Shown: piece after piece, positions 1 to 64,000 of the stretch | Numbering within the stretch: position 1 is the first letter of the stretch | Layout of the letters: each line of letters opens with the position of its first letter | Assembly (NCBI GenBank): GCA_026770705.1 | Contig: JANJGN010000121.1 | Coordinates: 496,001 to 560,000, forward strand | Source: Isurus oxyrinchus | Lineage: Eukaryota | Length of the DNA stretch: 64,000 nucleotides | Direction: 5' to 3' | Made by a program: the position numbers and the translations under genes | Notes under the pieces: generated by a model | Database searches by the model: none | Seen by the model: the letters and a program-made list of their open reading frames with translations, nothing else | Told to the model about the DNA's origin: nothing

Positions 1-269
1 CTTTTACAAGGATGATATCAGAACTGAGAGATTACAACGATCAGGAGAGAATTTCCTATTTTCAGACTTAGTGGAGTTTCTGTCTCTCAGATGAATTCAC
101 TTCCACTTCGAGACAATTGAATTGACAATCCCGGGTGAGGGTGGGGGAGCAGCTCACAGTTCCTGACACACTGGCTTGTTACTTTCTCCGAAATCTGCCA
201 GATTTAAATTCTATCCTGTTCCCAGCAGGAGAGAATCCATTTGAACCAATCACTGAACCGGCATCTAAA

Positions 270-450
270 ACAGATGATCAGGTTATTGATCACATTGCTG
301 TTTGTGGGAGCTTCCTGTGAACAAATTGGCTGCTGTGTTTCCCATATTACAACAAGGGTTACATTTCAAGAATTATTTCAATGGTTGTGAATCCATGTGC
401 AACGTACAGAGGTGGTGAAAGGCGCTATAGAAATACAAATCTTTCTTTTG
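270..450 (+). mobile_element. SINE 3' fragment (Deu-SINE/SacSINE-like)
   Basis: cacattgctgtttgtgggagctt...gtgaaaggcgctatagaaat...ctttctttt tail; recurs at ~16260-16425, 32440-32570 and 57215-57360 (-). Family assignment from recall only. Confidence 0.5.
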
Positions 451-726
451 CTCATATGTAAGAATTTTAAACAGGATTAGGGAGATTGATGTAAGTGGAT
501 AACGTGATAACATTGATGGACACAGTCAATACATTTAATCACTGATATTAAAGTGAGTATTAGAGGTTGTTTTAGGACTGAACTGGAAGCTATCACCAGG
601 TTATTGAGAATCAGACAGTGTGTTATAATAAACTGTGTTTGTGTTAATATGTAAATGTCACAGTTTGTGTTATTTCCCATTGAGTGTTGGATGTGAATTG
701 TTGAGTAATTATAACACAGCACTTAC

Positions 727-1095
727 CAGAAACGTGAAGCTGGGTTACAGGGTAATAGTTATGGCTCGGACCATTGTCAAATTCTATTCTGAAAAAATAA
801 GGTCCTGCATCTTCCCGTCTGATGTTGTTTATAATCAGGGAACAGTCGCCATCTTTCAGGTCTCCAGACAGCCGGGTCCGATGGTGGAACCGTGGTAACT
901 CGTGACTGTGATCCTTGGAGTGAAAGACAATGGGAGCCCAGGGAATATGTTTCTCATTATGAAACCAGACTCCACCTCGCGGTTGGTTTTCCAGACACGA
1001 TGGATAACTGTAATGACATGGAATCTGTACACAGGAACCTTCCTGCGCTGTCACCTCTCGTGGAGTGTCACCTTTCCACTCTTGTGAGGGTTCAG
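727..1095 (-). CDS. G1 second V-set Ig exon, Siglec-like (369 nt, phase 1-1)
   Basis: ccccag acceptor, gtaagt donor. EGSCVQIPCHY...GDCSLII...DAGPYFFRIE shows the Siglec Cys pattern (no F-strand Cys) and the essential Arg. Positions 1-60 match the V-C2 intron of the paralogs, so the C2 exon should lie just outside the window. Confidence 0.92.
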
Positions 1096-1154
1096 CTGGG
1101 GAGAGAAATATCAATATTTAACTCTGAATGGTTTGTGGATCCAATAGACTTAAA

Positions 1155-1990
1155 ATTTACAGATGAGGCTGAATTGGGGGGATGGTCAATACTGAGGAGA
1201 ATGGCAACAAATTATTTTGGCAAGATGAATAGAAAAACAGGATATTATTTAAATGGAGACAGGCTGCAGAATGCAGTACAGAGGGATCTGGGTGTCCTTG
1301 TACATGAATCACAGAAAGTCAGCATTCAGGAACACCACGGAATGAGGAAGGCACGTGGAATGTTGGCCTTTATTGCAAAGGGATGGAGTATAAAAGGAGG
1401 GAAGTCTTGCAACAGCTGCACAGGGTGAGATTGTATCAGGAGCAGTGTGTACAGTTCTGGTCTCCTTACTTAGGGAGGGATAGACTTGCATTGAAGGCAG
1501 TTCAGAGGAGGTTCACTGGGCTGATTCCCGGGATTAAAGGGTTTGTCCTGTGAGGAAATGTTGAGCAGGTTGGGCCTGTATCCATTGGAGTTTAGAAGAA
1601 TGAGGGGTGACCTTATTGAAACATATCCGATTCCGAGGGGGCTTGACAGGGTGAATGCTGGGAGGATGTTTCCCCCTCGTGGGGGAATCTAGAACCAGGG
1701 AGCACAGTTTCGGAATGAGTGCTCTCCCATTTAAGACTGAGATGAGGAGGAATTTCCTCTCTCAGAGTGGCGCTAGCCTGTGGAATTCTCTTCCCCAGAG
1801 AGCAGTGGAGGCTGGGCCATTGAATAGACTCAAGGCTGAGTGAGGCAGGTTTTTGATCGACAAGGGAGTCAAGGATTTGGGGGACAGGCAGGAAAATGGA
1901 GTTAAGGCCACAACCAGATCAGTGAGAGCAGGCTCGAGGGGCCGAATGGCCTGATCCTGTTCCTATTTCTTATGTTCCTACATTCTTACC
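1155..1990 (+). mobile_element. CR1-like LINE 3' fragment
   Basis: Decayed RT C-terminus (QRDLGVLVHESQK...GMLAFIAKG) and typical aggctcgaggggccgaatggcct...cctatttcttatgtt tail. Confidence 0.8.
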
Positions 1991-2054
1991 TTCTTAAAAT
2001 ATTAAAGCTGCAGAATAAACATGCAAGTGACTGACCCGCTCGACCCACCTTCCA

Positions 2055-3050
2055 TCAGGGGCTGGAGGAGGTTACACAGATAAGGAGGTTTGTGGGTGCT
2101 GGAGGAGGTAACAGAGATAGGGAGGGCTGTAGATACTGGAGGACATTACGCAGATAGGGAGGGTGGTAGGACCTGGAGGAGGTTGCAGAGATAGGGAGGG
2201 CTGTAGGGATTTGAGGAGTTTATGGCGATGGGGAGCGTGTAGGGACTGGAGGAGGCTGCAAGGGCAGAGAGGGTTTTAGGGGCAGGAGGAGTTTACAGGA
2301 ATAGGAAAAGTTGTAGGGGCTGGACGGATTGCAGAGGTAGGGAGGGTTGGAAAGGCTGGTGGAGGTTTCAGAGGTAGGGAAGGTTGCAGGGACTGGATGA
2401 GTTTACAGAGATGGGGGAGTTTTTGGGGCAGGATGGGGTTACAGAGATAGGGAGGGTTGTAAGGGCAGGACGAGGTTACATAGATATGGAGTGTGGCTGG
2501 GGCTGAGGGAGGATACAGAGATAGGGAGGGTTATAATGGCTGGAGGAGGTTACAGAGATAAAGGAAACTCTTAGGGACTGGAGGAGGTTACAGAGATAGG
2601 GAGGGTTGTAGTGGGCTGGAGGAGGTTACAGAAATATGAAGGGTTGTAAGAGATGGACCAGCTTACAGAGATAGGGAGAGGTATTCGGTCTGGAGGAGGT
2701 TGCAGAGATAGGGGAGGTTGTTAGGACTGGAGGAGGCTACAAATATCGCGAGGGTTATCGGGGCTTGAGGAGGTTAAAGAGATAGGGAGGGGTGTTGGGT
2801 CCGGAGGAGTTTGCAGTGATAGGAATGGTTTTCGGGATTGGAAGAGAGTACTGAGATAGGAGGGTTGTAGGGACTGGAGGAGTCTCCTGAGAAAGGGAGG
2901 GTTGTAGGGACTGGAGGAGGCTCCTGAGATAGGGAGGGTTGTAGGGACTGGAGGAGGCTCCTGAGATAGAGAGGGTTGTAGGGACTGGAGGAGGCTCCTG
3001 CGATAGGGAATGTTGCCGTGGATGAAGATAAAGGAGGAGATTACTGTAAT
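2055..3050. repeat. Degenerate ~37-bp tandem array (ggactggaggaggttacagagatagggagggttgtag)
   Basis: Directly visible repeat units abutting the 3' end of an L2-like LINE. Confidence 0.85.
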
Positions 3051-4035
3051 AGGGAGGAAAAATATTCAATAATTTGGACATTGAGACTTTGCTTGACCAG
3101 GAGCTAGTCTCGGTCATCGAGCAGAGCGGGTGATAAGGGAACGGGACTTGGTGTGAGTAAGGACGTGGTCAGCAGTTTTGGATGGCCTCAAGTTTATGGA
3201 GTGTAGAGCATGTGTTGGAACAGTCGAGTCTGGAGGTAATGAAGGCGTGGATGAGGGTTTCAGCAGCAGATGAGCTGAGACAGGGTGAAGTCGTACGACG
3301 TTATGGAGGTGGAAATAGACGGTGTTAGTGAGGGCGCAGATAGGAGGCCGGAAGCTCATCTCAGGATCAAATGGGACAACAAAGCTGTGAACAGATTGGC
3401 TTCAATCTCAGAGAGCTGCCAGGGAGAGGAATGGAGTTGGTAGCGAGGGAACAGAGTTTGGAGCGGGGAATGAAGACAATGGCTTCAGTCTTTCCAATAT
3501 TTAATTGGAGGGAATTTCTGCCCATCCAGTACTGGATGTCGGATAAGCAGCCTGATAATTTAGCAGCAGTGGAGGAGTCGAGAGAGGTGGTGGTGAGGTA
3601 GAGCTGGGGATCCTCAGTGGACAGGTGAAAACTAATACTGTTCAGATGATGCTGCAAAGCCATTGCAAGTGATTCTCTGGCTACGATGAGATGGATAAGA
3701 ATGGAGCCAGGGGAGAGCAGTTCCACCCAGCTGGACGACAGTGGAGAGGGGTTGGAGGAGGATGGTGTGGTCGAGCGTGTCAAAGGCTGCAGACAGATCG
3801 AGAAGGACGAGGAGGGAAAGTTGACCTTTGTCACAGTCACACAGGATGCCATTTGTGACCTTGATAAGAGCTGTTTCAGCACAGTGGCTGGGGTGGGAAC
3901 CTGATTGGAGGGATTCAAACATGGAGTTCCGGGAAAGATGGAACCGGATTCGGGAGATGGAAACACTTTCAAGGACTTTGGAGGGGAAAGAGAGGCTGGA
4001 GATGGGATGGGGGTTTACACGGACAGTGTGAGGGG
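3050..4035 (-). mobile_element. L2-like LINE reverse transcriptase fragment, decayed
   Basis: LQSGSHPSHCAETALIKVTN...LLVLLDLSAAFDTLDHTILL and LQLNIGKTEAIVF RT motifs across frameshifts. Confidence 0.85.
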
Positions 4036-4286
4036 TGGAAGGTGTAGTGGGGAGGAGACACTTCACTCAGGGGGGAGGTGTCATCACCCCTCAGCTCGGT
4101 TTACGTTACAGCTATGATGTGGATTCAATCACACACAATAAGCTCATGGATCTGGGAGCAGAAATAGACAAATCATTAAAAATAGTGACGCTGGTTAACA
4201 CAGCCAAAAAACAAGCAAATCAAACACTATTATTTCCCATTGAGTGTTGGATGTGAATTGGTGAGTAATTATAACACAGCACTTAC

Positions 4287-4664
4287 CAGAAACCTGAAGC
4301 TGGGTTACAGGGTAATAGTTATGGCTCGGACCATTGCCAAATTTTATCGTGAAAAAATAAGGTCCTGCATCTTCCCGTCTGATGTTGTTTATAATCAGGG
4401 AACAGTCGCCATCTTTCAGGTCTCCAGACAGCCGGGTCCGATGGTGGAACTGTGATAACTCGCGACTGTGATCCTTGGAGTGAAAGGCTATAGACCATTT
4501 AGACCATTTGTTCTGTATGTATCTTCTCATTTTCCAGATTCCGACCTGTGGTTTCTTTACCAAATCTGATGGATAACTGTAATGACATGGAATCTGTACA
4601 CACGAACCTTCCTGCGCTGTCACCTCTCGTGGAGTGTCACCTTTCCACTCTTGTGACAATCCAA
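4287..4664 (-). CDS. G1 first V-set Ig exon (378 nt, phase 1-1), essential Arg replaced by Thr
   Basis: ccccag/gtaagt boundaries, open frame, YFFTIKF instead of YFFRIEF. Confidence 0.9.
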
Positions 4665-5019
4665 CTGGGGAGAGAAATATCAATATTTAACTCTGGATGT
4701 TTTGTTGATCCACTAGACTCGATATCCACCCCCTCCATCACTCGGGCACAGTGGCTGCAGTGTGGACCATCTACAGGACACACAATGAACTCCACAAGGT
4801 ATCACACCAGATGGAAGAGAATCCTGGACACAAAAGCGGAAAAGTTCATTCTACATTGGTTCATGGTCCTCAGGACCCTGTTTGTGCAGAAGTCTGCTCT
4901 CCAACAGAACTGAAGTTGGGGACAATGCATTTGGAATTCCACTGTCCGGGGCATTGGGTTAACTTGCTGATTTTGTTTTAAAGCTAACATCTATTTTTGG
5001 TCTGTTGCCTTAAAGGGAC

Positions 5020-6578
5020 TGTAACTGGGAGTCAGGTTAATTAGGAATTTTAGGAGTTATGATAGCAGTCTTGTAGTTACGTATGTGCTTGAAATCTTTT
5101 ATTTTGATGACAAATATGTTAATTTATTGTTTTAAATCTCTGAAGGTATTGGTGGAGTTAGTGCTTCTGAATTAAGTGCACACATCTCATAATAAATACA
5201 AATTGCAAAATCATTATGATAGTGTGACCAGGTTTCTCTCAGGGACTTGGTCTGCCTGGCACACATCACCTGCCAAGTGATAACACTTTTGTAATATGCC
5301 TTTCAGGGACAGCAGCATGACATCACTCGAGGGGAAGTTTGTCATGTGATTTTTAGGAACTGGTGTTCGCTTAAGTAATTCTATGTTTATTTGTGTGTGT
5401 TAGGCATAAGGTCTATCTTTAAGTTCAAGTTTAGTTTGTATTTCTGTATTTGGGTGTTGAGAAAAGGGGGAACTTGAGTTAAAAAGAAGCCAGCATTCCA
5501 TTGAGGTTTAATGACTGTTGAAGGGAAGTCAAAACAAATACAAGGCGTAAGAAACTGTGCTGTTGCCTAGCAACAGTGATCCAGAGGGAAGGACCCACAG
5601 AGACCGAGAAAAACAGAAAAGTACTTTCAGTTCTGTTGAAAGGAGTTGCCAGGAGAAGCAGCAAAGGAGCGGGACAGATAGTCAGTCCCAAAGTAAAGAA
5701 GAAGCCAAATCTATCGAGTTTGACAGGAGAAAGGGCCCAAGAAAACCTTCTAGTCAAATCTGGAAAAGGCCCTGTTAAGTGAAGTTAAGAGTGAGGAGCA
5801 GAAGAAGGCTTCAAGCATAAAGGGAGAAGCAGCAGGACACAGGCCTAAAGCAAAATAGGCTTGTGAGAAGCCAGAAGATCCTAGGAGACACCACAGGTTG
5901 GTGACTCATTACTACGGCCATGTGAAGCCATGGTGTTCCATTGACACGGCTGAGCATTGGAGAGACAGGGCGTGGAAGGAAGGCTGAATGCACGTGGCGA
6001 TCCAGGGGGCAGGAACATGGGAAGGAGAGTTTGAAATAGTGAAAGTGGACCCGTGTGGAAGGTGTCTGAGTGAAAGTGTCATGTTGGAGAAGATTCCAAA
6101 GTCAGTTATGGAGAGTGGAGATTGGAAACTCTCATATGAAAGAAGCTTTTCAGTGAGACTGGTTGGCTCACAGTGTAACAAGCGTCTGGGGACAGATGAG
6201 ACATAGAATTTGTTTCAAGTGGGCTCTGCCACTTGCTTTCAGAATGTTGTGTCCCTGACCACAGGTCGTCTATTGGTTTACACGGACTGTGTACTTAGTG
6301 TGAACATGAGAATATAAGATAGTTATCGTAATTTGTGTTCTACTTATGTATCTGTAAAGGTATAGGTCTGGGTGAAGGAGTAATGTCATATAGTTTGTCT
6401 TTCCTAGTTTAATAAATATTTTATTCTTTTGTTAGACGTTCATCAGATGACTCCTGTGACACTGTTCAGTAGCCGCACTCCACATTCCTAAATAAAAAAT
6501 AAAAGTTAGGACCTATCAAGCTGAGTTCCACCCTGGGATCTGACTTGCCCAGTAGTAACATCAGCTGGGATGGTAACA
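5020..6578 (+). mobile_element. LTR-like element(s), probably two adjacent solo LTRs
   Basis: TGT...ACA termini, AATAAA near the 3' ends, and a 3' motif shared with the solo LTRs at 43.3 and 46.4 kb. An inverted copy lies at ~51830-53425. No clear TSD. Confidence 0.45.
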
Positions 6579-6768
6579 CCATCCAGTCCAAGTTTCACTT
6601 TGACCTGTGAGCAGAACACAGCTCACACAGTTTGGCTGCAGGTGTCTCCCAGCTTTCTATCCTTGTATATCTGTTCTCATGTCCCTGTTCTAAATATCTG
6701 AACCCACAATGTATTTACCCAATGCCGTATCAGTGGCTGGTGCCTTTATATCATTATAAAAACATAAC

Positions 6769-8937
6769 ATGGTGATCAGTGGTGGCCAAACATTCTGGCA
6801 GCAAGATTCAGTACAGGTATGACGTGGTGAACAGCCTGAGATCGAGCTACATGACATGAGACGACCCTCGACGCTTTGGTCAGACCACAACAGAGACACA
6901 GCATCAGAGAGGGTTGAAATCGCAGTGTACTGACTGCTCAGGAAACCTTTGAAGACACAGTGACGGGAAAGAGCTCAAGTAAAGAGCTGGGGAGCAGACG
7001 GATCCCTCGTGGTGAGATTACAGCACACGGCCTGTAGGTCAGTGAGTGGGACAGTGTGTATCGCCAGGACCAGCAGCGGGTTAGCTCAGTCAGGGAAGGC
7101 GAGTGACCAGGGTGTGGGCTGGATCGATAGTGAGCGAGGGAGAGTCAAACACACAAAAACCATTGTAAAAATCAGCCCAGAGAAGTTAGTGATTATAACG
7201 GGCGGCTTCGAGATTGCTGAACAGCAAATTGAATAAAAAACAAAGACTCCATTACTCCGTGGTGTGTTCCTGCCACAACCCGTCTTCGTGGGCGGAGCTT
7301 CGGAAAAGCACACGAAAGGGGCTAAAGCGACACTCATCCCAGATCCTGTAGGAGAAGGAATGTCAAAGGAATATTGTCAGAATGTCCACGAAATTCCCCA
7401 GTTTGAACTGGGATGTAGCTGACCGACTATCTGAATTCAGAATGTTTAAACAGCGTACAGAGCTCTGGTTTCCTGATTCAGGTGTGACTGAACCAGACGA
7501 GCCACCCATAAAAATTCACCTCGCGATTGGGAATGAAGGTCTACACAGGCTGAGCACATCAGGATTAACAGCAGAAGAGCGAAAAGATCCCCAATAGATA
7601 CGGACGATATTGGAAGACAGGTTCAGAATCAGGTGAAACTCCATATTCATCAACTAGAGTTTATGTCATTTCATCAGCCTACACAATCCATAGACCACTT
7701 CATCAGCCGATGTAGAGAAAAGGGTACGCACTGTGATTTCAAACACAGAGCCTGCAGACAGAGTTGTTGAGTTGGTGATTACATCCACTCCCATGGAAGC
7801 CTTCCAGAAAGATCTGCTAGATAAGACCAAAACCTATAGCATTGAAGAGCTACTCAAGGATGGACATAAATACGAAGTGATCCTCGCAGGTCAACGAAGC
7901 TTACAGGTCCTCAGTACAACATCAATTGTTGACACACTCACTAGAACATACAAACCTAGTGAGACGTGTGGAAGGTGTGGCCTTCTGCAGGCACCAAGGA
8001 AATGCCCAGCTTTCCACCAATCCTGCAAGGCTTGTGGCAGAAAGGGCCATTGACAGCGGCAGGGCACGAGAGCAAAGGCTGATGCAGCTACAAAGAGCCG
8101 TGCGCTGATCCAATCAAACCCTGCACAACGGGGAACCTTCAAGCAATAAGAATGACCATCCGCTATCCCATCAGGAACATATACATGTGGTGACTGACAA
8201 ACCAGGAAATGGCGATGATGTACACGACGAGACTAGGAGCGGTGATCGATATTCCACCTCTCACACATATCCTGACGTGGCTTGCCAATAAATTGTGGAT
8301 TGTGGTCTTTATTGCTCTCTCTGGGCACATCAAATTAACTGAAAATGTTCCCATAGGGGTGGGATTTTCTGGCCCCACCCACTTCCATGATTGTCCGGTC
8401 CGGCTGAAAGCCAATGGATTTATGTCTGTCCCAGTCTCAGAAACTATCCCATCAGCTCAGTTCATGACATAACATTGAAATATGCAGACAGATTCAACAA
8501 TATTGGCAGGTTCAAGGGAGCGGCAACATTACACCTGCAGGAGAATGCAAGTCTGTCAGACTCCTTGCATTAAAATTAATACAATCCAACTTTGCCACGC
8601 TATCTTGAGCCTTAAATGGCCAATAATTTCTATGCCTTCCAGTTTCATTTGCTCTCTCTTCTAATTTTGGCCGTGCATCTCTCTCTGTTGAACCTCCTCT
8701 CGGGATCCGATCCCCTGCCATATTAGTTTAAAGCCTCCTCAGTTGCATCAAGGGTGTAATGTCAATTGAAACCAGGGACAACATCGAAGAATGACAATCC
8801 CACAGATCAATGTGAGCAATTAAAGAAACCTCCAGACAATTTTGCCACCACAAGATCTCGATATAACAGCAGATTACCTCTACGCTTTAGAGACTCAAAT
8901 ATTCAACAGATCTATACACTTATATAATTGTCAAGAA
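6769..8937 (+). mobile_element. Gypsy-type LTR retrotransposon internal remnant (gag, part of pol)
   Basis: CA|TGG PBS-like start. Gag-like LSEFRMFKQRTELWF and knuckle region CGRCG...CPAFHQSCKACGRKGH, with stops and frameshifts. Confidence 0.7.
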
Positions 8938-9945
8938 ATATGAAAATGATACCAGGAACCTCTTGTTCCCTGTCCTTCTCAAAGATCCATCCCTGCAGCA
9001 GGAGCCTGAAGAGTTACTGATGTGGGGCTTAATTTATCAGATTGTAGAATGATCCGGAAATGAAGGATGCCATTTGGCCCATCGAGCCTGTGCTGGGCCT
9101 TTGAAAGATCTGTCCAATTAGTCCCACTCTAACCTCTGCTCTCTCCTCCACAGCCCTGCAAAATGTCCCCTTCAAGTATTTATCCAGTTCCCCTTCTGAA
9201 AGTTCCTGTTGAATCTGCTTCCACCGCCCTTTCAGGCAGTGAGTCAATGGTCTCTCTCTGAGCTGCAAAGTGCTAATGTTCTGAGAACTTTAAACTCTGC
9301 AGCAGATCAGAGACAATCATGATAACTCAGAATATTTGACAGTTTTACACACAGACAGCTTTACCTTCCTTCTCTCTTTCAGTTATCTTGCTCCCTTATT
9401 GAAGTATCTAGCAAGGTGAGAATGGACAGGAAGTGTGACACTGAACAGCCTGTCTATTCTAGGAGCTGCTGTGTTGTCTTCATGGGAAATTCTGACAAAA
9501 TCAGCAAAAGACACAAAATTTCAGGGCATTGTTATCCGAGTCCCAGCATCAGGATAGACCTCATCCCCCAGTTGGTATTCCTGATTCTCTATGCAGCCGA
9601 TCGCTCCCCTGTCACTGGCTGAACTACACTGACTCCCAGTCCAGCAATGACTCAAATTTCAAATTCTCATCATCGATTTCTTACCCCACCATCCTCCCTC
9701 TACACTCCCGATCCCTGTAACCTGCTCCAACCCTAAAACCCTCTGAGATCTCTGCTCTCCTCCAATTCTGCTGTCAGACAGGGAGTCAGTGTATATCAGT
9801 GAGCACAGGGGTGATGGGTGAATGGGACTTGGTGTGAGTTTGTACACTGGCTCACTGCTGAATCAGTTCCCAATCACACTCAATAAGAATGATCTTTTAC
9901 AAAGACTATTAGCCATAAACCTGTCCGAGCTGACGACGTTATTAC

Positions 9946-9985
9946 CTTCGAGAAGTGACAGGAGGAAGTAGGATTTCCCGATCAT
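9946..9985 (-). CDS. G1 leader (signal peptide) exon CDS, MIGKSYFLLSLLE
   Basis: ATG plus 40 nt to G|gtaat donor (phase 1), acceptor ttcacag at 10026. Four paralogous copies in the window. Confidence 0.85.
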
Positions 9986-10435
9986 TGTCCACTCCCAGGT
10001 ACTTCATAAGCTTCTGACTCTCAAACTGTGAAAGAGAAAGGAGTTAATGAGACCTCACCTCTTGTCCGACAGCTCTCAAGAGATCAGAACTGTTTTTGGA
10101 CAATGTCTTTACAGACTAATTTGATTCTCTGTGGGATGATAGGTGCTCTGCAGAGAGTTACAAGGCTTTAAGAAAGAAAAACATTAAAGGATTTGCATTT
10201 CTATAGCACCTTTCACCACCTCAAGACGTCCCAAAGCTCATGTCTCTGCACTTCCCTCATCCCTTGAGCTAGAAAGATGTTCTGTACAACAGACTTGAGT
10301 CTCACACCCAGATCTCAATAATCAGTAGAAATCTTTCAAAGGCATCAATCATTGGAATCTGTCTTTATAAAGTCACAACATCAACAAAGGACGGTGTTGG
10401 TGGTGGAAGTGAATTCCAATCGTTCCGTTACTTAC

Positions 10436-10520
10436 CCAGGACCTGTCCGACTGCTCGCCTGGGGAGGAACTGCCCACACGCTCTGCTTGGGCTGAATGAC
10501 CTCTTCCTGTGCTGCTCCCT
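10436..10520 (-). other. G1 85-nt upstream (5'UTR) exon
   Basis: GG|gtaagt donor ~410 nt upstream of the leader acceptor; same cassette precedes every leader. Confidence 0.7.
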
Positions 10521-10562
10521 CTGTGTGTTTAATTAGAAAGGGTGGATGTGTCACTGTGAGAC

Positions 10563-10576
10563 AAAATGAGGAAGTG
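10563..10576 (+). promoter_or_regulatory. PU.1/Ets motif AAAATGAGGAAGTG, putative G1 promoter
   Basis: Matches the PU.1 consensus; conserved at the same offset in G2, G3 and G4. Confidence 0.55.
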
Positions 10577-10799
10577 GGTAATCAGTGAGAAGATCGAGGA
10601 TGTTTTGTGCTCTCAGCAAAACGTTTACCATGTGTGATCTGTCAGCTCATATTTGGGCAGCTGTAGTCATGAAGCTTCTCCATTGGCTCCGTGGGATTAG
10701 ACTCCTCCCCCTCACCACAGAGGCTGAAACTCAGGCGATAGAGTCCCCAATACAGGTCTCGGGCCGTATGATACATTTCAACGACCCCTGTTATCATTA

Positions 10800-11820
10800 C
10801 GGAGGGAGTGCTGCACTGTCAGCGGGACTCTACTGTGGGAGTGCTGCACTGTGGGAGGGTCAGTAATGTGGGAGTGCTGCACTATCAGAGGGTCAGTAAT
10901 GGGAGAGTGCTGCACTGTCAGAGGGTCAGTAATGAGGGAGTGCTGCACTGTCAGAGGGTCAGTAATGTGGGAGTGCTGCACTGTCAGAGGGTCAGTAATG
11001 AGGGAGTGCTGCACGGTCAGAGGTTCAGTACTGAGGGAGTGCTGCACTGTCAGAGGGTCAGTAATGTGGGAGTGCTGAACTGTCGGCGGGTCTGTATTGA
11101 GTGAGTTCCGCACAGTCAGAGGGTCAGTATTGAGGGGGTGCCGGACTGTGGGAGGGTTAGTACTGAGGTAGAGCCGAGTGTGAGAAGATATCCTTTCATG
11201 GCAAAGTTTAACTGGAATTTATTTAAACAGAATTCTTGTACTGTGTGTTATTGCAAAAGAAAGGATTTGAGGAACTAAGTCTTGTTCCCGTAAGCCTAAA
11301 AATAATTTTCACCGATTCAATGATTTAGCATTGAAACCTCCCTCTTTGGGCACCAGTCTTGATTGAATCAACTCGAACAGCACCGTGGGAGGGTGAGTAC
11401 TGAGGGAGTGCAGCACTGTGGGAGGGTGAGTACTGAGAGAGGGCTGCGCTGTGGGAGGGTGAGTACTGAGGGAGTGCTGCACTGTCAGAGAGTCTGTACT
11501 GAGGGAGTGCTGCACTGTCAGAAGGTGTGTACCGTGGGAGTGCTGAACTGTCGGAAGGTCAGTAGTGAGGGAGGGATACAGTGTCAGAGGATCAGTACTG
11601 AGGGAGTGCTGCACTGTGGATGGATGAGTACTGAGGGAGTGCTGCACTGTCAGATTGTCAGCCATGAGGGTGTGCTGCACTGTCAGAAGGTCAGTGCTGA
11701 CAGGGTGCTGCACTTGAAAAGGGTCAATAATGAGGTAGTGCAGCACTGTCAGAGGGACAGTAATGAGGGAGCGCTGCACTGACCGAGGGTCAGGATTGAG
11801 GAAACGCTGCACTGTCAGTT
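10800..11820. repeat. Two 33-bp tandem arrays (agggtcagtactgagggagtgctgcactgtcag) separated by ~210 bp
   Basis: Visible units; produce the spurious STDPLTVQHSL ORFs. Confidence 0.9.
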
Positions 11821-12529
11821 CTGTGCGTGGTCTGCAATGTCCTAAGTGCATTCTAGGCACAGCCCAAGATTCCGCCTGATGTCTGTGTAACAACAACATC
11901 ATGTACATGTCGAGAATAATTCTCACTGTGTTGGTGCAGCAAGACAGTTTTGGAATGGCACCACCACTGGCAGGAGTGTGCAGCTGCAATGTGACGTGTT
12001 TACATTGAAAATTTCCATTATAAAGATGGCCACAGGAATTCATCTGACTGGAAAAAGTGACAACATGAAATAATGTCTTTGAGCCAAGAATCTGGCAGCA
12101 AAATAAGAATTTTAATCCATAAGTATCTACAGAAAAGGCTGAACATTTTAATCACTTGTGTTAATCAATGTAATTTTATTCATAACCCAAATGCTTCTTA
12201 CAATCTATCGCAGCATGAAAAAGGTGCAGCATTCAGAAAGCACATTCCAATCAGAGAACAGAGTTTAGCAACGTCACATTTCTGTTCATTCCTATTTGAC
12301 CATGTTGGCTGCACACAGCCAGACAATGCCGTGGTTATGATGTGTCCACACAGCAGGACTGGGGAGCACCAGGTATAAGGAAAAGTTTCAGCTTGCTGAG
12401 GAGAAGAAGGAGAATCTCTCATTCCAGGTTTCTCTCCGTACATTAAGAAGCAGGCATGCCGATGTTTCATTGCACTCTGTCTGCTGATGGGAGTCCGCTT
12501 GGAAATTGTTGTTTGTGCTGATGGAAAGA

Positions 12530-13140
12530 ATAAGCTTTTCATAAATGGAGGGATTGAGAACAAACACAGGGAGGTTATGCTGAACATTTATAAAGCTCTG
12601 GTTAGGTCACAGCTAGAGTATTGTGTCCAGTTCTGGTCTCCTCACTTTGGGAAGGAAGTGAGGGTCCTTGAGAGGGTGGGGAGGAGATTGAGCAGAATGG
12701 GTCCAGGGATGAGGGATTTTAGCTACAAGGTTGGGTTGGAGAAGCTGGGGTTGTTCTCCTTGGAGCAAAGGAGATTGAGGGGGGATCTGATCGAGGTGTA
12801 CAAGATGATGATGGGTTTTGATACGGTAGACAAAGAGAAGCTGTTGCCATTAGCTGATGGGACAAGGACTGGGGGACACAGATTGAAGGTTGTGGGCAGT
12901 GGGGGGATGTGAGGAGGAACTTTTTTACACAGCGAGTGGTAATGAGCTGGAACTCGCTGCCTACGAGGATGGTGGAAGTGGAGACGATGAACGATTTCAA
13001 AAGGAAATTGGATGGACACTTGGAAATAAACTTGCAGGGATACGGGGATAGAGCGGGGGAATGGGACTGAGTGGATTGCTCTACACAGAGACAGCATAGA
13101 CTTAATGGGCTGAATGGTCTCCTACTGTGCTGGAATGCCT
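12530..13140 (+). mobile_element. CR1-like LINE 3' fragment
   Basis: YKALVRSQLEYCVQFWSPH...LFSLEQRRLRGDLIEVYK plus 3' tail. Confidence 0.88.
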
Positions 13141-13253
13141 CTCTGATACGAAGGTGATTCTAACCAGGACACTGACCAGTTTGATTACAACTTAACACAA
13201 CATCACACGTTATTTGTCCGCACTGACTGACCAGATTGTTGCTTTACAAAGCT

Positions 13254-13393
13254 TCAAACAGTCTGTCGACTTCCTTTCACTGTTTGTCTCTCCCAGACAC
13301 AGACTCCAGTGATAGTGATAACCACAGCCACAAGGAATATCACAGCTCGTATTCCCAGGATCAGGATCACATGCAGAATCTCTCCTCCACTGT
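13254..13393 (-). CDS. G2 terminal TM exon with intramembrane Arg and short tail (activating type)
   Basis: ttctctag acceptor; phase-1 translation (D)SGGEILHVILILGIRAVIFLVAVVITITGVCVWERQTVKGSRQTV*. Near-identical copy at 59548. Confidence 0.88.
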
Positions 13394-15061
13394 CTAGAGA
13401 ACACACAGAAAGAAATCATCACTGACTCTCCGCTTTCAATCTCTCACTCTGGCTGAACAATCAAGCTTCATATCACTGCAACATTTGCTGTAATATTGAC
13501 CCATCCACTGGGATTCAATGTGGAATGAATGTTTTCATTGTAAACACTCTAAGAGTGGACAATCGGAACTTTCCCCTTAGCGTGGAACATTGGTGAGAAT
13601 GGATCATTGTGCTGTTGGACTCCCTGTCCAATGTTACTCTCCATCGCTGTGTACAGGATTGTGCTGTAGAAAATTCTGGAAACGTTTAGTGCAGGGTGGA
13701 AATCCATCTCGGACGCGTGTGCGAATCGAGCAGAATCGAGATGGACTTCCCCACGGACTTACACCCCCCGCTTAATAAACAGTTCCAATCTTTACCCAGA
13801 GAGAGGGGAGAATGTGGAACTCACTCCCACAGGGATTGGTTGAGGTGAACAGTATCGATGTATTTAAGGGGCAGGAGGGTCGGTAACCAGAGGGACACAG
13901 ATTGACCAACTGGAGGGGGAGATGATGAGAATTTGTTTTGACAGAGCGAGTTGTTGTGATCTGGAAGGTGCTGCCTGAAAGGGCGGTGGAAGCAGATTCA
14001 ATAGGAACTTTCAAAAGGGAAATTGGATAAACACTTGAAGGAGGAAGATGGGGGCAAAGTGGAGTGGTGGTTAGTGGATCTGATTGGATAGAACATTGAA
14101 AGACCTGGCACAGGCACAGTGGGCTGAATGGCCTCCTCCTGTGCTGTATCATTCTCCGCTTCCATGATCTCTCCCCCAGTCAGTAACCACTCCAGATCCC
14201 TCTTGAAGGCGACAGAGAAACAGGAACTACCACACCCACTGACAGCACATTCTCAAGGATCCCTACTCTCTGGGAAAAGATGAACTCCCCAACATCCAGC
14301 CTATTCCTGCTTCCCAGAGAGTGTAAACCCTTCAGGGAGGCACTGAGGAAGTTTTCAATAAAATGAATTATCAAATCTATCATTTGAGAAATAATTTAAT
14401 TCTGATGAACTCACAGCTTGTGTAGCAAACTGGGAAGTGGAGTTGCTTGAAAAGCTGGGAAACACAAGGATTAAGTGCTACAATGCCACCACTGGTGGGA
14501 GACTGTAACTACAGCGTGACGTTTACATAGGCAGTCATCATTATAAACAGGGGCATTGGACATACTGGGAAATATGTGCACTGGAAAGGTGAGTAAATGA
14601 TGTAAGATTTTCACCAGCAGGAATTCTCTAACTAAACCTCTCCACTTCTCTCTTACTCTCAGATACACAAACAAAATCACACAGAATCAGATAAGGAGGA
14701 GTTGGGGCCGGTGATTGTTCGAAGGGTTAGCTTTCAGGAAGCTTCTTAAAGGGAGAGAGAGAGTTGGAGAGGCAGAGAGTATCTGTGAGTGTCTCTATGC
14801 ATCTGAGTGTCTGTAATAGACTTTGTAATTTCCATTTCTTCCATAAACATGATTGGGAACACAAATCCCAGAATCCAGGCCAACTCTCCAGTGCAGTACT
14901 CAGGTAAGCCACAGGGCAGTGTGTGCTAGTGTGTTTGTTTGTGAGTGTGTCTTTGTAATTGCTCATACATGTGTGTCTGCACGTGTCTATTTAGTTCTGT
15001 ATATTTGTGTGTGTTTGTGCAATGTTTGAATCTGAGAGAGATGTTGTCTGTGTACACTCAC

Positions 15062-15214
15062 GTTCCACAGTGACGGTTATGAACCCCTCCACTGCTCCAT
15101 GTTCATTCTCTGCCACACACTGATAGTCTCCAGTGTCCCGATATGTAATGGGAGGAATCACCAACCACAGCTCATTGTTGGAACTTGTTCTGTTCATTTG
15201 GACATTAAGATGTC
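15062..15214 (-). pseudogene. G2 truncated second C2 exon (3' half only)
   Basis: HLNVQMNRTSSNNELWLV...DTGDYQCVAENEHG is retained. The acceptor and 5' half are replaced by unrelated ~180 bp, with an in-frame TGA just upstream. Confidence 0.8.
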
Positions 15215-15537
15215 AGGGCAGGAATCAAGAAGCACGTTCGCAGGATTACCAACAGAAAGTGAACCACAATTTATACTTAATGGGAAGAGAGTGCTGATTG
15301 GTTGGCAAGTGGTCTCTGATAGGTGGACGTGTTGCCATGGAGAATGGTGTGTGCGAGATGTAAACTTTAGACAGCTTGTCTCTTTATTCAGCAATAATCA
15401 AATAAAGATCAATTAACTTCAATCGACTGTGAAGCACTTTGAGAGGTCTGAGAATGTGGACACTGAGAACGGGCTGCACTGTCAGAGGGTCAGCGCTGAG
15501 GGAGTGCTGATGTAGAATGAAAGGTGTATGTACTTAC

Positions 15538-15834
15538 CTTGCACAGTTAGTACGAGGGTCCGCTCCGATGAAACAGATGGATATCTCACTCTGCAGCTGA
15601 GAGTGTGTCCGTGGTGTTTGAGTGATGGGATCAGGGTCAGAACAGAAGTATAGGTCAGAGTGACACCATGCTGAGTTACAGTGTTTGAGACTGATCCAGG
15701 TACGTCAGTGGGAGTGTCCCAGGTTAAGACAGGTGCTGCTGTTCCATTGCACGTTGTGTTGAAGGTGCAGCTTACATCCACACACTTTCCTGCAATAATT
15801 TCAGCAGGGAATATCATGGGTTTATCTGTGAAAT
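15538..15834 (-). CDS. G2 first C2-set Ig exon (297 nt, phase 1-1)
   Basis: gttag/gtaagt; DFTDKPMIFP...VSCTFNTTCNG...LTW...LSCRVRY...LTVQ, Siglec domain-2 pattern. Confidence 0.92.
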
Positions 15835-16693
15835 CTAACAGACAGAGAATGGATCCTTTTAGAGAAATATAACGTGAAGCATCAGTTCAAATAGAAACCA
15901 CAGTCCCACAAGAGAAAGCACTTTTACAAGGATGATATCAGAACTGAGAGGTTACAATGATCAGGAAAGATTTTCTTGCTCTTTGGCAGTAGTGTTTCTG
16001 TCTCTCAGCTTAATACACGTTCACTCCGAGACATGTGAATTGAGAACACTGGATGAGAGAAGAGGCTCAGACCAGAGATTGGAGTTAAAAGCAGAATACT
16101 GTGGATGCTGGAAATCTGAAACAAAAACAAAAATTGCTGGAAAGACTCAGCAGGTCTGACAGTATCAGTGGAGAGGAAGACAGGGTTAACGTTTCGAGTC
16201 CGTATGACTCTTCATCAGACCAGAGGTTTGAGTTCACTGGCTTCTCATTTCCTCAGTGATCTGGGTGATTTATCACCTTGTGGTTTGTTGGATCTTGCTG
16301 TGCACAAACTGCCTGCTGTGTTTTACATCTGTGACTACAATTCAGGAATAATTTCAATGGCTGTGAAGGGATTTGGATCCTCCTGAGGTGGTAAATTGCG
16401 CTACAGAAATGCACATCTTTCTTTTATCGATACGTCAGACTTTTAAACAGGACAGGAGAGATTGATGAGAGTGGATAACCTGATAATACAGTTAATGCTT
16501 TTCATCATTGATATTAAAGTGAGTATTAGAGGTTGCTTTAGGACTGAACTGGCAGCTATCACCAGGTTATTGAGAATCAGATAGCAAGTTATAATAAGCT
16601 GCGTTTTGTGTTAATATGTAAACGTCACAGTTTGTGTTATCTCCCATTGAGTGTTGAATGTGAATTGTTGAGGAATTATAACACAGCACTTAC

Positions 16694-17068
16694 CAGAAAC
16701 ATGAAGCTGGGTTACAGGGTAATAGTTATGGCTCGGACCATTGTCAAATTCTATTCTGAAAAAATAAGGTCCTGCATCTTCCCGTCTGATGTTGTTTATA
16801 ATCAGGGAACAGTCGCCATCTTTCAGGTCTCCACACAGCCGGGTCCGATGGCGGAATCTTTGATCCCTGTGACTGTGACCCTCAGAGTGAAAGGCTATAG
16901 ACCGTTTCGGCTGTGGGTTCCCATCTATTCCTTTCAACCAGATTCCGACACGTGATCTCCCTACGAAATTTGATAAGTAACTGTAATGACATGGAATCTG
17001 TACACAGGAACCTTCCTGCGCTGTCACCTCTCGTGGAGTGTCACCTTTCCACTCTTGTGACAGTCCAA
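16694..17068 (-). CDS. G2 single V-set exon (375 nt)
   Basis: Canonical splice sites, open frame, YFFRIE. Confidence 0.92.
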
Positions 17069-17766
17069 CTGGGGAGAGAAATATCAATATTTAACTCTGG
17101 AAGGTTTGTAGATCCACGAGACTCGATATCCACCCCCTCCATCACTGGGGCACAGTGGCTGCAGTGTGGACCATCTACAGGACACACAAGGAACTCCCCA
17201 AGGTTTCACAACGGATGGAAGAGAATCCTGGACACAGGAGTGGACAAGTTCATTCTACATTGGCTCATGGTCCTCAGGACCCTGTTTAGTGAAGCCAGTC
17301 TTCCACCCAACGGTGTCTACAAGATACACAGGGAAACTGTGTAAACATCTCATCTCTCTACACTGACTGGTTTGAGCTTCAGTTCAACTTTCAGTATTTT
17401 TAAATTTCCATATTGTGGTTGCTATGGTGAAACTGTGCAGGAAGTGTGAGGGCTGGACTCTCTGTCTATTCTCACTGCAGCTGTGACGTGGTCGTGGTGA
17501 TTCTCAGTAAAATGAAACCCTCTCATCTCCTCCATCCCCGAGGTTTAGGGAGTGAATTCCAGAGCTCAGGCCCCAGGCAGCTGAAGGCCCGGCCGCCAGT
17601 ATTGGAGTGATGGGAATCGGGGGATGGTCAAGAGGCCGTATTTGGAGTAACACAGAGATCTGGGACGTTGGTTGGGAGAGTTGCAGGAGGTTACGGAGAT
17701 AGAGATAAGAATGATCTTTTACAAAGACTGTTAAACATAAATCTTCCAAGCTGACGATGATATTAC

Positions 17767-17806
17767 CTTGGAGAAGTGACAGGAGGAAGTAAGATTTCCC
17801 GATCAT
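17767..17806 (-). CDS. G2 leader exon CDS, MIGKSYFLLSLLQ
   Basis: ATG, phase-1 donor gtaat. Confidence 0.87.
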
Positions 17807-18256
17807 TGTCCACTCTCAGATATTTCATCCATTTCTCACTCTCAAGCTGTGAAAGAGAAAGGAGTTAATGAGACCTCACCTCTTGTCCGACAGCACTCAA
17901 GAGATCAGAACTGCTTTGAGACAATGTCTTCACAGACTAATTTGATTCTCTGTGGGATGATAGGTGCTCTGCAGAGAGTTACAAGGCTTTAAGAAAGAAG
18001 AACAATGAAGGATTTGCATTCCTATAGCACCGTTCACCACCTCAGCGCATTCCAAAGCTCATGTCCCTGCTCTTCCCTCATCCCCTGAGCTAGAAAGATG
18101 TTCTGTACAACAGACTTGAGCCTCACATCCAGATCTCAATAATCAGTAGGAATCTTTCAAAGGCATCAATCATTGGAATCTGTCTTTATAAAGTCACAAC
18201 ATCAACAAAGGACGGTGTTGGTGGTGGAAGTGAATTCCAATCGTTCCGTTACTTAC

Positions 18257-18341
18257 CCAGGACCTGTCCGACTGCTTGCCTGGGGAGGAACTGCCCACAC
18301 GCTCTGCTTGGGCTGAATGACCTCTTCCTGTGCTGCTCCCT
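18257..18341 (-). other. G2 85-nt upstream exon; PU.1 motif at 18384-18396
   Basis: Paralog of 10436-10520. Confidence 0.7.
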
Positions 18342-18619
18342 CTGTGTATTTAATTAGAAAGGGTTGATGTGTCTCTGTGAGACAAAATGAGGAAGTTGGA
18401 TCAAAGTGACAGAGCAGCTCATGTTTTGAGATGTTGGTGAGCTGTTAACCGTTTGTGTATTGACCCTGTGGTGATATTTCTGCTCACAGGTGGACAGTCA
18501 TTGACCAGGAGTTTCTCCTGTGGGTCAGTGGGTTTCACAGCCGAATTCAGGGGGTCAGAATGTTGTGGGGTTCAAGACCCGATTCAGGGGACGTCTGCCC
18601 CACAGAGTACACTGAAATT

Positions 18620-18870
18620 CCCCAGTGTCAGTACTGAGGGAGTGCTGCACTGTCGGATGGTCATTACTGAGCGAGTCTTGCACTATTGTAAGGTCAGTAC
18701 TGAGGGAGATCTCCACTATTGGAGGGTCAGTACTGAGGGAGATCTCCACTGTTTGAGGGTCAGTAATGAGGGAGTGCTGCACTGTCAGAGGGACATTAAT
18801 CAGGGAGTGCTGCACTGTTGGAGGATCAGTACTGAGAGAGTGCCGCACTGTTGAAGGGTCAGTATTAAGG
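18620..18870. repeat. 33-bp tandem array
   Basis: Visible units. Confidence 0.85.
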
Positions 18871-18948
18871 TGCTGATTTGCAAGACAGGACAATGGATTA
18901 GGAGCCCTCAGAACTCCCCCCGTGATTTCCAATCATTCTGTTACTTAC

Positions 18949-19033
18949 CCAGGACCTGTCCGACTGCTCGCCTAGGGAGGAACTGCCCACACGCTCTGCT
19001 TGGGCTGAATGACCTCTTCCTGTGCTGCTCCCT
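18949..19033 (-). other. Extra copy of the 85-nt exon upstream of G2
   Basis: Same sequence and donor; PU.1 motif degenerate (GAGGATGT). Confidence 0.65.
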
Positions 19034-19189
19034 CTGTGTGTTTAATTAGAAAGGGTGGATGTGTCTCTGTGAGTCAAAATGAGGATGTGCTTGGTACCAA
19101 GTGAGAAAGCAGCTCTTTGCCTCGCACAGTTAGAAAACTGTTAACCCTTTGCGTGCCAAGAATGTGGATGAAGGGCTATCGACTGTTCA

Positions 19190-21340
19190 CATGCAACAAG
19201 CTCGAGGGACTGAATGGGCCTCCTCCTGTTCCTGAGTAACAGGCTCGAGGGGCTGAACGGTCCTCCTCCTGTTCCTGTGTAACAGGCTTGAGAGGGCTGA
19301 ATGGGTCTCCTCCTGTTCCTGTGTTATAGGCTCAAGGGACTGAATGGGTCTCCTTTTTCTGTGCAACAGGCTCAGGTGGGCTGAATGGCCTCCTTCTCTC
19401 ACTGTGTACCAGGCTCATGGGGCTGAGTGGGCCTCCTCCTGTTCCTGTGTAAAAGGCTAAAGGGGCTGAATTGGCCTTCCCCAGTTCCTGTGTACCAGGC
19501 TCGAGTACATTAGGAGCATCATTGGGAGCAGCATTTCACTTGCACTTCCCTCAATTTAATCTACTGCATTCACTGCTCCCAATGTGGTCTCCTCTACATG
19601 GGACAGACCAAACACAGACTGGGTGATCGCTCTGATGAACACCTTCGGTCTGTCCACAAGCATGACCCAGACCTCCCTGTCGCTTGCCATTTTAACACCC
19701 CACCCTGCTCTCATGCCCACATGTCTGTCCTTGGCCTGCTGCATTGTTCCAGTGAAGCCCAACGCAAACTGGAGGAACAGCACCTCATCTTCCGACCTTC
19801 CCGACTGAATATTGAGTTCAACAATTTCAGATCATGAACTCTCTCCTCCATCCCCACCCCCTTTCCAATCTCCCTTTTTCCAATAATTGATCATTTTTAA
19901 TATTTATTTTATTTATATATTTTTCTTTTCCCACCTATTTCCATTATTTTTAAATGTTTTACATTTGTTGTTGTATCTCTACCTTTTAGCCTATTTCAAT
20001 CCTTTCCCCCACCCCACCCCCACTAGGACTATCTGTCTCTTGCTCGTCCTGCTTTCTACCCTTAATGTCCCCATTAGCACATTCCTCAGATAATATCACC
20101 ACCGTCAACACCCCTTTGTCCTTTTGTCTATCACATCTTTGGCAACCTCTTCTTTACCTCCACCTATCACTGGCCCACAATCCAGCTCTACCTGCCCCAC
20201 CCCCTCTACCAGCTAAAACGTCACCTCATTTCTCGATTTACCTAGTTCAGATGAAGAGTCATACAGACCCAAAACTTCAAGTTGTTCCTCTCCACAGATC
20301 CCGTCAGACCTGCTGAGTTTTTCCAGCTATTTTTGTTTTTGTTCCCGTTCATGTGGAACAGGCTTGAGTGGCTGAATGGAGCCCCTAATGTTCCTCTGTA
20401 ACAAGCTTGTGGAGGCTGAATGGGCCTCCTGTACCTGTGTAACAGGCTCAAGGGGACAGAATGGGCCTCCTCCTCTTCCTGTGTAACAGGCTCGAGGGGG
20501 CTGAATGGGCCTCCTCCTGTTCCTGTGTAACAGGCTCGAGGGGACAGAATGGGCCTCCTCTTGATCCTGTAAAACAGGCACGAGGGACTGCATAGGTTTC
20601 CTATTCTTGTGTAAGAGGGTTGAGAGACTGAATGTGCTCTTCCTGTTCCTGGGTAACAGGCTCAGGTGACTGAATGGCCTCCTCCTGTTCCTGTGTTACA
20701 GGCTCTATGGGGCTGAATAGGACTCCTCCTTTTCCTGTGTAACAGGCTCGAGGGGCTGAGAGGCTCTCCTGTCCCTGTGGAAGGGTGTTGAGGGACTGAA
20801 TGTCCTCTTCCTGTTCCTGTGTAATAGGCTCATGAGGCTGATGGGCCTTCTCCTGTCCTCATGTAACAGGATTGAGTGGCTGAATGGGCCTCCTCCTGTT
20901 CCTGTGCAACAGGCTCGAGGGGCTGAATGGGCCTCCTCCTGTTCCTGTGTAACAGGCTCGAGGGGCTGAATGGGCCTCCTCCTGTTCCTGGGTAACAGGC
21001 TTGAGGGGGCTGAATGGGGCCTCCTCCTGTTCCTGTGTAACAGGCTTGAGCTGCTGAATGTCCTCCTCTCATTAAAAATAAATACTGCAGATGCTGTAAA
21101 TCTAAATAAAATCAGAAAATGCTGCATTAACTCAGCAGGTCTGGCAGCAGCTGTGGAGAGAGAAACAGAGTTTTTTCTTTGAGACTCTGAAGAAGGGTCA
21201 TACGGATTCGAAATGTTAATTCTGTTTATCTCTGCACAGATGCTGCCAGAACTACTCAGTCTCCAGCATTTCTGTTTTTGTTTCAGGTGCTCTCTTGTTC
21301 CTGAGTAGCAGGCTCGAGGGGGCTGAATGGCCTCCTCCTG
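19190..21340. repeat. ~43-bp tandem array (caggctcgaggggctgaatgggcctcctcctgttcctgtgtaa), interrupted
   Basis: Unit matches the CR1-like LINE 3' tail seen at ~1930-1975. Confidence 0.85.
19505..20345 (+). mobile_element. Penelope-like element fragment (GIY-YIG endonuclease plus 3' region)
   Basis: LIYCIHCSQCGLLYMGQTKHRLGDR..EH...PVACHFN...RKLEEQHLIFR; followed by a gatgaagagtcat...gacctgctgag tail that also occurs solo at ~16090-16220, 21080-21285, 31325-31460 and 60770-60865. Confidence 0.8.
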
Positions 21341-22399
21341 TTTCGATTCAATGGGCAGTCAAAGCATGTGTCTGATTTTGGACATGGAACCCAATTCTGT
21401 CCTCAGGACATTGATAGAGGGAGAGACCAGATACAGATCAATGCAGGAGGATTATTTATTTTCCCAATCTTTGATCCAAGCATCTCATCAAACACAGAGC
21501 GGAACCAGGATCGAGTATGTTGGTCTCTGTAATCTGTAACACATCGCACAGTCCACCCGTCCACTCAGCCATCAGGATGGATGCTAATTGTACTCTCCAA
21601 GTGTGAAAGACTAAAATGATGGTTTATTGCAGCTCTGTCTCATTCTGTTATCAAAGCTGTCTCATCCATCCATCACATATTGAAGAAGATAAACCTGCAA
21701 CCAAATTTTCACATCATAATTTCCTATGTTCATTGGCTATATCAATGTAAACATGTCACGTTGTACTGATGAACTCCCATCATTGCTGGCACTGTAGCAC
21801 AAGTTATCCTCTAAGCTGCAGAGAATTTCTCAAATCTCCAATCAAATTGCTTCCCTGTTTCCCAGATTGTTGTTCGTTTCGCTGTTTAACGATGAAGTGT
21901 AAAATCCAAATATATTTCTGAAAATACTTTTGACTACAAAATGCTGAGTAAATTTTAACAATCTCCTCTGCTCCAATTATCCACCGATGCTGCATTTCCT
22001 GAAGTCTACACTGGCTGATGAATATTCTGTAAACACTGACAGACAGGAAGCTGAATAACAGAATGAAAATTAACTCATAATCACGGACACGGGATTGAAT
22101 TTGTCCGTTCTGTCCTGGTACATCATCGAACGATATCTAAAGACATTTACAATCAGAATGGAGAGAAGGATGTTTCCAACAGTGAGGGACAATTCTGAAG
22201 GAGGATGTTCGAATTGAAACCCACAGACAATCATCCTGGATAGATCATTCCGAAGAAATTCCATCAGATTGTAACAAGAGGTTTAAATCTATTTCCTGGG
22301 AGTGAGTTCCTGTGGATATTAGGAAGGTAAATTGGAGTTTTGAATGATTCTCCCATTCTGTATTCTCCCCACACTGTGTGTGTCTCATTCTTGCTCAGT

Positions 22400-22516
22400 T
22401 TATAAATTCCCATAAACAGAATCCTTGGCAAAATCACAGTTTGCGTAAAGATCATCATCTGTATCAGGATTGACTCCGCGGTTAGGTTTCATTTCCAGAA
22501 CCTTTTCATCTTTCTT
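22400..22516 (-). CDS. G3 terminal cytoplasmic exon KKDEKVLEMKPNRGVNPDTDDDLYANCDFAKDSVYGNL*
   Basis: tttctattacag acceptor, phase 0, two Tyr motifs, TAA stop; AATAAA candidate at 21623-21628. Not in the ORF track. Confidence 0.82.
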   Translation of the reverse strand, partial: KKDEKVLEMKPNRGVNPDTDDDLYANCDFAKDSVYGNL

Positions 22517-22614
22517 CTGTAATAGAAACAGAAATGATCAGAGTGACAATCAGAGTGATCAGTGTTTAGTATTATTGATCCAAATCGAAAATTCCACCCA
22601 CAATAGATACATTA

Positions 22615-24580
22615 ATTATTGATACTGAACAGGGTTTGATTATTGATTCTGAACAGTGTTTGATTATTGATTGTGAACAGTGTTTGATTATTGATACTGA
22701 ACGGGGTTTGATTACTGATTCTGAACGGGGTTTGATTATTGATACTGAACGGAGTTTGATTATTGATTCTGAACGGGGTTTGATTATTGATTCTGAACGA
22801 GGTTTGAATATTGACACTGAATGGGGTTTGATTATTGATCCTGAACAGGGTTTGATTATTGATCCTGAAAGGGGTTTGATTATTGATACAGAACAGTGTT
22901 TGATTATTGATACTGAACAGGGTTTGATTATTGATTCTGAACAGTGTTTGATTATTGATACTGAACGGGGTTTGATTATTGATTCTGAACAGGGTTTGAT
23001 TATTGATTCTGAATGGGGTTTGATTATTGATACTGAACGGGGTTTGATTATGGATTCTGAATGGGGTTTGATTATTGATTCTGAATGGGGTTTGATTATT
23101 GATCCTGAACAGGGTTTGATTATTGATTCTGAAAGGGGTTTGATTATTGATTCTGAAAGGGGTTTGATTATGGATTCTGAACGGGGTTTGATTATTGATC
23201 CTGAACAGGGTTTGATTATTGATCCTGAAAGGGGTTTGATTATGGATTCTGAAAGGGGTTTGATTATGGATTCTGAACGGGGTTTGATTATTGATACTGA
23301 ACGGGGTTTGATTATTGATTCTGAAAGGGGTTTGATTATTGATACTGAACGGGGTTTGATTATTGATTCTGAACGGCGTTTGATTATTGATACTGAACGG
23401 GGTTTGATTATTGATTCTGAATGGCGTTTGATTATTGATACTGAACGGGGTTTGATTATTGACATTGAACGGGGTTTGATTATTGATTCTAAATGGTGTT
23501 TGATTATTGATTCTAAACGTTGTTTGATTATTGAACCTGAATGGAGTTTGATTATTGATTCTGAACTGGGGTTGATTATTGATACTTAACGGGGTTTGAT
23601 TATTGACATTGAACGGGGTTTGATTATTGATTCTAAATGGTGTTTGATTATTGATTCTAAACGGTGTTTGATTATTGAATCTGAATGGAGTTTGATTATT
23701 GATACTGAACAGTGTTTGATTATTGATTCTGAACAGTGTTTGATTACTGATTCTGAAAGGGGGTTGATTATTGATACTGAACGGTGTTTGATTATTGATT
23801 CCGAACGGGGTTTGATTATTAATTCTGAACGGGGTTTGATTATTGATACTGAATGGTGTTTGATTATTGATTCTGAATGGGGTTTGATTATTGATTCTAA
23901 ACGGTGTTTGATTATTGAACCTGAACGGAGTTTGATTATTGATACTGAACAGGGTTTGATTATTGATTCTGAAAGGGGGTTGATTATTGATACTGAACGG
24001 GGTTTGATTATTGATTCTGAACGGGGTTTGATTATAGATACTGAATGGTGTTTGATTATTGATTCTGAATGGGGTTTGATTATTGATACTGAACGGGGTT
24101 TGTTTATTAATTCTGAACGGGGTTTGATTATTGATTCTGAACGGGTTTTGATTATTGATACTGAACGGGGTTTGATTATTGATTCTAAACGATGTTTGAT
24201 TATTGAACCTGAACGGAGTTTGATTATTGATTCTGAACAGTGTTTGATTATTGATTCTGAAAGGGGGTTGATTTTTGATACTGAACGGGGTTTGATTATT
24301 AATTCTGAATGGGGTTTGATTATTGATACTGAATGATGTTTGATTATTGATTCTGAACGGGGTTTGATTATTGATACTGAATGGGTTTTGATTATTGATT
24401 CTGAACGGGGTTTGATTATTGATTCTGAACGGGGTTTGAGTATTGATTCTGAACGGGGTTTGATTATTGATACTGAACGGGGTTTGATTATTGATACTGA
24501 ACGGGGTGTGATTATTGATTCTGAACGGGGTTTGATTATTGATACTGATCGGGGTTTGATTATTGATTCTGAACGGTGTT
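22615..24580. repeat. 24-bp minisatellite (ttgattattgattctgaacggggt), roughly 80 copies, in the last intron of G3
   Basis: Directly visible. Confidence 0.97.
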
Positions 24581-24709
24581 GGGTGTGAGTTTGGTTGGGT
24601 TTGGGAGTGACTGTATAAAACATTGCAGATACAGGACTGGAGCAGCCATATCAATAACCAGGGTACTGGAGCAGCTGAGAGGCTGGGGATCCTGTGGTGT
24701 GTGACTCAC

Positions 24710-24814
24710 CTGATTCCTCAAAGCCCAACCACGCTCACAGTTTTCATAAACAGGACCTCGATGTTCATCAGCACGATGGTTCGATTTGATTCCTGCTTTC
24801 ACCTCGCCTCTCTT
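24710..24814 (-). CDS. G3 cytoplasmic exon KRGEVKAGIKSNHRADEHRGPVYENCERGWALRNQ (105 nt, phase 0-0)
   Basis: ctctattacag acceptor, CAG|gtgagt donor, YEN motif, paralogous to the terminal exon. Confidence 0.78.
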
Positions 24815-25325
24815 CTGTAATAGAGATGGAAATGGACAGAGTGACAATCAACATGATGTGTATTCGGTGTTGGGTTTGATTACTGGGGAGAGAGTTCCAG
24901 ATTTCCACTCCCCTTTGTGTGAAGAAGTGCTTCCTGACATCACCCCTGAATGGCCTGGCTCCAATCTGAAGTTCCAGCCCCCTTGTTCTGGACTCCACCC
25001 GACCCCCACCACCCACCCCCACCCGAGGGAATAGCTTCTCTCTATCGACCCTATCGAGTGTTTAATCAGTTTGAACCCCTCAATTAGATCCCTCCTTAAT
25101 CTTCTAGACCCGAGGGAATATAATCGTAGACTGTGTGTAACCTGTCTGCATAATTTAACCAGAAAGATGTTCTGTACAACAAACCTGAGCTTCACACCCA
25201 GATCTCAATAATCAGTAGAAATCTTTCAAAGGCATCAATCATTGGAATCTGTCTTTATAAAGTCACAACATCAACAAAGGATGGTGTTGGTGGTGGAAAT
25301 GAATTCCAATCGTTCCGTTACTTAC

Positions 25326-25410
25326 CCAGGACCTGTCCGACTGCTCGCCTGAGGAGGAACTGCCCACACGCTCTGCTTGGGCTGAATGACCTCTTCCTGT
25401 GCTGCTCCCT
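25326..25410 (-). CDS. G3 juxtamembrane exon (85 nt, phase 2-0), (K)GSSTGRGHSAQAERVGSSSGEQSDRSW
   Basis: ctaat..acacag acceptor, gtaagt donor. Bridges the phase-2 end of the TM exon to the phase-0 cytoplasmic exon with no stop. Confidence 0.68.
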
Positions 25411-25699
25411 CTGTGTATTTAATTAGAAAGGGTGGATGTGTCACTGTGAGTCAAATCAGGAATTGGGGAACAATTGTGAAAACCCTTTCACTGAAATGTA
25501 GGGCCTTAGTGTTGTGTTGTAAGCAAACTGTTAACCCTTTGTGTCCTGACTCTGTGACGTGATTCCTGTGTAAAGCTGAGCAGTCGTTGAGCGACTTTCA
25601 ATTCACTGCTCAGTCCAGATGTTGAGGTGGATCTTCTGAAGGAGCAGATGTTGCTCAGCACTCCTAAAAAATGTCAGATACTGAACATTGTGTAAGAGG

Positions 25700-25910
25700 A
25701 TGAGAGAGAAAATGAGAAGGAGAGCATTAGTGGAGACTGGAGAGAGAGTGAATGAGAGAGAGAATGAGAAGGAGAGCATTAGTGGAGATAAGAGAGAGAG
25801 TGAATGAGAGAGAGAATGAGAAGGCGTGCATTAGTGGAGATTGGAGAGAGAGTGAATGAGAGAGAGAATGAGAAGGAGAGCATTAGTGGAGATAAGAGGG
25901 AGTGAATGAA
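25700..25910. repeat. GA-rich ~50-bp tandem repeat, about 4 copies
   Basis: gagagaatgagaaggagagcattagtggaga... units. Confidence 0.75.
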
Positions 25911-26218
25911 ACATGGAAAATGGAAAGAGATTGCATTCACTAACAAAAGAAAGGTTTTCATTTATATAGCACCTTTCACATCCTCAGGAGGTCACAATGT
26001 ATTTTATGGTCTGGGTCAACACTGCCAGTTACAGGACTGAGTTGTGAAACAGTGAAAGGTGGATGAGATGTTAAACAGTAGGTGAACATCAAAACTCTTC
26101 AGGGGCTGTGAAGGGTTTTGGATGGTAAAAGGTGCTATTGAAATGCAAGTTCTTTCTATAAGGAGAGAAGGTTGAAGAAAAAATGTTTGAAATCAACCAA
26201 TTAAACCTTCGCACTTAC

Positions 26219-26315
26219 TTTCTCACACACTTGAAAATGAAGAATCCACTCAGTCCAACATTCAAACAGATTCCAGCTCCAAGCAATCCTGCTTTCCATT
26301 CATTGGAATCTCGCC
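26219..26315 (-). CDS. G3 transmembrane exon (97 nt, phase 1-2), (R)RDSNEWKAGLLGAGICLNVGLSGFFIFKCVR
   Basis: ttttacag/gtaagt; 20-aa uncharged Gly-rich segment followed by basic residues, similar in style to CD33-type TM exons. Confidence 0.82.
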
Positions 26316-26499
26316 CTGTAAAATCAGCCAATGAATGACTCCGGTACAGTTTGAGAATGGTTCCCTATGTACATGTAGTAATTCTGAACTTGTGAAGTGA
26401 TATTTTCTATGCATGAAAGGTCTATACAAATAACATATATCTATGTAATATTTATTGATAATATCCATGTACATGCAGGTTTCTATAAGGAGGATTCAC

Positions 26500-27540
26500 A
26501 TATAACAGAGGTGCCAAGCTGCTGAGGTGACACACAGGACTACATACACGCCAAACAGCGGAAACAACATGCTATAGACAGAGCAAAGCGATCCCACAAC
26601 CAACGGGTCAGATCTAAGCTCTGCAGTCCTGCCACATCCAGTCATGAATGGTGATGGACAATTAAAGATCTAACAGGAGGAGGATGTTCCACAAATATCC
26701 CCATCCTTAATGATGGGGGAGCTCAGCACATCAGTGCAAACGACAATGCTGAAGCTTTGGCAACCATGTTCAGCCAGAAGTGCTGAGTGGATGCTCCATC
26801 TCGGCCTCCTCCAGAGGGTCCCAGCATCACAGATGTCAGCTTTCAGACAATTCGATTGACTCCACGTGACATCAGGAATCAGCTGATGATACTGGATACA
26901 GCAAAGGCTATTGGCCCTGGCAACAACCCAGCAACTGGAAATAATGTGGCTACAAGAGCGGGTAAGAGGCTGGGAACTCTGTGGTGAGTAACTCACCTCC
27001 TGACTCCCCAAAGCCTGTCCACCATCGGACAAGGCACAAGTCAGGAGTCTGATGGAATAATCTCCACTTGGCTGGATGAGTGCAGCTCCAACAACACTCA
27101 AGAAGCTTGACGCCATCCAGGAGCAGCTTGTTTGATCGACAGCCCATCCACCAGCATAAACATTCATACCCTCCACCACTGGCACACAGTGGCAGCAGTG
27201 TGCACCATCTACAAGATGCACTGCAGCAACTCACCAAGGTTCCTTCGACAGCACCTTCCAAACCCTTAACCTCTTCCACCAAGACAGTTCCAAGTCAGTG
27301 TGGTGTGTGACTTGGAGGCGAACTTGTGGTGTTGGTCTTCCATGAGATTTGGAAATATATCGGCCGTACCTTCACCGTCGCTGGGACAAAATCATGGAAC
27401 TCCCTCCCTAACAGCACTGTGGGTGTACCTACACCACATGGACTGCAGTAGTTAAAGAAGGCAGCTCACCACCACCTTCTCAAGGGGCAGTTACAGATGG
27501 GCAATAATTTCTGGCCTTGTCAACAATGCCCATATCCCAT
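26500..27540 (+). mobile_element. Non-LTR retrotransposon (CR1/L2 group) fragment
   Basis: Same family as 40300-41045(-), 44440-44900, 47525-47990, 62265-62580(-) and 63140-64000(-) (VRSVMEYSP..WMSAAPTTLKKLD motif). Confidence 0.75.
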
Positions 27541-27580
27541 GAGCTAATAAAAACAGAATGTTCAATTCTGTGTAACTCAC

Positions 27581-27862
27581 GTTCCACAGTGATGGTTATG
27601 AACCCCTCCACTGCTCCATGTTCATTCTCTGCCACACACTGATAGTCTCCAGTGTCCCTGGATGTAACGTGAGGAATCACCAACCACAGCTCATTGTTGG
27701 AACTTGTTCTGTTCATTGGGACATTAAGATGTCGCCACGTCAGGTTAGAAGCTGGGAAGCTCTCGACAGAGCAGATTATCACTGCAGAATTCCCCTCAAT
27801 TATATTGATCGATGAAGCGTTAATCATATCAAGAGAAGTAATTGATAGGTTCCGTGGTGCAT
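27581..27862 (-). CDS. G3 third C2 exon (282 nt, phase 1-1)
   Basis: (Y)APRNLSI...IICSVESFPASNLTW...DTGDYQCVAENEHG...TVE; tttag/gtgagt. Confidence 0.9.
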
Positions 27863-28745
27863 CTAAATACAAATAAAGGTTTCATTGTGAGCAAACACAG
27901 TGCACAGCAAGACTCCATGATACATCTCTCTCTATTTGGTGTCTATGTGCATTTCAAGGTTCTTTCCTGTTTTAAGTTCCTATGTCAACTTTTATAATGG
28001 TCACTGCTGGTGTTTTTCTTTTTGTACATTCATGGGAAGTGGCTGTATCTATCTAGACCAGCATTTATTACCCATCCCTAATTGCCCTTGAGGAGGTGGT
28101 GGTGAGTTTTTCACCCCCACAGAATTCCCAGCCTCTGACCGGCTCCTGTAGCCACAGTATTTATGGCCGGTCCAGTTAGTTGTTTGGTTAACATCCCCCA
28201 GGATGTTGATTGTGGGGGATTCAGTGATAGGAAACTCACTGAACATCAAGGGGAGATGGTTAGATTCTCTCTTGTTGGAGATGATCACTGCCTGGTGCTT
28301 GTGATGCATTAATTGTCATTTCTCAGCCCAAGCTGAGTGTTATTCAGCTCTTGCTGCGTGTGGATATGTAAACTGTCACGCTGTAATTACAGCCTTCCAC
28401 CAGAGGAGACACTGTCGGGCTAGGAGAAAAGAAAATGTCTTTCACATCATCAGGATGTTCACAGGGATTTGACAGTGGAGGAATTGCTTTAGAATAATGG
28501 GGTATTGAGTGATAAACCTACAATTCTCTGTGCAGGGGGCTGCTCGTCCAATACAGGGTCTTGTTCAGCTGATGTCGTCAGTGTTTTAGAGCAGAATCTG
28601 GAGCAACACTCCAGTGCAGCACAGGGAGAACAGACAACTCACACATGTCTGTGTGTGTGTGAGCAAGCACACGTGTGATTCTGTGTATGTTTCCTTCTGT
28701 GTGTGTGCATGCAGGTGTACACACCTGTGCACATGTGGGATTGCA

Positions 28746-28927
28746 NNNNNNNNNNNNNNNNNNNNNNNNNNNNNNNNNNNNNNNNNNNNNNNNNNNNNNN
28801 NNNNNNNNNNNNNNNNNNNNNNNNNNNNNNNNNNNNNNNNNNNNNNNNNNNNNNNNNNNNNNNNNNNNNNNNNNNNNNNNNNNNNNNNNNNNNNNNNNNN
28901 NNNNNNNNNNNNNNNNNNNNNNNNNNN
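28746..28927. other. Assembly gap (N run)
   Basis: Ns; begins directly after the GT donor of the 28930-29211 exon. Confidence 1.
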
Positions 28928-28929
28928 AC

Positions 28930-29211
28930 ATTCCACAGTGTTGGTTCTGAATCCCTCCACTGCTCCATGTTCATTCTCTGCCACACACTGATAGTCTCCA
29001 GTGTCCCTGGATGTAACGTGAGGAATCACCAACCACAGCTCATTGTTGGAACTTGTTCTGTTCATTGGGACATTAAGATGTCGCCACGTCAGGTTAGAAG
29101 CTGGGAAGCTCTTGACAGAGCAGATTATCACTGCAGAATTCCCCTCAATTATATTGATCGATGAAGCATTAATCACATCAAGAGAAGTAATTGAGAGATT
29201 CTGTGGTGCAT
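28930..29211 (-). CDS. G3 second C2 exon (282 nt, phase 1-1)
   Basis: (D)APQNLSI...YQCVAENEHG...TVE; ttttag acceptor, GT donor at the gap edge. Confidence 0.85.
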
Positions 29212-29339
29212 CTAAAAACAAATAAACATCAATTAAGTTACACTGACTGTGAAGCACTTTGAAAGACACTGAGAATGTGAAAGGTGTGATATCAATATAG
29301 GTTCTTTCACCACAAAGCCCATAATCCAGCCAGACACCT

Positions 29340-30035
29340 CAGTTCAGTACTGAGGGTGTGCTGCACTGTGGGAGGGTCAGTACTGAGGGAGTGCTGCACT
29401 GTCAGAGAGTCAGTACTGAGGGAGTACTGCACCATCAGAGATTCAGTACTGAGGGAGTGCTGAACTGTCAGAGGGTCAGTACTGAGGGAGTGCTGTACTG
29501 TCGGTGGGTAAGTACTGAGGGAGTGCTGCACTGTCAGAGAGTCAGTAAGGAGGGAGTGCTGCACTGTCAGAGGTTCAGTACATAGGGACTGCTGCACTGT
29601 CTGATGGTCAGTACAGAGGGGTTGTTGCACTGTCGGAGGGTCAGAAATGAGGATGTGCTGCACTCTCAGAAGGTCAGTACTGAGGGGGTGCTGCACTGTC
29701 GAAGAGTCATTACTGAGGGGGTGCTGCACTGTGGGAGGGTCAGTACTGAGGGAGCACTGCACTGTTGAAGGGTCAGTACTGAGTGAGTGCTGCACTGTCG
29801 AAGGGTCAGTACTGAGGGAGTGCTGCACTGTTAGAGGGTCAGTACAGAGGGAGTGCTGCACTGTCAGAGGGTCAGTACTGAGGGAGCACTGCACTGTCAA
29901 AGGGTCAGTACTGAGGGAGTGCTGCACTGTCAAAGGGTCAGTACTGAGGGAGTGCTGCACTGTCAGAGGATCAGTACTGAGGGAGTGCTGCAGTGTTGGA
30001 GAGTCAGTATTCAAGGACTGCTGCAGTGTCAGAGG
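29340..30035. repeat. 33-bp tandem array, about 21 units
   Basis: Visible; the equivalent introns of G2 and G4 carry only about one unit. Confidence 0.92.
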
Positions 30036-30154
30036 CGGATTTGTATCAGTTAAAGACTATTGATTTGTTGCTAAACACAATGCAGTTGTGGGATCTTGCA
30101 GTGTACAATGAAGAGCATTCTAGCTAATGTAGATGGAAGGGTGTCCGTTCTTAC

Positions 30155-30451
30155 CTTGCACAGTTAGTATGAGGGTCTGCTCCGATGAAACAGATGGATA
30201 TCTCACTCTGCAGCTGAGAGTGTGTCCGTGGTGTTTGAGTGATGGGATCAGGGTCAGAACAGAAGTATAGGTCAGAGTGACACCATGCTGAGTTACAGTG
30301 TTTGAGACTGATCCAGGTACGTCAGTGGGAGTGTCCCAGGTTAAGACAGGTGCTGCTGTTCCATTGCACGTTGTGTTGAAGGTGCAGCTTACATCCACAC
30401 GCTTTCCTGCAATAATTTCAGCAGGGAATATCGTGGGTTTATCTGTGAAAT
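30155..30451 (-). CDS. G3 first C2 exon (297 nt)
   Basis: Paralog of 15538-15834, intact splice sites. Confidence 0.92.
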
Positions 30452-30822
30452 CTAACAGACAGGGAATGGATCCTTTTAGAGAAATATAATGTGAAGCATC
30501 AGTTCAAATAGAAACCACAGTCCCATAACAGAAAGCACTTTTACAAGGATGATATCAGAACTGAGATGTTTTAACGATCCTGATAGACTGTTAGACACGA
30601 TTCGAGAGATCGATGGGAGTGGAATACATTTAATCATTGATATTAAAGTGAGTTTTAAATGTTGCTTTAGGACTGAACTGGAAGCTATCACCAGGTTATT
30701 GAGAATCAGACAGTGTGTTATAATAAGCTGTGTTTTGTGTTAATATGTAAACGTCACAGTTTGTGTTATTTCCCATTGAGTGTTGGATGTGAATTGGTGA
30801 GTAATTATAACACAGCACTTAC

Positions 30823-31191
30823 CAGAAACATGAAGCTGGGTTACAGGGTAATAGTTATGGCTCGGACCATTGTCAAATTCTATTCTGAAAAAATAAGGTC
30901 CTGCATCTTCCCGTCTGATGTTGTTTATAATCAGGGAACAGTCGCCATCTTTCAGGTCTCCAGACAGCCGGGTCCGATGGTGGAACCGTGGTAACTCGTG
31001 ACTGTGATCCTTGGAGTGAAAGGCAATGGGAGCCCAGGGAATCTGTTTCTCATTATTAAACCAGACTCCACCTCGCGGTTGGTTTTCCAGACACGATGGA
31101 TAACTGTAATGACATGGAATCTGTACACACGAACCTTCCTGAGCTGTCACCTCTCGTGGAGTGTCACCTTTCCACTCTTGTGAGGGTTCAG
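30823..31191 (-). CDS. G3 second V-set exon (369 nt)
   Basis: Intact, YFFRIE, extra BC-loop Cys. Confidence 0.92.
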
Positions 31192-31249
31192 CTGGGGAGA
31201 GAAATCTCAATATTTATCTCTGGATGGTTTGTGGATCCACTGAACCCGA

Positions 31250-32120
31250 TATTTACAGATGAGGCTGAATTGGGGGGATGGTCAATACTGAGGAGGACTG
31301 CAACAAATTGCAGGATGATATACATTCTGATGAAGAGTCATACGGACTCGAAACGTTAACTCTGTCTTCCTCTCCACAGATACTGTCAGACCTGCTGAGT
31401 TTTTCCTGCAATTTTTGTTTTAGTTACAGATTTCCAACAGCTGCAGAATTTTGCTTTTACATTACAGAAAGATATTAATAAAGTTGCAGAATGGGCAGGT
31501 CATTGACAAATGAGTTTCTACGTTAATAAATGTGAGGCATTACATTTTGTTCAGGAAAATGAGGAGCTTGTATCTTACCTCGAAAATAAGAATCTAATTG
31601 GGGTAGAGGAACAACGTGATCTGGGCCGGAAATACAGGAATCAGTAAATGTGGGGACGCAGGTTAACAAGGGAATTAAACATACAAACTAAACACTCGAG
31701 ATTATTTCTCCAGGGATTGAATTGAAAAGTAGAGAAGTGATGTGAAACTTGTCCTGAACCTTGGTCTGACTGCACCTGGAGTCACGTGTGCCGTTCTGGT
31801 CCCCACATTGTAAAAAGGATATGGAGACAGTGGAGAGGGTGGTAAAAAGCTTCACAAGGATGATCTCCGCAATGTGAGGCTTTACCTATCAGGAGAGGCT
31901 GAACAGGCTGGGTCTCTGTTCTCTTGAACAGAGAAGGTTGAGGGGTGACCTCATTTGACCTTTGAAGTAATGAAAGGTTTTGATCGAGTAGACATGGAGA
32001 GAGTGTTTCCACTCCTCACAATGAACAAAACCAGAGGCTGACAATATAACATCCTCACTAATAAATCCAATGGGGAATTCAGAAGAAAATTATTTTCCCA
32101 GAGACTGGGGAGAATGTGTA
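31250..32120 (+). mobile_element. CR1-like LINE fragment with nested Penelope-tail insertion
   Basis: EEDCNKLQDDI, decayed RT C-terminal motifs. Confidence 0.7.
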
Positions 32121-32848
32121 CTTAAAGAATCACTTCATTGGCTGTGAATCAGTTTAGGATCGTCCTGAGGTGGTGAAAGGCGCTATGGAAATGTGAGACT
32201 TGCTTTTGTATTTTGAAAGCAGGTTTCCAAGATTGAGATGGGAACTGAGAGGTAACAACAATCAGCAGCAACTTTCCTATTTTCAAACTTGGTGGGGAAT
32301 GTGTCACTGAGCTGAATACACTTTCACTCCCAGACCCTTGAATTGCCAACACTGGGGTGTGGGTGATGGAGCAGTCCACAGCTCATGGAACCCTGGCTCA
32401 TCATTCTCTCAGAGATCTGGGTCACTGATCCCATTGCTCTCTATGGGATCTTCCTGTGCACAAACTCACTGCCACGTTAGACAGTGACTATACTTCAAGA
32501 ATTTCTTCATTGTCTGTGAAGTGATTTGGTACGTGGTGAAAGGTGCTATAGAAATGCAAGTCTTTACTTTGTCGATTTGCCAGACTTTTAAATAGGGATT
32601 AGAGAGTTCTATGTGAGTGGATAACCTGATAACATTGATGGACACAGTCAACACATTTAACCATTGATATTAAAGTGAGTATTAGACGTTGCTTTAGGAC
32701 TGAATTGGAAGCTATCACCAGGTTATTGAGATCAGACAGTGTGTTATAATAAGCTGTGTTTTGTGTTAATATGTAAACGTCACAGTTTGTGTTATTTCCC
32801 ACTGAGTGTTGAATGTGAATTGTTGAGTAATTATAACACAGCACTTAC

Positions 32849-33217
32849 CAGAAACGTGAAGCTGGGTTACAGGGTAATAGTTATGTCTCGGACCATTGTC
32901 AAATTCTATTCTGAAAAAATAAGGTCCTGCATCTTCCCGTCTGATGTTGTTTATAATCAGGGAACAGTCGCCATCTTTCAGGTCTCCAGACAGCCGGGTC
33001 CGATGGTGGAACCGTGGTAACTCGTGACTGTGATCCTTGGAGTGAAAGGCAATGGGAGCCCAGGGAATCTGTTTCTCATTATTAAACCAGACTCCACCTC
33101 GTGGTTGGCTTTCCAAATGTGCTGGATAACTGTAATGACATGGAATCTGTACACACGAACCTTCCTGCGCTGTCACCTCTCGTGGAGTGTCACCTTTCCA
33201 CTCTTGTGACAGTCCAA
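32849..33217 (-). CDS. G3 first V-set exon (369 nt)
   Basis: Intact, YFFRIE. Confidence 0.92.
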
Positions 33218-36200
33218 CTGGGGAGAGAAATATCAATATTTAACTCTGGATGTTTTTTTGATCCATAATTCTTGATATCCACTCCCTCCATCACTGGGGC
33301 ACAGTGGCTGCAGTTTGGACCATCTACAGGACACACAAGTAACTCCCCAAGGTTTCACAATGGATCGATGAGAGTCCTGGACACAGGAGTGGACAAGTTC
33401 ATTCTACCTTGGTTCATGGTCCTCAGGACTCTATTTAGTTTTTTCAAATTATTCATTCATGGGATTTATTACCCATCCCATGTCCATCAGAGGCATTTAA
33501 TAGTCAACCACATTGCGGTGGGATTGGAGTGATATGTAGGCCACACTGGGTAAGGGTGGCAGATTTCCTTCCCTGAAGGTGATCAGTGAACCAGGCTTTT
33601 TAATCCCATTCATCTGCCATGATGGAATTCACACCCAGGGCCCCAGATCATCACCCTGGGCCTCTGGAATACTAGCCCAGTGACAATACCTCTCTGCTAC
33701 CGCTTCCCCTTAGTGAAGCCAGTCTTCTACCCAACACAGTGTCTACAAGACGCACTATTTGAGATCCATTCAATGCTGATTTACAAGACAGGACAATGGA
33801 TTAGGAGCCCTCAGAACTCCCCCCATTATCACCGTCATGAATCACTAATTAGCCTAACATTCCTGTCTGCTCTTCAACACAGCTGATTGAATCAGATTAG
33901 CCAATCTGATTGGTGTTCATTCCCTCTTCAACTTTTAAGGAATCACCAATCACTCGGCCTCTAGTTATTCCCCTGCCCACAAGAGGGAACATTCTCTGTC
34001 TACCCAGTCAACCAAAACATTTCATCTAATCCTAGTGGTGCTTGAGTATATAGTCGGGAATCCAGGGCAATGGAGCCTCAGGAGAAGAGATGGAAACGCT
34101 GTGAGGTGGAATGTTACTGAGGCCATCCGAGTTGAAGCGACTTTTGGAGAGAATTCCAAGGCAAGATCTTCGAAGTTGAAGATTGGAATCCCTCATGAGA
34201 GAAACAGAGTTTCAGTGAGATTGGTTGACTGACAGTGTTCACTGATGTCCGGGTGGGTTGTTGTGAAATCCATGGGATCTGTCTTGGTCGCGTTTACAAT
34301 TTAATGAATAATGTGGCTGTGAGACCACAGTTTGTCTGTTAATTCACATGAGCTAATGTTAATCCAGAATGTTAGGGTATAAGGTGGATATTGTGAATTA
34401 TTTTATCTTTCTGAGCTGGTGCAGTCAAGTTTATTTTTGTTTGTTTAAAATCCATGGAATTTTGTAGCTTTATTCTCTTCGCAAGTGTCTTAAATCTCAA
34501 ACCTCTTCTACTTGAAACAAAATATTATTGGTTCCTAACTATAAATTTTCAAAAAAATTGGGTGTCTGTTCCTCCATCAGCAACTCTTCAGAATCCTGCT
34601 GAAGTCACGGATATTTCAGAAGGACAGGGAACAAGAAGTTTCTGGTATCAGCGTTTTGTGTGGGGCCCAGTTCAGTTTGAACAAATAAACAACACCATCT
34701 TTGAAAGTCATGAACCCACTGCAGCGGCACCTCCGACACATGCAGAGCTCAGGCGAGAGGCGCTTTGTTAGTGTGTTTCACAGTGTCTGCTGGAGTAGGG
34801 TCAGTGCTGAGAGGGTCTGCTCAAGGATCATAACAACCTGCACTTGCACCTTCCAAGTAATAAGATTTTGTAAATGTATTCATTCATGGGATGTGGGCGT
34901 CGCTGCCAAGGCCAGCATTTGCTGCCCATCTCTAATGTCCCGTGACATAATCTCTGTAGCAGAGTAGAGACAATCATGATCACTCAGGATATTTGACATC
35001 TATCCACATGAGCAGCTTTACCTTCCTTCTCTCTTTCAGTTATCTTACTCCCTTATTGAAGTTTCTAGCATGGTGAGAACTGGATGGTTTGCTCGGACAT
35101 TTCAGAGGAACCACGTTGCTATGAGTCTGGAGTCACATGTAGGCCAGACCAGATATAGACGGCAGATTTCCTTCCCTAAAGGCCATTAGTGAACCAGATG
35201 GGTGTGTATGACAATCGATGATAGTTTCATGGTCTCCATTACTGAGACTAACTCCCATTAGTGTAAACAGAGTGAACAGTTTTCCATTGATCCCACCTTT
35301 CCCGTTCTCTCCGGTATTTTACACACTATTGCTCGATAATTTGATTCTGCCAAGGACCCCTTGGAAAATTATGGACACCAATTAGACCACCGATGGAATA
35401 AGGAATCTCGTTGGATCCTCATTGTCTGAGGAATCTCTATGCATTCTCATTGTCTAAGGAATCTCTTTGGATCCTCATTGTCAAAGGGATTATTTCTGAT
35501 CCAAACCCCATATTGTTGTATTGTTGATTCCGATGCAGCATTGTAGACTGACTTGTCCCCAAGCTCAGCACTGACCCTACTCCAGCAGACCCTGTGAAAC
35601 ACACTAACAAAGTGCCTCTAGCCTGAGCTCTGCATGAGTCGGAGGTGCCACTGTGGTGGGTTCATGACTTTCAAAGATGGTGTTGTCATTTTTTTTGTTC
35701 CAACTGAACTGGGCCCCACATGAAGTGTTGATACCAAAGACCTTGTGTTCCCTGTCCTTCTGAAACATCTGTGATTCAGCAGGATTCTGAAGATTTGCTG
35801 ATAAGGGTCTTAAATTGTCTGATTGTTGATTGATACAACACAGGAGGAGCTCATGTGACCCATCGTGCATGTGCTGATTCTTTCCCAATTCCTCTCCAAC
35901 ACCTTTCGCACATTCCTGCAAATTTCCCTTCAAGTATTTATCCAGTTCCCCTTCTGAAAGTTCCTGTTGAATCTGCTTCCACCGCTCTTTCAGGCAGTGA
36001 GGCAATGGTCTCTCTCTGAGCTGCAAAGTGCCCAGATTCCGTGAAATTTAAACTATGCAGCAGATCAGAGACAATCATGATAACTCAGAATATTTGTCAC
36101 CTTTACACACAGACAGCTTTGCCTTCCTTCTCTCTTTCAGTTATCTTGCTCTCTTATTGAAGTATCTAGCAAGGTGAGAATGGACAGGAAGTGTGACACT

Positions 36201-36674
36201 GAACAGCCTGTCTATTCTAGGAGCTGCTGTGCTGTCTTCATGGGCAATTTTGAATAAAGGCAGCAAAGGATACAAATTTCAGGCCATTGCTATCGGAGAC
36301 CTAACATTAGGATAGACTTCATCCCCCAGTTTTTATCCGTGCTTCTCGACTCAACCCATCACTCCCCATCGCTCACTGACCAACGTCCGATAGCACCTGG
36401 ATTTTAAGATTCTGCTCTCGCTGCTACAACCCTGCCTATCCCTGTAAACTCCTCCAGCCCCTACAACCCTGCAAGACCACTGGTCTCCTCCAATTCTGCT
36501 GTCAGACAGGGAGTCAGTGTATATCAGTGAGCACAGGGGTGATGGGTGAATGGGACTTGGTGTGAGTTTGTACACTGGCTCACTGCTGAATCAGTTCCCT
36601 ATCAGAGCTCAATAAGAATGATCTTTTACAAAGACTATTAACCATAAATCTGTCTGAGCTGACAATGGTATTAC

Positions 36675-36714
36675 CTTGGAGAAGTGACAGGAGGAAGTAA
36701 GATTTCCCGATCAT
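36675..36714 (-). CDS. G3 leader exon CDS, MIGKSYFLLSLLQ
   Basis: ATG, phase-1 gtaat donor. Confidence 0.87.
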
Positions 36715-37164
36715 TGTCCACTCCCAGATATTTCCTCAGCTTCTAACTCTGAAGTTCTGAAAGAGAAAGGAGTTAATGAGACTTCACCTCTTGTCCGACA
36801 GCTCTCGAGAGATCAGAACTGCTTTTAGACAATATCTTCACAGACAAATTTGATTCTCTGTGGGATGATAGGTGCTCTGCAGAGAGTTACAAGGCTTTAA
36901 GAAAGAAAAACACTGAAGGACTTGCATTTCTATAGCACCTTTCACCACCTCAGGACACCCCAAAGCTCATGTCCCTGCTCTTCTCTCATCCCTTGAGCTA
37001 GAAAGATGTTCTGTACAACAGACTTGAGCCTCACACCCAGATCTCAATAATCAGTAGAAATCTTTCAAAGGCATCAATCATTGGAATCTGTCTTTATAAA
37101 GTCACAACATCAACAAAGGACGGTGTTGGTGGTGGAAGTGAATTCCAATCGTTCCGTTACTTAC

Positions 37165-37249
37165 CCAGGACCTGTCCGACTGCTCGCCTGGGGAGGAACT
37201 GCCCACACGCTCTGCTTGGGCTGAATGACCTCTTCCTGTGCTGATCCAT
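37165..37249 (-). other. G3 85-nt upstream exon; PU.1 motif at 37292-37304
   Basis: Paralog of 10436-10520. Confidence 0.7.
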
Positions 37250-37439
37250 CTGTGTATTTAATTAGAAAGGATTGATGTGTCTCTGTGAGACAAAATGAGG
37301 AAGTTGGAACAAAGTGAGTGAACAGCACTTTGCTGTGCACTGTCAGTAAACCCTGTGTCTGTATAAGAATATAAGAACAGAACAAGTAGGATCAGCTGGA
37401 CACCCTGACATTTTCACTCCTTATATTCCATCCACTCAT

Positions 37440-40280
37440 TTTTTTATCCACTCACTGAAACTATTTATCTCCCTCTGCAGCCTCTTTGTGTCCTCCTCAC
37501 AACTTGCTTTCCTGCCCAGCTTATATATTTCCTACCTATCTTCACCATACAGTCAGAAAATCTGCCGACAGTACAGTCAGTCCCTTCATCCAAGTCACTA
37601 ATGTAGATTGTGAATAGTTGAGGCCTCAGCACTGATCCCTGTGGCTCTCCACTAGTTACAGTTTACCAAGCTGAAAATCACCCATTTATCCTGGCTCTCT
37701 GTTTCCTGTCAGTTAGCCAGTCCTCTATCCAAATTAATATATCCCCCCCGACACCATCCAATTTCACCCTGTGCAGTATCCTTTGATGTGGCTCCTTATC
37801 GAATGCCTTTTGGAAATCCAATGTCACGAAGAGATATTTGTGTGTAAAATGTGCTTGGAAATTATTAATAAAATAGAATTCTAGTGGTGGTCCATGTATA
37901 GGTGTGTGTCTGGGTGTGTCTTAATTGGATTAAAGCCAACTGGTCTGTGTGTTTTGATGTTTAATAGTTTTGAGATGTTAATTGGGTGAATTGTGAGGAG
38001 AACAGTAAATTGTTCATTTGCAATTGTTGAATAAACCATTCCAGACAGGGGGTAAAATCTTGCACCTAGTTAGAAGGAGCCAAAAGATGTGTTTTTTCTT
38101 GAACTTACTAATGAAATTGGTGCTATGAAAGGGGGTTTTATTGTTCGAAGAGGTGGAGTTCAGAAGACCGAGTGATACAATGGAAAATTTACATTCAAAG
38201 GGAAAGCTAGCTATATAAAGGAAGGAGTTTGTGTGTGTGAGGCAGGAGCATTTCAGACCTAACCAGCCTGTAGCCTCCAACCAACTTGCAAAGGAACCTC
38301 ATTCGGAATCCGTAATGTCAAATGTGCTTTGCCTGGTGTTTATATTATGTCAATGGTTCATTGTTGCCTTAGTAGAGATTTACGTGGGGGTGATTAATTG
38401 GGGGATTTGTTAAAAAGTTATTATAGTAGTTATTTGTAGCCAATGTGTATGTGTTAAATTAATAAATGGTTTATTTAATTTTATATAAAAAACCCTCAAT
38501 CCTCGGTCGTCTTATTCCTACTGAATTCAAAGTCTTCATCTCGAAATTACAAACAGCAAAATTGCGTTACGACAGTTGTTTCAATTTTCCCTCTGGGATT
38601 TGAACAACTCAGCCTTTACCCTTGGCTGTGTCATAGTCCCTAATACACCACATCTACAGGTTCCACTTTATCCAATCCACTTGTTACATCCTCGAGGAAA
38701 TCTAATTATTTTTTCAAACATGATATCCCTTTCACAAGCTCATGTTGACTCTGTCTGATTGAATTATGGTTTTCTAAATGTCCTGCTGCTCCCTCCTTCA
38801 TAATGAATTCTGGTATTTTCCCAATGACAGATGTTAGACTAACTGACCTGTAGTTTCTTGCTTTCTGCCTCCCCCCTTTATTGAACAGAAATGTTTCATT
38901 TATGTTTTTCCAATCCGCTGGGACCTTCCCATAATCTAAGGAATTCTGGAAGATTACAACCAATGCATCCACCGTCTCTGCAGCCATTTCCTTTCAGACC
39001 CTCACATTCAGGCCGTCTGCTCCATGGGACTTGTCAGCATCTGTCTCATTAGTTTTCTTAATACTTTTTCTCTGGTGATAGTGATTGTTTTATGTTCCTC
39101 CCTCCTTGTTGCACCGTGACTTTCTCCTGCTATTGGGATGGTTTTAGAGATTTTTATTGTGAAGACAGACACAAAATTCTTGTTGAAAGTCTCTGTCATT
39201 TCCTGTTTCCCATTATTAATTCCCCAGTCTGATTTTCTCTGTGTCCCATTATTACTGGAGCTTCTCTCTTATTTTAATGTACAACATCTCACAGACATTG
39301 TTTATGGTTCTTGCTAGTTTACTCTCATATCATCATTTCTGCCTCCTTATATTTCTTCCCTCACTTTTCTGGTTTCTCAAATATTCCCAATCTCCAGCCT
39401 ATCACTCAGCATCCCAACATTGCCGGCTTTATCTCACAATTGGATACCGTCCTTAGCTTCCTGAGTTAGCCGCCGATGCTCCATCCTTCTTATAGATTCT
39501 TTCTTTCTTACTGGAAAATATCTTCATTGGCATTTATGAAAGATCTCTTTAGACGCCTGTTGCTCCGCATCTACCCACCCCCCCTTTAACCTGCTGTCCC
39601 ACCCTACTTGGGCCGACTCTACTTTTAACCCTTGTAATTGCCTTTAGTTAAGTTTATGACACTAGCTTCAGAACCAAGTTTCTAAATTGAATATTAAATT
39701 TCAACACCGTACGATTACTCTTCCCTTGAGGGTCCTTTACAATGAGATGTTAATTAGTCTTGTCTCATTAAACATTGCCAGGACTAAAACAGCCTCTTCC
39801 CTGGTTGGTTCCATGTTGGATTGTTCTAAAATACTGTCCTGAATACAATCTGTGAAAGCTACATTTGCTAATCTGATTTGTCTAATCCATATGACGATTG
39901 AAAACTCCCATGATTATTGTGGTGCCATTCGCACAGACCTCCGCATGTATTGATTTATAATCTACCCCTGCAGTGTAACTTCTGTCAGGGTGGAGTAAAA
40001 CCAACCCATCAGAGATTTCTTTCCCTTGCAATTTCTTATATTCACCCAAACTGACTGTGCATCTTGACATTTGAGCCAAGATCATTTCTCACTACTTTAC
40101 AGGTCTCATCTTTTATTAAGAGAGCGACCCCACCTCCTTTTCATTTTTCCTATCCTTTCAAAGATTCCAAATATCCTTCAATTTTCAATTCCCAACCTTG
40201 GTCACCTTGCAACCAACTCTCTGCAGTGTCCATCTTATCGTACCCATTAATCTCTATTTGTGCTATGACTTCATTCATTT
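37440..40280 (-). mobile_element. Long decayed CR1-like LINE (endonuclease to RT) with a nested LTR
   Basis: IFQNSLDYGKVPADWKNIN...KGGRQKARNYRSVSLTSVIGK and TIIMGVFN motifs. Confidence 0.82.
37822..38637 (+). mobile_element. Solo LTR-like insertion inside the LINE
   Basis: Homologous to 43332-44089; splits the LINE sequence. Confidence 0.65.
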
Positions 40281-42631
40281 TGTTCCAAATTTATGTTTTA
40301 TATATTCATTCATCCATGGGAAGTGGGCATCACTGGCTAGGCCAGCATTTATGGCCCATCCCTAATTACCTTGAGAAGGTGGTGGTGAGCTGCCTTCCTG
40401 AACCTCTGCACTCCATGTGGTGTAGGTACACCCACAATGCAGTTAGAGAAGGAAGTCCAAGATTTTGACCAAGTGGCAGTGAAGGGACGGCGATATATTT
40501 CAAAATCAGGATGATGTGTGTCTTGGAGGCGAACTTCCAGGTGGTGGTGTTCCCCTATGCCTGCTGCCCTTGTCCTTCTCAATGGTAGAGGTCGTGGGAT
40601 TGGAAGGTGCTGTTGAAGGAACCTTGCTGAGTTGCTGAAGTTCATGTTGTAGATGGGACACACTGCTGCCACTGTGCATTGACGATGGAGGGAGTGAGTG
40701 TTGCTGTGGTTGAGGGGGAGCCAATCAAGCGGGGCTGCTTTGTCCAGGGTGGTGTCGAGCTTCTTGAGTGTTGTTGGAGCTGCACTCATCCGGGCAAGTG
40801 GAGAGTATTCCATTCACACTCCTGCCTTGTGCTATGTTGATGATGGACAGGATTTGAGGAGTCAGGAGGTGAGTTACTCACCGCAGGATTCCCAGCCTCT
40901 GAGCTGCTCTTGTAGCCACAATGTTTATGTGGCTGACCCAGTTCAGATTCTCGTCAATGGTAACCCCCAGGCTTTTGATATTCGGGGATTCAGTGATGGT
41001 GCTGCCATTGAATGTCAAGGGGAGATGGTTAGATTCTCTCTTGTGTGCATTCAGATTAAGAACCTTTCTGTCTTTTCCCCATTTCCCCTACTCTGACCTT
41101 ATTTGCTGGGACACTGGTTGATGCTGGTTTCAGTCTCAGTTTGTCTCAGTTGGTCACACTCTGGCCTCTGTCTCGAGACTAATGTTCCCTCTTGGTAGTG
41201 ACAGTGATGGGGGTGTTGGGGAGGGTGTGGATATTGACCCCACTGCTCCCCCTCCCCCACTCCACCATTCTATCCTGGGATACCTGCCAGGATCCTTGTT
41301 CCAGCTGCAATGGGCAGCCCTTCCACACTTTCCTGTGGGCCCCGCACTTCATGTGTAAAAGCGCTAAGTTAGAGCAGGGATGGAGAAATAAACAGAGGGC
41401 ATGGGATGAGTGTGGGGGTCTCACAGCCAGAACTGATCCTGCCCTCAACTCTGTGGAAGGGGGGAGGTTTCACCAGCTCTCTGTCTTAACAGCATCGTAA
41501 CCACAGTGTGAAGATTGTCCCCATTCCCTGTATCTTAATAATATTGTAAAGACATCTGGGAGATAGCCTGCAGTCTCTGAAAAAGAATTTGGTGTGTTTG
41601 CAGCACCACCACTGGCAAGAGAGTGTAAGTACAGTGTGACATGTTTACATGAGAAATTTTCATGATAAATGTGCACACAGGAATTTACATAATTTGTTGG
41701 GGAAATGCAATGACATGAATTAACAGATTGGAGCAGGAAGGTTGTCCCAGAGTAAGCTGTTTAATAAAAATATATCTGTACAGAGTTGTCTGGGCATTTC
41801 AATCCCTTGTGACAATAAATGTAATATTATAGAAAATGCAAAAGCTTCTTGTAATCTATCACAGAATAAACAAGTTGCAGAATTCAGAAAGCACATTCTG
41901 AAATGTTAACAAAATTCAGTGACGTCACATTTCTGCTAATTACTATTCAACCATGTTGGCTGCACGCAGTCAGGCAGTCCCTCGGTTGTGAGGTGTCCAC
42001 ACAGCAGGACAGGGATGCATCAGCATCAAAGGACATGCTTAGTTGTTGCCGTGCAATGCATTTATTGCGAGCCTGTTGCACACACGCCCTGTCAAAGGAG
42101 CCTCCTTGGTTCCATTCTGAATCGAGGCAGGTCCAAGATACTACAACAACTTGCATTAACATAGCACCTTTAATGTAGCAAACTGTGCCAAAACTCTTTA
42201 GGGGATTGCTAACCACATATAAATCCATCTCTGAGACTCATAATGAGATATTAGGGACAGGTGACAAAAAGCTGAGTTAACAAAGCCAGTTAATAAGGAC
42301 CATGTTAAATGAGGAGAGAGAGAGAGCGATAGACAGAGAAGCAGAGGGAGAGAGACAGGGAGAGAGAGAGAGCGATAGACAGAGAAGCAGAGTGAGAGAG
42401 ACACAGAGAGAGATAGAGAGACAGGGACAGAGAGAGAGACACTGAATCTCTGTCCCCAATGACTCAGCATCAATTCGTTACTGGGGAAACATCACCAACC
42501 ACAGACCCATTCAGTCCCTTCCTCCCTCTCTCCCCCTCTCCCCCAGTGGGTTGCCTCATGTTCCAAGGAATCATAATCCCTGGCCACACCCACAAACCTC
42601 CTCACCCCCTCTCCCCATTTCACACTCAATT

Positions 42632-42874
42632 TCACTTGAATCTGATCTGTGCGTATTCCGTCTCCTCTTCCCTGTGGACAGACCCATCACCACTGGGCAC
42701 CCTGAAGACTTGGGGATTGGCGTAGAGAAGGTCGGCGGGATTGTCAGGGTTCCCATGTCCAGCATCGCCTCCCACTGCACCTTCAGAGAGACCCCGGGGA
42801 GCTGGGGTCTCCCCCTCACTAGTTGTGTCTCTGGTTGCGTTCCGGGGCTCAGTAATCAGCACGTTCTGTTTACC
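42632..42874 (-). CDS. Terminal cytoplasmic exon T1 (phase 0), GKQNVLITEPR...DLLYANP...EETEYAQIRFK*
   Basis: tttctctgtag acceptor; distal ITSM TEYAQI as in CD33-type Siglec tails; AATAAA at ~42061-42066. No parent ectodomain found in the window. Confidence 0.75.
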   Translation of the reverse strand, partial: GKQNVLITEPRNATRDTTSEGETPAPRGLSEGAVGGDAGHGNPDNPADLLYANPQVFRVPSGDGSVHREEETEYAQIRFK

Positions 42875-43019
42875 CTACAGAGAAATGGAAACAGAAGACA
42901 TCCTCACATCATTTACTGGCACTGATAGGGTTAAATTATTGTGCAGCCTCGTTACTGTCAGTCGTGGCTCAGTGGGTTTAACTCTCCTTCCCATGTCTTA
43001 TGATAGAAACCACCTAAGG

Positions 43020-43205
43020 CATGTGCAGCACTCTCTCAGTACTGACCCTCCGACAGTGCAGTGCTCCCTCGGTACTGACCCTCCGGCAGTGCAGTACTCC
43101 CTCAGTACTGACCCTCCGGCAGTGCAGTACTCCCTCAGTACTGACCCTCCGACAATGTAGCACTCCCTCAGTACTGACCCTCTGTCAGTCTCGCACTCCC
43201 TCGGT
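43020..43205. repeat. 33-bp tandem array
   Basis: Visible; paralogous arrays at 46005-46290 and 48955-49730. Confidence 0.88.
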
Positions 43206-43331
43206 AATGGCTCTGGCGAGTGACGGCTTGGATTCTGCACACAGGTGCCTGGTGTGAGGCTCAATAACATGCACCTTGTAATCAGAGAGAGGATGAGAGA
43301 GAGGGATAGAGATGAAGGGACAGAGACAGAG

Positions 43332-44089
43332 TGTTATGAATCTATTAATGTATGTAATGTAATTGGAAATTGTCTATTTAGACAGAAGTTCAGTCTGTGG
43401 GTATGTTTGTGTGTGTTTTAATTGGACTAAAGCCAGCCAGTCTGGGTACTTTGATGTATCATAGTTTTGAGATGTAAACAAAGAGGTAAAGTGGTAATTT
43501 GCATTTTTAAATAGAACATTCAATGTCGGGGGGTGAAATCTTAAACCAATCAACGTTTATATTACTAATAAAATTGAGACTGTGAAAGGGGATTTATTGT
43601 TAAAAGAGGTGTAGTTCAAAGGTCCTGATGATACAATGAGAATTTACATTCAAATAGAAGCGCTGGGTATAACTTGAGCAGTTTTGTGTGTGCAGAGCAG
43701 AGGCTTGTAACATCAAAGCAGCTGTAAGCCTGCACCTGTCTGCAAAGGAACCAAAGTGAAAGGAACCTCATTTGGAATTTGTGAGGTGAAAATGCTTTGC
43801 CTGGAATCTGCTTAAAGTCTATGGGTTGTCTTAGAGGAGATTAGTTTAAGAATTTGTTAAAAAGTTATGATAATACTAGTTTGTAGCCATGTGCATATGT
43901 TTAACTTGTGTAAATTAATAAATGTCTCAAGTAGTTTGATATAAAACCATCTTGAGAACTGGTGGTCTTATTCCTGAATTTAAAGCTGCATCTCACACAT
44001 TCCATTGGGAAATATAGGTTATGACAGTTGTTTAAAGTTTCCCTCTGGGATTTTAAACAACAGCCTTTACCAGTTGCTGTGTCATAACA
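43332..44089 (+). mobile_element. Solo LTR (~760 bp)
   Basis: Perfect 8-bp inverted termini TGTTATGA...TCATAACA, near-TSD cagag/gagag, internal AATAAA; duplicate at 46417-47174. Confidence 0.75.
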
Positions 44090-44224
44090 GAGAGACAGCA
44101 TGGTACTGAACCATTGCTGACTCCACAGGTACAAATCAGTGGGTAACTGGGCTGGGAATCTGGGACATGTGTTGTCTACACACTGAGATTGAAGCTTTGG
44201 AGTGAGTGTAAACAGTTCCTGTAC

Positions 44225-44306
44225 CTGGTGCTTCACAGAGAGTGGACTGGGGGTCAATGCAATGTCTCTGGTCCCTGAAACTCTCTCCTCCATCGCTGTC
44301 TTTCTC
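44225..44306 (-). CDS. Juxtamembrane exon J1 (82 nt, phase 2-0), RKTAMEERVSGTRDIALTPSPLSVKHQ
   Basis: ttgcag/gtacag; phases fit TM (phase 2) to terminal exon (phase 0). Confidence 0.65.
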
Positions 44307-45234
44307 CTGCAATAACACAATATCACACTGTGGTTATCATATAGCAGAGAGTCAGTGCAGCACAGACACAGAGCACACTGTAACCTTACACCAATGACTC
44401 GACTGTCTCTTTAAATCAGTTCTGCACAAAGCACAGAATTAAGAAGCTCGACACCATCCAGGACAAAGCAGCTCGATTGATCGACACCCCATCCCCCACA
44501 TTAAACATTCACTCCCTCCACCATGAACACACAGTGGCAGCAGTGTGTGTACCATCTACAAGATGCACTGCAGCAACTCAGCAAGGCTCCTTCAACAGCA
44601 CCTTCCAAACCCACGACCTCTACCATCTAGAAGGACAAGGGCAGCAGACACATGGGAACACCACCACCTGGAAGTTCCCCTCCAAGTCACTCACCATCCT
44701 GACTTGGAAATATATCACTTCACTGTCACTGGGTCAAAACCCTGGATCTCCCTCTCTAACAGCACTGTGGGTGTACCTACACCACATGGACTGCAGCGGG
44801 TCAAGAAGGCAGCTCACCACCACCTTCTCAAGGGGCAATTAGAGATGGGCAATTAATAGCGGCCTCACCAGTGACAGCCACATTCGATGAAAGAATTTAA
44901 AATCTCACAGCTCAGGAGGAAGCCACTCAGCCCATCGTGCCTGTGCTGGCCCTTTGAAAAAACTGACCAATTAGTCCCACTACCCAGACTGTTCAATCAT
45001 TCCTGATGGTTATAACCACCACTGTCGATGGACCCTCTGATTTACCATTCTGAATCGAGGCAGATCAACTTTCCTGCAACAACTTGCATTTATATGGCAC
45101 ACTTAATGTAATAAACTGTCCCAAATCTCTTCAGGGGATTTTTACCTACATATAAATCCATCTCTGAGACACATAATGAGCTATTAGGGACAGGTGACAA
45201 AAAGCTGATTTCACAAAGCCAGTTAATAAGGACC

Positions 45235-45386
45235 NNNNNNNNNNNNNNNNNNNNNNNNNNNNNNNNNNNNNNNNNNNNNNNNNNNNNNNNNNNNNNNNNN
45301 NNNNNNNNNNNNNNNNNNNNNNNNNNNNNNNNNNNNNNNNNNNNNNNNNNNNNNNNNNNNNNNNNNNNNNNNNNNNNNNNNNNNNN
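45235..45386. other. Assembly gap, probably a GA microsatellite
   Basis: Ns; the paralogous site at 42310-42440 is a (GA/CA)n tract. Confidence 0.95.
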
Positions 45387-45612
45387 GAGAGACAGAGTAC
45401 GAGAGAGAGAGACACTGAATCTCTGTCCCCAATGACTCAGCATCAAGTCGTCACTGGGGAAACATTTCATTCCAAACCACACCAACCACAGACCCATTCA
45501 GTCCCTTCCTCCCTCTCTCCCCCTCTCCCCCAGTGGGTTGTCTCATGTTCCCAAGAATCTTCATCCCTGCCACCACCCACACACCTCCTGACCCCCTCTC
45601 CCCGTTTCACAC

Positions 45613-45861
45613 TCAGTTTCGCTTGAATCTGATCTGTGCGTATTCCGTCTGCTCTTCCCTGTGGACAGACCCATCACCACTGGTCACCCTGAAGACTTGG
45701 GGATTGGTGTAGAGAAGCTCGTTGGGATTGTCAGGGTTCCCATGTCCAGCATCGCCTCCCACTGCACATTCAGAGAGACCCCGGGGAGCTGGGGTCTCCC
45801 CCTCACTAGTTGTGTCTCTGGTTGTGTTCCGGGGCTCAGTAATCAGCACGTTCTGTTTACC
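45613..45861 (-). CDS. Terminal cytoplasmic exon T2, ...ELLYTNP...EQTEYAQIRFKRN*
   Basis: Intact paralog of T1. Confidence 0.72.
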   Translation of the reverse strand, partial: GKQNVLITEPRNTTRDTTSEGETPAPRGLSECAVGGDAGHGNPDNPNELLYTNPQVFRVTSGDGSVHREEQTEYAQIRFKRN

Positions 45862-47309
45862 CTACAGAGAAATGGAAACAGAAGACATCCTCACATCATT
45901 TACTGGCACTGATAGGGTTAAATTATTGTGCAGCCTGGTTAGTGTCAGTCGTGGGTCAGTGGGTTTAAACCTCTCTCACATGTCTTATGAAAGAAAACAC
46001 CTATGGCAGTGCAGTGCTCCCTCAGTACTGACCCTTCGATAGTGCAGCACTTCCTCAATGCTGACCATCCAACAGTGCAGCACTCCCTCAGTACTGACCC
46101 TCCAACAGTGCAGCGCTCCCTCAGTACTGACCCTCCAACAGTGCAGCGCTCCCTCAGTACTGACCCTCCGACAGTACAGGTCTTCCTCAGTACTGACCCT
46201 CTGACAGTGCAGCACTCCCTCAGTACTGACCCTCTGACAGTGCAGCACTCCCTCAGTACTGACCCTCTGTCAGTCTCGCACTCCCTCGGTAATGGCTCTG
46301 GCGAGTGTCGGCTTGGATTCTGCACTCAAGTGCCTGGTGTGAGGCTCAATAACATGAATCTTGTAATCAGAGAGAGGATGAGAGAGAGAGAGAGAGATGA
46401 AGGGTCAGAGACAGAGCGTTATGAATCTATTAATGTATGTATTGTAATTGGAAATTGTCTTTTTAAACAGAGGTTTAGTCTGTGGGTGTGTGTGTGTGTG
46501 TTTTAATTGGAATAAAGCCAGCCGGTCTGGGTACTTTGATGTATAGTAGTTTTGAGATGTAAACAAAGAGGTAAAGAGGCATATTGCATTTTTAAAAGGA
46601 GGATTCAAAGCCTGGGAGTGAATTCTTAAACCAATCAATGTTTATATTACTAATAAAATTGATACTATGAAACGGGATTTATTGTTAGAAGAGATGGAGA
46701 TCAAAGGTCCTGATGATACAATGAGAATTTACTTACAAAGAGAAGCACTGGGTATAACTTGAGCAGTTTTGTGTGTGCAGAGCAGAGGCTTGTAACATCA
46801 AAGCAGCTGTAAGCCTACACCTGTCTGCAAAAGAACCAAAGTGAAAGGAACCTCATTTGGAATTTGTGAGGTGAAAATGCTTTGCTTGGAATCTGCTTAA
46901 AGTCTATGGGTTGTCTTAGAGGACGTTAGTTTGGGAATTTGTTAAAAAGTTATGATAGTACTAGATTGTAGCCATGTGCATATGATTAACTTGTGAAAAT
47001 TAATAAATGTCTCATGTAGTTTGATATAAACCCATCTCAAGAACTGATGGTGTTATTCCTGAATTTAGAGCTGCATCTCAAACATTCCACTGGGAAATAT
47101 AGGTTATGACACTTGTTTAAAGTTTCCCTCTGGGATTTTAAACAACAGCCTTTAGCAGTCGCTGTGTCATAACAGAGAGACAGCATGATACTGAACCATT
47201 GCTGACTCCACAGGTACAAATCAGTGGGTAACTGGGCAGGGAATCTGGGACACATGTTGTCTACACACTGAGATTGAAGCTTTGGAGTGAGTGTAAACAG
47301 CTCCTGTAC

Positions 47310-47391
47310 CTGGTGCTTCACAGAGAGTGGACTGGGAGTCAAGGCAATGTCACTGGTCCCTGAAACTCTCTCCTCCATCGCTGTCTTTCTC
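47310..47391 (-). CDS. Juxtamembrane exon J2 (82 nt)
   Basis: Intact paralog of J1. Confidence 0.62.
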
Positions 47392-48564
47392 CTGTAATAA
47401 CACAATATCACACTGTGGTTATCATATAGCAGAGAGTCAGTGTAGCACAGACACAGAGCCCACTGTAATCTTAGACCAACGACTGGGACTGTCTCTTTAA
47501 ATCAGTTCTATACAAAGCACAGAATCAAGAAGCTTGACACCATCCAGGACAAAGCAGCCCGATTGATCTACACCCCATCCACCACATTAAACATTCACTC
47601 CCTCCACAACGAACACACAGTGGAAGCAGTGTGTGTACCATCTACAAGATGCACTGCAGCAACTCAGCAAGGCTCCTTCAACAGCACCTTCCAAACCCAC
47701 GACCTCTACCATCTAGAAGGACAAGGGCAGCAGACACATGGGAACACCACCACCTGGAAGTTCCCCTCCAAGTCACTCACCATCCTGACTTGGAAATATA
47801 TCATCGTTCCTTCACTGTCGCTGGGTCAAAATCCTGGAACTCCCTCCCTAACAGCACTGTGGGTGTACCTACACCACATGGACTGCAGCGGGTCAAGAAG
47901 GCTGATCACCACCACCTTCTCAAGGGCAATTAGGGATGGGCATTAATGCTGGCATCACCAGTGACAGCCACATTCGATGTAAGAATTAAAAATCTCACAG
48001 CACAATGTATTTATTGGGATCCTCCTGCACACACGCCCTGTCGAAGGACCCTTTGTGGTTCCATTGTTAATCGAAGCAGATCAGACTTACTGCAACTACT
48101 TGCATTTATATAGCACCTTTAATGTAGCAAAATGTCCCAAGGCTCATCCGGGAATTGTTAGTCACATCTTCACCTGACTCTGAGGCACATGAGGAGATAT
48201 AAGGGACAGGAGACCAACAGCTGAGTCAACAAAGTCAGTTATTAACGGGCATCTTAAAGGAGGAGCTGGAGATAGAGAATGAGTGACAGACACAGAAAGA
48301 AAGACAAAGAGAGGGAGAGAGAGAACAAGAGAGCGAGAGAGAGAGAGAAAGAGACAGAGAGAGACAGTGAATCTCTATCCCCAGTGGCTCAGCATCCAGT
48401 CCTCTCTGGAGAAGCATTTCATTCCAAACCACACCAACCGCAGCCCAATCCCATCCCTTCCTCCCTCTCTCCCCCTCTCCCCCAGTGGGTTGTTTCCTGT
48501 TCCCAGGAATCTCAATCACTACCCCCAGCCCCACACCTCCTCACTCCCACTCCCCATTTCTCAT

Positions 48565-48813
48565 TCAGTTATGCTCGAACCTGATCTGTGCGTATTCCGT
48601 CTCCTCTTCCCTGTGGACAGACCCATCATCACTGGACATCCTCAATACTTGGGGATTGGCGTAGAGAAGGCCGTCGGGATTGTCGATGTGCCAATGTCCA
48701 GCATCGCCTCCCAATGCACCTTCAGAGAGACCCCGGGGAGCTGGGGTCTCCCCCTCGCTAGTTGTGTCTCTGGTTGTGTTCCGGGGCTCAGAAATCAGCA
48801 CGTTCTGTTTACC
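48565..48813 (-). CDS. Terminal cytoplasmic exon T3, ...GLLYANP...EETEYAQIRFEHN*
   Basis: Intact paralog of T1; no J exon upstream. Confidence 0.7.
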   Translation of the reverse strand, partial: GKQNVLISEPRNTTRDTTSEGETPAPRGLSEGALGGDAGHWHIDNPDGLLYANPQVLRMSSDDGSVHREEETEYAQIRFEHN

Positions 48814-48954
48814 CTACAGAGAAATGGAAACAGAAGACATCCTCACATTATTTACTGGCACTGATAGGGTTAAATTAATGAGCAGCCTCGTTAGTGTCAG
48901 TCTTGTCTCAGTGGGTTTAACCCTCTCTCTCATGTCATCTGAAAGAAACCACCT

Positions 48955-49730
48955 ATGGCAGTGCAATGCTCCCTCAGTACTAACCCCCCCGACTGTGCAG
49001 CACATCCTCAATAGTGACCCTCTGTCAGTCTCACACTCCCTCATTACTGACCCTCTGTCAGTCTTGCACTCCCTCTGTACAGTGCAGCACTTCCTTAGCA
49101 CTGACCCTCTGACAGTGCAGCACTTCCTTAGCACTGACCCTCTGACAGTGCAGCACTCACTCAGTACTGACCCTCCATCAGTGCAGCACTCCCTCAGTAC
49201 TGACCCTCTGACAGTGCAGCACTCCCTCACTACTGACCCTCCAACAGTGCAGCACTGCTTTAGCACTGACCCTCTGACAGTGCAGCACTCACTCAGTACT
49301 GACCCTCCAACAGAGCAGCACTCCCTTAGCCCTGACCCTCTGACAGTGCAGCACTCCCTCACTACTGACCCTCCAACAATGCAGCACTGCCTTAGCACTG
49401 ACCCTCTGACAGTGCAGCACTCACTCAGTACTGACCCTCCAACAGTGCAGCACTCCCTTAGCCCTGACCCTCTGACAGTGCAGCACTCCCTCAGTACTGA
49501 CCCTCCAACAGTGCAGCACTCCCTTTTCACTGACCCTCTGACAGTGCAGCACTCCCTCAGTACTGACCCTGCAACAGTGCAGCACTTCCTTAGCACTGAC
49601 CCTCTGATGGTGCAGCACTCCCACATTACTGACCCTCTGACAGTGCAGCACTCACTCAGTACTGACCCCTCCAACATTGCAGCATACCCTCTGCACTGAC
49701 CCTCTGACAGTGCAGCACTCCCTCAGTAAT
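48955..49730. repeat. 33-bp tandem array, about 23 units, joining the tail cluster to the G4 upstream region
   Basis: Visible units. Confidence 0.92.
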
Positions 49731-49950
49731 GATACCACAGATTGTCGACATGGACCATATGGCCAGAGACCTGTATTGGGAACTCTTATCGCTTGAGTTT
49801 CAGCCTCCGAGGTGAGGGGAAGGGGTCTAATCCCACAGAGCCAATGGAGAAGCTTCATGACTACAGCTGCCCAAATATGAGCTGACAGATCACACATGGT
49901 AAACGTTTTGCTGAGAGCACAAAACATCCTCAATCTTCTCACTGGTTACC

Positions 49951-49964
49951 CACTTCCTCATTTT
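49951..49964 (-). promoter_or_regulatory. PU.1/Ets motif, putative G4 promoter
   Basis: cacttcctcatttt, same offset as in G1-G3. Confidence 0.55.
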
Positions 49965-50006
49965 GTCTCACAGTGACACATCCACCCTTTCTAATTAAAC
50001 ACACAG

Positions 50007-50091
50007 AGGGAGCAGCACAGGAAGAGGTCATTCAGCCCAAGCAGAGCGTGTGGGCAGTTCCTCCCCAGGCGAGCAGTCGGACAGGTCCTGG
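50007..50091 (+). other. G4 85-nt upstream exon
   Basis: GG|gtaagt donor at 50092. Confidence 0.7.
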
Positions 50092-50541
50092 GTAAGTAAC
50101 GGAACGATTGGAATTCACTTCCACCACCAACACCGTCCTTTGTTGATGTTGTGACTTTATAAAGACAGATTCCAATGATTGATGCCTTTGAAAGATTTCT
50201 ACTGATTATTGAGATCTGGGTGTGAGGCTCAAGTCTGTTGTACAGAACATCTTTCTAGCTCAAGGGCTGAGGGAAGTGCAGAGACATGAGCTTTGGGACA
50301 TCCTGAGGTGGTGAAAGGTGCTATAGAAATGCAAACCCTTCATTGTTTTTCTTTGTTAAAGTCTTGTGACTCTCTGCAGAGCACCTATCATCCCACAGAT
50401 AATCAAATTAGTCAGTGAAGACATTGTCTAAAAGCAGTTCTGATCTCTCGAGAGCTGTCGGACAAGAGGTGAGGTCTCGTTAACTCATTTCTCTTTCACA
50501 GCTTGAGAGTCAGAAGCTTATGAAATACCTGGGAGTGGACA

Positions 50542-50581
50542 ATGATCGGGAAATCTTACTTCCTCCTGTCACTTCTCCAAG
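50542..50581 (+). CDS. G4 leader exon CDS, MIGKSYFLLSLLQ
   Basis: Acceptor at 50501, ATG, G|gtaat. Confidence 0.87.
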
Positions 50582-53500
50582 GTAATATCATTGTCAGCTC
50601 AGACAGATTTATGGCTAATAGTCTTTGTAAAAGATCATTCTTATTGAGTGTGATTGGGAACTGATTCAGCAGTGAGCCAGCGTACAAACTCACACCAAGT
50701 CCCATTCACCCATCACCCCTGTGCTCACTGATATACACTGACTCCCTGTCTGACAGCAGAATTGGAGGAGAATAGAGATCTCAGAGGGTTGTAAGAACTG
50801 GAGGAGGTTACAGAGATAGGGAGGGGAGAGGGTGGATTGCGGGTAAGAAATCAATGATGAGAATTTGAAATTTGAGTCATTGCTGGACTGGGAGCCAGTG
50901 TAGGTCAGCCAGTGACAGGGGAGCGATCGGCTGAATAGAGAAATAGGGATAAAAACTGAGGAATGAGGTCTATCCTGATGTTAGGACTCGGATAACAATG
51001 CCCTGAAATTTTGTGTCTATTGCTGATTTTGTCAGAATTTCCCATGAAGACAACACAGCAGCTCCTAGAATAGACAGGCTGTTCAGTGTCACACTTCCTG
51101 TCCATTCTCACCTTGCTAGATACTTCAATAAGGGAGCAAGATAACTGAAAGAGAGAAGGAAGGCAAAGCTGTCTGTGTGTAAAACTGTCAAATATTCTGA
51201 GTTATCATGATTGATTCTGATCTGCTGCAGAGTTTAAATTTCACAGAATCTGAGCACTTTGCAGCTCAGAGAGAGACCATTGACTCACTGCCTGAAAGGG
51301 CGGTGGAAGCAGATTCAACAGGAACTTTCAGAAGGGGAACTGGATAAATACTTGAAGGAGACATTTTGCAGGGCTGTGGGGGAGAGAGCAGAGGTTAGAG
51401 TGGGACTAATTGGACAGAACTTTCAAAGGTCCAGCACAGGCTCGATGGGCCAAATGACTTCCTTCTCTTCCAGATCATTCTACAATCTGATAAATTAAGC
51501 CCCACATCAATAACTCTTAAGGCTCCTGCTGCAGGGATGGATCTTTGAGAAGGACAGAGAATAAGAGGTTTCTGGTATCATTTTCATATTGTACTGAATC
51601 TTGCTGCCAGAATGTTTGGCCACCGCTGATCACCATGTTGTGTTTTTATAATGATATAAAGGCACCAGCCACTGATACGGAATTGGGTAAATACATTGTG
51701 GGTTCAGTTATTTTGAATAGGGACATGAGAACAGATGTACAAGGATAGAAAGCTGGGAGACACCTGCAGCCAAACTGTGTGAGCTGTGTTCTGCTCACAG
51801 ACCAAAGTGAAACTTGGACTGGATGGTGTTATCATCCCAGCTGATGTTACTACTGGGCAAGTCAGATCCCAGGGTGGAACTCAGCTTGATAGGTCCTAAC
51901 TTATATTTTTTATTTAGGAATGTGGAGTGTGGCTACTGAACAGAGTCACAGGAGTCATCTGATGAACTTCTAACAAAAGAATAAAACATTTATTAAACTA
52001 GGAAAGACAAACTATATGACATTACTCCTTCACCCAGATCTATACATTTACAGTTTCATAAGGATAACGCAATTACAATAACTAACTTATACTCTCATGT
52101 TCACACTAAGTACACAGTCGATGTAAAACAGTAGACGACCTGGGGTCAGGGACACCACATTCTGAAACCAAGTGACAGAACCCACTTGGAACAAATGCTC
52201 CGGGTCCCTCCTCAACTGACTCTAGACGCTTGTTACACCGTGAGGCAACTGGTCTAACGAAACTGCTTCTTTCACATGAGAGTTTCCAATCTCTACTCAC
52301 CAAGAACTCACTTTGGAATCTTCTCCAACATGACACTTTCACACAGACACCTTCCACAAGGGTCCACTTTCACTATTTCAAACTCTCCTTCCCATGTTCC
52401 TGCCCCCTGGATCGCCACGTGCATTCAGCCTTCCTTCCACGCCCTGTCTCTCCAATGCTCAGCCGTGTCAATGGAACACCATGGCTTCACATGGCCGTAG
52501 TAATGAGTCACCAACCTGTGGTGTCTCCTAGGATCTTCTGGCTTCTCATAAGCCTATTTTGCTTTGGGTCTGTGTCCTTTTGCCCATTCTCTTTTAGCTT
52601 GGATCCCTCCTCTGAACCTCAACCTTAACTTGACTTAACAGGACCTTGTCCAGATTCCTGATCTTCCTTGGAGTAGAAGGTTTTCTTGGCCCTTTCTCCT
52701 GTTCCACTCGATGGTTTTGGCTTCTTCTTTACTTTGGGACTGACTATCTGTCCCGCTCCTTTGCTGCTTCTCCTGGCAACTCCTTTCAACAGAACTGAAA
52801 GTACATTTCTGTTTTTCTCGGTCTCTGTGAGTCCTTCCCTCTGGATCACTGTTGCTAGGCAACAGCACAGTTTCTTACACCTTGTATTTGTTTTGACTTC
52901 CCTTCAACAGTCACCAAACCTCATTAGATTGCTGGCTTCTATAAAAATGAAACTAAAAGTCAAGTTTCCCCCTTTCTTAACACACAAATACAGAAATCAA
53001 ACTAAACTTGAACTTAAAGATAGACCTTATGCCTAACACACACAAATACACATAGAACTTACTTAACCTATCCCCAGTTCCTAAAAATCACATGACACAC
53101 TTCCCCTCGAGTGATGTCATGCTGCTGTCCCTGAAAGGCATATTACAACAGTGTTATCACTTGGCAGGTGATGTGTGCCAGGCAGACCAAGTCCATGAGA
53201 GAAAGGTGGTCACACGATCATAATGATTTTGCAATTTGTATTTATTATGAGATGTGTGCACTGAATTCAGAAGCAATAATTACTCTAGGAACTTTAGAGA
53301 TTTGAAAATTAAATTAAAATACTTGCTCTCAGAATAAATGATATCATGCATGTACATGAAACTACAATTACCATTTTAATAATAATTCTTAAAATTCCGA
53401 AATAACCTGACTCCCAGTTACACTCCCTTTAAGGCAACGGTCCAAAAATAGAGTTTATATTTAAAACAAACTCAGCAAGTTAACACAATATAAAAGCAAT

Positions 53501-54471
53501 ACCCTGCACAGAGGAATTCCAAGTGGCTTTTCCCCAACTTCAGTTCCGTTGGATAGCAGGCTTGTGCACAAATGCTAGTGGTTTCATTAAGACTATATCA
53601 CACACTCGTGTTAGATCTTACATGGCATTCTGACACATAGCCTTTCATTGTCCCTGATAGATATATATTTCTCTCTTTGTAACATGAGTATTCTATTGTT
53701 CCAAATGTTTTTGAAACTGTATCTTCCTCATAACAAATTCTTTTGTGGTGCCCATATTGCCAGGAGCCTTTGAGAAAAATAAGCACATTCCTTAGTCTTG
53801 CTTATCTGGCTAGTTGTAAACAAACTAAGATTCCTTTGAAATCCAACAACCCCTTCATTGAAATAAAAATGCAAATTCTCTTCATACCTTCCATGCTAAG
53901 CAGCATCCATGTTTACTCAATAGCATGTCAAGCACCTAGCTCCTTTTGATCATTTTAAACTTCCAATCTAATTAACTCCAAATGTACTTAAATCACATGC
54001 AGACCCATCATGCGTACCCCCATAAACCTACTTCACAATATACTATAAAATATTATGAAAATTATTATACTTTCATCACAATAGGAACCACTGCCTTAGA
54101 CACTGAGGATCTAGGACAGCTAGGCCAATTCATGATTCATGATGGTGATAATGGGGGAATTCTGAAGGCTCCTAATCCATTGTCCTAGTTTGTAAATCAG
54201 CAGTGAACTCACTTCAATTAGTGTGTCTTGTAGACACTGTGTTGGGTGGAAGACTGGATTCACTAAACAGGTTCCTGAGGGCCACGAGCCAATGTAGAAT
54301 GAACTTGTCCACTCCTGTATCCAGGATTCTCTTCAATGTGTTGTGAAACATTGGGGCATTCATTGTGAGTCCAGACTGCAGCCACTGTGCCCCAGTGATG
54401 GAGGGGGTGGATTTTGAGTCTAGTGGATTGACAAAACATTCAGGGTTAAATATTGATATTTCTCCCCCTAG

Positions 54472-54837
54472 TTGGACTACCACAAGTGTGGAAAGGTGAC
54501 ACTCCACGAGAGGTGACAGCGCAGGAAGGTTCGTGTGTACAGATTCCGTGTCATTACAGCTACCCATCATATTTAGTACCGAGATCACCTGTTGGAATCT
54601 GGTATATGAGACGGAATTGGGAAACATGGTCTATAGCCTTTCACTCCAAGGATCACAGTCGCGAGTTACCACGGTTCCACCATCGGACCCGGCTTTCTGG
54701 AGACCTGAAAGATGGTGACTGTTCCCTGATTATAAACAACATCAGACGGGAAGATGCAGGATATTATTTATTCAGAACAGATTTTGACAGCAGGAATAGA
54801 TACAACGACCGTCCTGAAACCCAGCTTCATGTTTCTG
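54472..54837 (+). CDS. G4 first V-set exon (366 nt)
   Basis: cctag/gtaagt; open; YYLFRTDF keeps the Arg. Confidence 0.9.
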
Positions 54838-55261
54838 GTAAGTGCTGTGTTATAATTACTCAACAATTCACATCCAACACTCAATGGGAAATAATAGTGT
54901 TTGATTTGCTTGTTTTTTGGCCATGTTAACCAGCGTCACTATTTTTAATGATTTGTCTATTTCTGCTCCCAGATCCATGAGCTTATTGTGTGTGATTGAA
55001 TCCACATCATAGCTGTAACGTAAACCGAGTTGAGGGGTGATGACACCTCCCCCCTGAGTGAAGTGTCTCCTCCCCACTACACCTTCCACCCCTCACACTG
55101 TCTGTGTAATCTCCTGTCCCATCCCCAGCCTCTCTTTCCCCTCCAAAGTCCTGCAACGTGTTTCCATCTCCCGAATCCGTTCCCATCTTTCCCGGAACTC
55201 CATGTTTGAATCCCTCCAATCAGGTTCCCACCCCAGCCACTGTGCTGAAACAGCTCTTATT

Positions 55262-55645
55262 TTTATTGAGCCAATGCCAAGCCCCGATACCGAGCGAGAG
55301 CCTCCTCATTTGCTGAGTTTAAGGTGATGAGTCAGCCCCTTAGTCCGTAGAGGGGATTCTCCTCGGTAATGTGCAGCCTTGTTTGTGTCTCTCCACAAGC
55401 GCATGAGGGGTTTGTACAGAGGCTGCAGCGCTGGAGGGGGTCTGCACAGGGGTCCTGGCCTGTCCTGAGCTGGTTTTAGCAAGGACAACTCTGGCCTTGG
55501 CAGCTGAAAGCCAGCCATTGGACAGACGGGGCCTGTCACAAGGAGCCTGTTAGTCACTCCCCCCCGTGTCTCCTGTGCTCAGATCCAGACCATGTTGGCT
55601 GGTGGATCTGGCTCAGGAAGGGTCCTCCCCATGGGACCCCCAGAG
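55262..55645 (-). mobile_element. 3' end of a non-LTR retrotransposon of a different clade
   Basis: GFQLPRPELSLL.. followed by a frameshifted Cys/His-rich knuckle-like segment and an AATAAA/A-rich end. Confidence 0.4.
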
Positions 55646-55709
55646 GGAAGGTGGGTCGAGCGGGTCAGTCACTTGCATGTTTATTCTGCTGCTTTAATAT
55701 TTTAAGAAG

Positions 55710-56505
55710 GTAAGAATGTAGGAACATAAGAAATAGGGACAGGAGCAGGCCATTCGGTCCCTCCAGCCTGCTCTCACTGATCTGGTTGCGGCCTTAACTC
55801 CATTTTCCTGCTTGTCCCCCAAACCGTTGACTCCCTTGTCGATCAAAAACCTGCCTCACTCAGCCTTGAGTCTATTCAATGGCCCAGCCTCCACTGCTCT
55901 CTGGGGAAGAGAATTCCACAGGCTAGCGCCCCTCTGAGAGAGGAAATTCCTCCTCATCTCAGTCTTAAATGGGGGAGCCCTCATTCCGAAACTGTGCTCC
56001 CTGGTTCTAGATTCCCCCACGAGGGGGAAACATCCTCCCAGCATCCACCCTGTCAAGCCCCCTCGGAATCGGATATGTTTCAATAAGGTCACCCCTCATT
56101 CTTCTAAACTCCAATGGATACAGGCCCAACCTGCTCAACATTTCCTCACAGGACAAACCCTTTAATCCCAGGAATCAGCCCAGTGAAGCTTCTCTGAACT
56201 GCCTGTACACAATGATCCTGTTACAATCTCACTAACACCCTGTGCAGCTGTTGCAAGACTTCCCTCCTTTTATACTCCATCCCTTTGCAATAAAGGCCAA
56301 CATTCCACTTGCCTTCCTCATTCCGTGGTGTTCCTGAATGCTGACTTTCTGTGATTCATGTACCAGGACACCCAGATCCCTCTGTACTGCATTCTGCAGC
56401 CTGTCTCCATTTAAATTATATCCTGTTTTTCTATTCTTCCTGACAATATAATTTGTTGCCATTCTCCTCAGTATTGACCATCCCCCCAATTCAGCCTCAT
56501 CTGTA
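55710..56505 (-). mobile_element. CR1-like LINE fragment, duplicate of 1155-1990
   Basis: Near-identical reverse complement with an internal deletion. Confidence 0.82.
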
Positions 56506-56567
56506 AATATCGGGTTCAGTGGATCCACAAACCATTCAGAGTTAAATATTGAGATTTCTCTCCCCAG

Positions 56568-56933
56568 CTGAACCCTCGCAAGAGTGGAAAGGTGACACTC
56601 CACGAGAGGTGACAGTGCAGGAAGGTTCCTGTGTACAGATTCCATGTCATTACAGTTATCCATCGTGTCTGGAAAACCAACCGTGAGGTGGAGTCTGGTT
56701 TAATAATGAGGAATGGAGAACATCGTCTATAGCCTTTCACTCCAAGGATCACAGTCACGAGTTACCACGGTTCCACCATCGGACCCGGCTGTCTGGAGAC
56801 CTGAAAGATGGCGACTGTTCCCTGATTATAAACAACATCAGACGGGAAGATGCGGGTCCTTATTTTTTCAGAATAGAATTTGACAATGGTCCGAGCCATA
56901 ACTATTACCCTGTAACCCAGCTTCACGTTTCTG
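56568..56933 (+). pseudogene. G4 second V exon, inactivated
   Basis: CGA>TGA at 56684-56686 and donor GT>AT at 56934. Confidence 0.9.
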
Positions 56934-57661
56934 ATAAGTGCTGTGTTATAATTACTCAACAATTCACATTCAACACTCAATGGGAAATAACACAAACTGT
57001 GACGTTTACGTATTAACACAAAACACAGCTTATTATAATACACTGTCTGATTCTCAATAACCTGGTGATCGCTTCCAATTCACTCCTAAAGCAACCTCTA
57101 ATACTCACTTTAATATCAATGATTAAATGTATTGACTGTGTCCATCAATGTTATCAGGTTATCCACTCCTATCGATCTCTCTAATCCTGTCTCGAAGTCT
57201 GACTTAGCGACAGAAGAAAGATTCACATTTCTGTAGCACCTTTCACCACCTCAGCATGGACCAAATCACTTCACAGCCAATGAGCTGATTCCTGAATTGT
57301 AGTTACTATTGTAATGTGGGAAACACAGCAACCAATTTGCACACAGCAAGCTCCCACAAATTGCAAAGTAAAAAATGGCCCAGATCGCTGAGGGACTGAT
57401 GGGTTAGTGCACCCCAAACTCTGGTCTGCTCCACCACCCTCACCCACTATTATCAGTTCAAGTGTCTCGGAGTGAACGTGTATTAAGCTGAGAGACAGAA
57501 ACACCAAAGTCTCAAAGCAGGAAATTCTCTCCTAATCATTGTAACCTCTCAGATCTGATATCATCCTTGTAAAAGTGCTTTTTCTTGTGGGACTGTGATT
57601 TCTATTTGAACTGATGCTTCACGTTATATTTGTCTAAAAGGATCCATTCTCTGTCTGTTAG

Positions 57662-57958
57662 ATTTCACAGATAAACCCACGATATTCCCTGCTGAAATTA
57701 TTGCAGGAAAGCGTGTGGATGTAAGCTGCACCTTCAACACAACGTGGAATGGAACAGCAGCACCTGTCTTAACCTGGGACACTCCCACTGACGTACCTGG
57801 ATCACTCTCAAACACTGTAACTCAGCATGGTGTCACTCTGACCTATACTTCTGTTCTGACCCTGATCCCATCACTCAAACACCACGGACACACTCTCAGC
57901 TGCAGAGTGAGATATCCATCTGTTTCATCGGAGCGGACCCTCGTACTAACTGTGCAAG
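57662..57958 (+). CDS. G4 first C2 exon (297 nt), interdomain Cys>Trp
   Basis: gttag/gtaagt; CTFNTTWNG. Confidence 0.9.
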
Positions 57959-58281
57959 GTAAGTACAGACACCCTTCATTCTACATCAGCACTCCCTCAG
58001 CGCTGACCCTCTGACAGTGCAGCCCGTTCTCAGTGTCCACATTCTCAGACCTCTCAAAGTGCTTCACAGTCGATAGAAGTTAACTGATCTTTATTTGATT
58101 GTTGCTGAATGAAGAGACAAGCTGTCTAAACTTTACATCTCACACACATTATTTTCCATGGCAACACCTCCTCCAATCAGAGACCACTTGCTGATTAACC
58201 AGCACTCTCTTCCCTTTAAATATAAATTGTTGTTCACTTTCTGTTGGTAAACCTGCAATCTGTCTTGTTGAGTCCGGTCCT

Positions 58282-58433
58282 GACATCTGAATATCACAAT
58301 GAACAGAACAAGTTCCAACAATGAGCTGTGGTTGGTGATTCCTCACGTTACATCCAGGGACACTGGAGACTATCAGTGTGCTCAGAGAATGAACATGGAG
58401 CAGTGGAGGGGTTCATAACCATCACTGTGGAAC
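58282..58433 (+). pseudogene. G4 truncated second C2 exon
   Basis: Same 5' replacement as in G2, plus a 1-nt deletion near 58380. Confidence 0.82.
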
Positions 58434-59547
58434 GTTAGTTAAGACAAACTTCAACATCTCTCTCAGATTGAAACACTACAGAAACTCACATAAATATCCA
58501 GCCTTAAATAGACACCTGCAGACACACAATCCCACATCTATGAGCACACACAAAGACACACTCACAAACAAACACACTAGCACATACTCCCCTGTGGATT
58601 ACCTGACCTCCCTCAGTGCTGCACCGGAGAGTTGACCTGGATTCTGGGATTTGTGTTCCCTTTCATATTTATGGAAGAATATGGAAATTGCAAAGTCTAT
58701 TACAGACACTCAGATGCACAGAGTTACTCACAGATACTCTCTGCCTCTCCAACTCTCTATCCTCCTTTAAGAACCTTCCTGAAATCTAACTCTTTGACCA
58801 GTCACCTGTCCCAATTCCTCCTTACGTGATTTTGTGTGAAATTTTGTTTGAGTATCTGAGAGTAAGAGGGAAGTGGAGAGGTTTAGGAAGGGAATTCCTG
58901 TTGCTGAAAAGCTTACATCAAGTTCTCAGCTTTCCAGTGCCCATTTTTCACATGATGTCCATGTTCATAATGGGGATTGCCTATGTAAACATCACGCTGT
59001 AGTTACACTCTCCCACCAGTGGTAGCACGGTAACACTTAACCCTTGCATCTCCAAGCTTTTCAAGCAATTTCACTTCCTAATTTGCTACTATTCACCTCA
59101 ACCATTCCCTGTGGGAGCGAGTTCCACATTCTCCCCTCTCTCTGGGTAAAGATTGGAACTGTTTATTAAGCGGGGTGTGTAAGTCCGTGGGGGAGTCCAT
59201 CTCGATCCTGCCCGATTCGCACACGCGTCCGAGATGGATTTCCACCCTGCACTAAACGTTTCCAGAATTTTCTACAGCACAATCCTGTACACAGCGATGG
59301 AGAGAAACATTGGACAGAGAGTCCAACAGCACAATGATCCATTCTCACCAATGTTCCACGCTAAGGGGAAAGTTCCGATTGTCCACTCTTAGAGTGTTTA
59401 CAGTGAAAACATTCATTCCACATTGAATCCCAGTGGATGGGTCAATATTACAGCAAATGTTGCAGTGATATGAAGCTTGATTGTTCAGCCAGAGTGAGAG
59501 ATTGAAAGCGGAGAGTCAGTGATGATTTCTTTCTGTGTGTTCTCTAG

Positions 59548-59687
59548 ACAGTGGAGGAGAGATTCTGCACGTGATCCTGATCCTGGGAATACGAGCTGTG
59601 ATATTCCTTGTGGCTGTGGTTATCACTATCGCTGGAGTCTGTGTCTGGGAGAGACAAACAGTGAAAGGAAGTCGACAGACTGTTTGA
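59548..59687 (+). CDS. G4 terminal TM exon with Arg (CGA 59592-59594) and short tail
   Basis: (D)SGGEILHVILILGIRAVIFLVAVVITIAGVCVWERQTVKGSRQTV*; AATAAA at 60071-60076. Confidence 0.88.
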
Positions 59688-60419
59688 AGCTTTGTACAGC
59701 AACAATCTGGTCAGTCAGTGCGGACAAATAACGTGTGATGTTGTGTTAAGTTGTAATGAAACTGGTCAGTGTCCTGGTTAGAATCATCTCCGTATCATCG
59801 AGTCATTCCAGCAATGGAGGAGGACATTTGGCCCATTGAGTCTATGCTGTCTCTCTGTAAAGCAATCCACTCAGTCCCATCCCCCGCTCTAACCCCGTAT
59901 CCCTGCAAATTTATTTCCAATTTCCGTCCAATTTCCTTTTGAAATTGTTCATCGAATAGGAATGAACAGAAATGTGACGTCGCTAAACTCTGTTCTCTGA
60001 TTAGAATGAGCTTTCTGAATGCTGCACCTTTTTCATGCTGCGATAGATTGTAAGAAGCATTTGGCTTATGAATAAAATTACATTGATTAACTCAAGTGAT
60101 TAAAATGCTCAGCCTGTTCTGTAGATATTTAAAGATTAAAATTCTTGTTTTGCTGCAAAATACTTGGCTCAAAGACATTACTTCCTGTTGTCACGTTTTC
60201 CAATCAGATGAATTCCTCTGTCCATCTTTATAATAGAAATTTCCAATGTAAACATGTCACATTGTAGCTGCACACACTTGCCAGTGGCTGGTGTGATACC
60301 AAAGCTGTCTTGCTGCAGAGAAACAGCGAGAAATATTCCTGTTGTGTGCATGAACTTCATGTTAGCATGAGACACAGGCATCAGATGAAATTTTGTGCAA
60401 TTTGTACAATGTTCTTTAG

Positions 60420-60772
60420 ACAGCACAGCACTCCCTCAGTTCAAACCCTCCAACAGCGCAGCACTCCCTCAGATCAGACCCTCCGACAGTGCAGCACTTC
60501 CTCAGTTCAAACCCTCCGACAGTGCAGCTCTCCCTCAGTTCATACCCTCCGACAGTGCAGCACTCCCTCAGTTCAAACCCTCCGACAGTGCAGCACTCCC
60601 TCATTTCAGAGCCTCCGACAGTGCAGCACTCCCTCAGTTCAGAGCCTCCGAAAGTGCAGCATTCCCTCAGTTCAGACCCTCTGACAGTGCAACACTCCCT
60701 CAGCTCAGACCCTCCGACAATGCAGCACTCCCTCAGTACTGAACCTCCGACAGTGCCGCACTACCTCAGTAC
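60420..60772. repeat. 33-bp tandem array (variant cagttcaaaccctccgacagtgcagcactccct)
   Basis: Visible units. Confidence 0.88.
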
Positions 60773-61879
60773 TTCTCCGCTGATGCTGCCAGACCTGCTG
60801 AGTTTTTCCAGGTATTTCTGTTTCTGTTTTGAATTTCCAGCATCCGCAGTTTTTTTGCTTTTAGTGCTGGGCAGTTCCTCAGCAAGGATTCGGGCCACAA
60901 AACATTGCGAGTGCTGTGGGTCTGCGCCACGATTTAGAGAGCTGTGCTTGGCACGCCTATTCTAGTCCCAGTCCAGTGTGGTGGGGAGAGCCTGGCAGTC
61001 CTGGGTTGGTGGTGCCCAGCATGGTGTGCAGGACGTGGTCAGTCGCTCACACACGTCGGTCCTGGGGGTGGGTGGCTTGATACTAGGCCGCAGGTGGCAC
61101 AATCCCAGTCAGGGGAGGCATCTGCAGCCGGTCAATGGGGAGCAGGTAATATAGAGGGTAGGGGTGGGGGTGGAAAAGAGGGGGGCCAGTGGTCTCTGTA
61201 AGTCACAGTACAATGGGCCTCTAGTTGGAGAGAGGTCAGGTCTACATGGGGCATTGGGATGTCAACATCAGACAGTCTAGGGAGGAGGACTGGCATGTCA
61301 ACCCCCAACACAATAAGATCAAGGATTAGAGAGGAAGGGAGGAGACTGATTGGAAGGAGGGGAATGTGCACATTATGCTCCTCCAGCACGATGGGAGGGA
61401 CTGTGATGGTTACGGGGGTGGGGGGGGGGGTGACGTGTGAGGGGATAGACGCTTACCTGGTGGTATTGCCTCAGCCTCACCCTTTTTCAAGCTGATCCAA
61501 TGTCGCAGTTGAAGAATAAGCTACAAAACAAATTGGCAGGGGAGGTCTCCCAGGGCCTGTGGGAGACATCACCCACTGCATCTTCGGCCTGTTTGAAGGG
61601 GCACCCGAACAATTCCGGCTTTTCCAAATGATGAGGAAGACACAGCTGCACCCCGAGTCCCCTACTGGGGATCCAGAAGGTTGCAATAGCGCTGCGAGGG
61701 ACTCATGGGCTCCACAGTGACTCCCTAATTAGCGACTGGAAGGTTTATGTTCATTTATCTTTATTATCCGTTCATATTGAGCAATGGAGCTCCTGATTTG
61801 TCACCTTCCTGTACCTCGTCCAATGCTTCTGTTATCAGGACTTCCACATCGATGTGAAAGAGCCATGATGATAGCAGAC

Positions 61880-62000
61880 AGTCGCACAATGGGAATGGCA
61901 CTAGGCCAGTGATCCAGAGGCCCAGGTGAATGCTTTGAAGGCACGGGTTCAAATCCCACCACGGCAGCTGGAGGAATTTCAATTCGATTAATCAATAAAT
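61880..62000 (+). mobile_element. tRNA-derived SINE head
   Basis: Pol III B-box GGTTCAAATCC at ~61946-61957 in a SINE-like context. Confidence 0.55.
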
Positions 62001-63139
62001 TTAATTGATTGATACATTTTTTTCTTATTCATTTCAGGGATGTTGGTGTCGCTGACTAGGCCAGTATTTGTTGCCCATCCCCATTTGCCTTTGAGAACAT
62101 ATGGATATCTGAGTTAGGATCAGGAGTAGGTCACTCAGCCCCTCGAACCTGCTCCGCCATTCAGTAAGATCATGGCTGATCTGATTGTCACCTCAACCTC
62201 ACATTCCTGCCTACCCCCAATGACCTTTCACCCCCTTGTTAATCAAGAATCTATCTAGCTCTGTGGAAGGGGAGCCAATCAATCGGGCTGCTTTGTCCTG
62301 GATGGTGTCAAGCTTCTTGAGTGTTGTTGGAGCTGTGCTCATCCAGGCATGTGGAGAGTATTCCATCACACTCCTGACTTGTGCGTTGTAGATGGTGGAC
62401 AGGATTTGGGGAGTCAGGAGGTGTGTTACTGTCTGCAGGGTTCCCAGCCTCTGACCTGCTCTTGCAGCCACAGTGTTTATATGGCTGGTCCAGTTCAGTT
62501 TCTGCTCAATGGTAACTCCCAGGATGTTGATATTGGGGGATTCAGTGATGGTAATGCCATTGAATGCCAAGGGGCGATGGTTATGAATGGTCTGTGGGAT
62601 ACTCTGGTACAAAATTTCAACACTCGGACTCCAGATGCAATATTCAAGTGGTTCCTTTATTAGGCATGTGGGGAGCAAACGCTGGGCAGTACAGGTGCTT
62701 CTCCACCGAGGTTCAAATGAGCACAGTTTATATATTTTTTACTCTCAGTTACAAGGTAATGGTATTAGTTAGACAAAGGCCACAGCACAATGATCCTCCG
62801 GTGGGCTGATAATTGTGTTCTTGTACAGTAATTACAGGGCAGAGACTGGCTATTGTCCTTTTGAGACAGCAAAGAATCTATGTTTGTTCGATACAAAAGG
62901 TTTCCGGAGGCTGACTGGATGTGGTTCAAGGCCATCGGAGGGTGTGAAATAACCTTCCCGATTTCTTGATTGAGTCACCCTGTGTCCTTGTGTGTGTGTC
63001 TCCCATTTCCTCATTGCAAATTTACAGCTGAGCCCTTTGTACAGGTTTTTAGCTTTCACGTAAGGATGTGTACGCTTTGGCACCCTAGCTGCTGGTCCTG
63101 GCTGGCTCTTTAAAATAAATCCAAATTTTCTGCGCCTTC

Positions 63140-64000
63140 AGTTAGATTCTCTCTTGTTGGAGCTGGTCATTGCCTGGCACTTGTGTGGCATGAATGTTAC
63201 TTGTCACCTGTCAGCCCAAGCCTGGATGTTGTCCAGGTCTTGCTGCATTTGGACATAACTTGCTTCAGTATCTGAGGAGCCGTGAATGGTGCTGAACATT
63301 GTGCAAACATCAGCAAATATCCCCACTTCTGACCTTATGATGGAAGGAAGGACATTGATGAAGCAGCTGAAGATGGTTGAGCCTAGGACACTACCCTGGA
63401 ACTCCTGCAGTGATGTCCTGGAACTGAGATGATTGACCCCCAACAATCACAACCATCATCCTTTGTGCTAAGTATGACTCCAAACAGCAGAGAGTTTTCC
63501 CCCGATTCCCATTGACTCCAGTTTTGCTCGGGCTCCTTGATTTGCCACACTCAGTCAAATGCTGCCTTGATGTCAAGGGCAGTCCCTCTCACCTCTGGAG
63601 TTCAGCTCATTTGTGCATGTTTGAACCAAGGCTGTAATGAGGCCAGGAGCTGAATGATCCTGGTGGAACACAAACTGAGCGTCAGTGAGCAGGTTCTTGG
63701 TAAGCAGGTGCTGCTTGCAAGCGCTGTTGATGACCCCTTCCATCACTTTAGTAATGATCAAGAATAGACTGCTGGGGAATTGGCTGGGTTGGATTTGTCC
63801 TGCTTTTTGTGTACAGGACGTACCCCATAGCCGGGTAGTTGCCAGTGTTGCAGCTGTACTAGAAAATTCCAGAAAAGCTTGGCTAGGGGCGCAGCAAGTT
63901 CTGGAGCACAAGTCTTCAGTACTATTGCCAGAATATTGTCAGGGCCTGGAGCCTTTGCAATATCCAGTGCCTTCAGCCCTTTCTTGATGTCACGTGGAAT
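63140..64000 (-). mobile_element. Non-LTR retrotransposon RT fragment
   Basis: QGSVLGSTIFSCFINVLP...IFADV...MQQDLDNIQAWADR, with frameshifts. Confidence 0.85.

What the first reader, a model, noticed from the sequence alone, without database searches (positions are those of the whole stretch)
727..59687. Siglec-like paired-receptor cluster with three distinct signalling ends
Seen: near-identical leader, V and C2 exons are joined to (i) an Arg-containing TM plus a 12-aa tail (G2, G4) or (ii) an uncharged TM plus a triple-YxN/ITIM tail (G3). (iii) A separate ITSM-type tail module is present three times. Established: mammalian CD33-related Siglecs form activating/inhibitory pairs (Siglec-5/14, -11/16) homogenised by gene conversion. 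Inference: this is an independently expanded paired-receptor family in a cartilaginous fish with modular tail swapping. I cannot confirm it is undescribed.
Basis: partly seen in the sequence, partly recalled or inferred. Interest (0 to 1): 0.9.

Follow-up and report, generated by a model that had tools for sequence, protein, structure and literature searches.

The report
Shark Siglec-like paired receptor gene cluster
This stretch of a shark genome (closest to great white) holds four Siglec-type immune receptor genes whose very similar sugar-binding heads are attached to either an 'activate' or an 'inhibit' signalling end, a design known from mammals but not described in print for sharks.

Summary
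The window carries 4 leader exons, 7 Siglec-type V exons, 3 C2a exons, 2 full and 2 relic C2b exons, and three kinds of 3' end.

- End 1 is an Arg-containing TM with a 12-aa tail (G2, G4).
- End 2 is an uncharged TM plus three cytoplasmic exons with VYEN, LYAN and SVYGNL (G3).
- End 3 is three copies of a tail exon with LLYANP and TEYAQI.

All intact exons have AG/GT sites and compatible phases. RNA contigs from four studies carry the joints leader-V, V-C2a and C2a-ArgTM exactly at the G2 boundaries. A diagnostic base shows they may come from a close paralogue, so the chain is proven for the family, not for G2.

- G1, G3 and G4 have two tandem V exons.
- G4's second V exon is dead (TGA, broken donor).
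- The third tail has no TM or ectodomain exon upstream in this window.
- Both gaps lie in non-coding DNA.

Closest proteins are NCBI-predicted shark and ray 'Siglec-8/10/12/13/14' and 'CD33-like' models, up to 99% identical in Carcharodon. So the family is auto-annotated, but I found no paper on it. The scan had already found the same family elsewhere in this genome.

Ligand and signalling are inferred, not shown.

The parts
9946..9985 (-). G1 leader exon, coding part (MIGKSYFLLSLLE)
   Evidence: GT donor present; copy of the G2 leader
4287..4664 (-). G1 V1 exon. Open, AG/GT sites. The essential Arg is replaced by Thr (YFFTIKF).
727..1095 (-). G1 V2 exon. Open, AG/GT sites, with the extra Cys in PSC. 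The rest of G1 lies beyond the window start.
17767..17806 (-). G2 leader exon, coding part. The exon itself starts at an acceptor near 17846.
   Evidence: Joint 17068/17767 seen in 4 runs.
16694..17068 (-). G2 V exon (375 nt, phase 1/1)
   Evidence: Joints 17068/17767 and 15834/16694.
15538..15834 (-). G2 C2a exon (297 nt; C2-set_2)
   Evidence: Joints 15834/16694 and 13393/15538.
15062..15212 (-). G2 relic of a C2b exon. Only the 3' half is present and there is no acceptor. It is skipped in three runs.
13253..13393 (-). G2 Arg-TM exon with the 12-aa tail and stop
   Evidence: Joint 13393/15538.
36675..36714 (-). G3 leader exon, coding part
32849..33217 (-). G3 V1 exon (open, AG/GT, no PSC Cys)
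30823..31191 (-). G3 V2 exon (open, AG/GT, PSC Cys). It is 99% identical to the V2 of Carcharodon P0167.
30155..30451 (-). G3 C2a exon
28930..29211 (-). G3 first C2b exon. It is complete; its GT donor at 28929-28928 abuts gap 1.
28746..28927 (.). Assembly gap 1, inside the intron between the two C2b exons
27581..27862 (-). G3 second C2b exon (Ig_3/I-set)
26219..26315 (-). G3 uncharged TM exon (..AGLLGAGICLNVGLSGFFIF..)
   Evidence: 94-97% identical to Carcharodon P0249 and P0255.
25326..25410 (-). G3 cytoplasmic exon cyt1
24710..24814 (-). G3 cytoplasmic exon cyt2 (PVYEN)
22400..22516 (-). G3 last exon cyt3 (DLYAN, SVYGNL, stop)
50542..50581 (+). G4 leader exon, coding part
54472..54837 (+). 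G4 V1 exon (open, AG/GT; the most divergent V)
56568..56933 (+). G4 V2 pseudo-exon, with an in-frame TGA (ENQP*GG) and donor GT>AT
57662..57958 (+). G4 C2a exon. The extra Cys is lost (TTC>TTW).
58284..58435 (+). G4 relic of a C2b exon (3' half, 1-nt frameshift)
59548..59687 (+). G4 Arg-TM exon with 12-aa tail and stop
48571..48813 (-). Tail cassette D, exon cytB (LLYANP, TEYAQI). It has an internal AG|GT donor just after the TEYAQI codons.
47310..47391 (-). Tail cassette C, exon cytA (RKTAMEERVSG...)
45619..45861 (-). Tail cassette C, exon cytB
45235..45386 (.). Assembly gap 2, in non-coding CT-rich DNA between cassettes C and B
44225..44306 (-). Tail cassette B, exon cytA
42632..42874 (-). 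Tail cassette B, exon cytB

Best explanation
The window is part of a large, recently duplicated and partly inverted cluster of Siglec-type receptor genes. The host is a lamniform shark, either great white or a close relative.

Each gene encodes a type I membrane protein built from a signal peptide, one or two stacked V-set lectin domains, and one C2a plus zero to two C2b domains. The V-set domains carry the Siglec arginine and the Siglec cysteine pattern.

The ectodomain exons are kept alike by gene conversion, except for the C-C' loop. They are combined with different membrane and cytoplasmic modules.

- G2, and the damaged G4, end in a TM helix with a buried Arg and a 12-aa tail. This is the mark of an activating receptor that signals through a separate ITAM adaptor of the DAP12 or FcR-gamma kind.
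- G3 ends in an uncharged TM and a tail with two pYxN (Grb2-type) sites and a terminal ITIM, SVYGNL. This is the mark of an inhibitory or modulating receptor that recruits SH2 phosphatases.
- A third, longer inhibitory tail (cytA plus cytB, with LLYANP and then TEYAQI) is present only as a triplicated 3' cassette. Its gene has lost, or is separated from, its 5' part here.

Shown: the exons, their splice sites and phases, family-level splicing of the activating chain, and homology.

Inferred: sialic acid binding, adaptor coupling, phosphatase recruitment, and the decoy/counter-trap logic of paired receptors.
For: Domains:
- Pfam gives V-set 1e-12 plus Ig_CD22, C2-set_2, and Ig_3/I-set.
- PDB sequence and profile matches are to sialoadhesin, Siglec-5, MAG, Siglec-7 and CD33 at 1e-16 to 1e-13. 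FRIE aligns with the sialoadhesin FRFE Arg, and the A-strand Trp also aligns.
- The extra Cys of C2a aligns with the domain-2 Cys of MAG.

Exon map: AG/GT sites and phases are given.

RNA: canonical CT..AC joints 17068/17767 (4 runs), 15834/16694 (3 runs) and 13393/15538 (3 runs) come from 4 studies.

Homologues: shark proteins carry each end.
- The Arg-TM end is in P0006, P0167, P0170 and P0192.
- The TMU-cyt1-(cyt2)-cyt3 end is in P0013, P0156, P0007 and P0249.
- The TM-cytA-cytB end is in P0003, P0012, P0028 and P0164.

Homogenisation:
- G2 and G4 are 94-100% identical around C2a and 96-99% identical around the Arg-TM exon. That includes flanking intron. Elsewhere they are 79-87% identical.
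- Synonymous divergence is 0.11 in the V framework against 0.44 in the C-C' loop.
Against: - All RNA contigs read G at 15784 (Arg), where G2 has a Cys codon. The joints therefore prove the chain for the family, not for G2.
- The runs are only guessed to be RNA, and X1 also covers introns.
- No read evidence was obtained for G3 or for the cassettes.
- G4 has a dead V2 exon and a lost C2a Cys. G1 V1 lacks the Arg.
- The cassettes have no TM exon upstream on their strand.
- The junction between cassette D and the inverted G4 block lies in a 33-bp satellite that occurs at seven sites, so a misjoin there cannot be excluded.
- The AlphaFold model of the V domain is mediocre (pLDDT 67). Its fold matches do not separate Siglecs from PD-L1 or pIgR.
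- No binding or signalling data exist.
Confidence: 0.8

Rival explanations
1. The cluster in this window is mostly a graveyard of duplicated, decaying copies, possibly inflated by assembly errors around gaps and satellites. The transcripts seen come from intact paralogues elsewhere in the genome.
For: G4 V2 has a stop and a broken donor, and G4 C2a has lost a Cys. C2b is a half-relic in both G2 and G4. The tail cassettes are orphan. A 96% repeat abuts gap 1. All contigs differ from G2 at 15784. A 33-bp satellite sits at duplication borders.
Against: Six of seven V exons, all C2a, TM and tail exons, and all leaders are open with intact AG/GT sites and compatible phases. G2 and G3 have no disabling change. 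X1 covers a G2 intron with 1 mismatch in 310 nt, so the locus exists in an independent sample. Tandem C2b pairs occur in annotated homologues P0177, P0249 and P0006.
Confidence: 0.1
2. These are paired Ig-superfamily receptors that only resemble Siglecs. Their V domain would belong to another V-set group, such as pIgR, CD300 or PILR, or would no longer bind sialic acid, so the Siglec label from automatic annotation would be misleading.
For: Partial matches to pIgR domains reach about 1e-12 in the profile search. Foldseek ranks PD-L1 as high as the Siglecs on a mediocre model. G1 V1 has lost the Arg. No binding data exist.
Against: Full-length V alignments with the best E-values are to Siglecs only, and the essential Arg, the A-strand Trp and the three-Cys pattern are aligned. 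Pfam's CD22-type first Ig model is also hit. The extra Cys of C2a matches MAG domain 2. The pIgR matches cover only about 40 residues around the E-F strands.
Confidence: 0.05
3. The genes are shark orthologues of one conserved Siglec, such as Siglec-1 or MAG/SMP, that happens to be duplicated locally. They would then not be a lineage-specific CD33-like expansion.
For: Sialoadhesin is the best solved match for the V domain, and MAG is among the best for both V and C2a. NCBI names some homologues 'MAG-like'.
Against: E-values for Siglec-1, Siglec-5, MAG, Siglec-7 and CD33 are within about two orders of magnitude of each other. The architecture is short (1-2 V plus 1-3 C2), with ITIM/ITSM tails or a charged TM. 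A shark SMP-like protein falls outside the clade that holds all these V domains. There are dozens of copies per species, with species-level grouping.
Confidence: 0.05

Closest known systems
Human paired Siglecs: Siglec-5/Siglec-14 and Siglec-11/Siglec-16 (PMC6288428, PMC4042635)
   Same: - Highly similar V and C2 ectodomains are joined either to an ITIM-type tail or to a TM with a basic residue and a short tail.
- The ectodomains are homogenised by gene conversion.
- Null or damaged activating copies occur.
   Different: - One or two stacked V domains, instead of always one.
- Three kinds of 3' end instead of two.
- The G3 tail is YxN-rich with a C-terminal ITIM, rather than ITIM plus TEYSE(I/V).
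- The proximal motif of the long tail is LLYANP here, so the ITIM +3 position is lost.
- The adaptor is unknown.
- The host is a shark.
NCBI-predicted elasmobranch proteins. From Carcharodon: 'Siglec-12 isoform X2' (P0167), 'CD33-like' XP_041037180.1 (P0013), LOC121274079 (P0164) and 'MAG-like isoform X4' (P0249). From Cetorhinus: 'Siglec-12' (P0003, P0156).
   Same: The same exons are found at 60-99% identity. So are the same three ends, the same V1-V2 stacking with the PSC Cys, and the same doubled cytA-cytB tail.
   Different: These are automatic gene models named by best mammalian hit, with no study behind them. None is identical to a gene of this window. Some are clearly chimeric or frame-shifted models (P0165, P0028).
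Conserved fish Siglecs: Siglec-1, CD22, MAG and Siglec-15 (PMC7226832)
   Same: They share the Siglec V-set domain with the essential Arg, and some carry ITIM-bearing tails.
   Different: - PMC7226832 reports that fish genomes lack CD33-related Siglecs, but it treats teleosts only.
- The shark genes here are short (1-2 V plus 1-3 C2), multi-copy and paired.
- They group apart from a shark SMP/MAG-like protein.
Mouse sialoadhesin V domain (1QFO, 1URL)
   Same: It is the best solved match, at 1.4e-16 and about 31% identity. The Arg, the A-strand Trp and the B/E Cys pair are aligned.
   Different: Sialoadhesin has 17 Ig domains and no signalling tail, and is a single conserved gene.

Membership tests
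Siglec (I-type lectin) family | N-terminal V-set Ig domain followed by C2-set domains | tested here: met
   Pfam gives V-set 1e-12 plus Ig_CD22 first Ig. C2a is C2-set_2 at 1.5e-8, and C2b is Ig_3 at 8e-13.
Siglec (I-type lectin) family | Conserved F-strand arginine that pairs with the sialic acid carboxylate | tested here: met
   FR(I/T)(E/D) aligns with the sialoadhesin FRFE Arg. It is present in 6 of 7 V exons. G1 V1 has Thr instead.
Siglec (I-type lectin) family | Cys pattern: a B-E intrasheet pair plus a third V Cys matched by an extra Cys in domain 2 | tested here: met
   CVQIPC and DCSL are invariant. C2a has SC..TTC..LSC, and its TTC Cys aligns with the MAG domain-2 DNC Cys. It is lost in G4. 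The bonds themselves are not shown.
Siglec (I-type lectin) family | Binds sialylated glycans | not testable with these tools
   This needs glycan arrays with Fc fusions and an Arg mutant.
CD33-related Siglec subgroup | Groups with mammalian CD33-related Siglecs in phylogeny, or shares their locus | tested here: inconclusive
   Profile E-values are alike for Siglec-1, Siglec-5, MAG, Siglec-7 and CD33. No mammalian sequences were in the tree. Synteny is not testable here.
CD33-related Siglec subgroup | Membrane-proximal ITIM plus membrane-distal ITIM-like/ITSM motif in the tail | tested here: inconclusive
   The distal TEYAQI fits. The proximal LLYANP fails the +3 position in this window, although homologues have LLYASI. 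The G3 tail has a different layout. The motif pair is also common outside Siglecs.
Paired activating/inhibitory receptors | Near-identical ectodomains with opposite signalling modules in neighbouring genes | tested here: met
   C2a is about 96% identical and V 70-98%, with identical leaders. An Arg-TM with a 12-aa tail stands against an uncharged TM with an ITIM/YxN tail.
Paired activating/inhibitory receptors | Both forms are transcribed | tested here: inconclusive
   The activating chain is spliced in 4 studies, but it cannot be assigned to G2. The inhibitory chain is supported only by annotated homologues.
Paired activating/inhibitory receptors | The charged-TM form associates with an ITAM adaptor, and the ITIM form recruits SHP-1/2 | not testable with these tools
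   No adaptor gene lies in the window. This needs co-precipitation and phosphopeptide pull-downs.
Paired activating/inhibitory receptors | Concerted evolution of the ectodomain exons | tested here: met
   Identity blocks of 94-100% include intron flanks, against 79-87% elsewhere. pS is 0.11 in the framework against 0.44 in the C-C' loop.

The most novel reading that the evidence does not exclude
Sharks and rays possess their own very large family of CD33-like paired Siglecs, contrary to the printed view that fish lack such receptors. The family has three features unknown in mammalian Siglecs.

- Two or three lectin V domains are stacked head to tail and stapled by an extra cysteine.
- A hypervariable C-C' loop is kept diverse while gene conversion homogenises the rest of the domain.
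- Tail cassettes can be strung together by an internal donor, so that splicing sets the number of YxN/ITSM modules.

Either the paired-Siglec design dates back to the jawed-vertebrate ancestor, or it arose twice.
Probability: 0.4. Interest if true: 0.7.

Novelty: new variant of a known kind. Interest (0 to 1): 0.55.

Why it matters
Paired Siglecs are read in mammals as an arms race. Pathogens cloak themselves in sialic acid to engage inhibitory Siglecs, and hosts answer with activating look-alikes kept in step by gene conversion.

Finding the same logic, with extra twists, in sharks would do one of two things. It would push the design back more than 400 million years, or it would give a clean case of convergence. 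It would also correct the statement that fish lack CD33-type Siglecs.

The cluster also offers a natural experiment on which part of the lectin domain escapes homogenisation.

The family is already in databases under automatic names, and this scan has met it elsewhere in the same genome. This window therefore adds detail rather than a first discovery.

Tried and rejected
- **TM exon in the tail cassettes.** I looked with tblastn (word size 2, E 0.01) and by frame reading. None was found. The part hidden by gap 2 corresponds in the sister unit to a CT microsatellite.
- **cyt2 as a derivative of the leader exon.** There is no homology. Only a 308-bp patch around cyt1 is shared.
- **Gap 1 as a simple contig-overlap artefact.** This is rejected, because the sequence left of the gap does not continue the match. 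A haplotype duplication still cannot be fully excluded.
- **Word-based protein search with P0013.** It returned elasmobranchs only. This partly reflects the tool's sensitivity.
- **V-domain tree.** It has 122 columns and many unresolved forks. Only the elasmobranch clade and the lamniform grouping are usable.
- **AlphaFold model and Foldseek search.** The result is a generic V-set fold. MAG and sialoadhesin have the best TM-scores, but PD-L1 ranks as high, so it is not discriminating.
- **Literature.** Six searches and reads found no paper on shark Siglec clusters.
- **Joined protein models.** Each exon was searched by reference on its own.

Full report
**Layout.** The window is 64 kb, 45% G+C, with two gaps at 28746-28927 and 45235-45386. 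Six-frame ORFs, tblastn with the window's own exons and a self-comparison show a cluster of Ig exons inside a mosaic of segmental duplications. The left 16 kb (292-16085) is mirrored in inverted orientation at 49351-59954, at 88-96% identity. The exon census is:
- seven V-set exons
- three C2a exons
- two complete and two half C2b exons
- four leader exons
- two Arg-TM exons
- one uncharged TM exon
- six copies of a small cytoplasmic exon (cyt1)
- single cyt2 and cyt3 exons
- two cytA and three cytB tail exons.

**Gene models.** Exon borders were taken from the RNA joints on G2 and projected onto the other copies by alignment. Each intact exon has AG/GT sites and phases that fit.
- G2 (minus strand): leader 17806-17767, V 17068-16694, C2a 15834-15538, Arg-TM 13393-13253.
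- G3 (minus strand): leader 36714-36675, V1 33217-32849, V2 31191-30823, C2a 30451-30155, C2b 29211-28930, C2b 27862-27581, TM 26315-26219, cyt1 25410-25326, cyt2 24814-24710, cyt3 22516-22400.
- G1 (minus strand): leader 9985-9946, V1 4664-4287, V2 1095-727, then runs off the window.
- G4 (plus strand): leader 50542-50581, V1 54472-54837, V2 56568-56933, C2a 57662-57958, Arg-TM 59548-59687.

Every exon was searched by reference on its own.

- The G4 V2 exon has an in-frame TGA (ENQP*GG) and a GT>AT donor.
- The G4 C2a exon has lost the extra cysteine (TTC>TTW).
- G1 V1 has Thr in place of the essential Arg (YFFTIKF).
- G2 and G4 keep only the 3' half of a C2b exon, with no acceptor. G4's copy also has a frameshift.
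- G1, G3 and G4 have two V exons in tandem. The second always carries an extra Cys (PSC), and single or first V exons do not. Annotated shark proteins show the same pattern.

**Gaps.** Gap 1 begins two bases after the intact GT donor of the first C2b exon, so it lies in an intron. The exons on both sides are phase 1/1, so the frame does not depend on the gap. Continuity cannot be verified. A 299-bp repeat at 96% identity (27579-27877 against 28928-29226) abuts the gap. Tandem C2b pairs in homologues (P0006, P0177, P0249, P0255) make a true duplication likely. Gap 2 lies in CT-rich non-coding DNA between two tail cassettes. The matching part of the sister unit holds a microsatellite and no exon.

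**What the domains are.**
- The V exons match Pfam V-set (about 1e-12) and the CD22-type first Ig domain. C2a matches C2-set_2, and C2b matches Ig_3/I-set.
- Against solved structures the V exon hits sialoadhesin at 1e-13, then Siglec-5, -10, -8, -7, MAG and CD33.
- With a profile of the six intact V exons the order is sialoadhesin 1.4e-16, Siglec-5 1.3e-15, MAG 3e-15, Siglec-7 2e-14, CD33 3e-14, Siglec-15 5e-8 and CD22 2e-4.
- The Arg of FRIE aligns with the sialic-acid-binding Arg of sialoadhesin, and the A-strand Trp also aligns.
- The extra Cys of C2a aligns with the domain-2 Cys of MAG.
- An AlphaFold model is mediocre (pLDDT 67). It gives a generic V-set fold, with MAG and sialoadhesin at the best TM-scores but PD-L1 ranked as high, so it adds little.

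**The three ends.**
- (i) The Arg-TM exon has ..LILGIRAVIF.., with the Arg about one third into the helix, followed by ERQTVKGSRQTV and a stop. The two copies differ by one residue.
- (ii) The G3 tail reads TM ..AGLLGAGICLNVGLSGFFIF.., cyt1, cyt2 with PVYEN, and cyt3 with DLYAN and SVYGNL. That is two pYxN sites and a terminal ITIM that is also YxN.
- (iii) cytA (RKTAMEERVSG...KHQ) plus cytB carries LLYANP and, 23 residues on, TEYAQI, an ITSM. The proximal motif fits ITIM in homologues (LLYASI) but not here.

The cassettes form a roughly 3-kb tandem repeat on the minus strand. No TM or ectodomain exon lies upstream of them on that strand. What follows is a 33-bp satellite and the inverted G4 block. 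cytB_D keeps an internal AG|GT donor just after the TEYAQI codons. Carcharodon P0164 uses such a joint to give a doubled cytA-cytB-cytA-cytB tail, and cytB_C and cytB_B lack that donor. I read the cassettes as the 3' end of a gene cut off from its 5' part by the inverted duplication. A misjoin in the satellite is the alternative.

**Transcripts.** One look-up of public runs and one laying of contigs were allowed, and I used them on G2 (13000-17950). Four runs from four studies were laid at 92% likeness or better. They show these canonical joints, read as CT..AC on the plus strand:
- 17068/17767 (leader to V) in all four runs
- 15834/16694 (V to C2a) in three runs
- 13393/15538 (C2a to Arg-TM, skipping the C2b relic) in three runs.

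One contig joins the relic's donor (15062) to 13393, with 8% mismatches. These joints prove spliced RNA and fix the exon borders.

Caveats: the runs are only guessed to be RNA. X1 also covers introns, with 1 mismatch in 310 nt, so its organism is the window's species or nearly so. All four runs read G at 15784. That gives Arg, as in G3 and G4, where G2 has Cys. Many contigs also leave the stretch at the C-C' loop. The chain is therefore shown for the family, not for G2 itself. G3 and the cassettes were not tested with reads.

**Relatives.** A full HMMER scan with the V exon gives 1090 hits. The best are NCBI-predicted elasmobranch proteins named Siglec-8, -10, -11, -12, -13 or -14, CD33-like or MAG-like. 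They come from Scyliorhinus, Cetorhinus, Mustelus, Carcharodon, Chiloscyllium, Hemiscyllium, Stegostoma and Hypanus. A word search with P0013 gives 116 hits, all from sharks, rays and skates. The nearest hits outside are bowfin 'Siglec-14' and 'CD33-like', gar 'MAG-like' and kiwi 'Siglec-1' models, at about 40% identity.

All three ends recur in these proteins. Carcharodon P0167 is 99% identical to G3 V2. P0249 joins a V/C2 pair only about 30% identical to ours to C2b-C2b-TM-cyt1-cyt2-cyt3 at 84-96% identity. That is direct support for module re-use and for the G3 tail chain.

In a V-domain tree the elasmobranch sequences form one clade (SH-aLRT 95) apart from a shark SMP/MAG-like protein, bowfin, gar and kiwi. 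The window's exons sit among lamniform sequences, with V2-type and V1-type exons in separate groups. Resolution is otherwise poor.

**Homogenisation.** The six intact V exons are invariant over most of their length. They differ in a block of about 29 codons between HYSY and AFHS, the C-C' loop. Both synonymous and non-synonymous divergence are several times higher there (pS 0.44, pN 0.38) than in the rest (pS 0.11, pN 0.06). The framework is therefore young or converted, while the loop is old. Between G2 and G4, identity is 94-100% around C2a and 96-99% around the Arg-TM exon, including flanking intron, against 79-87% elsewhere. This is the pattern described for mammalian paired Siglecs (PMC6288428).

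**Known or new.** PMC7226832 states that only Siglec-1, CD22, MAG and Siglec-15 are regularly present in fish and that fish genomes lack CD33-related Siglecs. It deals with teleosts and does not mention sharks. The whale shark genome paper mentions Siglecs only in a list of gene families. I found no paper on this family. The genes are, however, in public databases under automatic names. This scan had already reported the same family on other DNA of this genome (s1-300785, s1-300793, s1-300797 and others).

**Verdict.** This is a real and partly intact Siglec-type paired-receptor cluster, a new variant of a known kind. This window adds:
- the exact exon chains
- the dead and relic exons
- the orphan, concatenable tail cassettes
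- the loop-versus-framework contrast.

Ligand and signalling remain inferences.

Noticed in passing
10520-10436(-), 18341-18257(-), 19033-18949(-), 37249-37165(-), 50007-50091(+); compare 25410-25326(-): An intact copy of G3's cytoplasmic exon cyt1 lies exactly 451 bp upstream of every leader ATG, and G2 has a second copy. Each copy has AG/GT sites and an open frame, and sits in a 308-bp patch 95% identical to G3's. The leader exon is itself an internal exon with an acceptor near 17846. One RNA contig carries 30 more letters upstream of it. Annotated shark proteins P0255 and P0165 join cyt1 directly to the leader exon. The copy could be a 5' non-coding exon, read-through between neighbouring genes, or a duplication scar. 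This is unexplained.
   Followed up: partly
17846-17767(-) and the other leader exons: The leader exon holds two upstream ATGs. One opens a 9-codon uORF that overlaps the main ATG. The other (MKYL...) reads through the exon in another frame. Several automatic shark gene models (P0028, P0198, P0165) start at that ATG and look mis-framed.
   Followed up: partly
10802-11168, 11389-11818, 18619-18875, 29344-30035, 46007-46291, 49071-49732, 60419-60770: A 33-bp satellite recurs at seven or more places, often at the edges of duplicated blocks. One of these places is the junction between tail cassette D and the inverted G4 block. It is a likely substrate for rearrangement and also for misassembly.
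   Followed up: partly
22615-24580: A 24-bp satellite of about 82 copies fills most of G3's last intron. It gives long spurious ORFs on both strands.
   Followed up: no
16694-17068(-) and 15784: G2 has two extra cysteines that its paralogues lack: RLCGD in V and GKCVD in C2a. All RNA contigs read Arg at the second site. This could be a private allele, a G2-specific pair of cysteines, or a sign that G2 itself is poorly expressed.
   Followed up: partly
292-16085 against 49351-59954: There is a large inverted duplication. G4 is a mosaic of G1-like 5' exons (leader, V1, V2) and G2-like 3' exons (C2a, relic, Arg-TM).
   Followed up: partly
32650-33265 against 30623-31239: G3 V1 is 95% identical in DNA to G3 V2. 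In the tree it groups with V2-type exons although it lacks the PSC cysteine and has the V1-type start (GLSQ). This looks like conversion of V1 by V2 within one gene.
   Followed up: partly
12487-12912(+), 24848-25195(-), 38706-38987(-), 62211-62678(-), 3367-4066(-): Fragments of LINE-type reverse-transcriptase ORFs and other repeats fill the introns and spacers.
   Followed up: no
37904-38635 against 43401-44086 and 46486-47171: A weak (66-68%) fourth copy of the intron part of the tail cassette lies upstream of the G3 leader. No exon is left in it.
   Followed up: no

What the first reader, a model, noticed from the sequence alone, without database searches (positions are those of the whole stretch)
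727..4664. Tandem V-V architecture with a position-specific extra cysteine
G1, G3 and (ancestrally) G4 have two V exons under one leader. Every second-position V (727-1095, 30823-31191, 56568-56933) reads IPCHYSYPSC, with an extra Cys 7 residues after the B-strand Cys. No first-position V has it (D, N, H, Y instead), even the G3 first V, which is otherwise almost identical to its neighbour. In Siglecs the V-domain GxC Cys bonds to a Cys 6 residues after the B-strand Cys of the next domain (here SCTFNTTC). Inference: the second V gained a Cys to accept the interdomain disulfide from the first V, so the protein is a true V-V tandem and not a mutually exclusive splice choice.
Basis: partly seen in the sequence, partly recalled or inferred. 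Interest (0 to 1): 0.78.

Follow-up and report, generated by a model that had tools for sequence, protein, structure and literature searches.

The report
Shark double-headed Siglec, extra cysteine
Three shark immune-receptor genes of the sialic-acid-sensing Siglec family carry two sugar-binding head exons in a row, and the second head always has one extra cysteine, probably a staple to the first head, although that bond is not shown.

Summary
The window holds four Siglec-like genes with seven V-set exons. All seven are phase 1-1 with intact acceptors. G1, G3 and G4 have two V exons behind one leader. All 3 second V exons read IPCHYSYPSC; none of the 4 first or sole V exons has that Cys.

The rule holds in public shark and ray models. 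The Cys is in 0 of 124 first V domains and 29 of 41 non-first ones. Eight further non-first ray V domains carry a Cys in the C-C' loop instead.

In one probable RNA run, 3 contigs join a V-exon 3' end to the second-V acceptor, so V-V mRNA exists. How often one V is skipped could not be measured.

The closest known case is mammalian Siglec-12, which has two V-set domains. There the extra Cys is sporadic.

Verdict: a new variant of a known kind. The scan had already noted the same rule twice on other DNA of this genome.

The parts
727..1095 (-). G1 second V-set exon (phase 1-1). It has the canonical Arg (YFFRIE) and the extra Cys codon TGT at 995-997.
   Evidence: Pfam V-set 5.6e-12 and Ig_CD22; best PDB matches are Siglecs
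4287..4664 (-). G1 first V-set exon. It has Asp at the extra-Cys position and Thr in place of the canonical Arg (YFFTIK).
   Evidence: Pfam V-set 8.4e-12
9946..9985 (-). G1 leader exon, coding part (MIGKSYFLLSLLE + 1 base, donor gtaata)
30823..31191 (-). G3 second V-set exon, extra Cys codon at 31091-31093. Its acceptor is joined to a V 3' end in 3 contigs of run X1.
32849..33217 (-). G3 first V-set exon, His at the extra-Cys position, 355/369 identical to G3 V2. It is joined to the leader in 3 contigs of run X1.
36675..36714 (-). G3 leader exon, coding part
30155..30451 (-). G3 first C2-set exon with SCTFNTTC (B-strand Cys and the +6 acceptor Cys)
   Evidence: joints at 30451
54472..54837 (+). 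G4 first V-set exon (Tyr at the extra-Cys position)
56568..56933 (+). G4 second V exon, decayed. The extra Cys codon is kept (56666-56668), but there is an in-frame stop (QP*GG) and the donor is gt->at.
57662..57958 (+). G4 first C2-set exon; the +6 acceptor Cys is replaced by Trp (SCTFNTTW)
50542..50581 (+). G4 leader exon, coding part
16694..17068 (-). G2 sole V-set exon (comparison). It has Asn at the extra-Cys position and an extra Cys elsewhere (RLC).
17767..17806 (-). G2 leader exon, coding part

Best explanation
The window holds a cluster of shark Siglec-like receptor genes of the CD33-related/MAG type. In G1 and G3, and formerly in G4, the V-set exon was duplicated in tandem. Both copies lie between one leader and the first C2 exon, and both can be spliced into one mRNA, giving leader-V1-V2-C2. 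In ordinary Siglecs the odd Cys at the start of the V domain's B strand (GxC, five residues before the B-strand Cys) is tied to a Cys in the B-C loop of the next domain (C-x5-C). Here V1 keeps that donor Cys but is followed by a V domain, not a C2 domain. The second V has a new Cys in its own B-C loop, 7 residues after its B-strand Cys. It most likely accepts the bond from V1, while V2's own donor Cys goes to the C2 domain as usual. The result would be a chain of stapled domains with two sialic-acid-binding heads, or up to four in other sharks. Shown: the exon anatomy, the Siglec kinship, the position rule across sharks and rays, and the existence of a V-to-V2 splice junction. Inferred: the disulfide itself, how often both V exons are included, and sialic acid binding.
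For: Anatomy:
- There are seven phase 1-1 V exons and four leaders, and no leader lies between V1 and V2.

Family:
- The 18 best PDB rows for the V2 exon are all Siglecs, E 9e-16 to 3e-9, and CD22 also matches further down. Pfam gives V-set plus Ig_CD22.
- The C2 exon's C-x5-C aligns with MAG and CD33.
- Passages describe the interdomain disulfide in Siglec-6 (C46-C172) and CD33 (C169).

Position rule:
- An HMM of the window's V exons was run on the 266 proteins fetched by then. It gave 175 V domains of at least 95 bits in 134 proteins.
- Cys at the IPCHYSYPSC position occurs in 0 of 124 first V domains that directly follow a signal peptide.
- It occurs in 29 of 41 V domains that follow another V.
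- 8 further non-first ray V domains have a Cys at match column 48 or 49 instead, and 1 has a Cys at column 107.
- The other 4 domains with this Cys sit in N-terminally truncated models: three behind a partial V1, and one (P0152) starting at residue 1.
- In V-V-V and V-V-V-V models (P0159, P0163, P0165, P0166, P0168) every non-first V has the Cys.
- In Carcharodon models the second V has the first-V type N-terminus (VGLSQEW) yet keeps the Cys.
- In G3 here and in Cetorhinus P0197 the first V is V2-like around the site yet lacks the Cys.
- Among 12 path-disjoint pairs of first and non-first V domains on the best tree, the extra Cys goes with the non-first position in 9-10, the other way in 0, and does not differ in 2-3.

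Transcripts:
- In run X1, 3 contigs end at 31192 with 11 loose letters. Their reverse complement is the 3' end of a V exon of the 'cac' type, as in G3 V1. The junction reads ...LHVS|AEPSQE, as in the RefSeq models.
- 3 contigs join the leader to V1.
- V-to-C2 joints appear in all four runs laid: the two forms together cover X1, X4, X6 and X7.

Geometry by topology:
- The donor Cys and the new Cys within V2 lie 12 residues apart along one strand, so they cannot pair with each other (inference).
Against: - No structure or model was available, so the distance between the two cysteines is untested.
- 3 of 41 non-first V domains have no extra Cys (P0001 and P0151 second V, P0171 second V), and their preceding V still keeps its donor Cys.
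- In rays the extra Cys of V2 and V4 lies in the C-C' loop. By standard Ig topology that loop is at the far end of the domain from the preceding V, so the same geometry does not explain it.
- Cysteine parity over the V array plus the first C2 is 11 even and 12 odd in 23 multi-V models, against 71 even and 13 odd in 84 single-V models. Scattered unpaired cysteines are therefore tolerated in this family.
- The comparative counts rest on automatic gene models, many of them isoforms or paralogs of each other.
- On well-supported branches only 2 independent pairs exist, so there is no statistical power.
- No joint from V1 to V2 was listed as a joint. The evidence is 11 loose letters in 3 contigs of one run whose RNA label is a guess.
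Confidence: 0.55

Rival explanations
1. The two V exons are cassette exons used mostly one at a time (leader-V1-C2 or leader-V2-C2). The V-V form is a minor isoform, and the extra Cys of V2 serves something other than a bond to V1.
For: Both V exons are symmetric (phase 1-1, length a multiple of 3), so skipping either keeps the frame. V-to-C2 joints of both 3'-end types are present: 30451->30823 in X1, X4 and X7, and 30451->32849 in X1, X6 and X7. Primate Siglec-12 has predicted single-V isoforms that keep V1 only (P0278, P0279, P0280, P0302, P0303). Several RefSeq isoforms exist for the shark genes.
Against: A V2-only product would have an odd Cys count over V2 plus C2-1: 4 + 3 in G3. No signal-peptide-adjacent V in 124 public models carries the Cys. 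The only loose letters listed at the V2 acceptor are a V 3' end, not the leader; 421 loose ends were not shown. The V-to-C2 joints can come from single-V paralogs such as G2, because V 3' ends are shared.
Confidence: 0.2
2. V1 and V2 are both in the protein, but the extra Cys is not bonded to V1. It is free, or it makes an intermolecular disulfide such as a covalent dimer or a bond to a partner chain.
For: Odd cysteine counts are common in this family (12 of 23 multi-V and 13 of 84 single-V models). Extra cysteines occur at scattered positions: match columns 8, 30, 40, 69, 107, 109, 110, and GKC in the first C2. The ray position (C-C' loop) does not fit the V-C2 geometry.
Against: A dimerising or free Cys has no reason to be barred from first or sole V domains, yet it occurs in 0 of 124 of them. 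The Cys sits in the loop that in C2 domains accepts the bond. In Mobula P0187 and in 10 other models the count is exactly one extra Cys per V-V junction.
Confidence: 0.15
3. The Cys is a neutral lineage marker. One ancestral second-V exon happened to have it, and all later second, third and fourth V exons descend from that exon, so the position rule reflects ancestry rather than function.
For: Second V exons of G1, G3 and G4 are each other's closest relatives (94.8-98.4% nt identity). Supported branches give only 2 independent contrasts.
Against: Gene conversion has repeatedly mixed first-V and second-V sequence on both sides of the site while the Cys stayed with the position (G3 V1; Cetorhinus P0197 and Carcharodon P0186 and P0205). 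Rays carry a second, different extra Cys in non-first V domains. The best tree needs at least 9 changes of this Cys and 12 of position.
Confidence: 0.1

Closest known systems
Mammalian Siglec-12 (Siglec-XII in humans), the known Siglec with two V-set domains
   Same: It is a CD33-related-type Siglec with two N-terminal V-set domains, each with GxCxxxxC, followed by C2 domains (passages of PMC6288428; primate sequences). Predicted single-V isoforms also exist. NCBI names many of the shark models 'Siglec-12'.
   Different: In mammals the second V has no consistent extra Cys. Three Old World monkeys have one at the start of C'. Chimpanzee has two, including one at +7 in the B-C loop. Orang-utan, galago, tree shrew, ground squirrel and rhinoceros V-V models have none. 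Shark arrays reach four V domains. The primate V domains score only 41-58 bits against the window's V profile, against 150-250 bits for shark V domains, so a common origin of the duplication is unlikely. That was not tested by a tree.
Canonical Siglec V-C2 interdomain disulfide (Siglec-6 C46-C172; CD33 C169)
   Same: The donor motif GxCxxxxC is in the V domain. The acceptor Cys is in the B-C loop of the following domain, six residues after its B-strand Cys. This is present in the window's first C2 exons and aligns with MAG and CD33.
   Different: Here the proposed acceptor domain is itself a V-set domain and the spacing is +7, not +6. Which of the two V cysteines is the donor is recalled from database annotation of CD33, not from a call.
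RefSeq multi-V Siglec models of sharks and rays (for example Carcharodon P0186 and P0205, Cetorhinus P0199 and P0197, Mustelus P0004 and P0005, Scyliorhinus P0163)
   Same: They are the same family and architecture. Second V domains are 70-84% identical to the window's, with the same IPC..YPSC motif.
   Different: They are automatic models. I found no paper that describes the architecture or the Cys rule.
Amphibian multi-V Siglec-like models (Bufo bufo P0049, Xenopus laevis P0037)
   Same: They have two or three tandem Siglec-type V domains before the first C2.
   Different: In Bufo the donor Cys is absent from V1 and V2 (Asn, Ser) and kept only in the V next to the C2. In Xenopus all donors are kept and no extra Cys is seen. 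These are other answers to the same mismatch, if the models are right.

Membership tests
Siglec family (sialic acid-binding Ig-like lectins) | N-terminal V-set Ig domain related to Siglec V domains | tested here: met
   The 18 best PDB rows are all Siglecs (Siglec-5, MAG, Siglec-7, -8, CD33, sialoadhesin, Siglec-10, -15), and CD22 matches further down. Pfam V-set and Ig_CD22 are both above their cut-offs for the three V exons scanned.
Siglec family (sialic acid-binding Ig-like lectins) | Conserved Arg on the F strand (YFFR) needed for sialic acid binding | tested here: met
   Arg is present in 6 of 7 V exons; G1 V1 has Thr. It aligns with the Arg of Siglec-5 and MAG.
Siglec family (sialic acid-binding Ig-like lectins) | Intra-sheet B-E disulfide pattern: Cys on B and E strands, none at the usual F-strand place | tested here: met
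   At sequence level only: Cys at match columns 26 and 83, and YFFR with no Cys on F, in all 7 exons. That this pattern defines Siglecs is recalled knowledge.
Siglec family (sialic acid-binding Ig-like lectins) | Cys pair for the V-C2 interdomain disulfide (GxC in V, C-x5-C in the first C2) | tested here: met
   GSC is in all 7 V exons. SCTFNTTC is in the G2 and G3 first C2 exons and aligns with MAG and CD33. G4 has Trp instead.
Siglec family (sialic acid-binding Ig-like lectins) | Binding of sialylated glycans | not testable with these tools
   This needs a glycan array or cell binding with Arg mutants.
Siglec family (sialic acid-binding Ig-like lectins) | ITIM-type tail, or a charged transmembrane segment for an adaptor | tested here: inconclusive
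   TEYAQIRF tail pieces lie at 42638-42655, 45625-45642 and 48577-48594. TM exons with Arg (ILGIRAV) lie at 59526-59684 and near 13257-13415. Which tails belong to G1 and G3 was not worked out.
Two-V-set Siglec (Siglec-12 type architecture) | Two V-set exons between one leader and the first C2 exon | tested here: met
   (G1, G3, and G4 with a decayed second V)
Two-V-set Siglec (Siglec-12 type architecture) | Both V domains in one mRNA and protein | tested here: inconclusive
   3 contigs of one run join a V 3' end to the V2 acceptor, but only by 11 letters, and the share of such transcripts is unknown. RefSeq models chain the exons.
Two-V-set Siglec (Siglec-12 type architecture) | Orthology to mammalian SIGLEC12 | not tested
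   No tree with mammalian V domains was built. The name in RefSeq is automatic.
Disulfide-stapled V-V chain (proposed here) | Bond between the V1 donor Cys and the V2 B-C loop Cys | not testable with these tools

The most novel reading that the evidence does not exclude
Sharks and rays build rigid rods of two to four sialic-acid-binding V domains in one Siglec chain, each V stapled to the next by a disulfide that copies the V-C2 staple. The acceptor Cys was invented at least twice: in the B-C loop in sharks and in the C-C' loop in rays. It is kept at non-first positions against repeated gene conversion. This would mean the odd donor Cys of a Siglec V domain must be paired for the receptor to fold or be exported. 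That rule would also bear on mammalian Siglec-12 and on the toad models that dropped the donor instead.
Probability: 0.35. Interest if true: 0.65.

Novelty: new variant of a known kind. Interest (0 to 1): 0.55.

Why it matters
Siglecs are usually drawn with one glycan-binding head, and the single known exception (Siglec-12) is little understood. A lineage in which two to four heads are the rule gives two things. It is a natural experiment on how the Siglec interdomain staple constrains domain shuffling. It is also a ready design for multivalent, rigid glycan-binding scaffolds. In addition it shows selection holding a single codon apart between two exons that gene conversion otherwise keeps nearly identical.

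Tried and rejected
1. I looked for transcript-derived protein fragments across the V1-V2 junction with the word search on the V2 exon. It gave only 3 proteins of 139-178 aa, all single-V genome models. Nothing was gained.

2. I considered reading the joint 30451->32849 as skipping of V2. I rejected this because the last bases of V exons are shared among paralogs. The sides are 18-23 letters in two of the three runs, and single-V genes such as G2 give the same junction.

3. I considered comparing depth of V1, V2 and C2 exons. I rejected this because all four runs are contigs and the tool states that such depth cannot rank parts of a gene.

4. Cysteine parity as a test of 'all paired' did not discriminate: 11 even and 12 odd in multi-V models. 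The first version also counted cysteines beyond the C2 domain.

5. The independent-contrast test on supported branches gave only 2 pairs and had no power. My own pairing on all branches leans on unsupported branches and on a tree blurred by gene conversion.

No fold search was run either.

7. The idea that the extra Cys marks 'the V next to the C2' rather than 'any non-first V' is rejected. In P0159, P0163, P0165, P0166 and P0168 the middle V domains have it too.

8. The idea that the AEPSQEW N-terminus and the Cys are one linked block is rejected. Carcharodon second V domains start VGLSQEW and still keep the Cys.

9. I did not ask for supplementary files of any paper. The whale shark genome paper lists Siglec gene families only in supplements, and these may hold copy numbers I did not see.
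Full report
**What is there**

The region 727-4664 lies on the minus strand. It holds two V-set immunoglobulin exons of one gene (G1), separated by about 3.2 kb of repeats and retroelement debris.

A motif scan of all six frames, followed by blastn with one V exon, finds exactly seven such exons in the window:
- G1 V2 727-1095
- G1 V1 4287-4664
- G2 V 16694-17068
- G3 V2 30823-31191
- G3 V1 32849-33217
- G4 V1 54472-54837
- G4 V2 56568-56933

Each exon length is a multiple of three. Each begins two bases into a codon after a pyrimidine tract and AG. Each ends one base into a codon before GTAAGT. The exception is G4 V2, whose donor reads ATAAGT and which has an in-frame stop.

Four leader exons (MIGKSYFLLSLLQ or ...E) exist, at 9946-9985, 17767-17806, 36675-36714 and 50542-50581. 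blastn finds no fifth, so no leader lies between V1 and V2.

First C2 exons of 297 bases follow at 30155-30451 (G3), 15538-15834 (G2) and 57662-57958 (G4). That of G1 lies beyond the window's start.

All three second V exons read IPCHYSYPSC, with TGT for the last Cys. The four first or sole V exons have D, N, H or Y there.

**What family**

The V2 exon's 18 best solved relatives are all Siglecs: Siglec-5, MAG, Siglec-7, Siglec-8, CD33, sialoadhesin, Siglec-10 and Siglec-15, with E from 9e-16 to 3e-9. CD22 also matches further down the list. Pfam gives V-set and the CD22-like first Ig domain.

The F-strand Arg (YFFR) is present in six of the seven exons; G1 V1 has Thr.

The first C2 exon carries C-x5-C, which aligns with the same motif of MAG and CD33.

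Passages of two papers describe the V-C2 interdomain disulfide. One gives Siglec-6 Cys46-Cys172, from an AlphaFold model plus mutants (PMC10122656). The other gives CD33 C169 (PMC7426717). That the donor is the first Cys of GxCxxxxC is my recollection of the CD33 annotation, not a tool result.

The closest models are from Carcharodon and Cetorhinus.

**Does the rule hold elsewhere**

A full scan of 1.84 billion representatives with the V2 exon gave 1,339 proteins at E up to 0.001. Among the best 150, many matched in two to four stretches. With the word search on one of them (168 hits, best 120 listed) I held 266 proteins.

I built an HMM from the window's seven V exons. I kept domains that covered match columns 22-100 and scored at least 95 bits, which selects the shark and ray clade. 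That left 175 domains in 134 proteins.

The Cys at match column 33 is distributed as follows:

| V domain class | With the Cys at column 33 |
|---|---|
| First, directly after a signal peptide | 0 of 124 |
| Directly following another V | 29 of 41 |

- Of the other 12 non-first domains, 8 have a Cys at column 48 or 49, in the C-C' loop. All 8 are from rays (Hypanus, Hemitrygon, Mobula).
- One of the 12 has a Cys at column 107.
- Three of the 12 have none: the middle V of two Scyliorhinus canicula isoforms, and the second V of one Mustelus model.
- Four more domains with the column-33 Cys are in truncated models. Three follow a partial V1, and one (P0152) starts at residue 1.
- In three-V and four-V models every non-first V has the Cys, so it does not mark 'the V next to the C2'.

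These are automatic gene models, with isoforms and paralogs among them, so the counts are not independent events.

**Ancestry or selection**

The second V exons of G1, G3 and G4 are each other's nearest relatives. A single origin of the Cys followed by exon duplication would therefore explain much of the pattern.

Against pure ancestry:
- G3 V1 is 355/369 identical to G3 V2. Seven of the 14 differences lie in 21 bases around the Cys codon. 12 of 100,000 random placements are as clustered, with the window size chosen after the fact.
- Cetorhinus P0197 shows the same picture: the first V is V2-like around the site, but has Asp there.
- Carcharodon second V domains have the first-V type N-terminus and still keep the Cys.
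- Rays use a second site.

I built a quick tree without the two loops. On it, position changes at least 12 times and the extra Cys at least 11 times. Only 2 contrasts lie on supported branches, which gives no power. My own pairing over all branches gives 12 pairs: 9-10 go the expected way, none the other way, and 2-3 show no difference. The tree is weak and blurred by conversion, so I read this as a lean, not a proof.

**Are both V exons in one mRNA**

One search for runs and one laying of contigs were allowed. I laid 30100-33500 (first C2, V2 and V1 of G3) on four runs, all kept as contigs. X1 and X4 are from one organism and sample. X6 and X7 are from a second organism, probably a relative. 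Their RNA label is a guess.

In X1 the exon bins sum to thousands, against about 460 in plain intron bins. That fits RNA, but the tool warns against reading depth.

Findings:
- In X1, 3 contigs end at the V2 acceptor with 11 loose letters. Their reverse complement is the end of a V exon of the 'cac' type, as in G3 V1. The junction reads ...LHVS|AEPSQE, exactly as in the RefSeq models.
- In X1, 3 contigs join the leader's end to V1.
- Joints from a V donor to the first C2 acceptor were seen in X1, X4 and X7 (to 30823) and in X1, X6 and X7 (to 32849).
- These V-to-C2 joints cannot be assigned. The last bases of V exons are shared among V1, V2 and single-V paralogs, and two of the three 32849 joints have sides of only 18-23 letters.

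So a V-to-V2 junction exists. How often V1 or V2 is skipped is unknown. 421 loose ends and 2 joints were not shown.

**Is the bond plausible**

By Ig topology, the B-C loop of a domain faces the preceding domain. That is where C2 domains of Siglecs carry their acceptor, at +6. The new Cys of V2 is at +7 in the same loop.

Within V2, the donor Cys and the new Cys are 12 residues apart along one strand, so they cannot pair with each other.

In G3 the count is V1 3 + V2 4 + C2 3 = 10, which is even. V2 alone with the C2 would give 7.

Against a neat picture:
- Over 23 multi-V public models the count for the V array plus first C2 is even in 11 and odd in 12. For 84 single-V models it is 71 even and 13 odd.
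- This is because single extra cysteines are scattered through the family.
- The C-C' loop site of rays does not fit the same geometry.

**Comparison with what is known**

Siglec-12 is the known Siglec with two V-set domains (passages of PMC6288428). I fetched primate and other mammalian Siglec-12-like proteins with the third word search and scanned 14 of them:
- Three Old World monkeys have one extra Cys in the second V, at the start of C'.
- Chimpanzee has two, one of them at +7 in the B-C loop.
- Orang-utan, galago, tree shrew, ground squirrel and rhinoceros V-V models have none.
- Five predicted single-V isoforms keep V1.

So mammals show no steady rule.

Toad models lack the donor Cys in the two V domains that are not next to a C2. 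Xenopus models keep all donors without an acceptor.

Five literature searches found no paper on multi-V Siglecs of cartilaginous fish or on this Cys. I saw search listings for all five, and passages of four papers.

The scan itself had already noted the same rule twice on other pieces of this genome, with follow-ups that reached the same reading. I saw those notes only after my own counts.

**Verdict**

The reading as a true V-V tandem stapled by a new disulfide is the best explanation, at about 0.55. A V-V transcript is shown. The bond, and the share of V-V transcripts, are inferred. It is a new variant of a known kind: a two-V Siglec with the Siglec interdomain staple.

Noticed in passing
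window 4287-4664 (-): G1's first V has Thr in place of the canonical sialic-acid-binding Arg (YFFTIKF), while G1's second V keeps Arg. In this gene only the inner head may bind sialic acid.
   Followed up: partly
window 56568-56933 and 57662-57958 (+): In G4 the second V exon is dead (in-frame stop, donor GT->AT). The first C2 exon has also lost the +6 acceptor Cys (SCTFNTTW), which leaves the donor Cys of G4 V1 without either partner. G4 otherwise ends in a TM exon with an Arg (59526-59684).
   Followed up: partly
window 16694-17068 and 15538-15834 (-): The single-V gene G2 has an extra Cys in the V domain (RLCGD). It also has a donor-like Cys in its first C2 (GKCVDVSC, five residues before the B-strand Cys). 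The same GKC is in public models P0010, P0017, P0159 and P0179. Its partner is unknown.
   Followed up: partly
public models P0003, P0155, P0187, P0152, P0154 (rays): Ray multi-V Siglec models alternate two kinds of extra Cys: the C-C' loop in V2 and V4, and the B-C loop in V3. The V2 and V4 types have Lys for the canonical Arg. The C-C' site does not fit the V-C2 staple geometry.
   Followed up: partly
public model P0049 (Bufo bufo), P0037 (Xenopus laevis): The toad V-V-V model lacks the donor Cys in V1 and V2 (Asn, Ser) and keeps it only in the V next to the C2. The Xenopus V-V-V model keeps all three donors with no extra Cys.
   Followed up: no
public proteins P0277, P0069, P0274, P0275 (primate Siglec-12): The chimpanzee Siglec-12 second V has a Cys at +7 after the B-strand Cys, the same place as in sharks, plus one at the start of C'. 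Three Old World monkeys have only the latter, and orang-utan has neither.
   Followed up: partly
window 31240-31467 and 32038-32151: Two short intron stretches between G3 V1 and V2 collect very high summed contig depth and dozens of contigs with loose ends in all four runs. They look like a dispersed repeat family that is transcribed or very abundant.
   Followed up: no
window 29310-30056 and 22575-24705 (-): There are long open frames made of tandem repeats: units reading ...SLSTDPLTVQH... and ...NNQTPFRI.... They lie in introns or downstream parts of G3 and look like minisatellites rather than coding sequence.
   Followed up: no

Follow-up and report, generated by a model that had tools for sequence, protein, structure and literature searches.

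A terminal exon with a transmembrane arginine in a shark Siglec-like gene: a probable activating paired-receptor member and a possible portable exon

Does the short exon at 13254..13393, which lies under an open reading frame rich in cysteine, encode the membrane anchor of an activating immune receptor, and if so, to which adaptor would it couple and where did it come from? The window, meaning the whole 64,000-nucleotide stretch of Isurus oxyrinchus DNA that was analysed, holds the following features around this exon.

13254..13393, minus strand: terminal exon for the transmembrane (TM) segment and tail, phase 1; Arg codon 13349-13347, stop 13256-13254
13210..13419, minus strand: Cys-rich shadow ORF, 69 aa; ATG in the intron, upstream of the acceptor
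15063..15212, minus strand: second C2 exon, 3' half only, without its 5' half; bypassed by the observed joint
15538..15834, minus strand: C2-set exon (PF08205), 293/297 identical to the inhibitory neighbour's C2; private extra Cys at 15784
16694..17068, minus strand: V-set exon of Siglec type, F-strand Arg present; private extra Cys at 16834
17767..17806, minus strand: coding part of the leader exon; joint 17068/17767 seen in runs
59548..59687, plus strand: second Arg-TM exon, an inverted paralog with A where the 13254..13393 copy has T

The exon is 140 nt long, its acceptor AG stands at 13395-13394 on the minus strand, and in phase 1 it translates to SGGEILHVILILGIRAVIFLVAVVITITGVCVWERQTVKGSRQTV-stop, with a single Arg within an apolar run, a His eight residues ahead of that Arg, a tail of 12 residues and no Tyr anywhere. 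The original prediction had read it in this way from the letters alone, with TM and tail in one terminal exon and a T/A difference between two copies; the acceptor, the open 283-aa frame, the exon structure and the observed C2-to-TM joint bear out the first points, and the A at 59548-59687 the last. Its placement of the Arg in the outer half stands as to the single Arg and is refined as to depth, as in the 12 best-scoring hydrophobic windows (19-23 residues) the Arg takes positions 6-11, which is outer to central and not the outer edge. The V exon nearest to the second copy (56568-56933) contains a stop and has no GT donor. A search of the ESM Atlas with the TM exon gave no match at >=0.9.

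The 13254..13393 exon ends an open Siglec-like gene of leader-V-C2-TM layout, the four exons of which (40+375+297+140 nt) join through canonical splice sites into one open frame of 283 aa. Pfam matches of the ectodomain are V-set, Ig_CD22 and C2-set_2, and PDB matches of the V exon at E<=1e-8 number 16, every one of them a Siglec or MAG; sialoadhesin and Siglec-5 are the best, and the F-strand Arg aligns with the Arg of sialoadhesin FRFE. The Siglec Cys pattern, consisting of a B-E intra-sheet pair and a V-C2 inter-domain pair, is present; Cys 35, 40, 100 and 161, 167, 219 align with CD33 and sialoadhesin, and two additional Cys (92, 156) are particular to this copy's gene. Judged by a V-set domain that is most Siglec-like, the C2-set domain after it, the F-strand Arg and the Cys pattern, the predicted ectodomain is that of a Siglec, and its V domain may well bind sialic acid. 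The closest named proteins are Siglec-like models of Carcharodon carcharias, 89-93% identical in the TM exon; the label 'CD33-like' for shark genes is given by similarity, and NCBI names likewise by similarity only.

The exon belongs to a large family. An exact 33-mer of it occurs 210 times in the assembly, a degenerate nine-codon pattern of the Arg core 217 times (reversed control 0 for each) and a V-exon 33-mer 539 times, while the neighbour's uncharged TM exon has 335 candidates, of which 40 were scored; these totals are perhaps up to twofold too high, as both haplotypes may be in the assembly, which is suspected because the FcR-gamma exon lies on two small contigs. Since copies were chosen by exact match across the Arg, its conservation within the genome is no evidence. 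Among the matches listed, contig C52 (4.17 Mb) carries 64 Arg-core copies, which were examined with ~9 kb upstream each, the path being assessed from V to TM with the leader excluded. The TM exon is open in 63/64, 25 copies have an open path from their nearest V exon through to the TM and 39 a broken one, and the F-strand Arg is found in 51 of the 60 open V exons upstream (4 other residues, 5 unparsed). Among the open C52 Arg-TM genes, many carry V exons in tandem, two or three per gene. The C52 V exons vary chiefly in the B-C, C-C' and F-G segments, and several have an extra Cys in the B-C loop.

Transcript evidence comes from 8 examined runs of 22 listed, presumed to be RNA because introns are removed exactly. 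The C2-to-TM joint 13393/15538 is found in 7/8 runs (X1-X4, X12, X7, X6; 4 studies; organisms A and B), with >=31 letters on the short side in 4 of the 7, and one 850-nt X12 contig spans the entire C2 exon plus the TM exon; in run X15 the TM exon has no coverage. The V-C2 joint 15834/16694 is likewise present in 7/8 runs and the leader-V joint 17068/17767 in 4/8, and all three coincide with GT-AG intron ends in run contigs. No joint to the half C2 exon (15063-15212) is among the 15 best-supported joints per set (35 and 12 further). The junction on whose presence in transcripts the prediction had been made to depend is thus there, at family level: C2-to-TM splicing holds for the family, and the joint is not assignable to the 13254..13393 copy.

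That the family is real and this particular copy recently dead or unexpressed is a serious possibility, which we hold somewhat short of probable. V exons >=91% like that at 16694..17068 (n=25; 84 loci) are open in 1/25, so that 24 of 25 close sisters are broken and the 13254..13393 gene is a rare open member of a subfamily that is mostly dead. Moreover, neither private extra Cys is seen in transcript contigs, the common allele standing at 15784 in 8/8 runs and at 16834 in 4/4 runs examined there. The absence of private alleles is weak evidence against expression of this copy, as contigs lose rare variants and derive from other animals. Four open exons with canonical splice sites argue for a living gene, as does a leader-V joint matching its layout in half of the runs.

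The neighbouring gene, of inhibitory type, provides the comparison by which the Arg-TM gene can be classed.

26219..26315, minus strand: uncharged TM exon of the inhibitory-type neighbour (taken as G3), tail exons next
24814-24710 and ~22519-22400, minus strand: G3 tail exons with Tyr motifs

It lies on the same strand and comprises a leader (36714), two V, C2, TM (26315-26219) and the tail exons with Tyr motifs. The C2 exons of the two genes are 98.7% identical and the V exons 83-85%, whereas their TM exons have no similarity, with a protein score of 19 vs 17.5+/-3.5 for shuffles and a DNA score of 20 vs 18.4+/-2.4; the earlier proposal that the Arg-TM exon has an origin separate from the G3 TM exon is upheld by scores at shuffle level. 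The arrangement is a paired-receptor layout, with near-identical C2 exons and unrelated TM exons, and the Arg-TM gene has the attributes of an activating-type member, namely a basic TM residue, a short tail without a Tyr motif and a linked, near-identical inhibitory gene. A tree was built from 40 C2 domains, namely the two window exons and those of 38 hand-labelled proteins with clear TM, of 97. On it, 8 changes of the Arg-TM label are required vs a shuffled mean of 8.3, and the starred branches, 6 of 36 in a weakly resolved tree, force at least 3 label changes. The ectodomains appear to cluster by lineage, not by signalling end. Their homogenisation could have come about through gene conversion or through recent duplication with shuffling, and both fit.

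We consider it quite likely that the spliced shark Siglec-like receptor is an activating member of a paired-receptor system that couples to an ITAM adaptor, the identity of the adaptor aside. The TM Arg would pair with the two Asp of a dimeric ITAM adaptor, DAP12 being the likeliest, and adaptor assembly would lead to Syk-type signalling by which immune cells may be switched on. Siglec-14, for its part, pairs an Arg with DAP12. As to which adaptor is used, DAP12 is the leading candidate and is proposed tentatively; FcR-gamma or CD3-zeta is possible, and DAP10, like the use of no adaptor at all, is improbable.

A basic TM residue pairs with the two Asp of a dimeric adaptor. In partners of DAP12 it lies at TM position 7-12, with Lys preferred, and in those of FcR-gamma an Arg stands near TM position 3 (PMC1440944), often in an NxxR motif (PMC2413239). 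In KIR, a Lys-to-Arg exchange leaves 15% of DAP12 assembly, and a KIR with Arg at position 9 failed to assemble with FcR-gamma (PMC1440944). Siglec-14 is linked to DAP12 in the literature covered. The shark Arg would fit DAP12 by its depth (6-11) and FcR-gamma by the type of residue.

The view that the same receptor uses FcR-gamma (or CD3-zeta), not DAP12, is less likely than not and still deserves weight. Arg is the residue that FcR-gamma favours (PMC1440944), and the genome has FcR-gamma-like TM exons with Asp (G000:C1723:88553-88636 and C1648:27629-27712), 97% identical to a Carcharodon protein named FcR-gamma-like, as well as a CD3-zeta-like TM exon with Asp (C18:75872273). This contradicts an older (2014) report that describes sharks as without FcR-gamma (PMC4016189). 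Weak searches, which fall short of demonstrating absence, turned up neither DAP12 nor DAP10: a degenerate motif pattern gave 5 matches vs 3 in the control, none convincing, Pfam gave no DAP10 in the genome, and the Pfam ITAM model had no match anywhere. Both DAP12 and DAP10 occur in fish and frog (PMC4536121). Against FcR-gamma stand the missing NxxR at the start of the TM, where no Asn lies three residues before the Arg (PMC2413239), the position of the Arg at 6-11, deeper than 3, and the failure of the Arg-9 KIR noted above. DAP12 is kept as the first candidate.

Conservation beyond the mako genome bears both on function and on origin. When 64 TM segments were compared with the Arg-TM exon, 16 scored 113-183 and the others <=50; the Arg is kept in all 16 high-scoring proteins (>100), and none has a tail Tyr. 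The Arg keepers come from three shark orders (Carcharodon; Scyliorhinus and Mustelus; Chiloscyllium, Hemiscyllium and Rhincodon), and a profile search of 1.84 billion representatives returned 9 matches, all from named sharks. The exon terminates CD33-like models, CD22/sialoadhesin-like carpet-shark models (P0006-P0009, P0098, P0100; predicted models) and two SLAM-type models from other sharks (P0101, P0102), in both of which the full V domain is missing. In the source genome, a SLAM/CD2-type gene on the 118-Mb contig C21 also ends in a homologous exon, the only pattern match on contigs numbered below C52 among the matches listed (100 of 217).

13394..13689, minus strand: intron stretch that continues the exon's alignment with the region around the TM exon of the SLAM-type gene on G000:C21

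With 67% identity along 434 bp (E 5e-30), this alignment takes in ~295 bp of the intron upstream of the exon; there is no difference in the nine-codon core around the Arg, and identity is 79% in the exon vs 73% in the intron, values too close to indicate selection. The C21 gene is broken: stops interrupt its leader and V exon, and its TM has acquired polar changes. At a distance of 35 kb lies a similar gene with open V, C2 and uncharged TM-like frames, the best PDB matches of which are SLAMF6 and SLAMF5. The broken gene looks like a decayed activating partner. The interval G000:C21:89407800-89447640 holds two adjacent SLAM/CD2-type genes with similar V exons.

Because intron DNA is shared by the Siglec and SLAM loci, the exon would have been copied between receptor families at the DNA level, and not by convergence or retro-copying; the direction was probably from Siglec to SLAM, as suggested only by the wider use of the exon among Siglecs. 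On balance, we lean towards the view that galeomorph sharks deploy the Arg-anchor exon as a portable activation cassette. Together with its intron it would have been copied at the DNA level onto CD33-like Siglecs, CD22/sialoadhesin-like genes and a SLAM/CD2-type gene, making activating partners for unrelated families; in the mako it would sit in a paired Siglec array where activating-type genes number on the order of a hundred or more. A stingray protein with Arg-TM, Hypanus sabinus P0088, was considered as a bearer of the same exon, and homology is unsupported, with a score of 48 vs 50 for an uncharged TM; it scores 62-69 against uncharged ray TMs (P0070 and P0075 compared). It was also one of six rows in one TM profile. 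An independent origin of its activating form, with Arg-TM and a short tail, may be equally likely.

The Arg-TM receptor might also be a signalling-dead decoy or an adhesion molecule, its Arg serving homo-dimerisation or ER retention. The tail has no motif and adaptor binding is a prediction, which leave some room for it; an Arg invariant in three shark orders, a nine-codon core identical even in the distant SLAM-linked copy and a layout like that of known paired receptors make it unlikely, and coupling to an adaptor is retained as the preferred reading.

The Cys-rich ORF is a frame shadow of the hydrophobic TM frame, as had been suspected. Each of its six Cys codons within the exon arises from a T in third position followed by the GT that opens the next Val codon, and a stop interrupts the ORF in the distant C21 homolog; as a gene it was rejected on these two grounds. 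In one copy (G000:C52:536578-546577) a frameshift puts the last part of the TM in the Cys-rich frame. That the Cys-rich ORF is the true product can be dismissed almost entirely, as its being open in 38/39 close copies comes from copies picked at 99-100% identity, all upstream exons end in phase 1 so that the observed joint leads into the TM frame, and it is the TM frame that is conserved across species.

Siglec-15 is made of V and one C2 domain, which matches the domain count of the shark gene. Its TM likewise has a basic residue, and coupling to DAP10/12 has been described for it (PMC7226832). Siglec-15 is, however, a conserved gene with Lys, whereas the shark exon has Arg, and the shark ectodomain, with P0003 as the query, matches CD33, MAG and Siglec-5 at 1e-26 to 1e-23 vs Siglec-15 at 8e-11; identity as Siglec-15 was rejected because of the Arg and because CD33 and MAG rank far above it.

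Paired activating and inhibitory Siglecs have been described from primates, and the paired-receptor design as such is known (PMC13358205). Primate Siglec-5/14 and Siglec-11/16 likewise combine near-identical ectodomains with either a Tyr-motif tail or a basic TM and short tail (PMC4042635, PMC6288428, PMC13358205), their ectodomains group by lineage as the shark C2 domains do (PMC4042635, PMC6288428), and in these pairs the activating member is often null, which resembles the broken shark copies. Humans have two such pairs, whereas the shark has hundreds of exon copies and many Arg-TM genes in which the V exon is doubled or tripled in tandem. In fish, as described in PMC7226832, four conserved Siglecs are regularly present and inhibitory CD33-related Siglecs absent. 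In Xenopus, activating XFL genes have TM and short tail in one exon, carry a TM Arg and are intermingled with inhibitory genes, as in the shark, and the XFL/LRC TM type is common to two receptor families, like the shark exon (PMC2413239). The shark exon differs from XFL/LRC in having no NxxR, a deeper Arg and a Siglec ectodomain; in addition, the XFL/KIRL sharing was interpreted as common origin (PMC2413239), whereas the shared intron DNA in the shark indicates later copying.

No description of shark paired Siglecs, of the array or of the exon was found in the literature covered, most subscription journals lying outside the search; the passages of PMC8455134 covered contain no account of shark paired Siglecs or an Arg-TM exon, and Siglec and adaptor terms are absent from the one supplementary file of PMC3964593 covered. 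Correct gene models, named by similarity, are already present at NCBI for related sharks.

An Arg-TM alone is ordinary; the shark case stands out through the size of its array and through intron DNA that speaks for a shared exon. That a shark has both types in one array, with hundreds of exon copies, suggests that the pathogen-driven paired design is old, or has re-arisen in cartilaginous fish on a far larger scale. Activating TMs are usually held to arise through point mutation within each family (PMC1440944), and the intron DNA shared by Siglec and SLAM genes points to a second route, namely transfer of a whole exon. With its Arg as deep as in DAP12 partners, this type I receptor also lends itself naturally to testing the Lys/Arg adaptor rule in a jawed vertebrate that branched off early.

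The rest of the window adds several observations on the inhibitory genes. At 28931-29211 (minus strand) lies the first of the inhibitory neighbour's two duplicated C2 exons, the 3' end of which is altered and adjoins an N stretch, with no canonical donor at the expected place. The intron between that gene's two tail exons contains ~2 kb of a 24-bp tandem repeat (22612-24580). Neither a V nor a C2 exon was found at 33.3-54.4 kb of the window, and within it, at 42629-48837 (minus strand), lie the tail exons of a second inhibitory Siglec type in three copies. The first cytoplasmic exon of the inhibitory gene is copied at 10437-10526, 18258-18347, 18950-19039, 37166-37246 and 50001-50090, most copies lie ~500 bp upstream of a leader exon, and this segment seems to have been duplicated as a unit.

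Follow-up and report, generated by a model that had tools for sequence, protein, structure and literature searches.

The V exons of a large Siglec-like receptor family in the shark Isurus oxyrinchus carry few, apparently old, loop classes in near-identical frameworks; the probable cause is gene conversion that makes the frameworks uniform, combined with selection that maintains the loop modules and keeps their types distinct. The 64,000-nt stretch analysed here, referred to as the window, contains seven such exons in four genes. All seven exons recognised by an earlier sequence-only reading are real, and both framework motifs and all four loops that it quoted were located in the window. It had placed the exons between 16694 and 54837; four of the seven lie inside this interval, whereas the other three lie outside, and the first quoted loop belongs to the exon at 4287-4664. 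The exon lengths of 366-378 nt that it tied to differences in loop length agree with our measurements (369, 378, 375, 369, 369, 366 and 366 nt). The features of the window are as follows.

727..1095, minus strand: V1, proximal V exon of gene 1; 369 nt, class A loops, BC Cys, essential Arg retained
4287..4664, minus strand: V2, distal V exon of gene 1; 378 nt, class B with a basic, Trp-rich CC' loop, Thr in place of the essential Arg
9946..9985, minus strand: leader exon of gene 1
13257..13388, minus strand: transmembrane exon of gene 2; intramembrane Arg, short tail, predicted activating type
15060..15832, minus strand: C2 exons of gene 2; first C2 at 15536-15832 with inter-domain Cys, second C2 with matched part at 15060-15212
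16694..17068, minus strand: V3, sole V exon of gene 2; 375 nt, class C, BC 16941-16976, CC' 16899-16937
17767..17806, minus strand: leader exon of gene 2
22403..26316, minus strand: transmembrane and tail exons of gene 3; uncharged transmembrane exon at 26218-26316, tyrosine-motif tail exons at about 24614-24814 and at 22403-22519
27579..30449, minus strand: C2 exons of gene 3, at 30153-30449, 28931-29209 and 27579-27860
30823..31191, minus strand: V4, proximal V exon of gene 3; 369 nt, class A, BC Cys
32849..33217, minus strand: V5, distal V exon of gene 3; 369 nt, class A without BC Cys
36675..36714, minus strand: leader exon of gene 3
50542..50581, plus strand: leader exon of gene 4
54472..54837, plus strand: V6, distal V exon of gene 4; 366 nt, class D, BC 54564-54599, CC' 54603-54632, divergent FG/G 54786-54818
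56568..56933, plus strand: V7, proximal V exon of gene 4; 366 nt, class A with short CC', BC-loop stop codon, AT donor
57664..59684, plus strand: C2 and transmembrane exons of gene 4; C2 at 57664-57960, frameshifted C2 at 58284-58435, Arg-bearing transmembrane exon at 59553-59684

The C2, transmembrane and tyrosine-motif tail exons of gene 1 adjoin the left edge of the window and lie outside it. A stretch of N occupies 28746-28927 within the C2 region of gene 3.

Judged by their sequence, the V exons are Siglec-like. They match the Pfam families V-set (1e-13) and Ig_CD22 (8e-9), and the top 17 sequence matches in the PDB are all Siglecs, with sialoadhesin first (1e-13), while the modelled fold of homologue P0012 is closest to that of MAG. 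Homologues carry mixed database names (Siglec-10/12/13, MAG-like, CD22-like). Cys26 and Cys73 are present in 85 of 85 exons and Cys21 in 84 of them, at positions that align to sialoadhesin; we take these residues to be the B-E intra-sheet pair and the extra V-C2 disulfide cysteine of Siglecs. A partner Cys in the first C2 exon, with which the V-C2 bond is predicted, occurs in genes 2 and 3, its place being taken by Trp in gene 4. Class A exons retain the essential strand-F Arg (YXFR motif) in 150 of 152 cases and non-A exons in 22 of 52; six of the seven window exons have it. The architecture is that of type I membrane receptors, with leader, C2 and transmembrane exons and either a tyrosine-motif tail or a charged anchor.

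In the assembly this family numbers at least 646 V exons and no fewer than 525 transmembrane exons, counts that haplotype duplicates may inflate. At least 217 of the transmembrane exons are of the Arg type and at least 308 are uncharged, and A, B/F, D/G/B2 and E heads were each found with both kinds among the 49 transmembrane exons examined. Common ectodomains thus stand before putatively activating and inhibitory tails, as their motifs suggest, which is the pattern of paired receptors. AG/GT splice sites flank 284 of 294 V exons, and spliced leader-V, V-V, V-C2 and C2-TM junctions are present in contigs of public runs that we guess to be RNA. The class B loop at 4504-4560 had almost no cover in four public runs, which is uninformative on expression. 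The exons sit in complete leader-V-C2-TM genes, and the idea of orphan V cassettes serving as rearrangement or conversion donors is rejected. They likewise do not qualify as rearranging antigen-receptor V segments, given their splice sites, full genes and V-V joining by splicing, and mutually exclusive splicing of tandem V exons is not favoured since V-V junctions exist. No description of this shark family was found in the literature searched, which included queries on shark and fish Siglecs and left most subscription journals outside.

Among the seven window exons, mean nucleotide identity reaches 98.2% over codons 61-86 and 94.2% over codons 1-30, and falls to 68.5% in BC. Variability is nevertheless not confined to BC and CC', as had been claimed: the F strand, FG/G and C'' vary too, the least similar pair is only 56% identical over F/FG/G, and diversity per site has two maxima, at codons 31-42 and 97-102. 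The assignment of the variable region to the BC and CC' loops holds by alignment to sialoadhesin and by the predicted strands of a shark homologue, although the variable block also spans half of strand C. The introns are more alike than the coding loops next to the exon (mean identity 89.9% over 44 nt upstream and 95.7% over 56 nt downstream) or within an intron class. Farther out this no longer applies, and the distal intron sequence of 85 exons falls into seven upstream and three downstream classes with less than 80% identity between classes.

The loops are not freely hypervariable. The 204 distinct intact V exons fall into eight recurring loop classes, with 152 of them in class A, and four of the seven window exons, whose loops had been described as radically different, have one common loop class. 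Variation is greatest in the CC' loop, which has 9 to 20 residues by the boundaries that we chose and whose length in the divergent basic loops shifts in 9-nt steps; the 9-nt period was not significant in the modal D (p=0.08), G (p=0.33) and C (p=0.12) loops. Similar loops occur elsewhere: PWAP-type CC' loops in Heptranchias, Pristiophorus, Scyliorhinus, Mustelus, Chiloscyllium and the ray Pristis, and MRR-type loops in Carcharodon and Cetorhinus.

Loop class follows domain position. The divergent basic loops are found almost only in distal V domains, and V domains that are proximal or single hold the conserved class with the Arg; of 72 intact non-A exons, 71 have a further V exon after them and none has a V exon before it. 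The BC Cys (site 33) occurs in 127 of 135 V exons situated after another V, against 10 of 78 situated after a leader, and so marks domain position rather than ligand. It is predicted to staple a V domain to the preceding one; the whole-chain model of a shark homologue has a pTM of 0.43.

Between classes, across 85 exons, BC shows a synonymous divergence of about 0.5 (dS 0.48-0.56), equal to the nonsynonymous one (dN 0.49-0.53) and about five times that of the framework (dS 0.10-0.11), while FG/G reaches dS 0.44-0.57 and D-E only 0.05-0.06. Of the 36 nt of the modal BC sequence, 13 in class B and 16 in class D differ from class A, yet 85 of 204 exons carry one identical 78-nt D-E haplotype, among them 13 of the 17 in class B and 2 of the 17 in class D. 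Both FG types combine with A, D and E loops, and in a PHI-type recombination test none of 1000 permutations was as low as the observed value. In a cross-species test of concerted evolution, the framework was closer within the species than to the same loop class in this shark in only two of seven species, with one tie. That a few ancient paralogues were amplified by duplication alone, with framework identity due to purifying selection, is highly improbable: 69 of 293 exons do have a near-identical twin (no more than 2 mismatches in about 1.2 kb), but at synonymous framework sites the classes are identical, omega in the framework reaches no more than 0.5-0.9 and recombination is significant.

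The sequence-only reading had proposed diversifying selection on a germline ligand-recognition repertoire. In its classical form, rapid positive selection on BC and CC' with dN/dS above 1, this is an unlikely account. The class A BC segment gave an omega of 1.86 (1.13-3.42, p=0.033), with M2a significant at p=0.009 for sites 33 and 40, but this was the only significant result among ten segment tests, and one of the two sites, 33, is the Cys linked to domain position. Recombination-controlled site models on segment-specific trees, comparing M2a with M1a jointly, gave p=0.47 for the 52 non-A exons and p=0.40 for the 152 A exons, with no site class above 1; these dN/dS tests leave out the CC' loop, which cannot be aligned between classes. 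Framework omega of 0.49-0.94 points to weak purifying selection, and omega is near 1 in BC and F/FG/G, with 0.92 (0.58-1.76) in non-A BC. A modest BC amino-acid excess remains. Non-A BC alleles found in at least three of the 52 exons are 19 nonsynonymous to 4 synonymous, against 15:15 in the framework (Fisher p=0.021), and are more frequent than the rate in the upstream intron (p=0.009); counted per site, codon positions 1, 2 and 3 carry 0.92, 0.58 and 0.42 extra alleles, against 0.38 in the upstream intron (p=0.011), and several pairs of non-A classes have BC pN of 0.24-0.36 against pS of 0.05-0.17. Set against their own site expectation, the non-A BC alleles show no difference in N:S (p=0.26). 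Rapid diversification is also opposed by synonymous divergence raised as much as nonsynonymous, by the 88% mean amino-acid identity over BC and CC' among the 134 exons of the 11-residue A type, and by classes common to several species. Loop dN/dS above 1 is thus not shown, which largely matches the outcome named beforehand as speaking against diversifying selection (no value over 1, and divergence due solely to conversion tract boundaries). Selection is nonetheless not refuted, because a localised divergence peak is what it should produce under gene conversion (available text of PMC3924837). A germline receptor repertoire differing on the Siglec ligand face is supported.

Neutral divergence is the other alternative: loops that diverged or changed size would stop pairing, escape conversion and drift under relaxed constraint. 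Conversion is known to cease with growing divergence or accumulating indels (PMC3924837, same portion). The BC omega of 0.92 and the N:S result mean that relaxed constraint fits too, and the non-alignable classes of the distant introns indicate that divergence islands can arise without selection. Class C survives mostly as pseudogene copies, with V3 the only intact one among 15 sampled; with 14 of 15 copies broken, at least one loop class is decaying. We still consider this account improbable. The BC and FG islands are short (36 and about 30 nt), free of indels, flanked by homogenised sequence and swapped between classes, and therefore pose no block to exchange. Moreover, the match between loop class and domain position is almost perfect, differences in CC' length preserve the reading frame, and the divergence peaks fall on BC, CC' and FG/G, the loops that contact ligand in Siglec-9 according to the accessible part of PMC10877568.

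Where gene conversion and selection act together, as we favour, tracts overwriting a loop would be selected against, and tracts carrying a whole loop would create new combinations. Classes B, D and E probably vary in CC' length through in-frame slippage of a 9-nt unit. The distal domains are predicted to recognise different ligands, probably polyanionic ones, and to signal by way of activating or tyrosine-motif tails. A wider proposal is offered tentatively, as a possibility short of probable: that mackerel sharks hold a combinatorial germline repertoire of several hundred Siglec-like paired receptors, in which ancient loop modules are shuffled by gene conversion, in-frame 9-nt slippage yields basic loops with Trp at every third residue, and distal domains, stapled to a canonical V domain that binds sialic acid, have turned from sialic acid to other ligands, polyanionic or microbial.

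In humans, 14 Siglecs are functional (as given in the available portion of PMC13324755), against hundreds of Siglec-like copies in the shark assembly. A near-constant scaffold with distinct loop classes amounts to a natural loop-swap experiment that makes the rules of Siglec specificity directly testable. The family also provides a many-copy case of selection opposing gene conversion, and a warning that apparent hypervariability in such families can consist of old modules rather than fast evolution.

Among known systems, the CD33-related paired Siglecs (Siglec-5/14, Siglec-11/16) share V-set plus C2 domains, near-identical ectodomains with opposite tails, conversion-driven concerted evolution, frequent null copies and Arg loss (excerpts of PMC6288428 and PMC13358205). 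The shark family differs in having hundreds of copies rather than pairs, common tandem V domains, discrete loop modules and three tail types, with sialoadhesin as best sequence match and MAG as best fold match. Siglec-12 likewise has two tandem V-set domains, and the essential Arg is lost in human Siglec-XII (PMC6288428, same excerpts); the shark in contrast has chains of V exons, the BC-loop Cys in non-first V domains and a basic Trp-rich CC' in the distal V. Red/green opsin genes, and RHD/RHCE to judge from a reference title, resemble the family in a local divergence peak at functionally important sites between homogenised flanks (PMC3924837), whereas the shark family is many-copy, has several peaks per exon and shuffles them, and its selected residues are candidates. 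Finally, CC' is the most variable segment in the shark and, as had been stated and as the available text of PMC7165337 confirms, determines glycan specificity in Siglec-7 and Siglec-9, where a six-residue swap switches it; in the shark, CC' spans 9 to 20 residues and its corresponding role is predicted.

The window contains seven V exons of 366-378 nt, V1 to V7 (six-frame and BLAST scans), which encode Siglec-type V-set domains and are distributed over four genes of the order leader-(V)1-2-C2-(C2)n-transmembrane-tail. Genes 1 (V1, V2) and 3 (V4, V5) end in an uncharged anchor and a tyrosine-motif tail, which we take to be of the ITIM/ITSM kind. Genes 2 (V3) and 4 (V6, V7) end in an Arg-bearing anchor, presumably adaptor-coupled, with a short tail; one C2 exon of gene 4 is frameshifted. 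The framework motifs, loops and exon lengths of the sequence-only reading were all correct on re-scan, and its interval, 16694-54837, encloses four of the seven V exons and leaves three outside. Further features of the window are as follows:

42629-48813, minus strand: three tyrosine-motif tail exons in tandem, accompanied by linker exons, one copy with a stop directly after the last motif; no anchor or ectodomain upstream
50542, plus strand: start of gene 4, opposite to and beyond these tail exons
56568-56933, plus strand: V7, carrying a stop codon and a defective splice donor
2057-3025, 10794-11818, 19183-21068, 22612-24580, 29341-30035, 46000-46300, 48952-49732, 60419-60789: minisatellite arrays, intronic or intergenic

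The orphan tail exons look like a remnant gene end from an inversion or deletion, and the minisatellite arrays could promote unequal exchange.

V exons were grouped into classes A to G and B2 by a CC'-based rule, under which a few rarer CC' variants count as A. Besides the window, the sample comprised 180 stretches, each 10 kb long: 40 tile its surroundings, 60 are centred on framework-pattern matches and 80 on class A matches, the last set being biased to class A exons and the partners upstream of them. Together they contain 296 V loci, of which 294 are full length and 257 intact, and 204 distinct coding sequences. In codon alignments that exclude the CC' loop, itself 9 to 20 residues long, nucleotide diversity is highest at codons 31-42 (pi 0.21-0.24) and 97-102 (0.20), compared to 0.01-0.05 in the framework; third codon positions peak together with first and second. 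Aligned to sialoadhesin and Siglec-5, and by the predicted strands of the database homologue P0012, the peaks fall on BC together with half of strand C, on CC', and on the FG hairpin plus the beginning of strand G. The corresponding regions of Siglec-9 respond to ligand (PMC10877568); the variation therefore lies on the binding face, without being restricted to BC and CC'.

The 204 exons fall into classes A (152), B (17), D (17), E (7), G (5), B2 (4), C (1) and F (1); when BC, CC', C'' and FG are combined, 139 different surfaces result, most of them point variants. The loops of the non-A classes are basic, with a mean net charge of +2.5 to +6.5 (A: -0.3), and mostly Trp/Tyr-rich. Another V lies downstream of 71 of 72 intact non-A exons, the sole exception being V3, and upstream of none of the 72. 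The essential strand F Arg of Siglecs is retained in 150/152 A and 22/52 non-A exons. Of class C, which supplies one of the four example loops of the sequence-only reading, only 1 of 15 copies is intact, against 256 of 279 in the remaining classes: class C is an amplified activating-type pseudogene lineage whose one intact copy, V3, lies in the window. Class C exons (e.g. in the stretches L014, L036, L046) are accompanied by an Arg-type anchor wherever an anchor was seen. Lengths within a class differ by 9 nt in CC' (D 366/375; E 378/387/396). A 9-nt period exceeded codon shuffles in the modal loops of B (p=0.0006), E (0 of 5000), F (0.017) and B2 (0.021), and not in those of D, G and C; we infer that slippage of a 9-nt unit may underlie the CC' length change.

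Cys33 is a BC site with a predicted structural role. It occurs in 127 of 135 V exons following a V versus 10 of 78 following a leader (81 exons with neither in view left out), and the Cys of other species in 31/41 versus 4/99 (3 of 143 domains dropped). Siglecs have a characteristic disulfide pattern, a B-E pair within the sheet plus an extra Cys for a V-C2 bond. As Cys33, six residues past the strand-B Cys, is near the partner-Cys site of the first C2 exon, a V-V disulfide is predicted from its position. In the four-V ray proteins P0011 and P0015, a BC-Cys domain alternates with domains whose Cys lies in the CC' loop.

Among 85 distinct exons of the first 100 stretches (7 left out by a boundary rule), between-class pairwise comparison gave dS 0.48-0.56 and dN 0.49-0.53 in BC, with dS 0.44-0.57 in FG/G and 0.10-0.11 in the framework. 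Omega, estimated with our own GY94 code on one tree per segment, was 0.49 and 0.57 in strands A-B, both below 1, and 0.92 in non-A BC; class A BC (1.86, p=0.033; M2a p=0.009, sites 33 and 40) was the only one of ten segments above 1. The dN/dS above 1 anticipated for the loops had no significant support in joint M2a versus M1a (p=0.47, p=0.40). A tree-free count of alleles present in at least 3 exons gave 19 N:4 S in non-A BC versus 15:15 in the framework (p=0.021), and p=0.26 against the expectation from its own sites. The N rate of non-A BC was roughly double that of the upstream intron (p=0.009), with third positions equal to that intron. These tests, uncorrected, on short segments and sharing data, suggest that BC has a modest excess of amino-acid change rather than strong dN/dS>1. 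The feature noted from the sequence is real, and its interpretation is partly right.

Exchange among exons is seen in a PHI-type test, in which none of 1000 permutations gave a value as low as the observed one. The two FG types are each found together with A, D and E loops, and 85 of 204 exons, drawn from three classes, share one identical 78-nt D-E haplotype. The BC segments of these classes are separated by 13-16 differences over 36 nt. Intron divergence among non-A classes is about 3% downstream and 3-18% upstream. Across species, CC' loops of the PWAP type are present in six genera outside the lamniforms, one of them a ray, and those of the MRR type in Carcharodon and Cetorhinus. Between loop classes, the framework distance amounts to 0.05-0.075 in lamniforms versus 0.13-0.28 in five other sharks. 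Three points weigh against this: the database is limited to proteins less than 90% alike, the TSS rule is loose, and the framework is closer within species in only 2 of 7 species. Local divergence peaks are the published signature of selection under conversion, with neutral escape by divergence as the published alternative (PMC3924837). Behind the loop islands we favour selection over neutral escape, because the islands are short, lack indels in BC and FG, can themselves be exchanged, lie on the binding face and follow domain position.

Exact patterns, each with 0 control matches, place in the assembly at least 646 V frameworks, at least 311 leaders, at least 217 Arg-type anchors (Arg codon in 98/100 among matches listed), at least 308 uncharged anchors and at least 169 basic loops of the distal type (V nearer the leader). 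Though lower bounds, these counts may be inflated by haplotype duplicates, because, among 293 sampled exons, 69 are matched by a near-identical copy that differs at no more than 2 positions over ~1.2 kb. At protein level, a search of the same genome yielded 1066 candidates, 150 of them scored. All 114 homologues found come from sharks and rays, Carcharodon and Cetorhinus being closest. In one gene (G000:C121:581033-595307, L023-L024) the second C2 exon is present 13 times in tandem, and in others 1-7 times; stalk length therefore varies widely. Seven consecutive V exons spaced 2.3-3.8 kb, with no C2 exons between (G000:C52:1871343-1886632, L085-L086), suggest a seven-V receptor. A few more divergent members on a 20-Mb contig (G000:C34:15.13-15.27 Mb; L099, L100) are a possible synteny anchor for the cluster, and C25 (L098) carries a V fragment.

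Contigs from presumed RNA runs contain the leader-to-V junction and GT..AG joins of V6-end/V7-start, V/V, V/C2 and C2/Arg anchor. As they stem from coded organisms and possibly paralogues, they speak for the family's gene model rather than for expression of the window's four genes. At 57956-59546, three runs' contigs splice the first C2 exon directly to the Arg anchor; the skipped second C2 exon is the frameshifted one of gene 4.

The family has the sequence features of Siglecs; sialic-acid binding and CD33-related orthology are putative. No description of this family turned up in the literature searched, and in the whale shark paper Siglecs come up once in the text searched, with this family absent. 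The shark family resembles the primate paired Siglecs under concerted evolution, as portrayed in PMC6288428 and PMC13358205.

Follow-up and report, generated by a model that had tools for sequence, protein, structure and literature searches.

The window analysed here, a 64,000-nt stretch of an Isurus oxyrinchus contig (JANJGN010000121.1, positions 496,001 to 560,000), carries on its minus strand a gene, denoted G3, whose 10 coding exons total exactly 2043 nt and join in frame, as the original prediction had it, with AG/GT at the boundaries throughout. An 11th, non-coding exon at the 5′ end (the U exon, 37249-37165) was located by blastn and from runs X1, X4 and X7, in which it is joined to the leader exon; an upstream motif census places a PU.1/ETS-like core and an AT-rich element upstream of it, and in G3 a short upstream ORF begins at an ATG acquired by this exon. 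The leader exon (36675-36756; acceptor 36756, ATG 36714) encodes a signal peptide, with the same N-terminus in many homologues. It is followed by V-set exon 1 (32849-33217), which is of the Siglec type, with the F-strand Arg present and with Pfam V-set and Ig_CD22 matches above cut-off; V-set exon 2 (30823-31191; gene model, Pfam), which also has the Arg and an extra BC-loop Cys; C2-set exon a (30155-30451; Pfam C2-set_2); Ig exon b (28930-29211; gene model, Pfam), whose donor is visible as GT alone abutting an N run, the flanking context being masked; and Ig exon c (27581-27862; Pfam), the 3′ end of which is joined to the transmembrane (TM) exon in loose ends from X1. The TM exon (26219-26315; phase 1 to 2; gene model, joints) specifies a helix without a charged residue.

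The cytoplasmic tail is encoded by 3 exons: c1 (25326-25410; 85 nt, phase 2 to 0; gene model, blastn, joints), c2 (24710-24814; 105 nt, phase 0 to 0; alignment to c3, joints) and the terminal c3 (22400-22516; gene model), which ends in DLYANC-x7-SVYGNL and a stop codon and has 127 exact-pattern copies, against 0 in the control. The intron between c2 and c3 is occupied by a 24-bp minisatellite (22580-24580), its period determined by TRF on paralogue L006 and its length varying from 9 to 68 units over 27 tail loci.

The predicted product of G3 is a Siglec-like receptor with two V-set and three further Ig domains. V-set exon 1 finds its best PDB matches in Siglec-5 and Siglec-7 (E 5.5e-16), although the scores of Siglec-5 (62 bits) and MAG (55 bits) are not separated, and CD22 is a weak match (E 1e-4). 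In both V exons, the motif YFFR aligns with the essential F-strand Arg of Siglec-5 and Siglec-7. The Siglec Cys pattern, i.e., the intra-sheet B-E pair together with the Cys linking the V domain to the next one, is present as judged by sequence; three V-domain Cys align with those of Siglec-5, and extra Cys occur in V2 and C2a. The C2-set domains (Pfam C2-set_2 and Ig) are followed by a single TM helix, the arrangement of a type I Siglec.

G3 belongs to a cluster with 393 leader exons and, by an exact-pattern genome count, 106 TM exons of the G3 class; a narrower TM pattern containing the G3-type variant base gave 15 matches, but this is not a census, and the count of 106 is used instead. To judge from their sequences, there are three tail classes in the cluster: ITIM+ITSM (175 exon matches), YxNC-x7-YxN, to which G3 belongs, and a stub with a TM arginine. 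The V heads are unlinked to tail class: in a tree of 17 V1 exons, tail class changes 8 times compared with a mean of 7.7 for shuffled labels, and the starred branches require a minimum of 3-5 changes for each tail class. Near-identical heads are thus found on tails of different signalling type, as in paired receptors. Positive selection on the V loops is not shown by pN/pS (0.72 in loops versus 0.50 in framework), nor is there clear purifying selection among paralogues in the TM exon, c1 or c2 (variant ratios of 1.46, 0.69 and 1.08, respectively); the ratio for c3 is 0.47, but the c3 set was pre-selected.

The reconstructed tail of G3 contains three tyrosines, in PVYENC (24754), DLYANC (22453) and SVYGNL (22420, immediately before the stop). 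All three conform to YxN, and only the last fits the ITIM consensus [SIVL]xYxx[ILV], as originally predicted. The layout of CD33-related Siglecs, with a membrane-proximal ITIM and a distal ITIM-like motif or ITSM, is absent from G3, which matches the ITIM consensus once, at the C-terminus, and lacks an ITSM, and is present in the sister class A; the predicted departure from ITIM+ITSM therefore stands. The description of the tail as atypical does not, because it is a standard class beside two others and is represented by about 100 genomic copies. Among 27 paralogues with TM, c1, c2 and c3, the reading frame is maintained as far as the terminal motif in 24, all of which retain YENC, a motif outside the selection pattern. 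An all-YxN tail is found in only 1 of these 24, the other 23 having 4-5 tyrosines, so that the statement that all three tyrosines are YxN is correct for G3 and does not extend to the family.

The middle tail exon, c2, is by its sequence a duplicate of c3 (DNA alignment score of 114 versus a shuffled maximum of 67), in which the second tyrosine position was apparently turned into a splice donor; the first YxN of G3 sits in this duplicate. Given the Asn frequency of 0.059 in homologues, three independent YxN sites correspond to p ~2e-4, but the value for two sites (p ~3.5e-3) is fairer because of the duplication. For neither c3 nor c2 is homology to the ITIM/ITSM exon supported, the score being reached by 17 and 61 of 500 shuffles, respectively. 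Furthermore, Asn follows the ITIM-type tyrosine at +2 in 29 of 42 homologues of the ITIM class, and the presence of YxN is therefore not enough to tell the classes apart.

Across 14 species of sharks and rays, the YxNC-x7-YxN tail is carried by 25 of 115 homologues. The terminal tyrosines are 11 residues apart in 23 of these 25, and Asn at +2 is kept at the penultimate tyrosine in 23 and at the last in all 25; these counts are in part circular, since the motif itself served to choose the set. Conservation of the YxN pair in both sharks and rays is consistent with docking of an adaptor. A search with a profile of 8 tails over 5172 candidates yielded 16 matches, each to a Siglec-like protein of a shark or ray, and a single-tail query yielded 2 matches among 3 candidates, from its own species only; tail homologues outside elasmobranchs were not found, although the search was word-limited and so offers weak evidence of absence there. 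Elasmobranch Siglec-like models, with names assigned automatically, already exist in RefSeq, and those called ‘sialic acid-binding Ig-like lectin 13/12-like’ (Cetorhinus P0037, Carcharodon P0116) have the same TM-c1-c2-c3 tail, 79-90% alike. The literature found describes neither the tail class nor the size of the cluster, nor the sequence that c1 shares with the 5′ exon.

Splicing was read from RNA-type contigs of runs, conjectured to be RNA, from other individuals or species. Joints with GT..AG introns connect the TM exon to c1 (X5, X4) and c1 to c2 (X2, X5, X4), demonstrating at the family level that the tail exons are spliced to the TM exon, the point on which the original prediction depended. 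The evidence for the c2-c3 joint is an 11-nt loose end in two contigs; in X1, the first 11 nt of c3 lie behind c2. In X1 and X2, the TM exon is joined directly to c2 (GT..AG), skipping c1. At 26261 and 24771, the bases in the contigs are those of paralogues, and no contig has the private bases of G3; hence, splicing holds for the family rather than for G3's own allele, and, given the provenance of the runs, the absence of G3 alleles is uninformative.

Exon c1 is unusual in that it is 97-98% identical to the non-coding 5′ exon of the family (97% for the U exon of G3 by blastn), and copying could have proceeded in either direction; homology to the first tail exon of class A is borderline, with 15 of 500 shuffles reaching the score. 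That c1 is merely a stray promoter outside the tail was rejected because TM-c1-c2 joints exist and homologues encode c1. This exon is needed for the reading frame of the tyrosine exons: skipping it causes a frameshift and leaves a tyrosine-free stub of four residues followed by a stop. Both inclusion and skipping of c1 are seen among putative transcripts of the gene family, scored as present rather than ranked, for which contig depth is unsuited, and one catshark isoform in RefSeq, P0059, terminates in the frame that results from skipping c1.

On balance, we consider it somewhat more likely than not that the YxN tail of a spliced G3 receptor, once phosphorylated, would recruit Grb2-family adaptors rather than mainly SHP phosphatases, and Grb2-family docking is the most plausible of the mechanisms considered. 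The tail contains three pY-x-N motifs, with a conserved pair in homologues, and the Grb2 SH2 domain has a strong preference for Asn at +2, according to the relevant part of PMC12521615. Docking of Grb2 on lectin tails is reported in passages on CD22 Y4 (PMC5302901, PMC6286995) and on prolectin (PMC2709368). A YxN motif is nevertheless insufficient, given that the TIGIT tail (ITT + ITIM) recruited no Grb2 in a reconstitution assay described in PMC9287124. Under the proposed mechanism, a sialoglycan or microbial ligand would cluster the receptor, Src-family kinases would phosphorylate the tail, and two or three SH2 domains of Grb2, Grap or Gads would dock on it. The docked adaptors would then tune, most likely amplify, the signals of inhibitory and activating sister classes in the same leukocyte, whereas skipping of c1 would act as an off switch, yielding a non-signalling form or a substrate for NMD. 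Amplification is the weakest step of this mechanism, because Grb2 docking on CD22 gives an inhibitory outcome.

Indeed, the tail might itself be inhibitory, with SVYGNL serving as a single ITIM for SHP-1 or SHIP-1, with Grb2 acting solely to recruit SHIP-1 or a calcium pump, as happens on CD22, or, in relatives ending in YAN[IVM], with Csk recruited. We regard this as unlikely, even though the last motif of G3 fits the ITIM consensus, the TM helix is uncharged, the YxN/Grb2 arm of CD22 is described as inhibitory in the part of PMC5302901 concerned, and the Csk consensus Y[TAS][KRQN][MIVR], as given in a passage of PMC4810170, fits 9 of 25 homologue termini by hand count. Only 10 of 25 homologues retain the ITIM consensus at the terminus, where Asn is retained by all 25, and none of the 25 has it in the penultimate motif, so that the dual function originally suggested appears weak as far as the ITIM is concerned; moreover, G3's own motifs do not match the Csk consensus, and the family already includes a dedicated ITIM+ITSM class.

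It is more doubtful still that the tail class is real but G3 a dispensable or silent copy, or a source mainly of the c1-skipped stub. In its favour, a coarse check of integrity was passed by only 13 of 28 leader-led gene models from a 600-kb sample and 13 of 40 terminal exons are orphans, and the lack of G3's private bases in the contigs, the upstream ORF and the donor next to masked sequence point the same way; however, none of the ten exons is interrupted and their phases agree, the essential Arg is present together with an intact Cys pattern, and allele absence in runs from other animals carries no information. A non-canonical ITAM-like use of the terminal pair by tandem-SH2 proteins of the Syk/ZAP-70 type, or in phagocytosis or internalisation as with CEACAM3-type tails, is very improbable because, despite the upstream acidic residues and a 7-residue spacer, in line with the x6-8 of the consensus YxxL/I-x6-8-YxxL/I (the passage in PMC2832619), +3 of the first tyrosine is Cys, Trp or Phe in 25 of 25 homologues, never Leu or Ile, and the first motif alone was duplicated into c2, which better suits independent docking sites than a bidentate one.

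By sequence features, the closest counterparts of the putatively adaptor-docking G3 class are the CD33-related Siglecs (Siglec-5, -7, -8, -10 and CD33) and the paired Siglec-5/-14, which share the V-set head, the F-strand Arg and the Cys pattern, and which are likewise clustered and fast-changing, with heads exchanged among tail types; an ITIM+ITSM class exists in the shark cluster as well. By contrast, the G3 class lacks ITIM+ITSM and has YxNC-x7-YxN at the very end, the shark cluster is far larger, and its activating class uses a TM Arg. CD22 (Siglec-2) and Siglec-10/-G have a Grb2-binding YxN site in the tail, as stated in parts of PMC6286995 and PMC5302901, but there a single YxN stands beside ITIMs, whereas the shark class has two or three YxN as a conserved core, with the ITIM consensus partly kept. 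Prolectin (CLEC17A) is also a glycan-binding receptor whose phosphotyrosine tail co-purifies with Grb2, according to a passage of PMC2709368, but it is a single-gene C-type lectin of unrelated fold. Among Ig-superfamily receptors, TIGIT (ITT-like) and teleost LITRs (IpLITR 1.1b) have YxN motifs proposed in a section of PMC4810170 to dock Grb2, the same section describing LITRs as a fish multigene family with mixed outputs; the ectodomains of both are unrelated to that of G3, TIGIT bound no Grb2 in the one reconstitution covered in PMC9287124, and for neither do the passages concerned describe a 5′-exon copy as a frame switch.

A passage of PMC7226832 in which sharks go unmentioned states that four Siglecs are the regular complement of fish and that inhibitory CD33-related members are missing from them. 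We tentatively raise the possibility that sharks have a three-channel Siglec system of several hundred genes, comprising a brake, an accelerator and a Grb2-type adaptor channel predating the shark-ray split. In the adaptor channel, a copy of the family's promoter exon, kept matched to it by gene conversion, may be included or skipped under regulation, so that the product is either a receptor that signals or a decoy without a tail. With c1, a single 85-nt sequence serves both as a non-coding 5′ exon and as a coding exon that sets the frame, which makes it a concrete case open to testing. If this picture is correct, it would add a tail type, the adaptor-docking YxN pair, which is not described as a class among mammalian Siglecs in the literature found, and would place a paired-receptor logic like that of CD33-related Siglecs at the base of jawed vertebrates, or else imply that this logic arose twice.

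G3 is read on the minus strand of the window as ten coding exons: the coding part of the leader exon (36714-36675), two V exons (33217-32849 and 31191-30823), three Ig exons (30451-30155, 29211-28930 and 27862-27581), the transmembrane (TM) exon (26315-26219) and the tail exons c1 (25410-25326, 85 nt), c2 (24814-24710) and c3 (22516-22400). As originally predicted, these add up to exactly 2043 nt, with AG/GT boundaries and no internal stop, one donor abutting an N run with GT alone visible there. Because the TM exon ends in phase 2 whereas c2 and c3 both start in phase 0, the tyrosine exons are in frame solely with c1 included. A query with the first V exon (V1) retrieved 115 proteins among 136 candidates; all those with names come from sharks or rays and mostly carry a Siglec-like label, the nearest being from Carcharodon and Cetorhinus (identity up to 96%). 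The best relatives of solved structure are Siglec-5, -7, -8, -10, MAG and CD33 (E 5.5e-16 to 3e-13), with which the F-strand arginine and Siglec cysteines of G3 align, and Pfam assigns V-set/Ig_CD22, C2-set_2 and Ig domains. Internal-type V exons (e.g., 30823-31191, minus) carry an extra BC-loop cysteine in 8/8 cases versus 2/19 N-terminal-type exons, possibly positioned for pairing with the free cysteine of the preceding V domain.

The tail had been described as atypical; it is, instead, one of three classes among the 115 homologues, with ITIM+ITSM in 43, the G3 type (YxNC-x7-YxN) in 25 and a short tail with a TM arginine in 7, the remainder being partial or other models. The G3 class spans 14 species (10 sharks and 4 rays), and exons of all three classes are present within the window. 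Exact patterns, each with a control of 0, matched 393 leader, 213 Arg-TM, 175 ITSM (often 2-3 per gene), 127 c3 and 106 G3-class TM exons in the shark assembly searched, tallies of exons rather than genes that uncollapsed haplotypes could raise; among the matches listed, most sit on a handful of contigs 1.5-4.2 Mb long. Within 600 kb of contig C52, a coarse integrity check was passed by 13 of 28 leader-led models, comprising 8 with ITIM+ITSM tails, 2 of the G3 class (one without c2/c3) and 3 with Arg-TM stubs. V1 heads do not track tail class (8 class changes in a 17-row tree versus 7.7 for shuffled labels), and the Carcharodon model P0116 bears a G3-type tail on a quite different head. Genes in the same region (G000:C52:600001-1200000) have 1-5 V exons and 0-7 repeated Ig exons; there, the essential arginine is replaced by Thr/Ser in 4/17 first V domains and kept in 10/10 inner ones.

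All three tail tyrosines of G3 are indeed YxN (24754, 22453 and 22420, minus strand), a description that does not extend to its paralogues. We examined 40 c3 loci, from at least 100 listed and 127 counted; TM-c1-c2-c3 is complete in 27, of which 24 are in frame to the end, and c3 is orphaned in 13. YENC is retained in all 24 in-frame tails, and 23 of these have one or two additional, non-YxN tyrosines. Judging by alignment (score 114; shuffled maximum 67), c2 is a tandem duplicate of c3, its second tyrosine position turned into a new donor. The c2 acceptor is replaced by GG in 5/27 complete loci, which would be expected to yield two-tyrosine tails, and a gene on contig C34 that lacks c2 has such a tail. 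Accordingly, the conserved unit is the C-terminal YxNC-x7-YxN, the third site being optional. In the orphans (13 of L001-L040, e.g., L002, L007, L012), an intact YxN exon is severed at the boundary of the minisatellite between c2 and c3, and an inverted gene start lies upstream; the near-identical junction in 13/13 suggests one old rearrangement, amplified many times.

Grb2-family adaptors would dock on these YxN tyrosines, a reading that we consider somewhat probable. In the accessible parts of the cited papers, the Grb2 SH2 domain strongly prefers Asn+2 (PMC12521615), CD22 and Siglec-10/-G are Siglecs with Grb2 sites (PMC5302901; PMC6286995), and prolectin, a lectin, has a tail that co-purifies with Grb2 (PMC2709368), a glycan-receptor precedent for the docking predicted here. 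Asn+2 is retained at the penultimate tyrosine in 23/25 and at the last in 25/25 G3-class homologues, counts that are partly circular because the set was picked by motif, and also occurs in 29/42 ITIM-class tails, so YxN is not unique to the G3 class. Against docking, paralogue variation gave no clear sign of purifying selection beyond the motifs, and the TIGIT tail (ITT+ITIM) showed no Grb2 recruitment in a reconstitution, as far as the available text of PMC9287124 goes. The Grb2 arm of CD22 is itself inhibitory in the portion seen of PMC5302901, which also counts against our main reading; alternatively, the G3 tail could inhibit via a single ITIM, SHIP or Csk (Csk consensus from the accessible part of PMC4810170). 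The ITIM consensus is matched by the last tyrosine in 10/25 homologues and by the penultimate in 0/25. The terminal tyrosines, 11 apart in 23/25 homologues, could also form an ITAM-like tandem site (consensus from the accessible part of PMC2832619).

The prediction depended on the tail exons being spliced to the TM exon. Across 24600-26450, four contig sets from two studies, presumed to be RNA, contain GT..AG joints TM-c1 (X5, X4), c1-c2 (X2, X5, X4) and, with c1 skipped, TM-c2 (X1, X2); loose ends in X1 behind the TM exon match the end of the last Ig exon, and those behind c2 match the first 11 nt of c3. The tail exons are thus joined to the TM exon in the gene family, but G3's own alleles are absent: the contigs have paralogue bases at 26261 and 24771, and therefore demonstrate family-level splicing rather than expression of G3 itself, which might yet be a silent copy, albeit one with an open frame. 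Skipping of c1 leaves four residues and then a stop 89 nt ahead of the c2-c3 junction, a geometry that normally triggers NMD; the catshark RefSeq isoform P0059 terminates in the equivalent frame. The c1 acceptor is the least pyrimidine-rich of G3's nine (10/17 versus 11-13), a small deficit that fits skipping; contig depth does not rank the isoforms.

Nearly all leader exons are preceded, ~430 nt upstream, by an exon to which c1 is 97-98% identical. Splicing of this 5′ exon to the leader is seen in X1, X4 and X7, and RefSeq models P0047, P0085 and P0039 read through it. A core that we take to be PU.1/ETS-like lies just upstream of 35/41 5′ copies versus 0/28 tail copies, all being related rather than independent. 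In Heptranchias, the 5′ and tail copies are compatible to within 2 nt, the distance to G3 c1 being 6 nt, whereas the 5′ copy in the window lies 2 nt from G3 c1 and 6 nt from the Heptranchias copy (shuffled minimum 21); hence, the two uses evolve in concert per lineage. In some models, TM-c1 continues directly into a leader exon, suggesting an additional role of the shared exon in promoting rearrangement. The G3 5′ exon (37249-37165, minus) starts with an ATG that the other copies in the window lack; it opens a short upstream ORF ending ahead of the signal-peptide ATG. At 36675 and 25445/37281, RNA-type contigs (X1, X3, X7) connect a leader exon to a 5′-exon copy further downstream; these joints match genomic tandem 5′ exon-leader duplications ~2 kb apart.

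Elsewhere in the window, three terminal exons of ITIM-like+ITSM type stand in tandem at 42635-48837 (minus), interspersed with two first-tail exons; no TM or ectodomain exon was found upstream within the window, and this is apparently an orphan ITIM+ITSM tail. TM exons with an intramembrane arginine and a stub tail, of the activating class, lie at 13253-13394 (minus) and 59547-59684 (plus), both behind a half-length Ig exon; in the plus-strand gene, the second V exon is interrupted by a stop. On a large contig, L106-L107 (G000:C21:89.4466-89.4476 Mb) place a 79%-identical Arg-TM exon after an unrelated Ig exon, so the activating anchor is shared by a further family of receptors. A possible chromosomal anchor of the cluster is the two-tyrosine member at L102-L105 (G000:C34:15.13-15.14 Mb), which is outlying and more divergent, has the layout leader-V-C2-TM-c1-c3, without c2, and lies on a 19.9-Mb contig.

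In the main texts of openly accessible literature, we found no description of shark Siglec tails or of this gene cluster, although an earlier one is possible. In the accessible text, the single mention of Siglecs in the whale-shark genome paper (PMC8455134) is as a family of jawed vertebrates, a word search finds no sharks in the fish Siglec paper (PMC7226832) or a 2025 review (PMC13358205), and three small primates have 4-5 CD33r genes (PMC4384638). The tests so far do not place the G3 receptor among the CD33-related Siglecs; it is akin to Siglec-like paired receptors, and its tail is real and conserved across sharks and rays.

What the first reader, a model, noticed from the sequence alone, without database searches (positions are those of the whole stretch)
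25326..25410. One 85-nt exon in two jobs: 5'UTR exon of every gene and coding juxtamembrane exon of G3
Six near-identical copies exist. Four lie ~410 nt before a leader, one is extra (18949-19033), and one lies between the G3 TM exon (ends phase 2) and the tail exon (starts phase 0). There it is exactly phase 2-0 and open, similar in size to the 82-nt J exons. I found no better bridging exon in that intron. About 165 nt of downstream intron is also near-identical between the coding and UTR copies. Its 5' part resembles an antisense CR1-like tail. It also provides homology between the 5' and 3' ends of genes that could drive recombination, or let a TM exon splice into a downstream gene.
Basis: partly seen in the sequence, partly recalled or inferred. 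Interest (0 to 1): 0.8.

Follow-up and report, generated by a model that had tools for sequence, protein, structure and literature searches.

The report
Shark receptor exon with two jobs
An 85-base exon that sets the reading frame of one shark Siglec-type immune receptor's inner tail has also been copied, splice sites included, in front of four neighbouring receptor genes, where it most likely acts as a non-coding leader exon and can let neighbouring genes be spliced together.

Summary
There are six copies with 0-3 mismatches. Four lie with their donor exactly 450 nt before a start codon. One lies between the G3 membrane-span exon and its tail exons, with fitting phases.

The coding job is well supported by comparison. 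Among 168 proteins held, 17 of 18 with the G3-type membrane-span motif carry a homologous peptide directly behind it. They come from seven shark species in three orders. The tail exons behind it are conserved in the frame that only this exon opens.

It is a skippable exon. RNA contigs of one sample join 26219 directly to 24814, and Scyliorhinus canicula has one annotated isoform with the exon and one without. No inclusion junction was among the 15 of 156 joints shown, so inclusion in this genome is inferred.

The 5'UTR job is indirect. Two Cetorhinus models read membrane span, 85-nt copy, second copy, next gene's leader.

This is a new variant of known kinds: a frame-switching tail exon, exon duplication and read-through chimeras. 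Public automatic annotation already predicts parts of it. Interest is moderate.

The parts
25326..25410 (-). 85-nt juxtamembrane cassette exon of G3 (J85), phase 2 to 0. Its peptide is GSSTGRGHSAQAERVGSSSSGEQSDRSW.
   Evidence: Sequence and frames. It was the best bridging candidate. A homologous peptide lies behind the TM in 17 of 18 annotated shark proteins with that TM motif. It is skipped in the contigs of X1 and X2.
25161..25480 (-). Block of about 310-320 nt shared with the 5' copies. It covers about 57-70 nt of upstream intron with the branch-point-like ctaat and the acceptor, the exon itself, and 165 nt of downstream intron.
   Evidence: blastn identity of 94.6-96.1%. Column-by-column comparison. 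The homology ends where a CR1-like LINE fragment begins (ORF 24851-25204).
26219..26315 (-). G3 transmembrane exon. It ends with two bases of a codon, followed by gtaagt.
   Evidence: RNA joints 26314/5 to 27580/1 in 4 of 4 runs, and 26219 to 24814 in 2 of 4 runs.
24710..24814 (-). G3 tail exon A, 105 nt, phase 0 to 0 (KRGEVKAG...PVYENC...RNQ). Read one base off, as after skipping J85, it gives REAR and then a stop.
   Evidence: Joint 22516 to 24710 in X2 and X5. 31 of 35 and 28 of 35 residues are identical to the Carcharodon and Cetorhinus models.
22400..22516 (-). Coding part of G3 tail exon B (KKDEKV...LYANC...VYGNL, then a stop). The 3'UTR runs on below 22300.
   Evidence: X5 record 17 covers 22300-22516 and 24710-24814. 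32 of 38 and 31 of 38 residues are identical to the Carcharodon and Cetorhinus models.
10436..10520 (-). Copy at the 5' end of G1. The donor is 450 nt before the ATG at 9985.
18257..18341 (-). Copy at the 5' end of G2. The donor is 450 nt before the ATG at 17806.
18949..19033 (-). Extra copy between the G3 3' end and the G2 copy. Both splice sites are intact. Homology stops 27 nt behind the donor, at a 33-bp minisatellite.
   Evidence: This layout matches the two tandem copies read in Cetorhinus XP_078390090/92.
37165..37249 (-). Copy at G3's own 5' end. The donor is 450 nt before the ATG at 36714. Two G>T changes create an ATG at its 5' end.
50007..50091 (+). Copy at the 5' end of G4, a gene on the + strand. 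The donor is 450 nt before the ATG at 50542.
9946..10025 (-). G1 leader exon: 40 nt of 5'UTR plus MIGKSYFLLSLL. It is an internal exon with its own acceptor. Equivalents are G2 17767-17846, G3 36675-36756 and G4 50502-50581 (+ strand).
   Evidence: The same exon edge is used in the read-through models P0029, P0161 and P0162.

Best explanation
G3 is a Siglec-type receptor gene of a shark whose closest annotated relatives are lamniform. Between its transmembrane exon, which ends in phase 2, and its two tail exons, which read in phase 0, lies an old, skippable 85-nt exon.

Coding role. When the exon is included, it adds 28 Ser/Gly-rich residues and sets the frame for a tail of about 100 residues with three YxN tyrosines. 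When it is skipped, the frame shifts and the protein ends four residues into the next exon (REAR, then stop). That stop lies 89 nt before the last exon junction, so the skipped form makes a tail-less receptor or, if the usual 50-55-nt rule holds in sharks, a decay target (inference).

Leader role. A piece of about 310-390 bp holding this exon with both splice sites was copied in front of the leader exon of a neighbouring gene. It then spread with, or was homogenised among, the tandem paralogues. There its strong donor (TGG|gtaagt) is spliced to the leader-exon acceptor 410 nt downstream, so the former coding exon serves as a non-coding 5' exon (inferred).

Consequence. The copies keep their acceptor, so read-through transcripts from an upstream gene's TM exon can splice into them and on into the next gene. 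This is seen in annotated Cetorhinus models and is not tested in this genome.
For: Anatomy. Six copies. Phases and splice sites. Best bridging candidate in the interval. Identical 450-nt spacing to four ATGs, and leader exons with their own acceptor.

Age and coding constraint. Among 168 proteins held, 18 carry the TM motif, and 17 of those have a J85-like peptide directly behind it (alignment scores 43-140). They come from Carcharodon, Cetorhinus, Scyliorhinus canicula, Stegostoma, Rhincodon, Chiloscyllium and Hemiscyllium. The annotated peptide is about 24 to 28 residues long in different species, by my reading of the tails printed. The tails behind it stay in frame and conserved (YENC...WALRNQ; IYANC...VYGN), with exon A 16-31 of 35 identical and exon B 12-32 of 38 identical.

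Cassette behaviour. The direct joint 24814 to 26219, with GT..AG ends, is present in X1 and X2. S. canicula XP_038669795.1 has the exon, and XP_038669796.1 lacks it and ends with a frame-shifted 8-residue tail. The window's own exon B reads RKMKRFWK-stop in that same shifted frame.

Leader role and chimeras. Cetorhinus XP_078390090.1 and XP_078390092.1 read TM, a copy in frame 1, a copy in frame 0 (27-28 of 28 identical to the window's copies), then the leader exon and an out-of-frame V exon. The window has the same order: G3 TM, the 18949 copy, the 18257 copy, the G2 leader. In the RNA contigs, the summed depth over 25300-25499 is 5 to 45 times that over the equally shared intron part 25100-25299 in all 4 runs. 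The tool warns that depth is a poor measure.
Against: - No junction 26219>25410 or 25326>24814 was among the 15 of 156 joints displayed. In X1 the direct-join contig has a depth (1855.6) close to that of the C2b-TM joint (2228.6), so skipping may dominate in that sample.
- In X5 and X6 the TM contigs carry 43 and 35 further letters, and the exon-A contig carries 72. These letters were not reported as the direct join, but I could not see what they are.
- All contigs shown over the shared intron part carry the paralogue-type letters (25191, 25282, 25299). Nothing shown is specific to the G3 copy.
- The acceptor is weak by the crude score (0.9 against 2.9-3.9 for neighbouring exons).
- The exon is open in all three frames, so openness is no evidence.
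- The G3 copy shows no significant excess conservation of exon over flank: 1 private change in 85 nt against 5-6 in 165 nt.
- No junction from an 85-nt copy to a leader exon, and no transcription start, was shown for this genome. X6 record 26 runs through the 5' edge.
- The RefSeq proteins are automatic predictions, and isoforms of one gene are not independent.
Confidence: 0.7

Rival explanations
1. The 25.3-kb copy is a dead by-product of a local duplication or LINE-linked insertion in the TM-to-tail intron. In this reading G3 only makes the direct TM>24814 splice and a tail-less receptor, and the phase-0 reading of exons A and B is not used.
For: The direct join is the only TM-to-tail joint displayed (X1, X2). 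The acceptor is weak. The copy abuts a CR1-like LINE fragment. It is open in all frames, so openness proves nothing.
Against: Exons A and B are conserved in phase 0 from orectolobiform to lamniform sharks, and that phase needs a bridging exon whose length is 1 mod 3. 17 of 18 annotated relatives place the homologous peptide exactly there. After a direct join, the stop lies 89 nt before a further used junction, 24710>22516. In X5 and X6 the letters next to the TM exon and exon A were not reported as the direct join.
Confidence: 0.1
2. The five upstream copies are not regular 5'UTR exons. In this reading they are relics of the duplication unit that are spliced only in read-through transcripts from the upstream gene, and normal G1-G4 mRNAs start elsewhere.
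For: No junction or transcription start was shown here. The only models seen that contain the copies are read-through chimeras (P0161, P0162). X6 record 26 does not respect the 85-nt 5' edge.
Against: The leader exon is an internal exon with a conserved acceptor 40-42 nt before the ATG, so some upstream exon is needed. The nearest conserved donor is that of the copy, at an identical 410-nt distance in four genes. The core of about 307 nt is 97.4-99.7% identical among the four 5' copies, while the wider 5' blocks are 92.7-94.3% identical. Contig depth over the exon part is far above that over the shared intron part in 4 of 4 runs (with the tool's caveat). Four of the five upstream copies hold no ATG.
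Confidence: 0.2
3. History reversed for the present sequence. In this reading an old, more diverged J exon in G3 was recently overwritten by gene conversion from the abundant 5' copies. The near-identity would then reflect 5'-to-J transfer, although the 5' family itself once came from a J exon.
For: Leaving out the first 17 columns, where the homology fades, I count 8 differences in 290 nt between the G3 copy and G1. That is about the same as G1 against G2 (7 in 290; my count from the columns). It is closer than the 92.7-94.3% of the wider 5' blocks. The window's J peptide matches the 5' copies of the window and of Cetorhinus (26-27 of 28) better than the J exons of Cetorhinus (25) or Carcharodon (24). 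Weaker, gapped similarity continues upstream to about 25560, as expected around a conversion tract.
Against: The differences are few (1-4 residues), and position 20 varies without pattern. Downstream the similarity ends abruptly at a LINE fragment, with no older homology beyond it.
Confidence: 0.3

Closest known systems
RefSeq models of shark 'Siglec-13 / CD33-like / MAG-like' genes. Examples: Carcharodon carcharias XP_041037222-5 and XP_041037180.1; Cetorhinus maximus XP_078390089-92; Scyliorhinus canicula XP_038669795/6; Stegostoma tigrinum XP_048379657.2 and XP_059497215.1; Rhincodon typus XP_048476476.1; Chiloscyllium punctatum XP_072409733.1; Hemiscyllium ocellatum XP_060708619-22.
   Same: They have the same TM motif, a J85-like peptide directly behind it, and the same YxN tail exons. 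TM is 21-29 of 31 identical, J is 11-27 of 28, A is up to 31 of 35 and B is up to 32 of 38.
   Different: They are automatic predictions in other species. None is identical to the window. No record or paper that I saw notes that the exon is also present at the 5' ends of neighbouring genes.
Frame-switching alternative exons in the cytoplasmic tails of Ig-superfamily immune receptors. Examples are the mouse CD33 isoforms that differ by a short insert not divisible by three (recalled, not checked here) and KIR splice variants (PMC6288254; I saw only the search listing and the start of the abstract).
   Same: A short exon whose length is not a multiple of three lies between the TM and the signalling tail. 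Its inclusion or skipping decides whether the signalling motifs are translated.
   Different: Here the same exon sequence is also found, with its flanks, upstream of four paralogues' leader exons.
Conjoined (read-through) genes in tandem gene clusters.
   Same: Annotated Cetorhinus isoforms run from one receptor's TM exon into the next gene's leader and V exons. S. canicula XP_038668957.1 does likewise from a different tail exon.
   Different: The bridge is built from duplicated copies of the upstream gene's own cassette exon. The chimeras seen are out of frame, so they look like by-products or decoys rather than fusion proteins.
Exonised transposon fragments.
   Same: Nt 7-33 of the exon, which encode the conserved TGRxHSA part, resemble a dispersed motif. 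The motif occurs at 7 other places in the window with 2-7 substitutions, against 0 in 20 shuffles. Some of these lie antisense just behind the ends of CR1-like ORFs.
   Different: The match is only 27 nt long. I judged the orientation for 3 of the 7 places from ORF lists alone. No repeat library was available.

Membership tests
Siglec (sialic-acid-binding Ig-like lectin) receptor gene | N-terminal V-set Ig domain of the CD22/Siglec type | tested here: met
   G3 V exon ORF 32769-33239(-) hits Pfam V-set (E 2.9e-11, 44 bits against a cut-off of 26) and Ig_CD22 (E 5.5e-09, 36.9 against 27).
Siglec (sialic-acid-binding Ig-like lectin) receptor gene | Conserved arginine of the sialic-acid site on the F strand, and the extra cysteines of the V-set domain | tested here: inconclusive
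   The V exons read ...GSCVQIPC...DCSLII...YFFRIEF. Assigning these residues to the ligand arginine and to the Siglec disulfides is recalled knowledge, not a structural test.
Siglec (sialic-acid-binding Ig-like lectin) receptor gene | C2-set Ig domains followed by a TM and a tyrosine-motif tail | tested here: met
   C2-set_2 (E 5e-09) and Ig_3/I-set (E 1.7e-12) hits on the two C2 exons. TM and YxN tail exons.
Siglec (sialic-acid-binding Ig-like lectin) receptor gene | Binds sialic acid | not testable with these tools
   This needs a glycan-binding assay.
Alternatively spliced coding cassette exon | Acceptor and donor present, with phases that fit the neighbouring exons | tested here: met
   acag|...|gtaagt, phase 2 to 0. 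The acceptor is weak.
Alternatively spliced coding cassette exon | Skipped form present in RNA | tested here: met
   Joint 24814 to 26219 in X1 and X2, one sample. S. canicula isoform X2 also lacks the exon.
Alternatively spliced coding cassette exon | Included form present in RNA of this genome | tested here: inconclusive
   It was not among the 15 of 156 joints displayed. The letters next to the TM exon and exon A in X5 and X6 remain unidentified.
Alternatively spliced coding cassette exon | Reading frame and peptide conserved in relatives | tested here: met
   17 of 18 proteins with the TM motif, from 7 species. Downstream tail exons are conserved in the dependent frame.
Non-coding 5' (leader) exon | Donor spliced to the acceptor of the exon that holds the ATG | tested here: inconclusive
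   Not shown in this genome. It is seen in two Cetorhinus models of one gene. The spacing and the internal acceptor are conserved in 4 of 4 genes.
Non-coding 5' (leader) exon | Transcription start at or upstream of it | not tested
   No 5'-end data were available. X6 record 26 extends at least 35 nt, plus 83 unlaid letters, beyond the 5' edge.
Conjoined / read-through transcript | One RNA holding exons of two neighbouring genes | not tested
   Seen only in annotated models of Cetorhinus and S. canicula.

The most novel reading that the evidence does not exclude
The exon began as an exonised antisense tail of a CR1-like LINE in an early galeomorph shark. It became the frame switch that turns a Siglec's YxN signalling tail on or off. 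In lamniform-type genomes it was then copied, splice sites and all, in front of neighbouring genes. There it does more than fill a 5'UTR: it is a portable splice bridge that couples tandem receptor genes. Read-through from an upstream gene would at the same time make a tail-less or decoy receptor and interfere with, or feed, the downstream gene's leader. The balance of paired receptors would then be set partly by splicing across gene borders.
Probability: 0.12. Interest if true: 0.7.

Novelty: new variant of a known kind. Interest (0 to 1): 0.45.

Why it matters
This gives a concrete, datable example of a coding cassette exon being reused as a non-coding leader exon inside an expanding immune-receptor cluster.

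It explains odd chimeric isoforms in public shark annotations. It also warns annotators that a junction to an '85-nt exon' in these clusters cannot be assigned to a gene from the exon sequence alone.

For Siglec biology, it shows that the tail of this shark receptor type is controlled by one skippable exon, which can be tested directly.

It does not open a long-standing question. Automatic annotation already predicts the coding exon in seven species.

Tried and rejected
It would keep the frame, but its crude score is -5.2 against 3.9 for 24814, and the joint seen uses 24814 itself.

Other bridging exons in 24815-26218. The next best candidates lie inside the LINE fragment and score lower.

Homology between the 82-nt J exons of the orphan cassettes (47391-47310, 44306-44225) and the 85-nt exon. 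I saw none by eye. Only the first few bases after the acceptor of exons A and B resemble the 82-nt exons. I did not pursue this.

A LINE template-switch origin for the 25.3-kb block, which abuts a 5'-truncated CR1-like fragment. I considered it, but the coding exon is older than any such event and no test was possible.

Protein search with the exon-A ORF. No candidate was found. The length filter hides full-length proteins.

Other look-ups.
No nucleotide outgroup tree or dN/dS was made.
- The search of earlier findings by sequence and by words gave nothing. By genome it gave only general Siglec-cluster notes.
- Two paper searches listed nothing on shark Siglec exon structure or on this exon. 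I saw only listings and the starts of abstracts, and read no paper or supplement. 'Not in print' rests on these two searches only.

Spliced model. I handled it exon by exon.

Full report
What is there. The window holds a cluster of Siglec-type receptor genes. The V exons hit Pfam V-set and Ig_CD22, and the C2 exons hit C2-set_2 and Ig_3/I-set. Earlier notes of the scan place the genome in a shark. The closest annotated proteins are from Carcharodon carcharias and Cetorhinus maximus. None is identical to the window, so I call it only a shark with lamniform-like relatives.

The copies. The 85-nt stretch occurs six times with 0-3 mismatches, and none was expected by chance. On the gene strand each copy reads ...ctaattaaa(t/c)acacag|(A/G-rich exon)...CTGG|gtaagt. 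In G1, G2, G3 and G4 the start codon lies exactly 450 nt behind the donor. The leader exon has its own acceptor 40-42 nt before the ATG. A fifth upstream copy (18949-19033) lies between the end of G3 and the G2 copy.

The sixth copy. The copy at 25326-25410 lies between the G3 TM exon (26315-26219, ending with two bases of a codon) and tail exon A (24814-24710). Exon A is followed, across a 24-bp tandem array, by exon B (from 22516). The block shared between this copy and the 5' copies runs from 25161 to about 25467-25480. Weaker, gapped similarity continues to about 25560. Downstream it ends at a CR1-like LINE fragment. In the 5' copies it ends at a SINE-like stretch.

RNA. I had one run search and one laying of reads. 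All four runs laid (X1 and X2 from one sample of organism A; X5 and X6 of organism B) are contigs labelled 'RNA?'. They carry GT..AG joints, so they do hold spliced RNA.
- The joints confirm five exon ends: 27581/26315 in 4 of 4 runs, 24710/22516 in X2 and X5, and 26219/24814 in X1 and X2.
- The last joint is a direct join that skips the 85-nt copy. The tool marks it 'between: not known'. It gives the same mark to the C2b-TM joint, which record X5-20 appears to show as contiguous. I therefore take the join as direct, but cannot prove it.
- No joint to 25410 or from 25326 is among the 15 of 156 joints displayed.
- In X5 and X6 the TM contigs carry 43 and 35 further letters, and the exon-A contig (record 17) carries 72. 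These letters were not reported as the direct join. They could be the 85-nt exon, but I could not see them.
- All contigs shown over the shared intron part carry paralogue-type letters (25191, 25282, 25299; compare), so they come from the 5' copies.
- Summed depth over 25300-25499 is 5-45 times that over 25100-25299 in all four runs. This fits an exonic family, though the tool warns against reading depth.
- X6 record 26 runs unbroken from 25331 to 25445. So in at least one transcript of a paralogue the exon is not bounded by the AG at 25410/25411.

Comparison. A phmmer search with the C2b exon ORF and two word searches with database proteins gave shark RefSeq models. Cluster look-ups gave their names and further isoforms.
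- Of the 168 proteins then held, 18 have the G3-type TM motif. 17 of these have a peptide homologous to the 85-nt exon's frame-1 translation directly behind it, with local scores of 43-140.
- The 17 are about nine genes in seven species of three orders: Carcharodon and Cetorhinus; Scyliorhinus canicula; and Stegostoma, Rhincodon, Chiloscyllium and Hemiscyllium.
- The closest relatives match all four G3 3' exons: TM 28-29 of 31, J 24-25 of 28, A 28-31 of 35, B 31-32 of 38.
- By my reading of the tails, the J peptide is about 24 to 28 residues long in different species. The tail motifs behind it (YENC...WALRNQ, IYANC...VYGN) stay conserved in the frame that depends on it.
- This is the main reason to accept the coding job. 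The phase-0 reading of exons A and B has been kept across these orders and cannot be reached from the TM exon without an exon of length 1 mod 3.

The exon is a cassette. The one protein of the 18 without the peptide is S. canicula XP_038669796.1 (isoform X2). It goes from the TM straight into a frame-shifted 8-residue end. Its sister isoform X1 (XP_038669795.1) has the J peptide and the YxN tail. The window's exon B read one base off gives the equivalent RKMKRFWK-stop. Exon A read one base off gives REAR-stop, 89 nt before the exon A donor. Together with the direct join in X1 and X2, this makes the 85-nt exon a skippable frame switch. Carcharodon isoform X2 additionally skips exon A, which is in frame.

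The leader job and read-through. Cetorhinus XP_078390090.1 and XP_078390092.1 (isoforms X2 and X4 of the gene whose X1 and X3 carry the normal J-A-B tail) read as follows:
- the TM exon;
- an 85-nt copy in frame 1, differing from that gene's own J;
- a second 85-nt copy in frame 0, 27-28 of 28 identical to the window's copies;
- the leader exon of a next gene, read from its upstream ATG frame;
- a V exon out of frame.
These models show two things. The copies can be used as internal exons with the AG acceptor, and a copy's donor is joined to a leader-exon acceptor. The order matches the window: G3 TM, the 18949 copy, the 18257 copy, the G2 leader. So the 'extra' copy is probably old and shared with Cetorhinus (inference).

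The regular 5'UTR job in G1-G4 rests on four points:
- the internal acceptor of the leader exon;
- the conserved donor at an identical distance in four genes;
- the higher conservation of the roughly 307-nt core (97.4-99.7% among the four) than of the wider 5' blocks (92.7-94.3%);
- the depth profile.
No junction or start site was seen for this genome.

History. The coding role is the older one. It is present in three orders, whereas upstream copies are shown only in this window and implied in Cetorhinus. So the first step was most likely J exon to 5' copy. Within the window, leaving out the 17 columns where homology fades, the G3 copy is about as far from the 5' copies (8 of 290) as G1 is from G2 (7 of 290; my counts). 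Its peptide is nearer to the 5' copies than to the J exons of Cetorhinus or Carcharodon. Later gene conversion in either direction is therefore plausible but unproven. The 33-bp minisatellite lies next to most copies and in the J82-to-tail introns of the orphan cassettes. It is a candidate recombination substrate (inference).

Nt 7-33 of the exon resemble seven other places in the window (2-7 substitutions; 0 in 20 shuffles). Three of these I judge, from ORF lists only, to lie antisense behind the ends of CR1-like ORFs.

Limits.
- The RefSeq models are predictions whose evidence I did not see.
- Isoforms are not independent.
- No nucleotide sequence of relatives could be fetched.
- Only 15 of 156 joints, 24 of about 1,525 loose ends and 31 of about 21,500 contig pieces were displayed.
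- The species of the runs are coded.
- Two paper searches found nothing relevant. I saw listings and abstract starts only, and opened no supplements.

Verdict. This is a new variant of known kinds, of moderate interest.

Noticed in passing
window 42632-48813 (minus strand), with 82-nt exons at 44306-44225 and 47391-47310: Two complete cassettes of an 82-nt exon plus an ITIM-type tail exon, and a third tail exon (48568-48813) without its 82-nt exon. Cetorhinus XP_078389619.1 (P0050) reads two such cassettes in series.
   Followed up: partly
window 8937-11174 versus 51590-49351; 33-bp minisatellite at 10794-11174, 18620-18870, 29340-30035, 43023-43206, 46000-46291, 48952-49732 and 60419-60773: The G4 5' region is an inverted copy of G1's (92.7% identity). 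A 33-bp minisatellite sits at the junction, next to the third orphan tail exon. The same array flanks most 85-nt copies and sits in the J82-to-tail introns. It is a possible recombination substrate.
   Followed up: partly
window 37239-37249 (G3's own 5' copy): Two G>T changes create an ATG at the 5' end of this copy, so it opens a short upstream reading frame. The other five copies hold no ATG.
   Followed up: no
window 9986-10025 and equivalents (the 5'UTR part of the leader exons): An upstream ATG (MKYLGVD...) is out of frame with the main ATG here. In Rhincodon and Stegostoma models it is in frame and used as the start (P0152, P0156).
   Followed up: no
window 22612-24580: About 2 kb of 24-bp tandem repeats fill the intron between tail exons A and B. 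The acceptor regions of A and B (24808-24850 and 22510-22552) are 86% alike, so A and B look like duplicates that flank the array.
   Followed up: partly
window 27579-27877 versus 28928-29226 (next to the N stretch 28746-28927): Part of the C2b exon region is repeated at 96% identity directly beside an assembly gap. This may be a real duplicate exon (relatives have 2-9 such domains) or an assembly effect.
   Followed up: no
window 13106-13132, 14120-14146, 20792-20818, 21319-21345, 35836-35862, 44908-44934, 59809-59835: These places resemble nt 7-33 of the 85-nt exon (2-7 substitutions). Some lie antisense just behind the ends of CR1-like LINE ORFs, which hints that the exon's conserved TGRxHSA part derives from a transposon.
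   Followed up: partly
protein models P0160 versus P0157/P0164 (Carcharodon carcharias): Annotated isoform X2 skips the in-frame exon A (J joined straight to B). The tail therefore has a second optional exon, which carries one of the three YxN sites.
   Followed up: no
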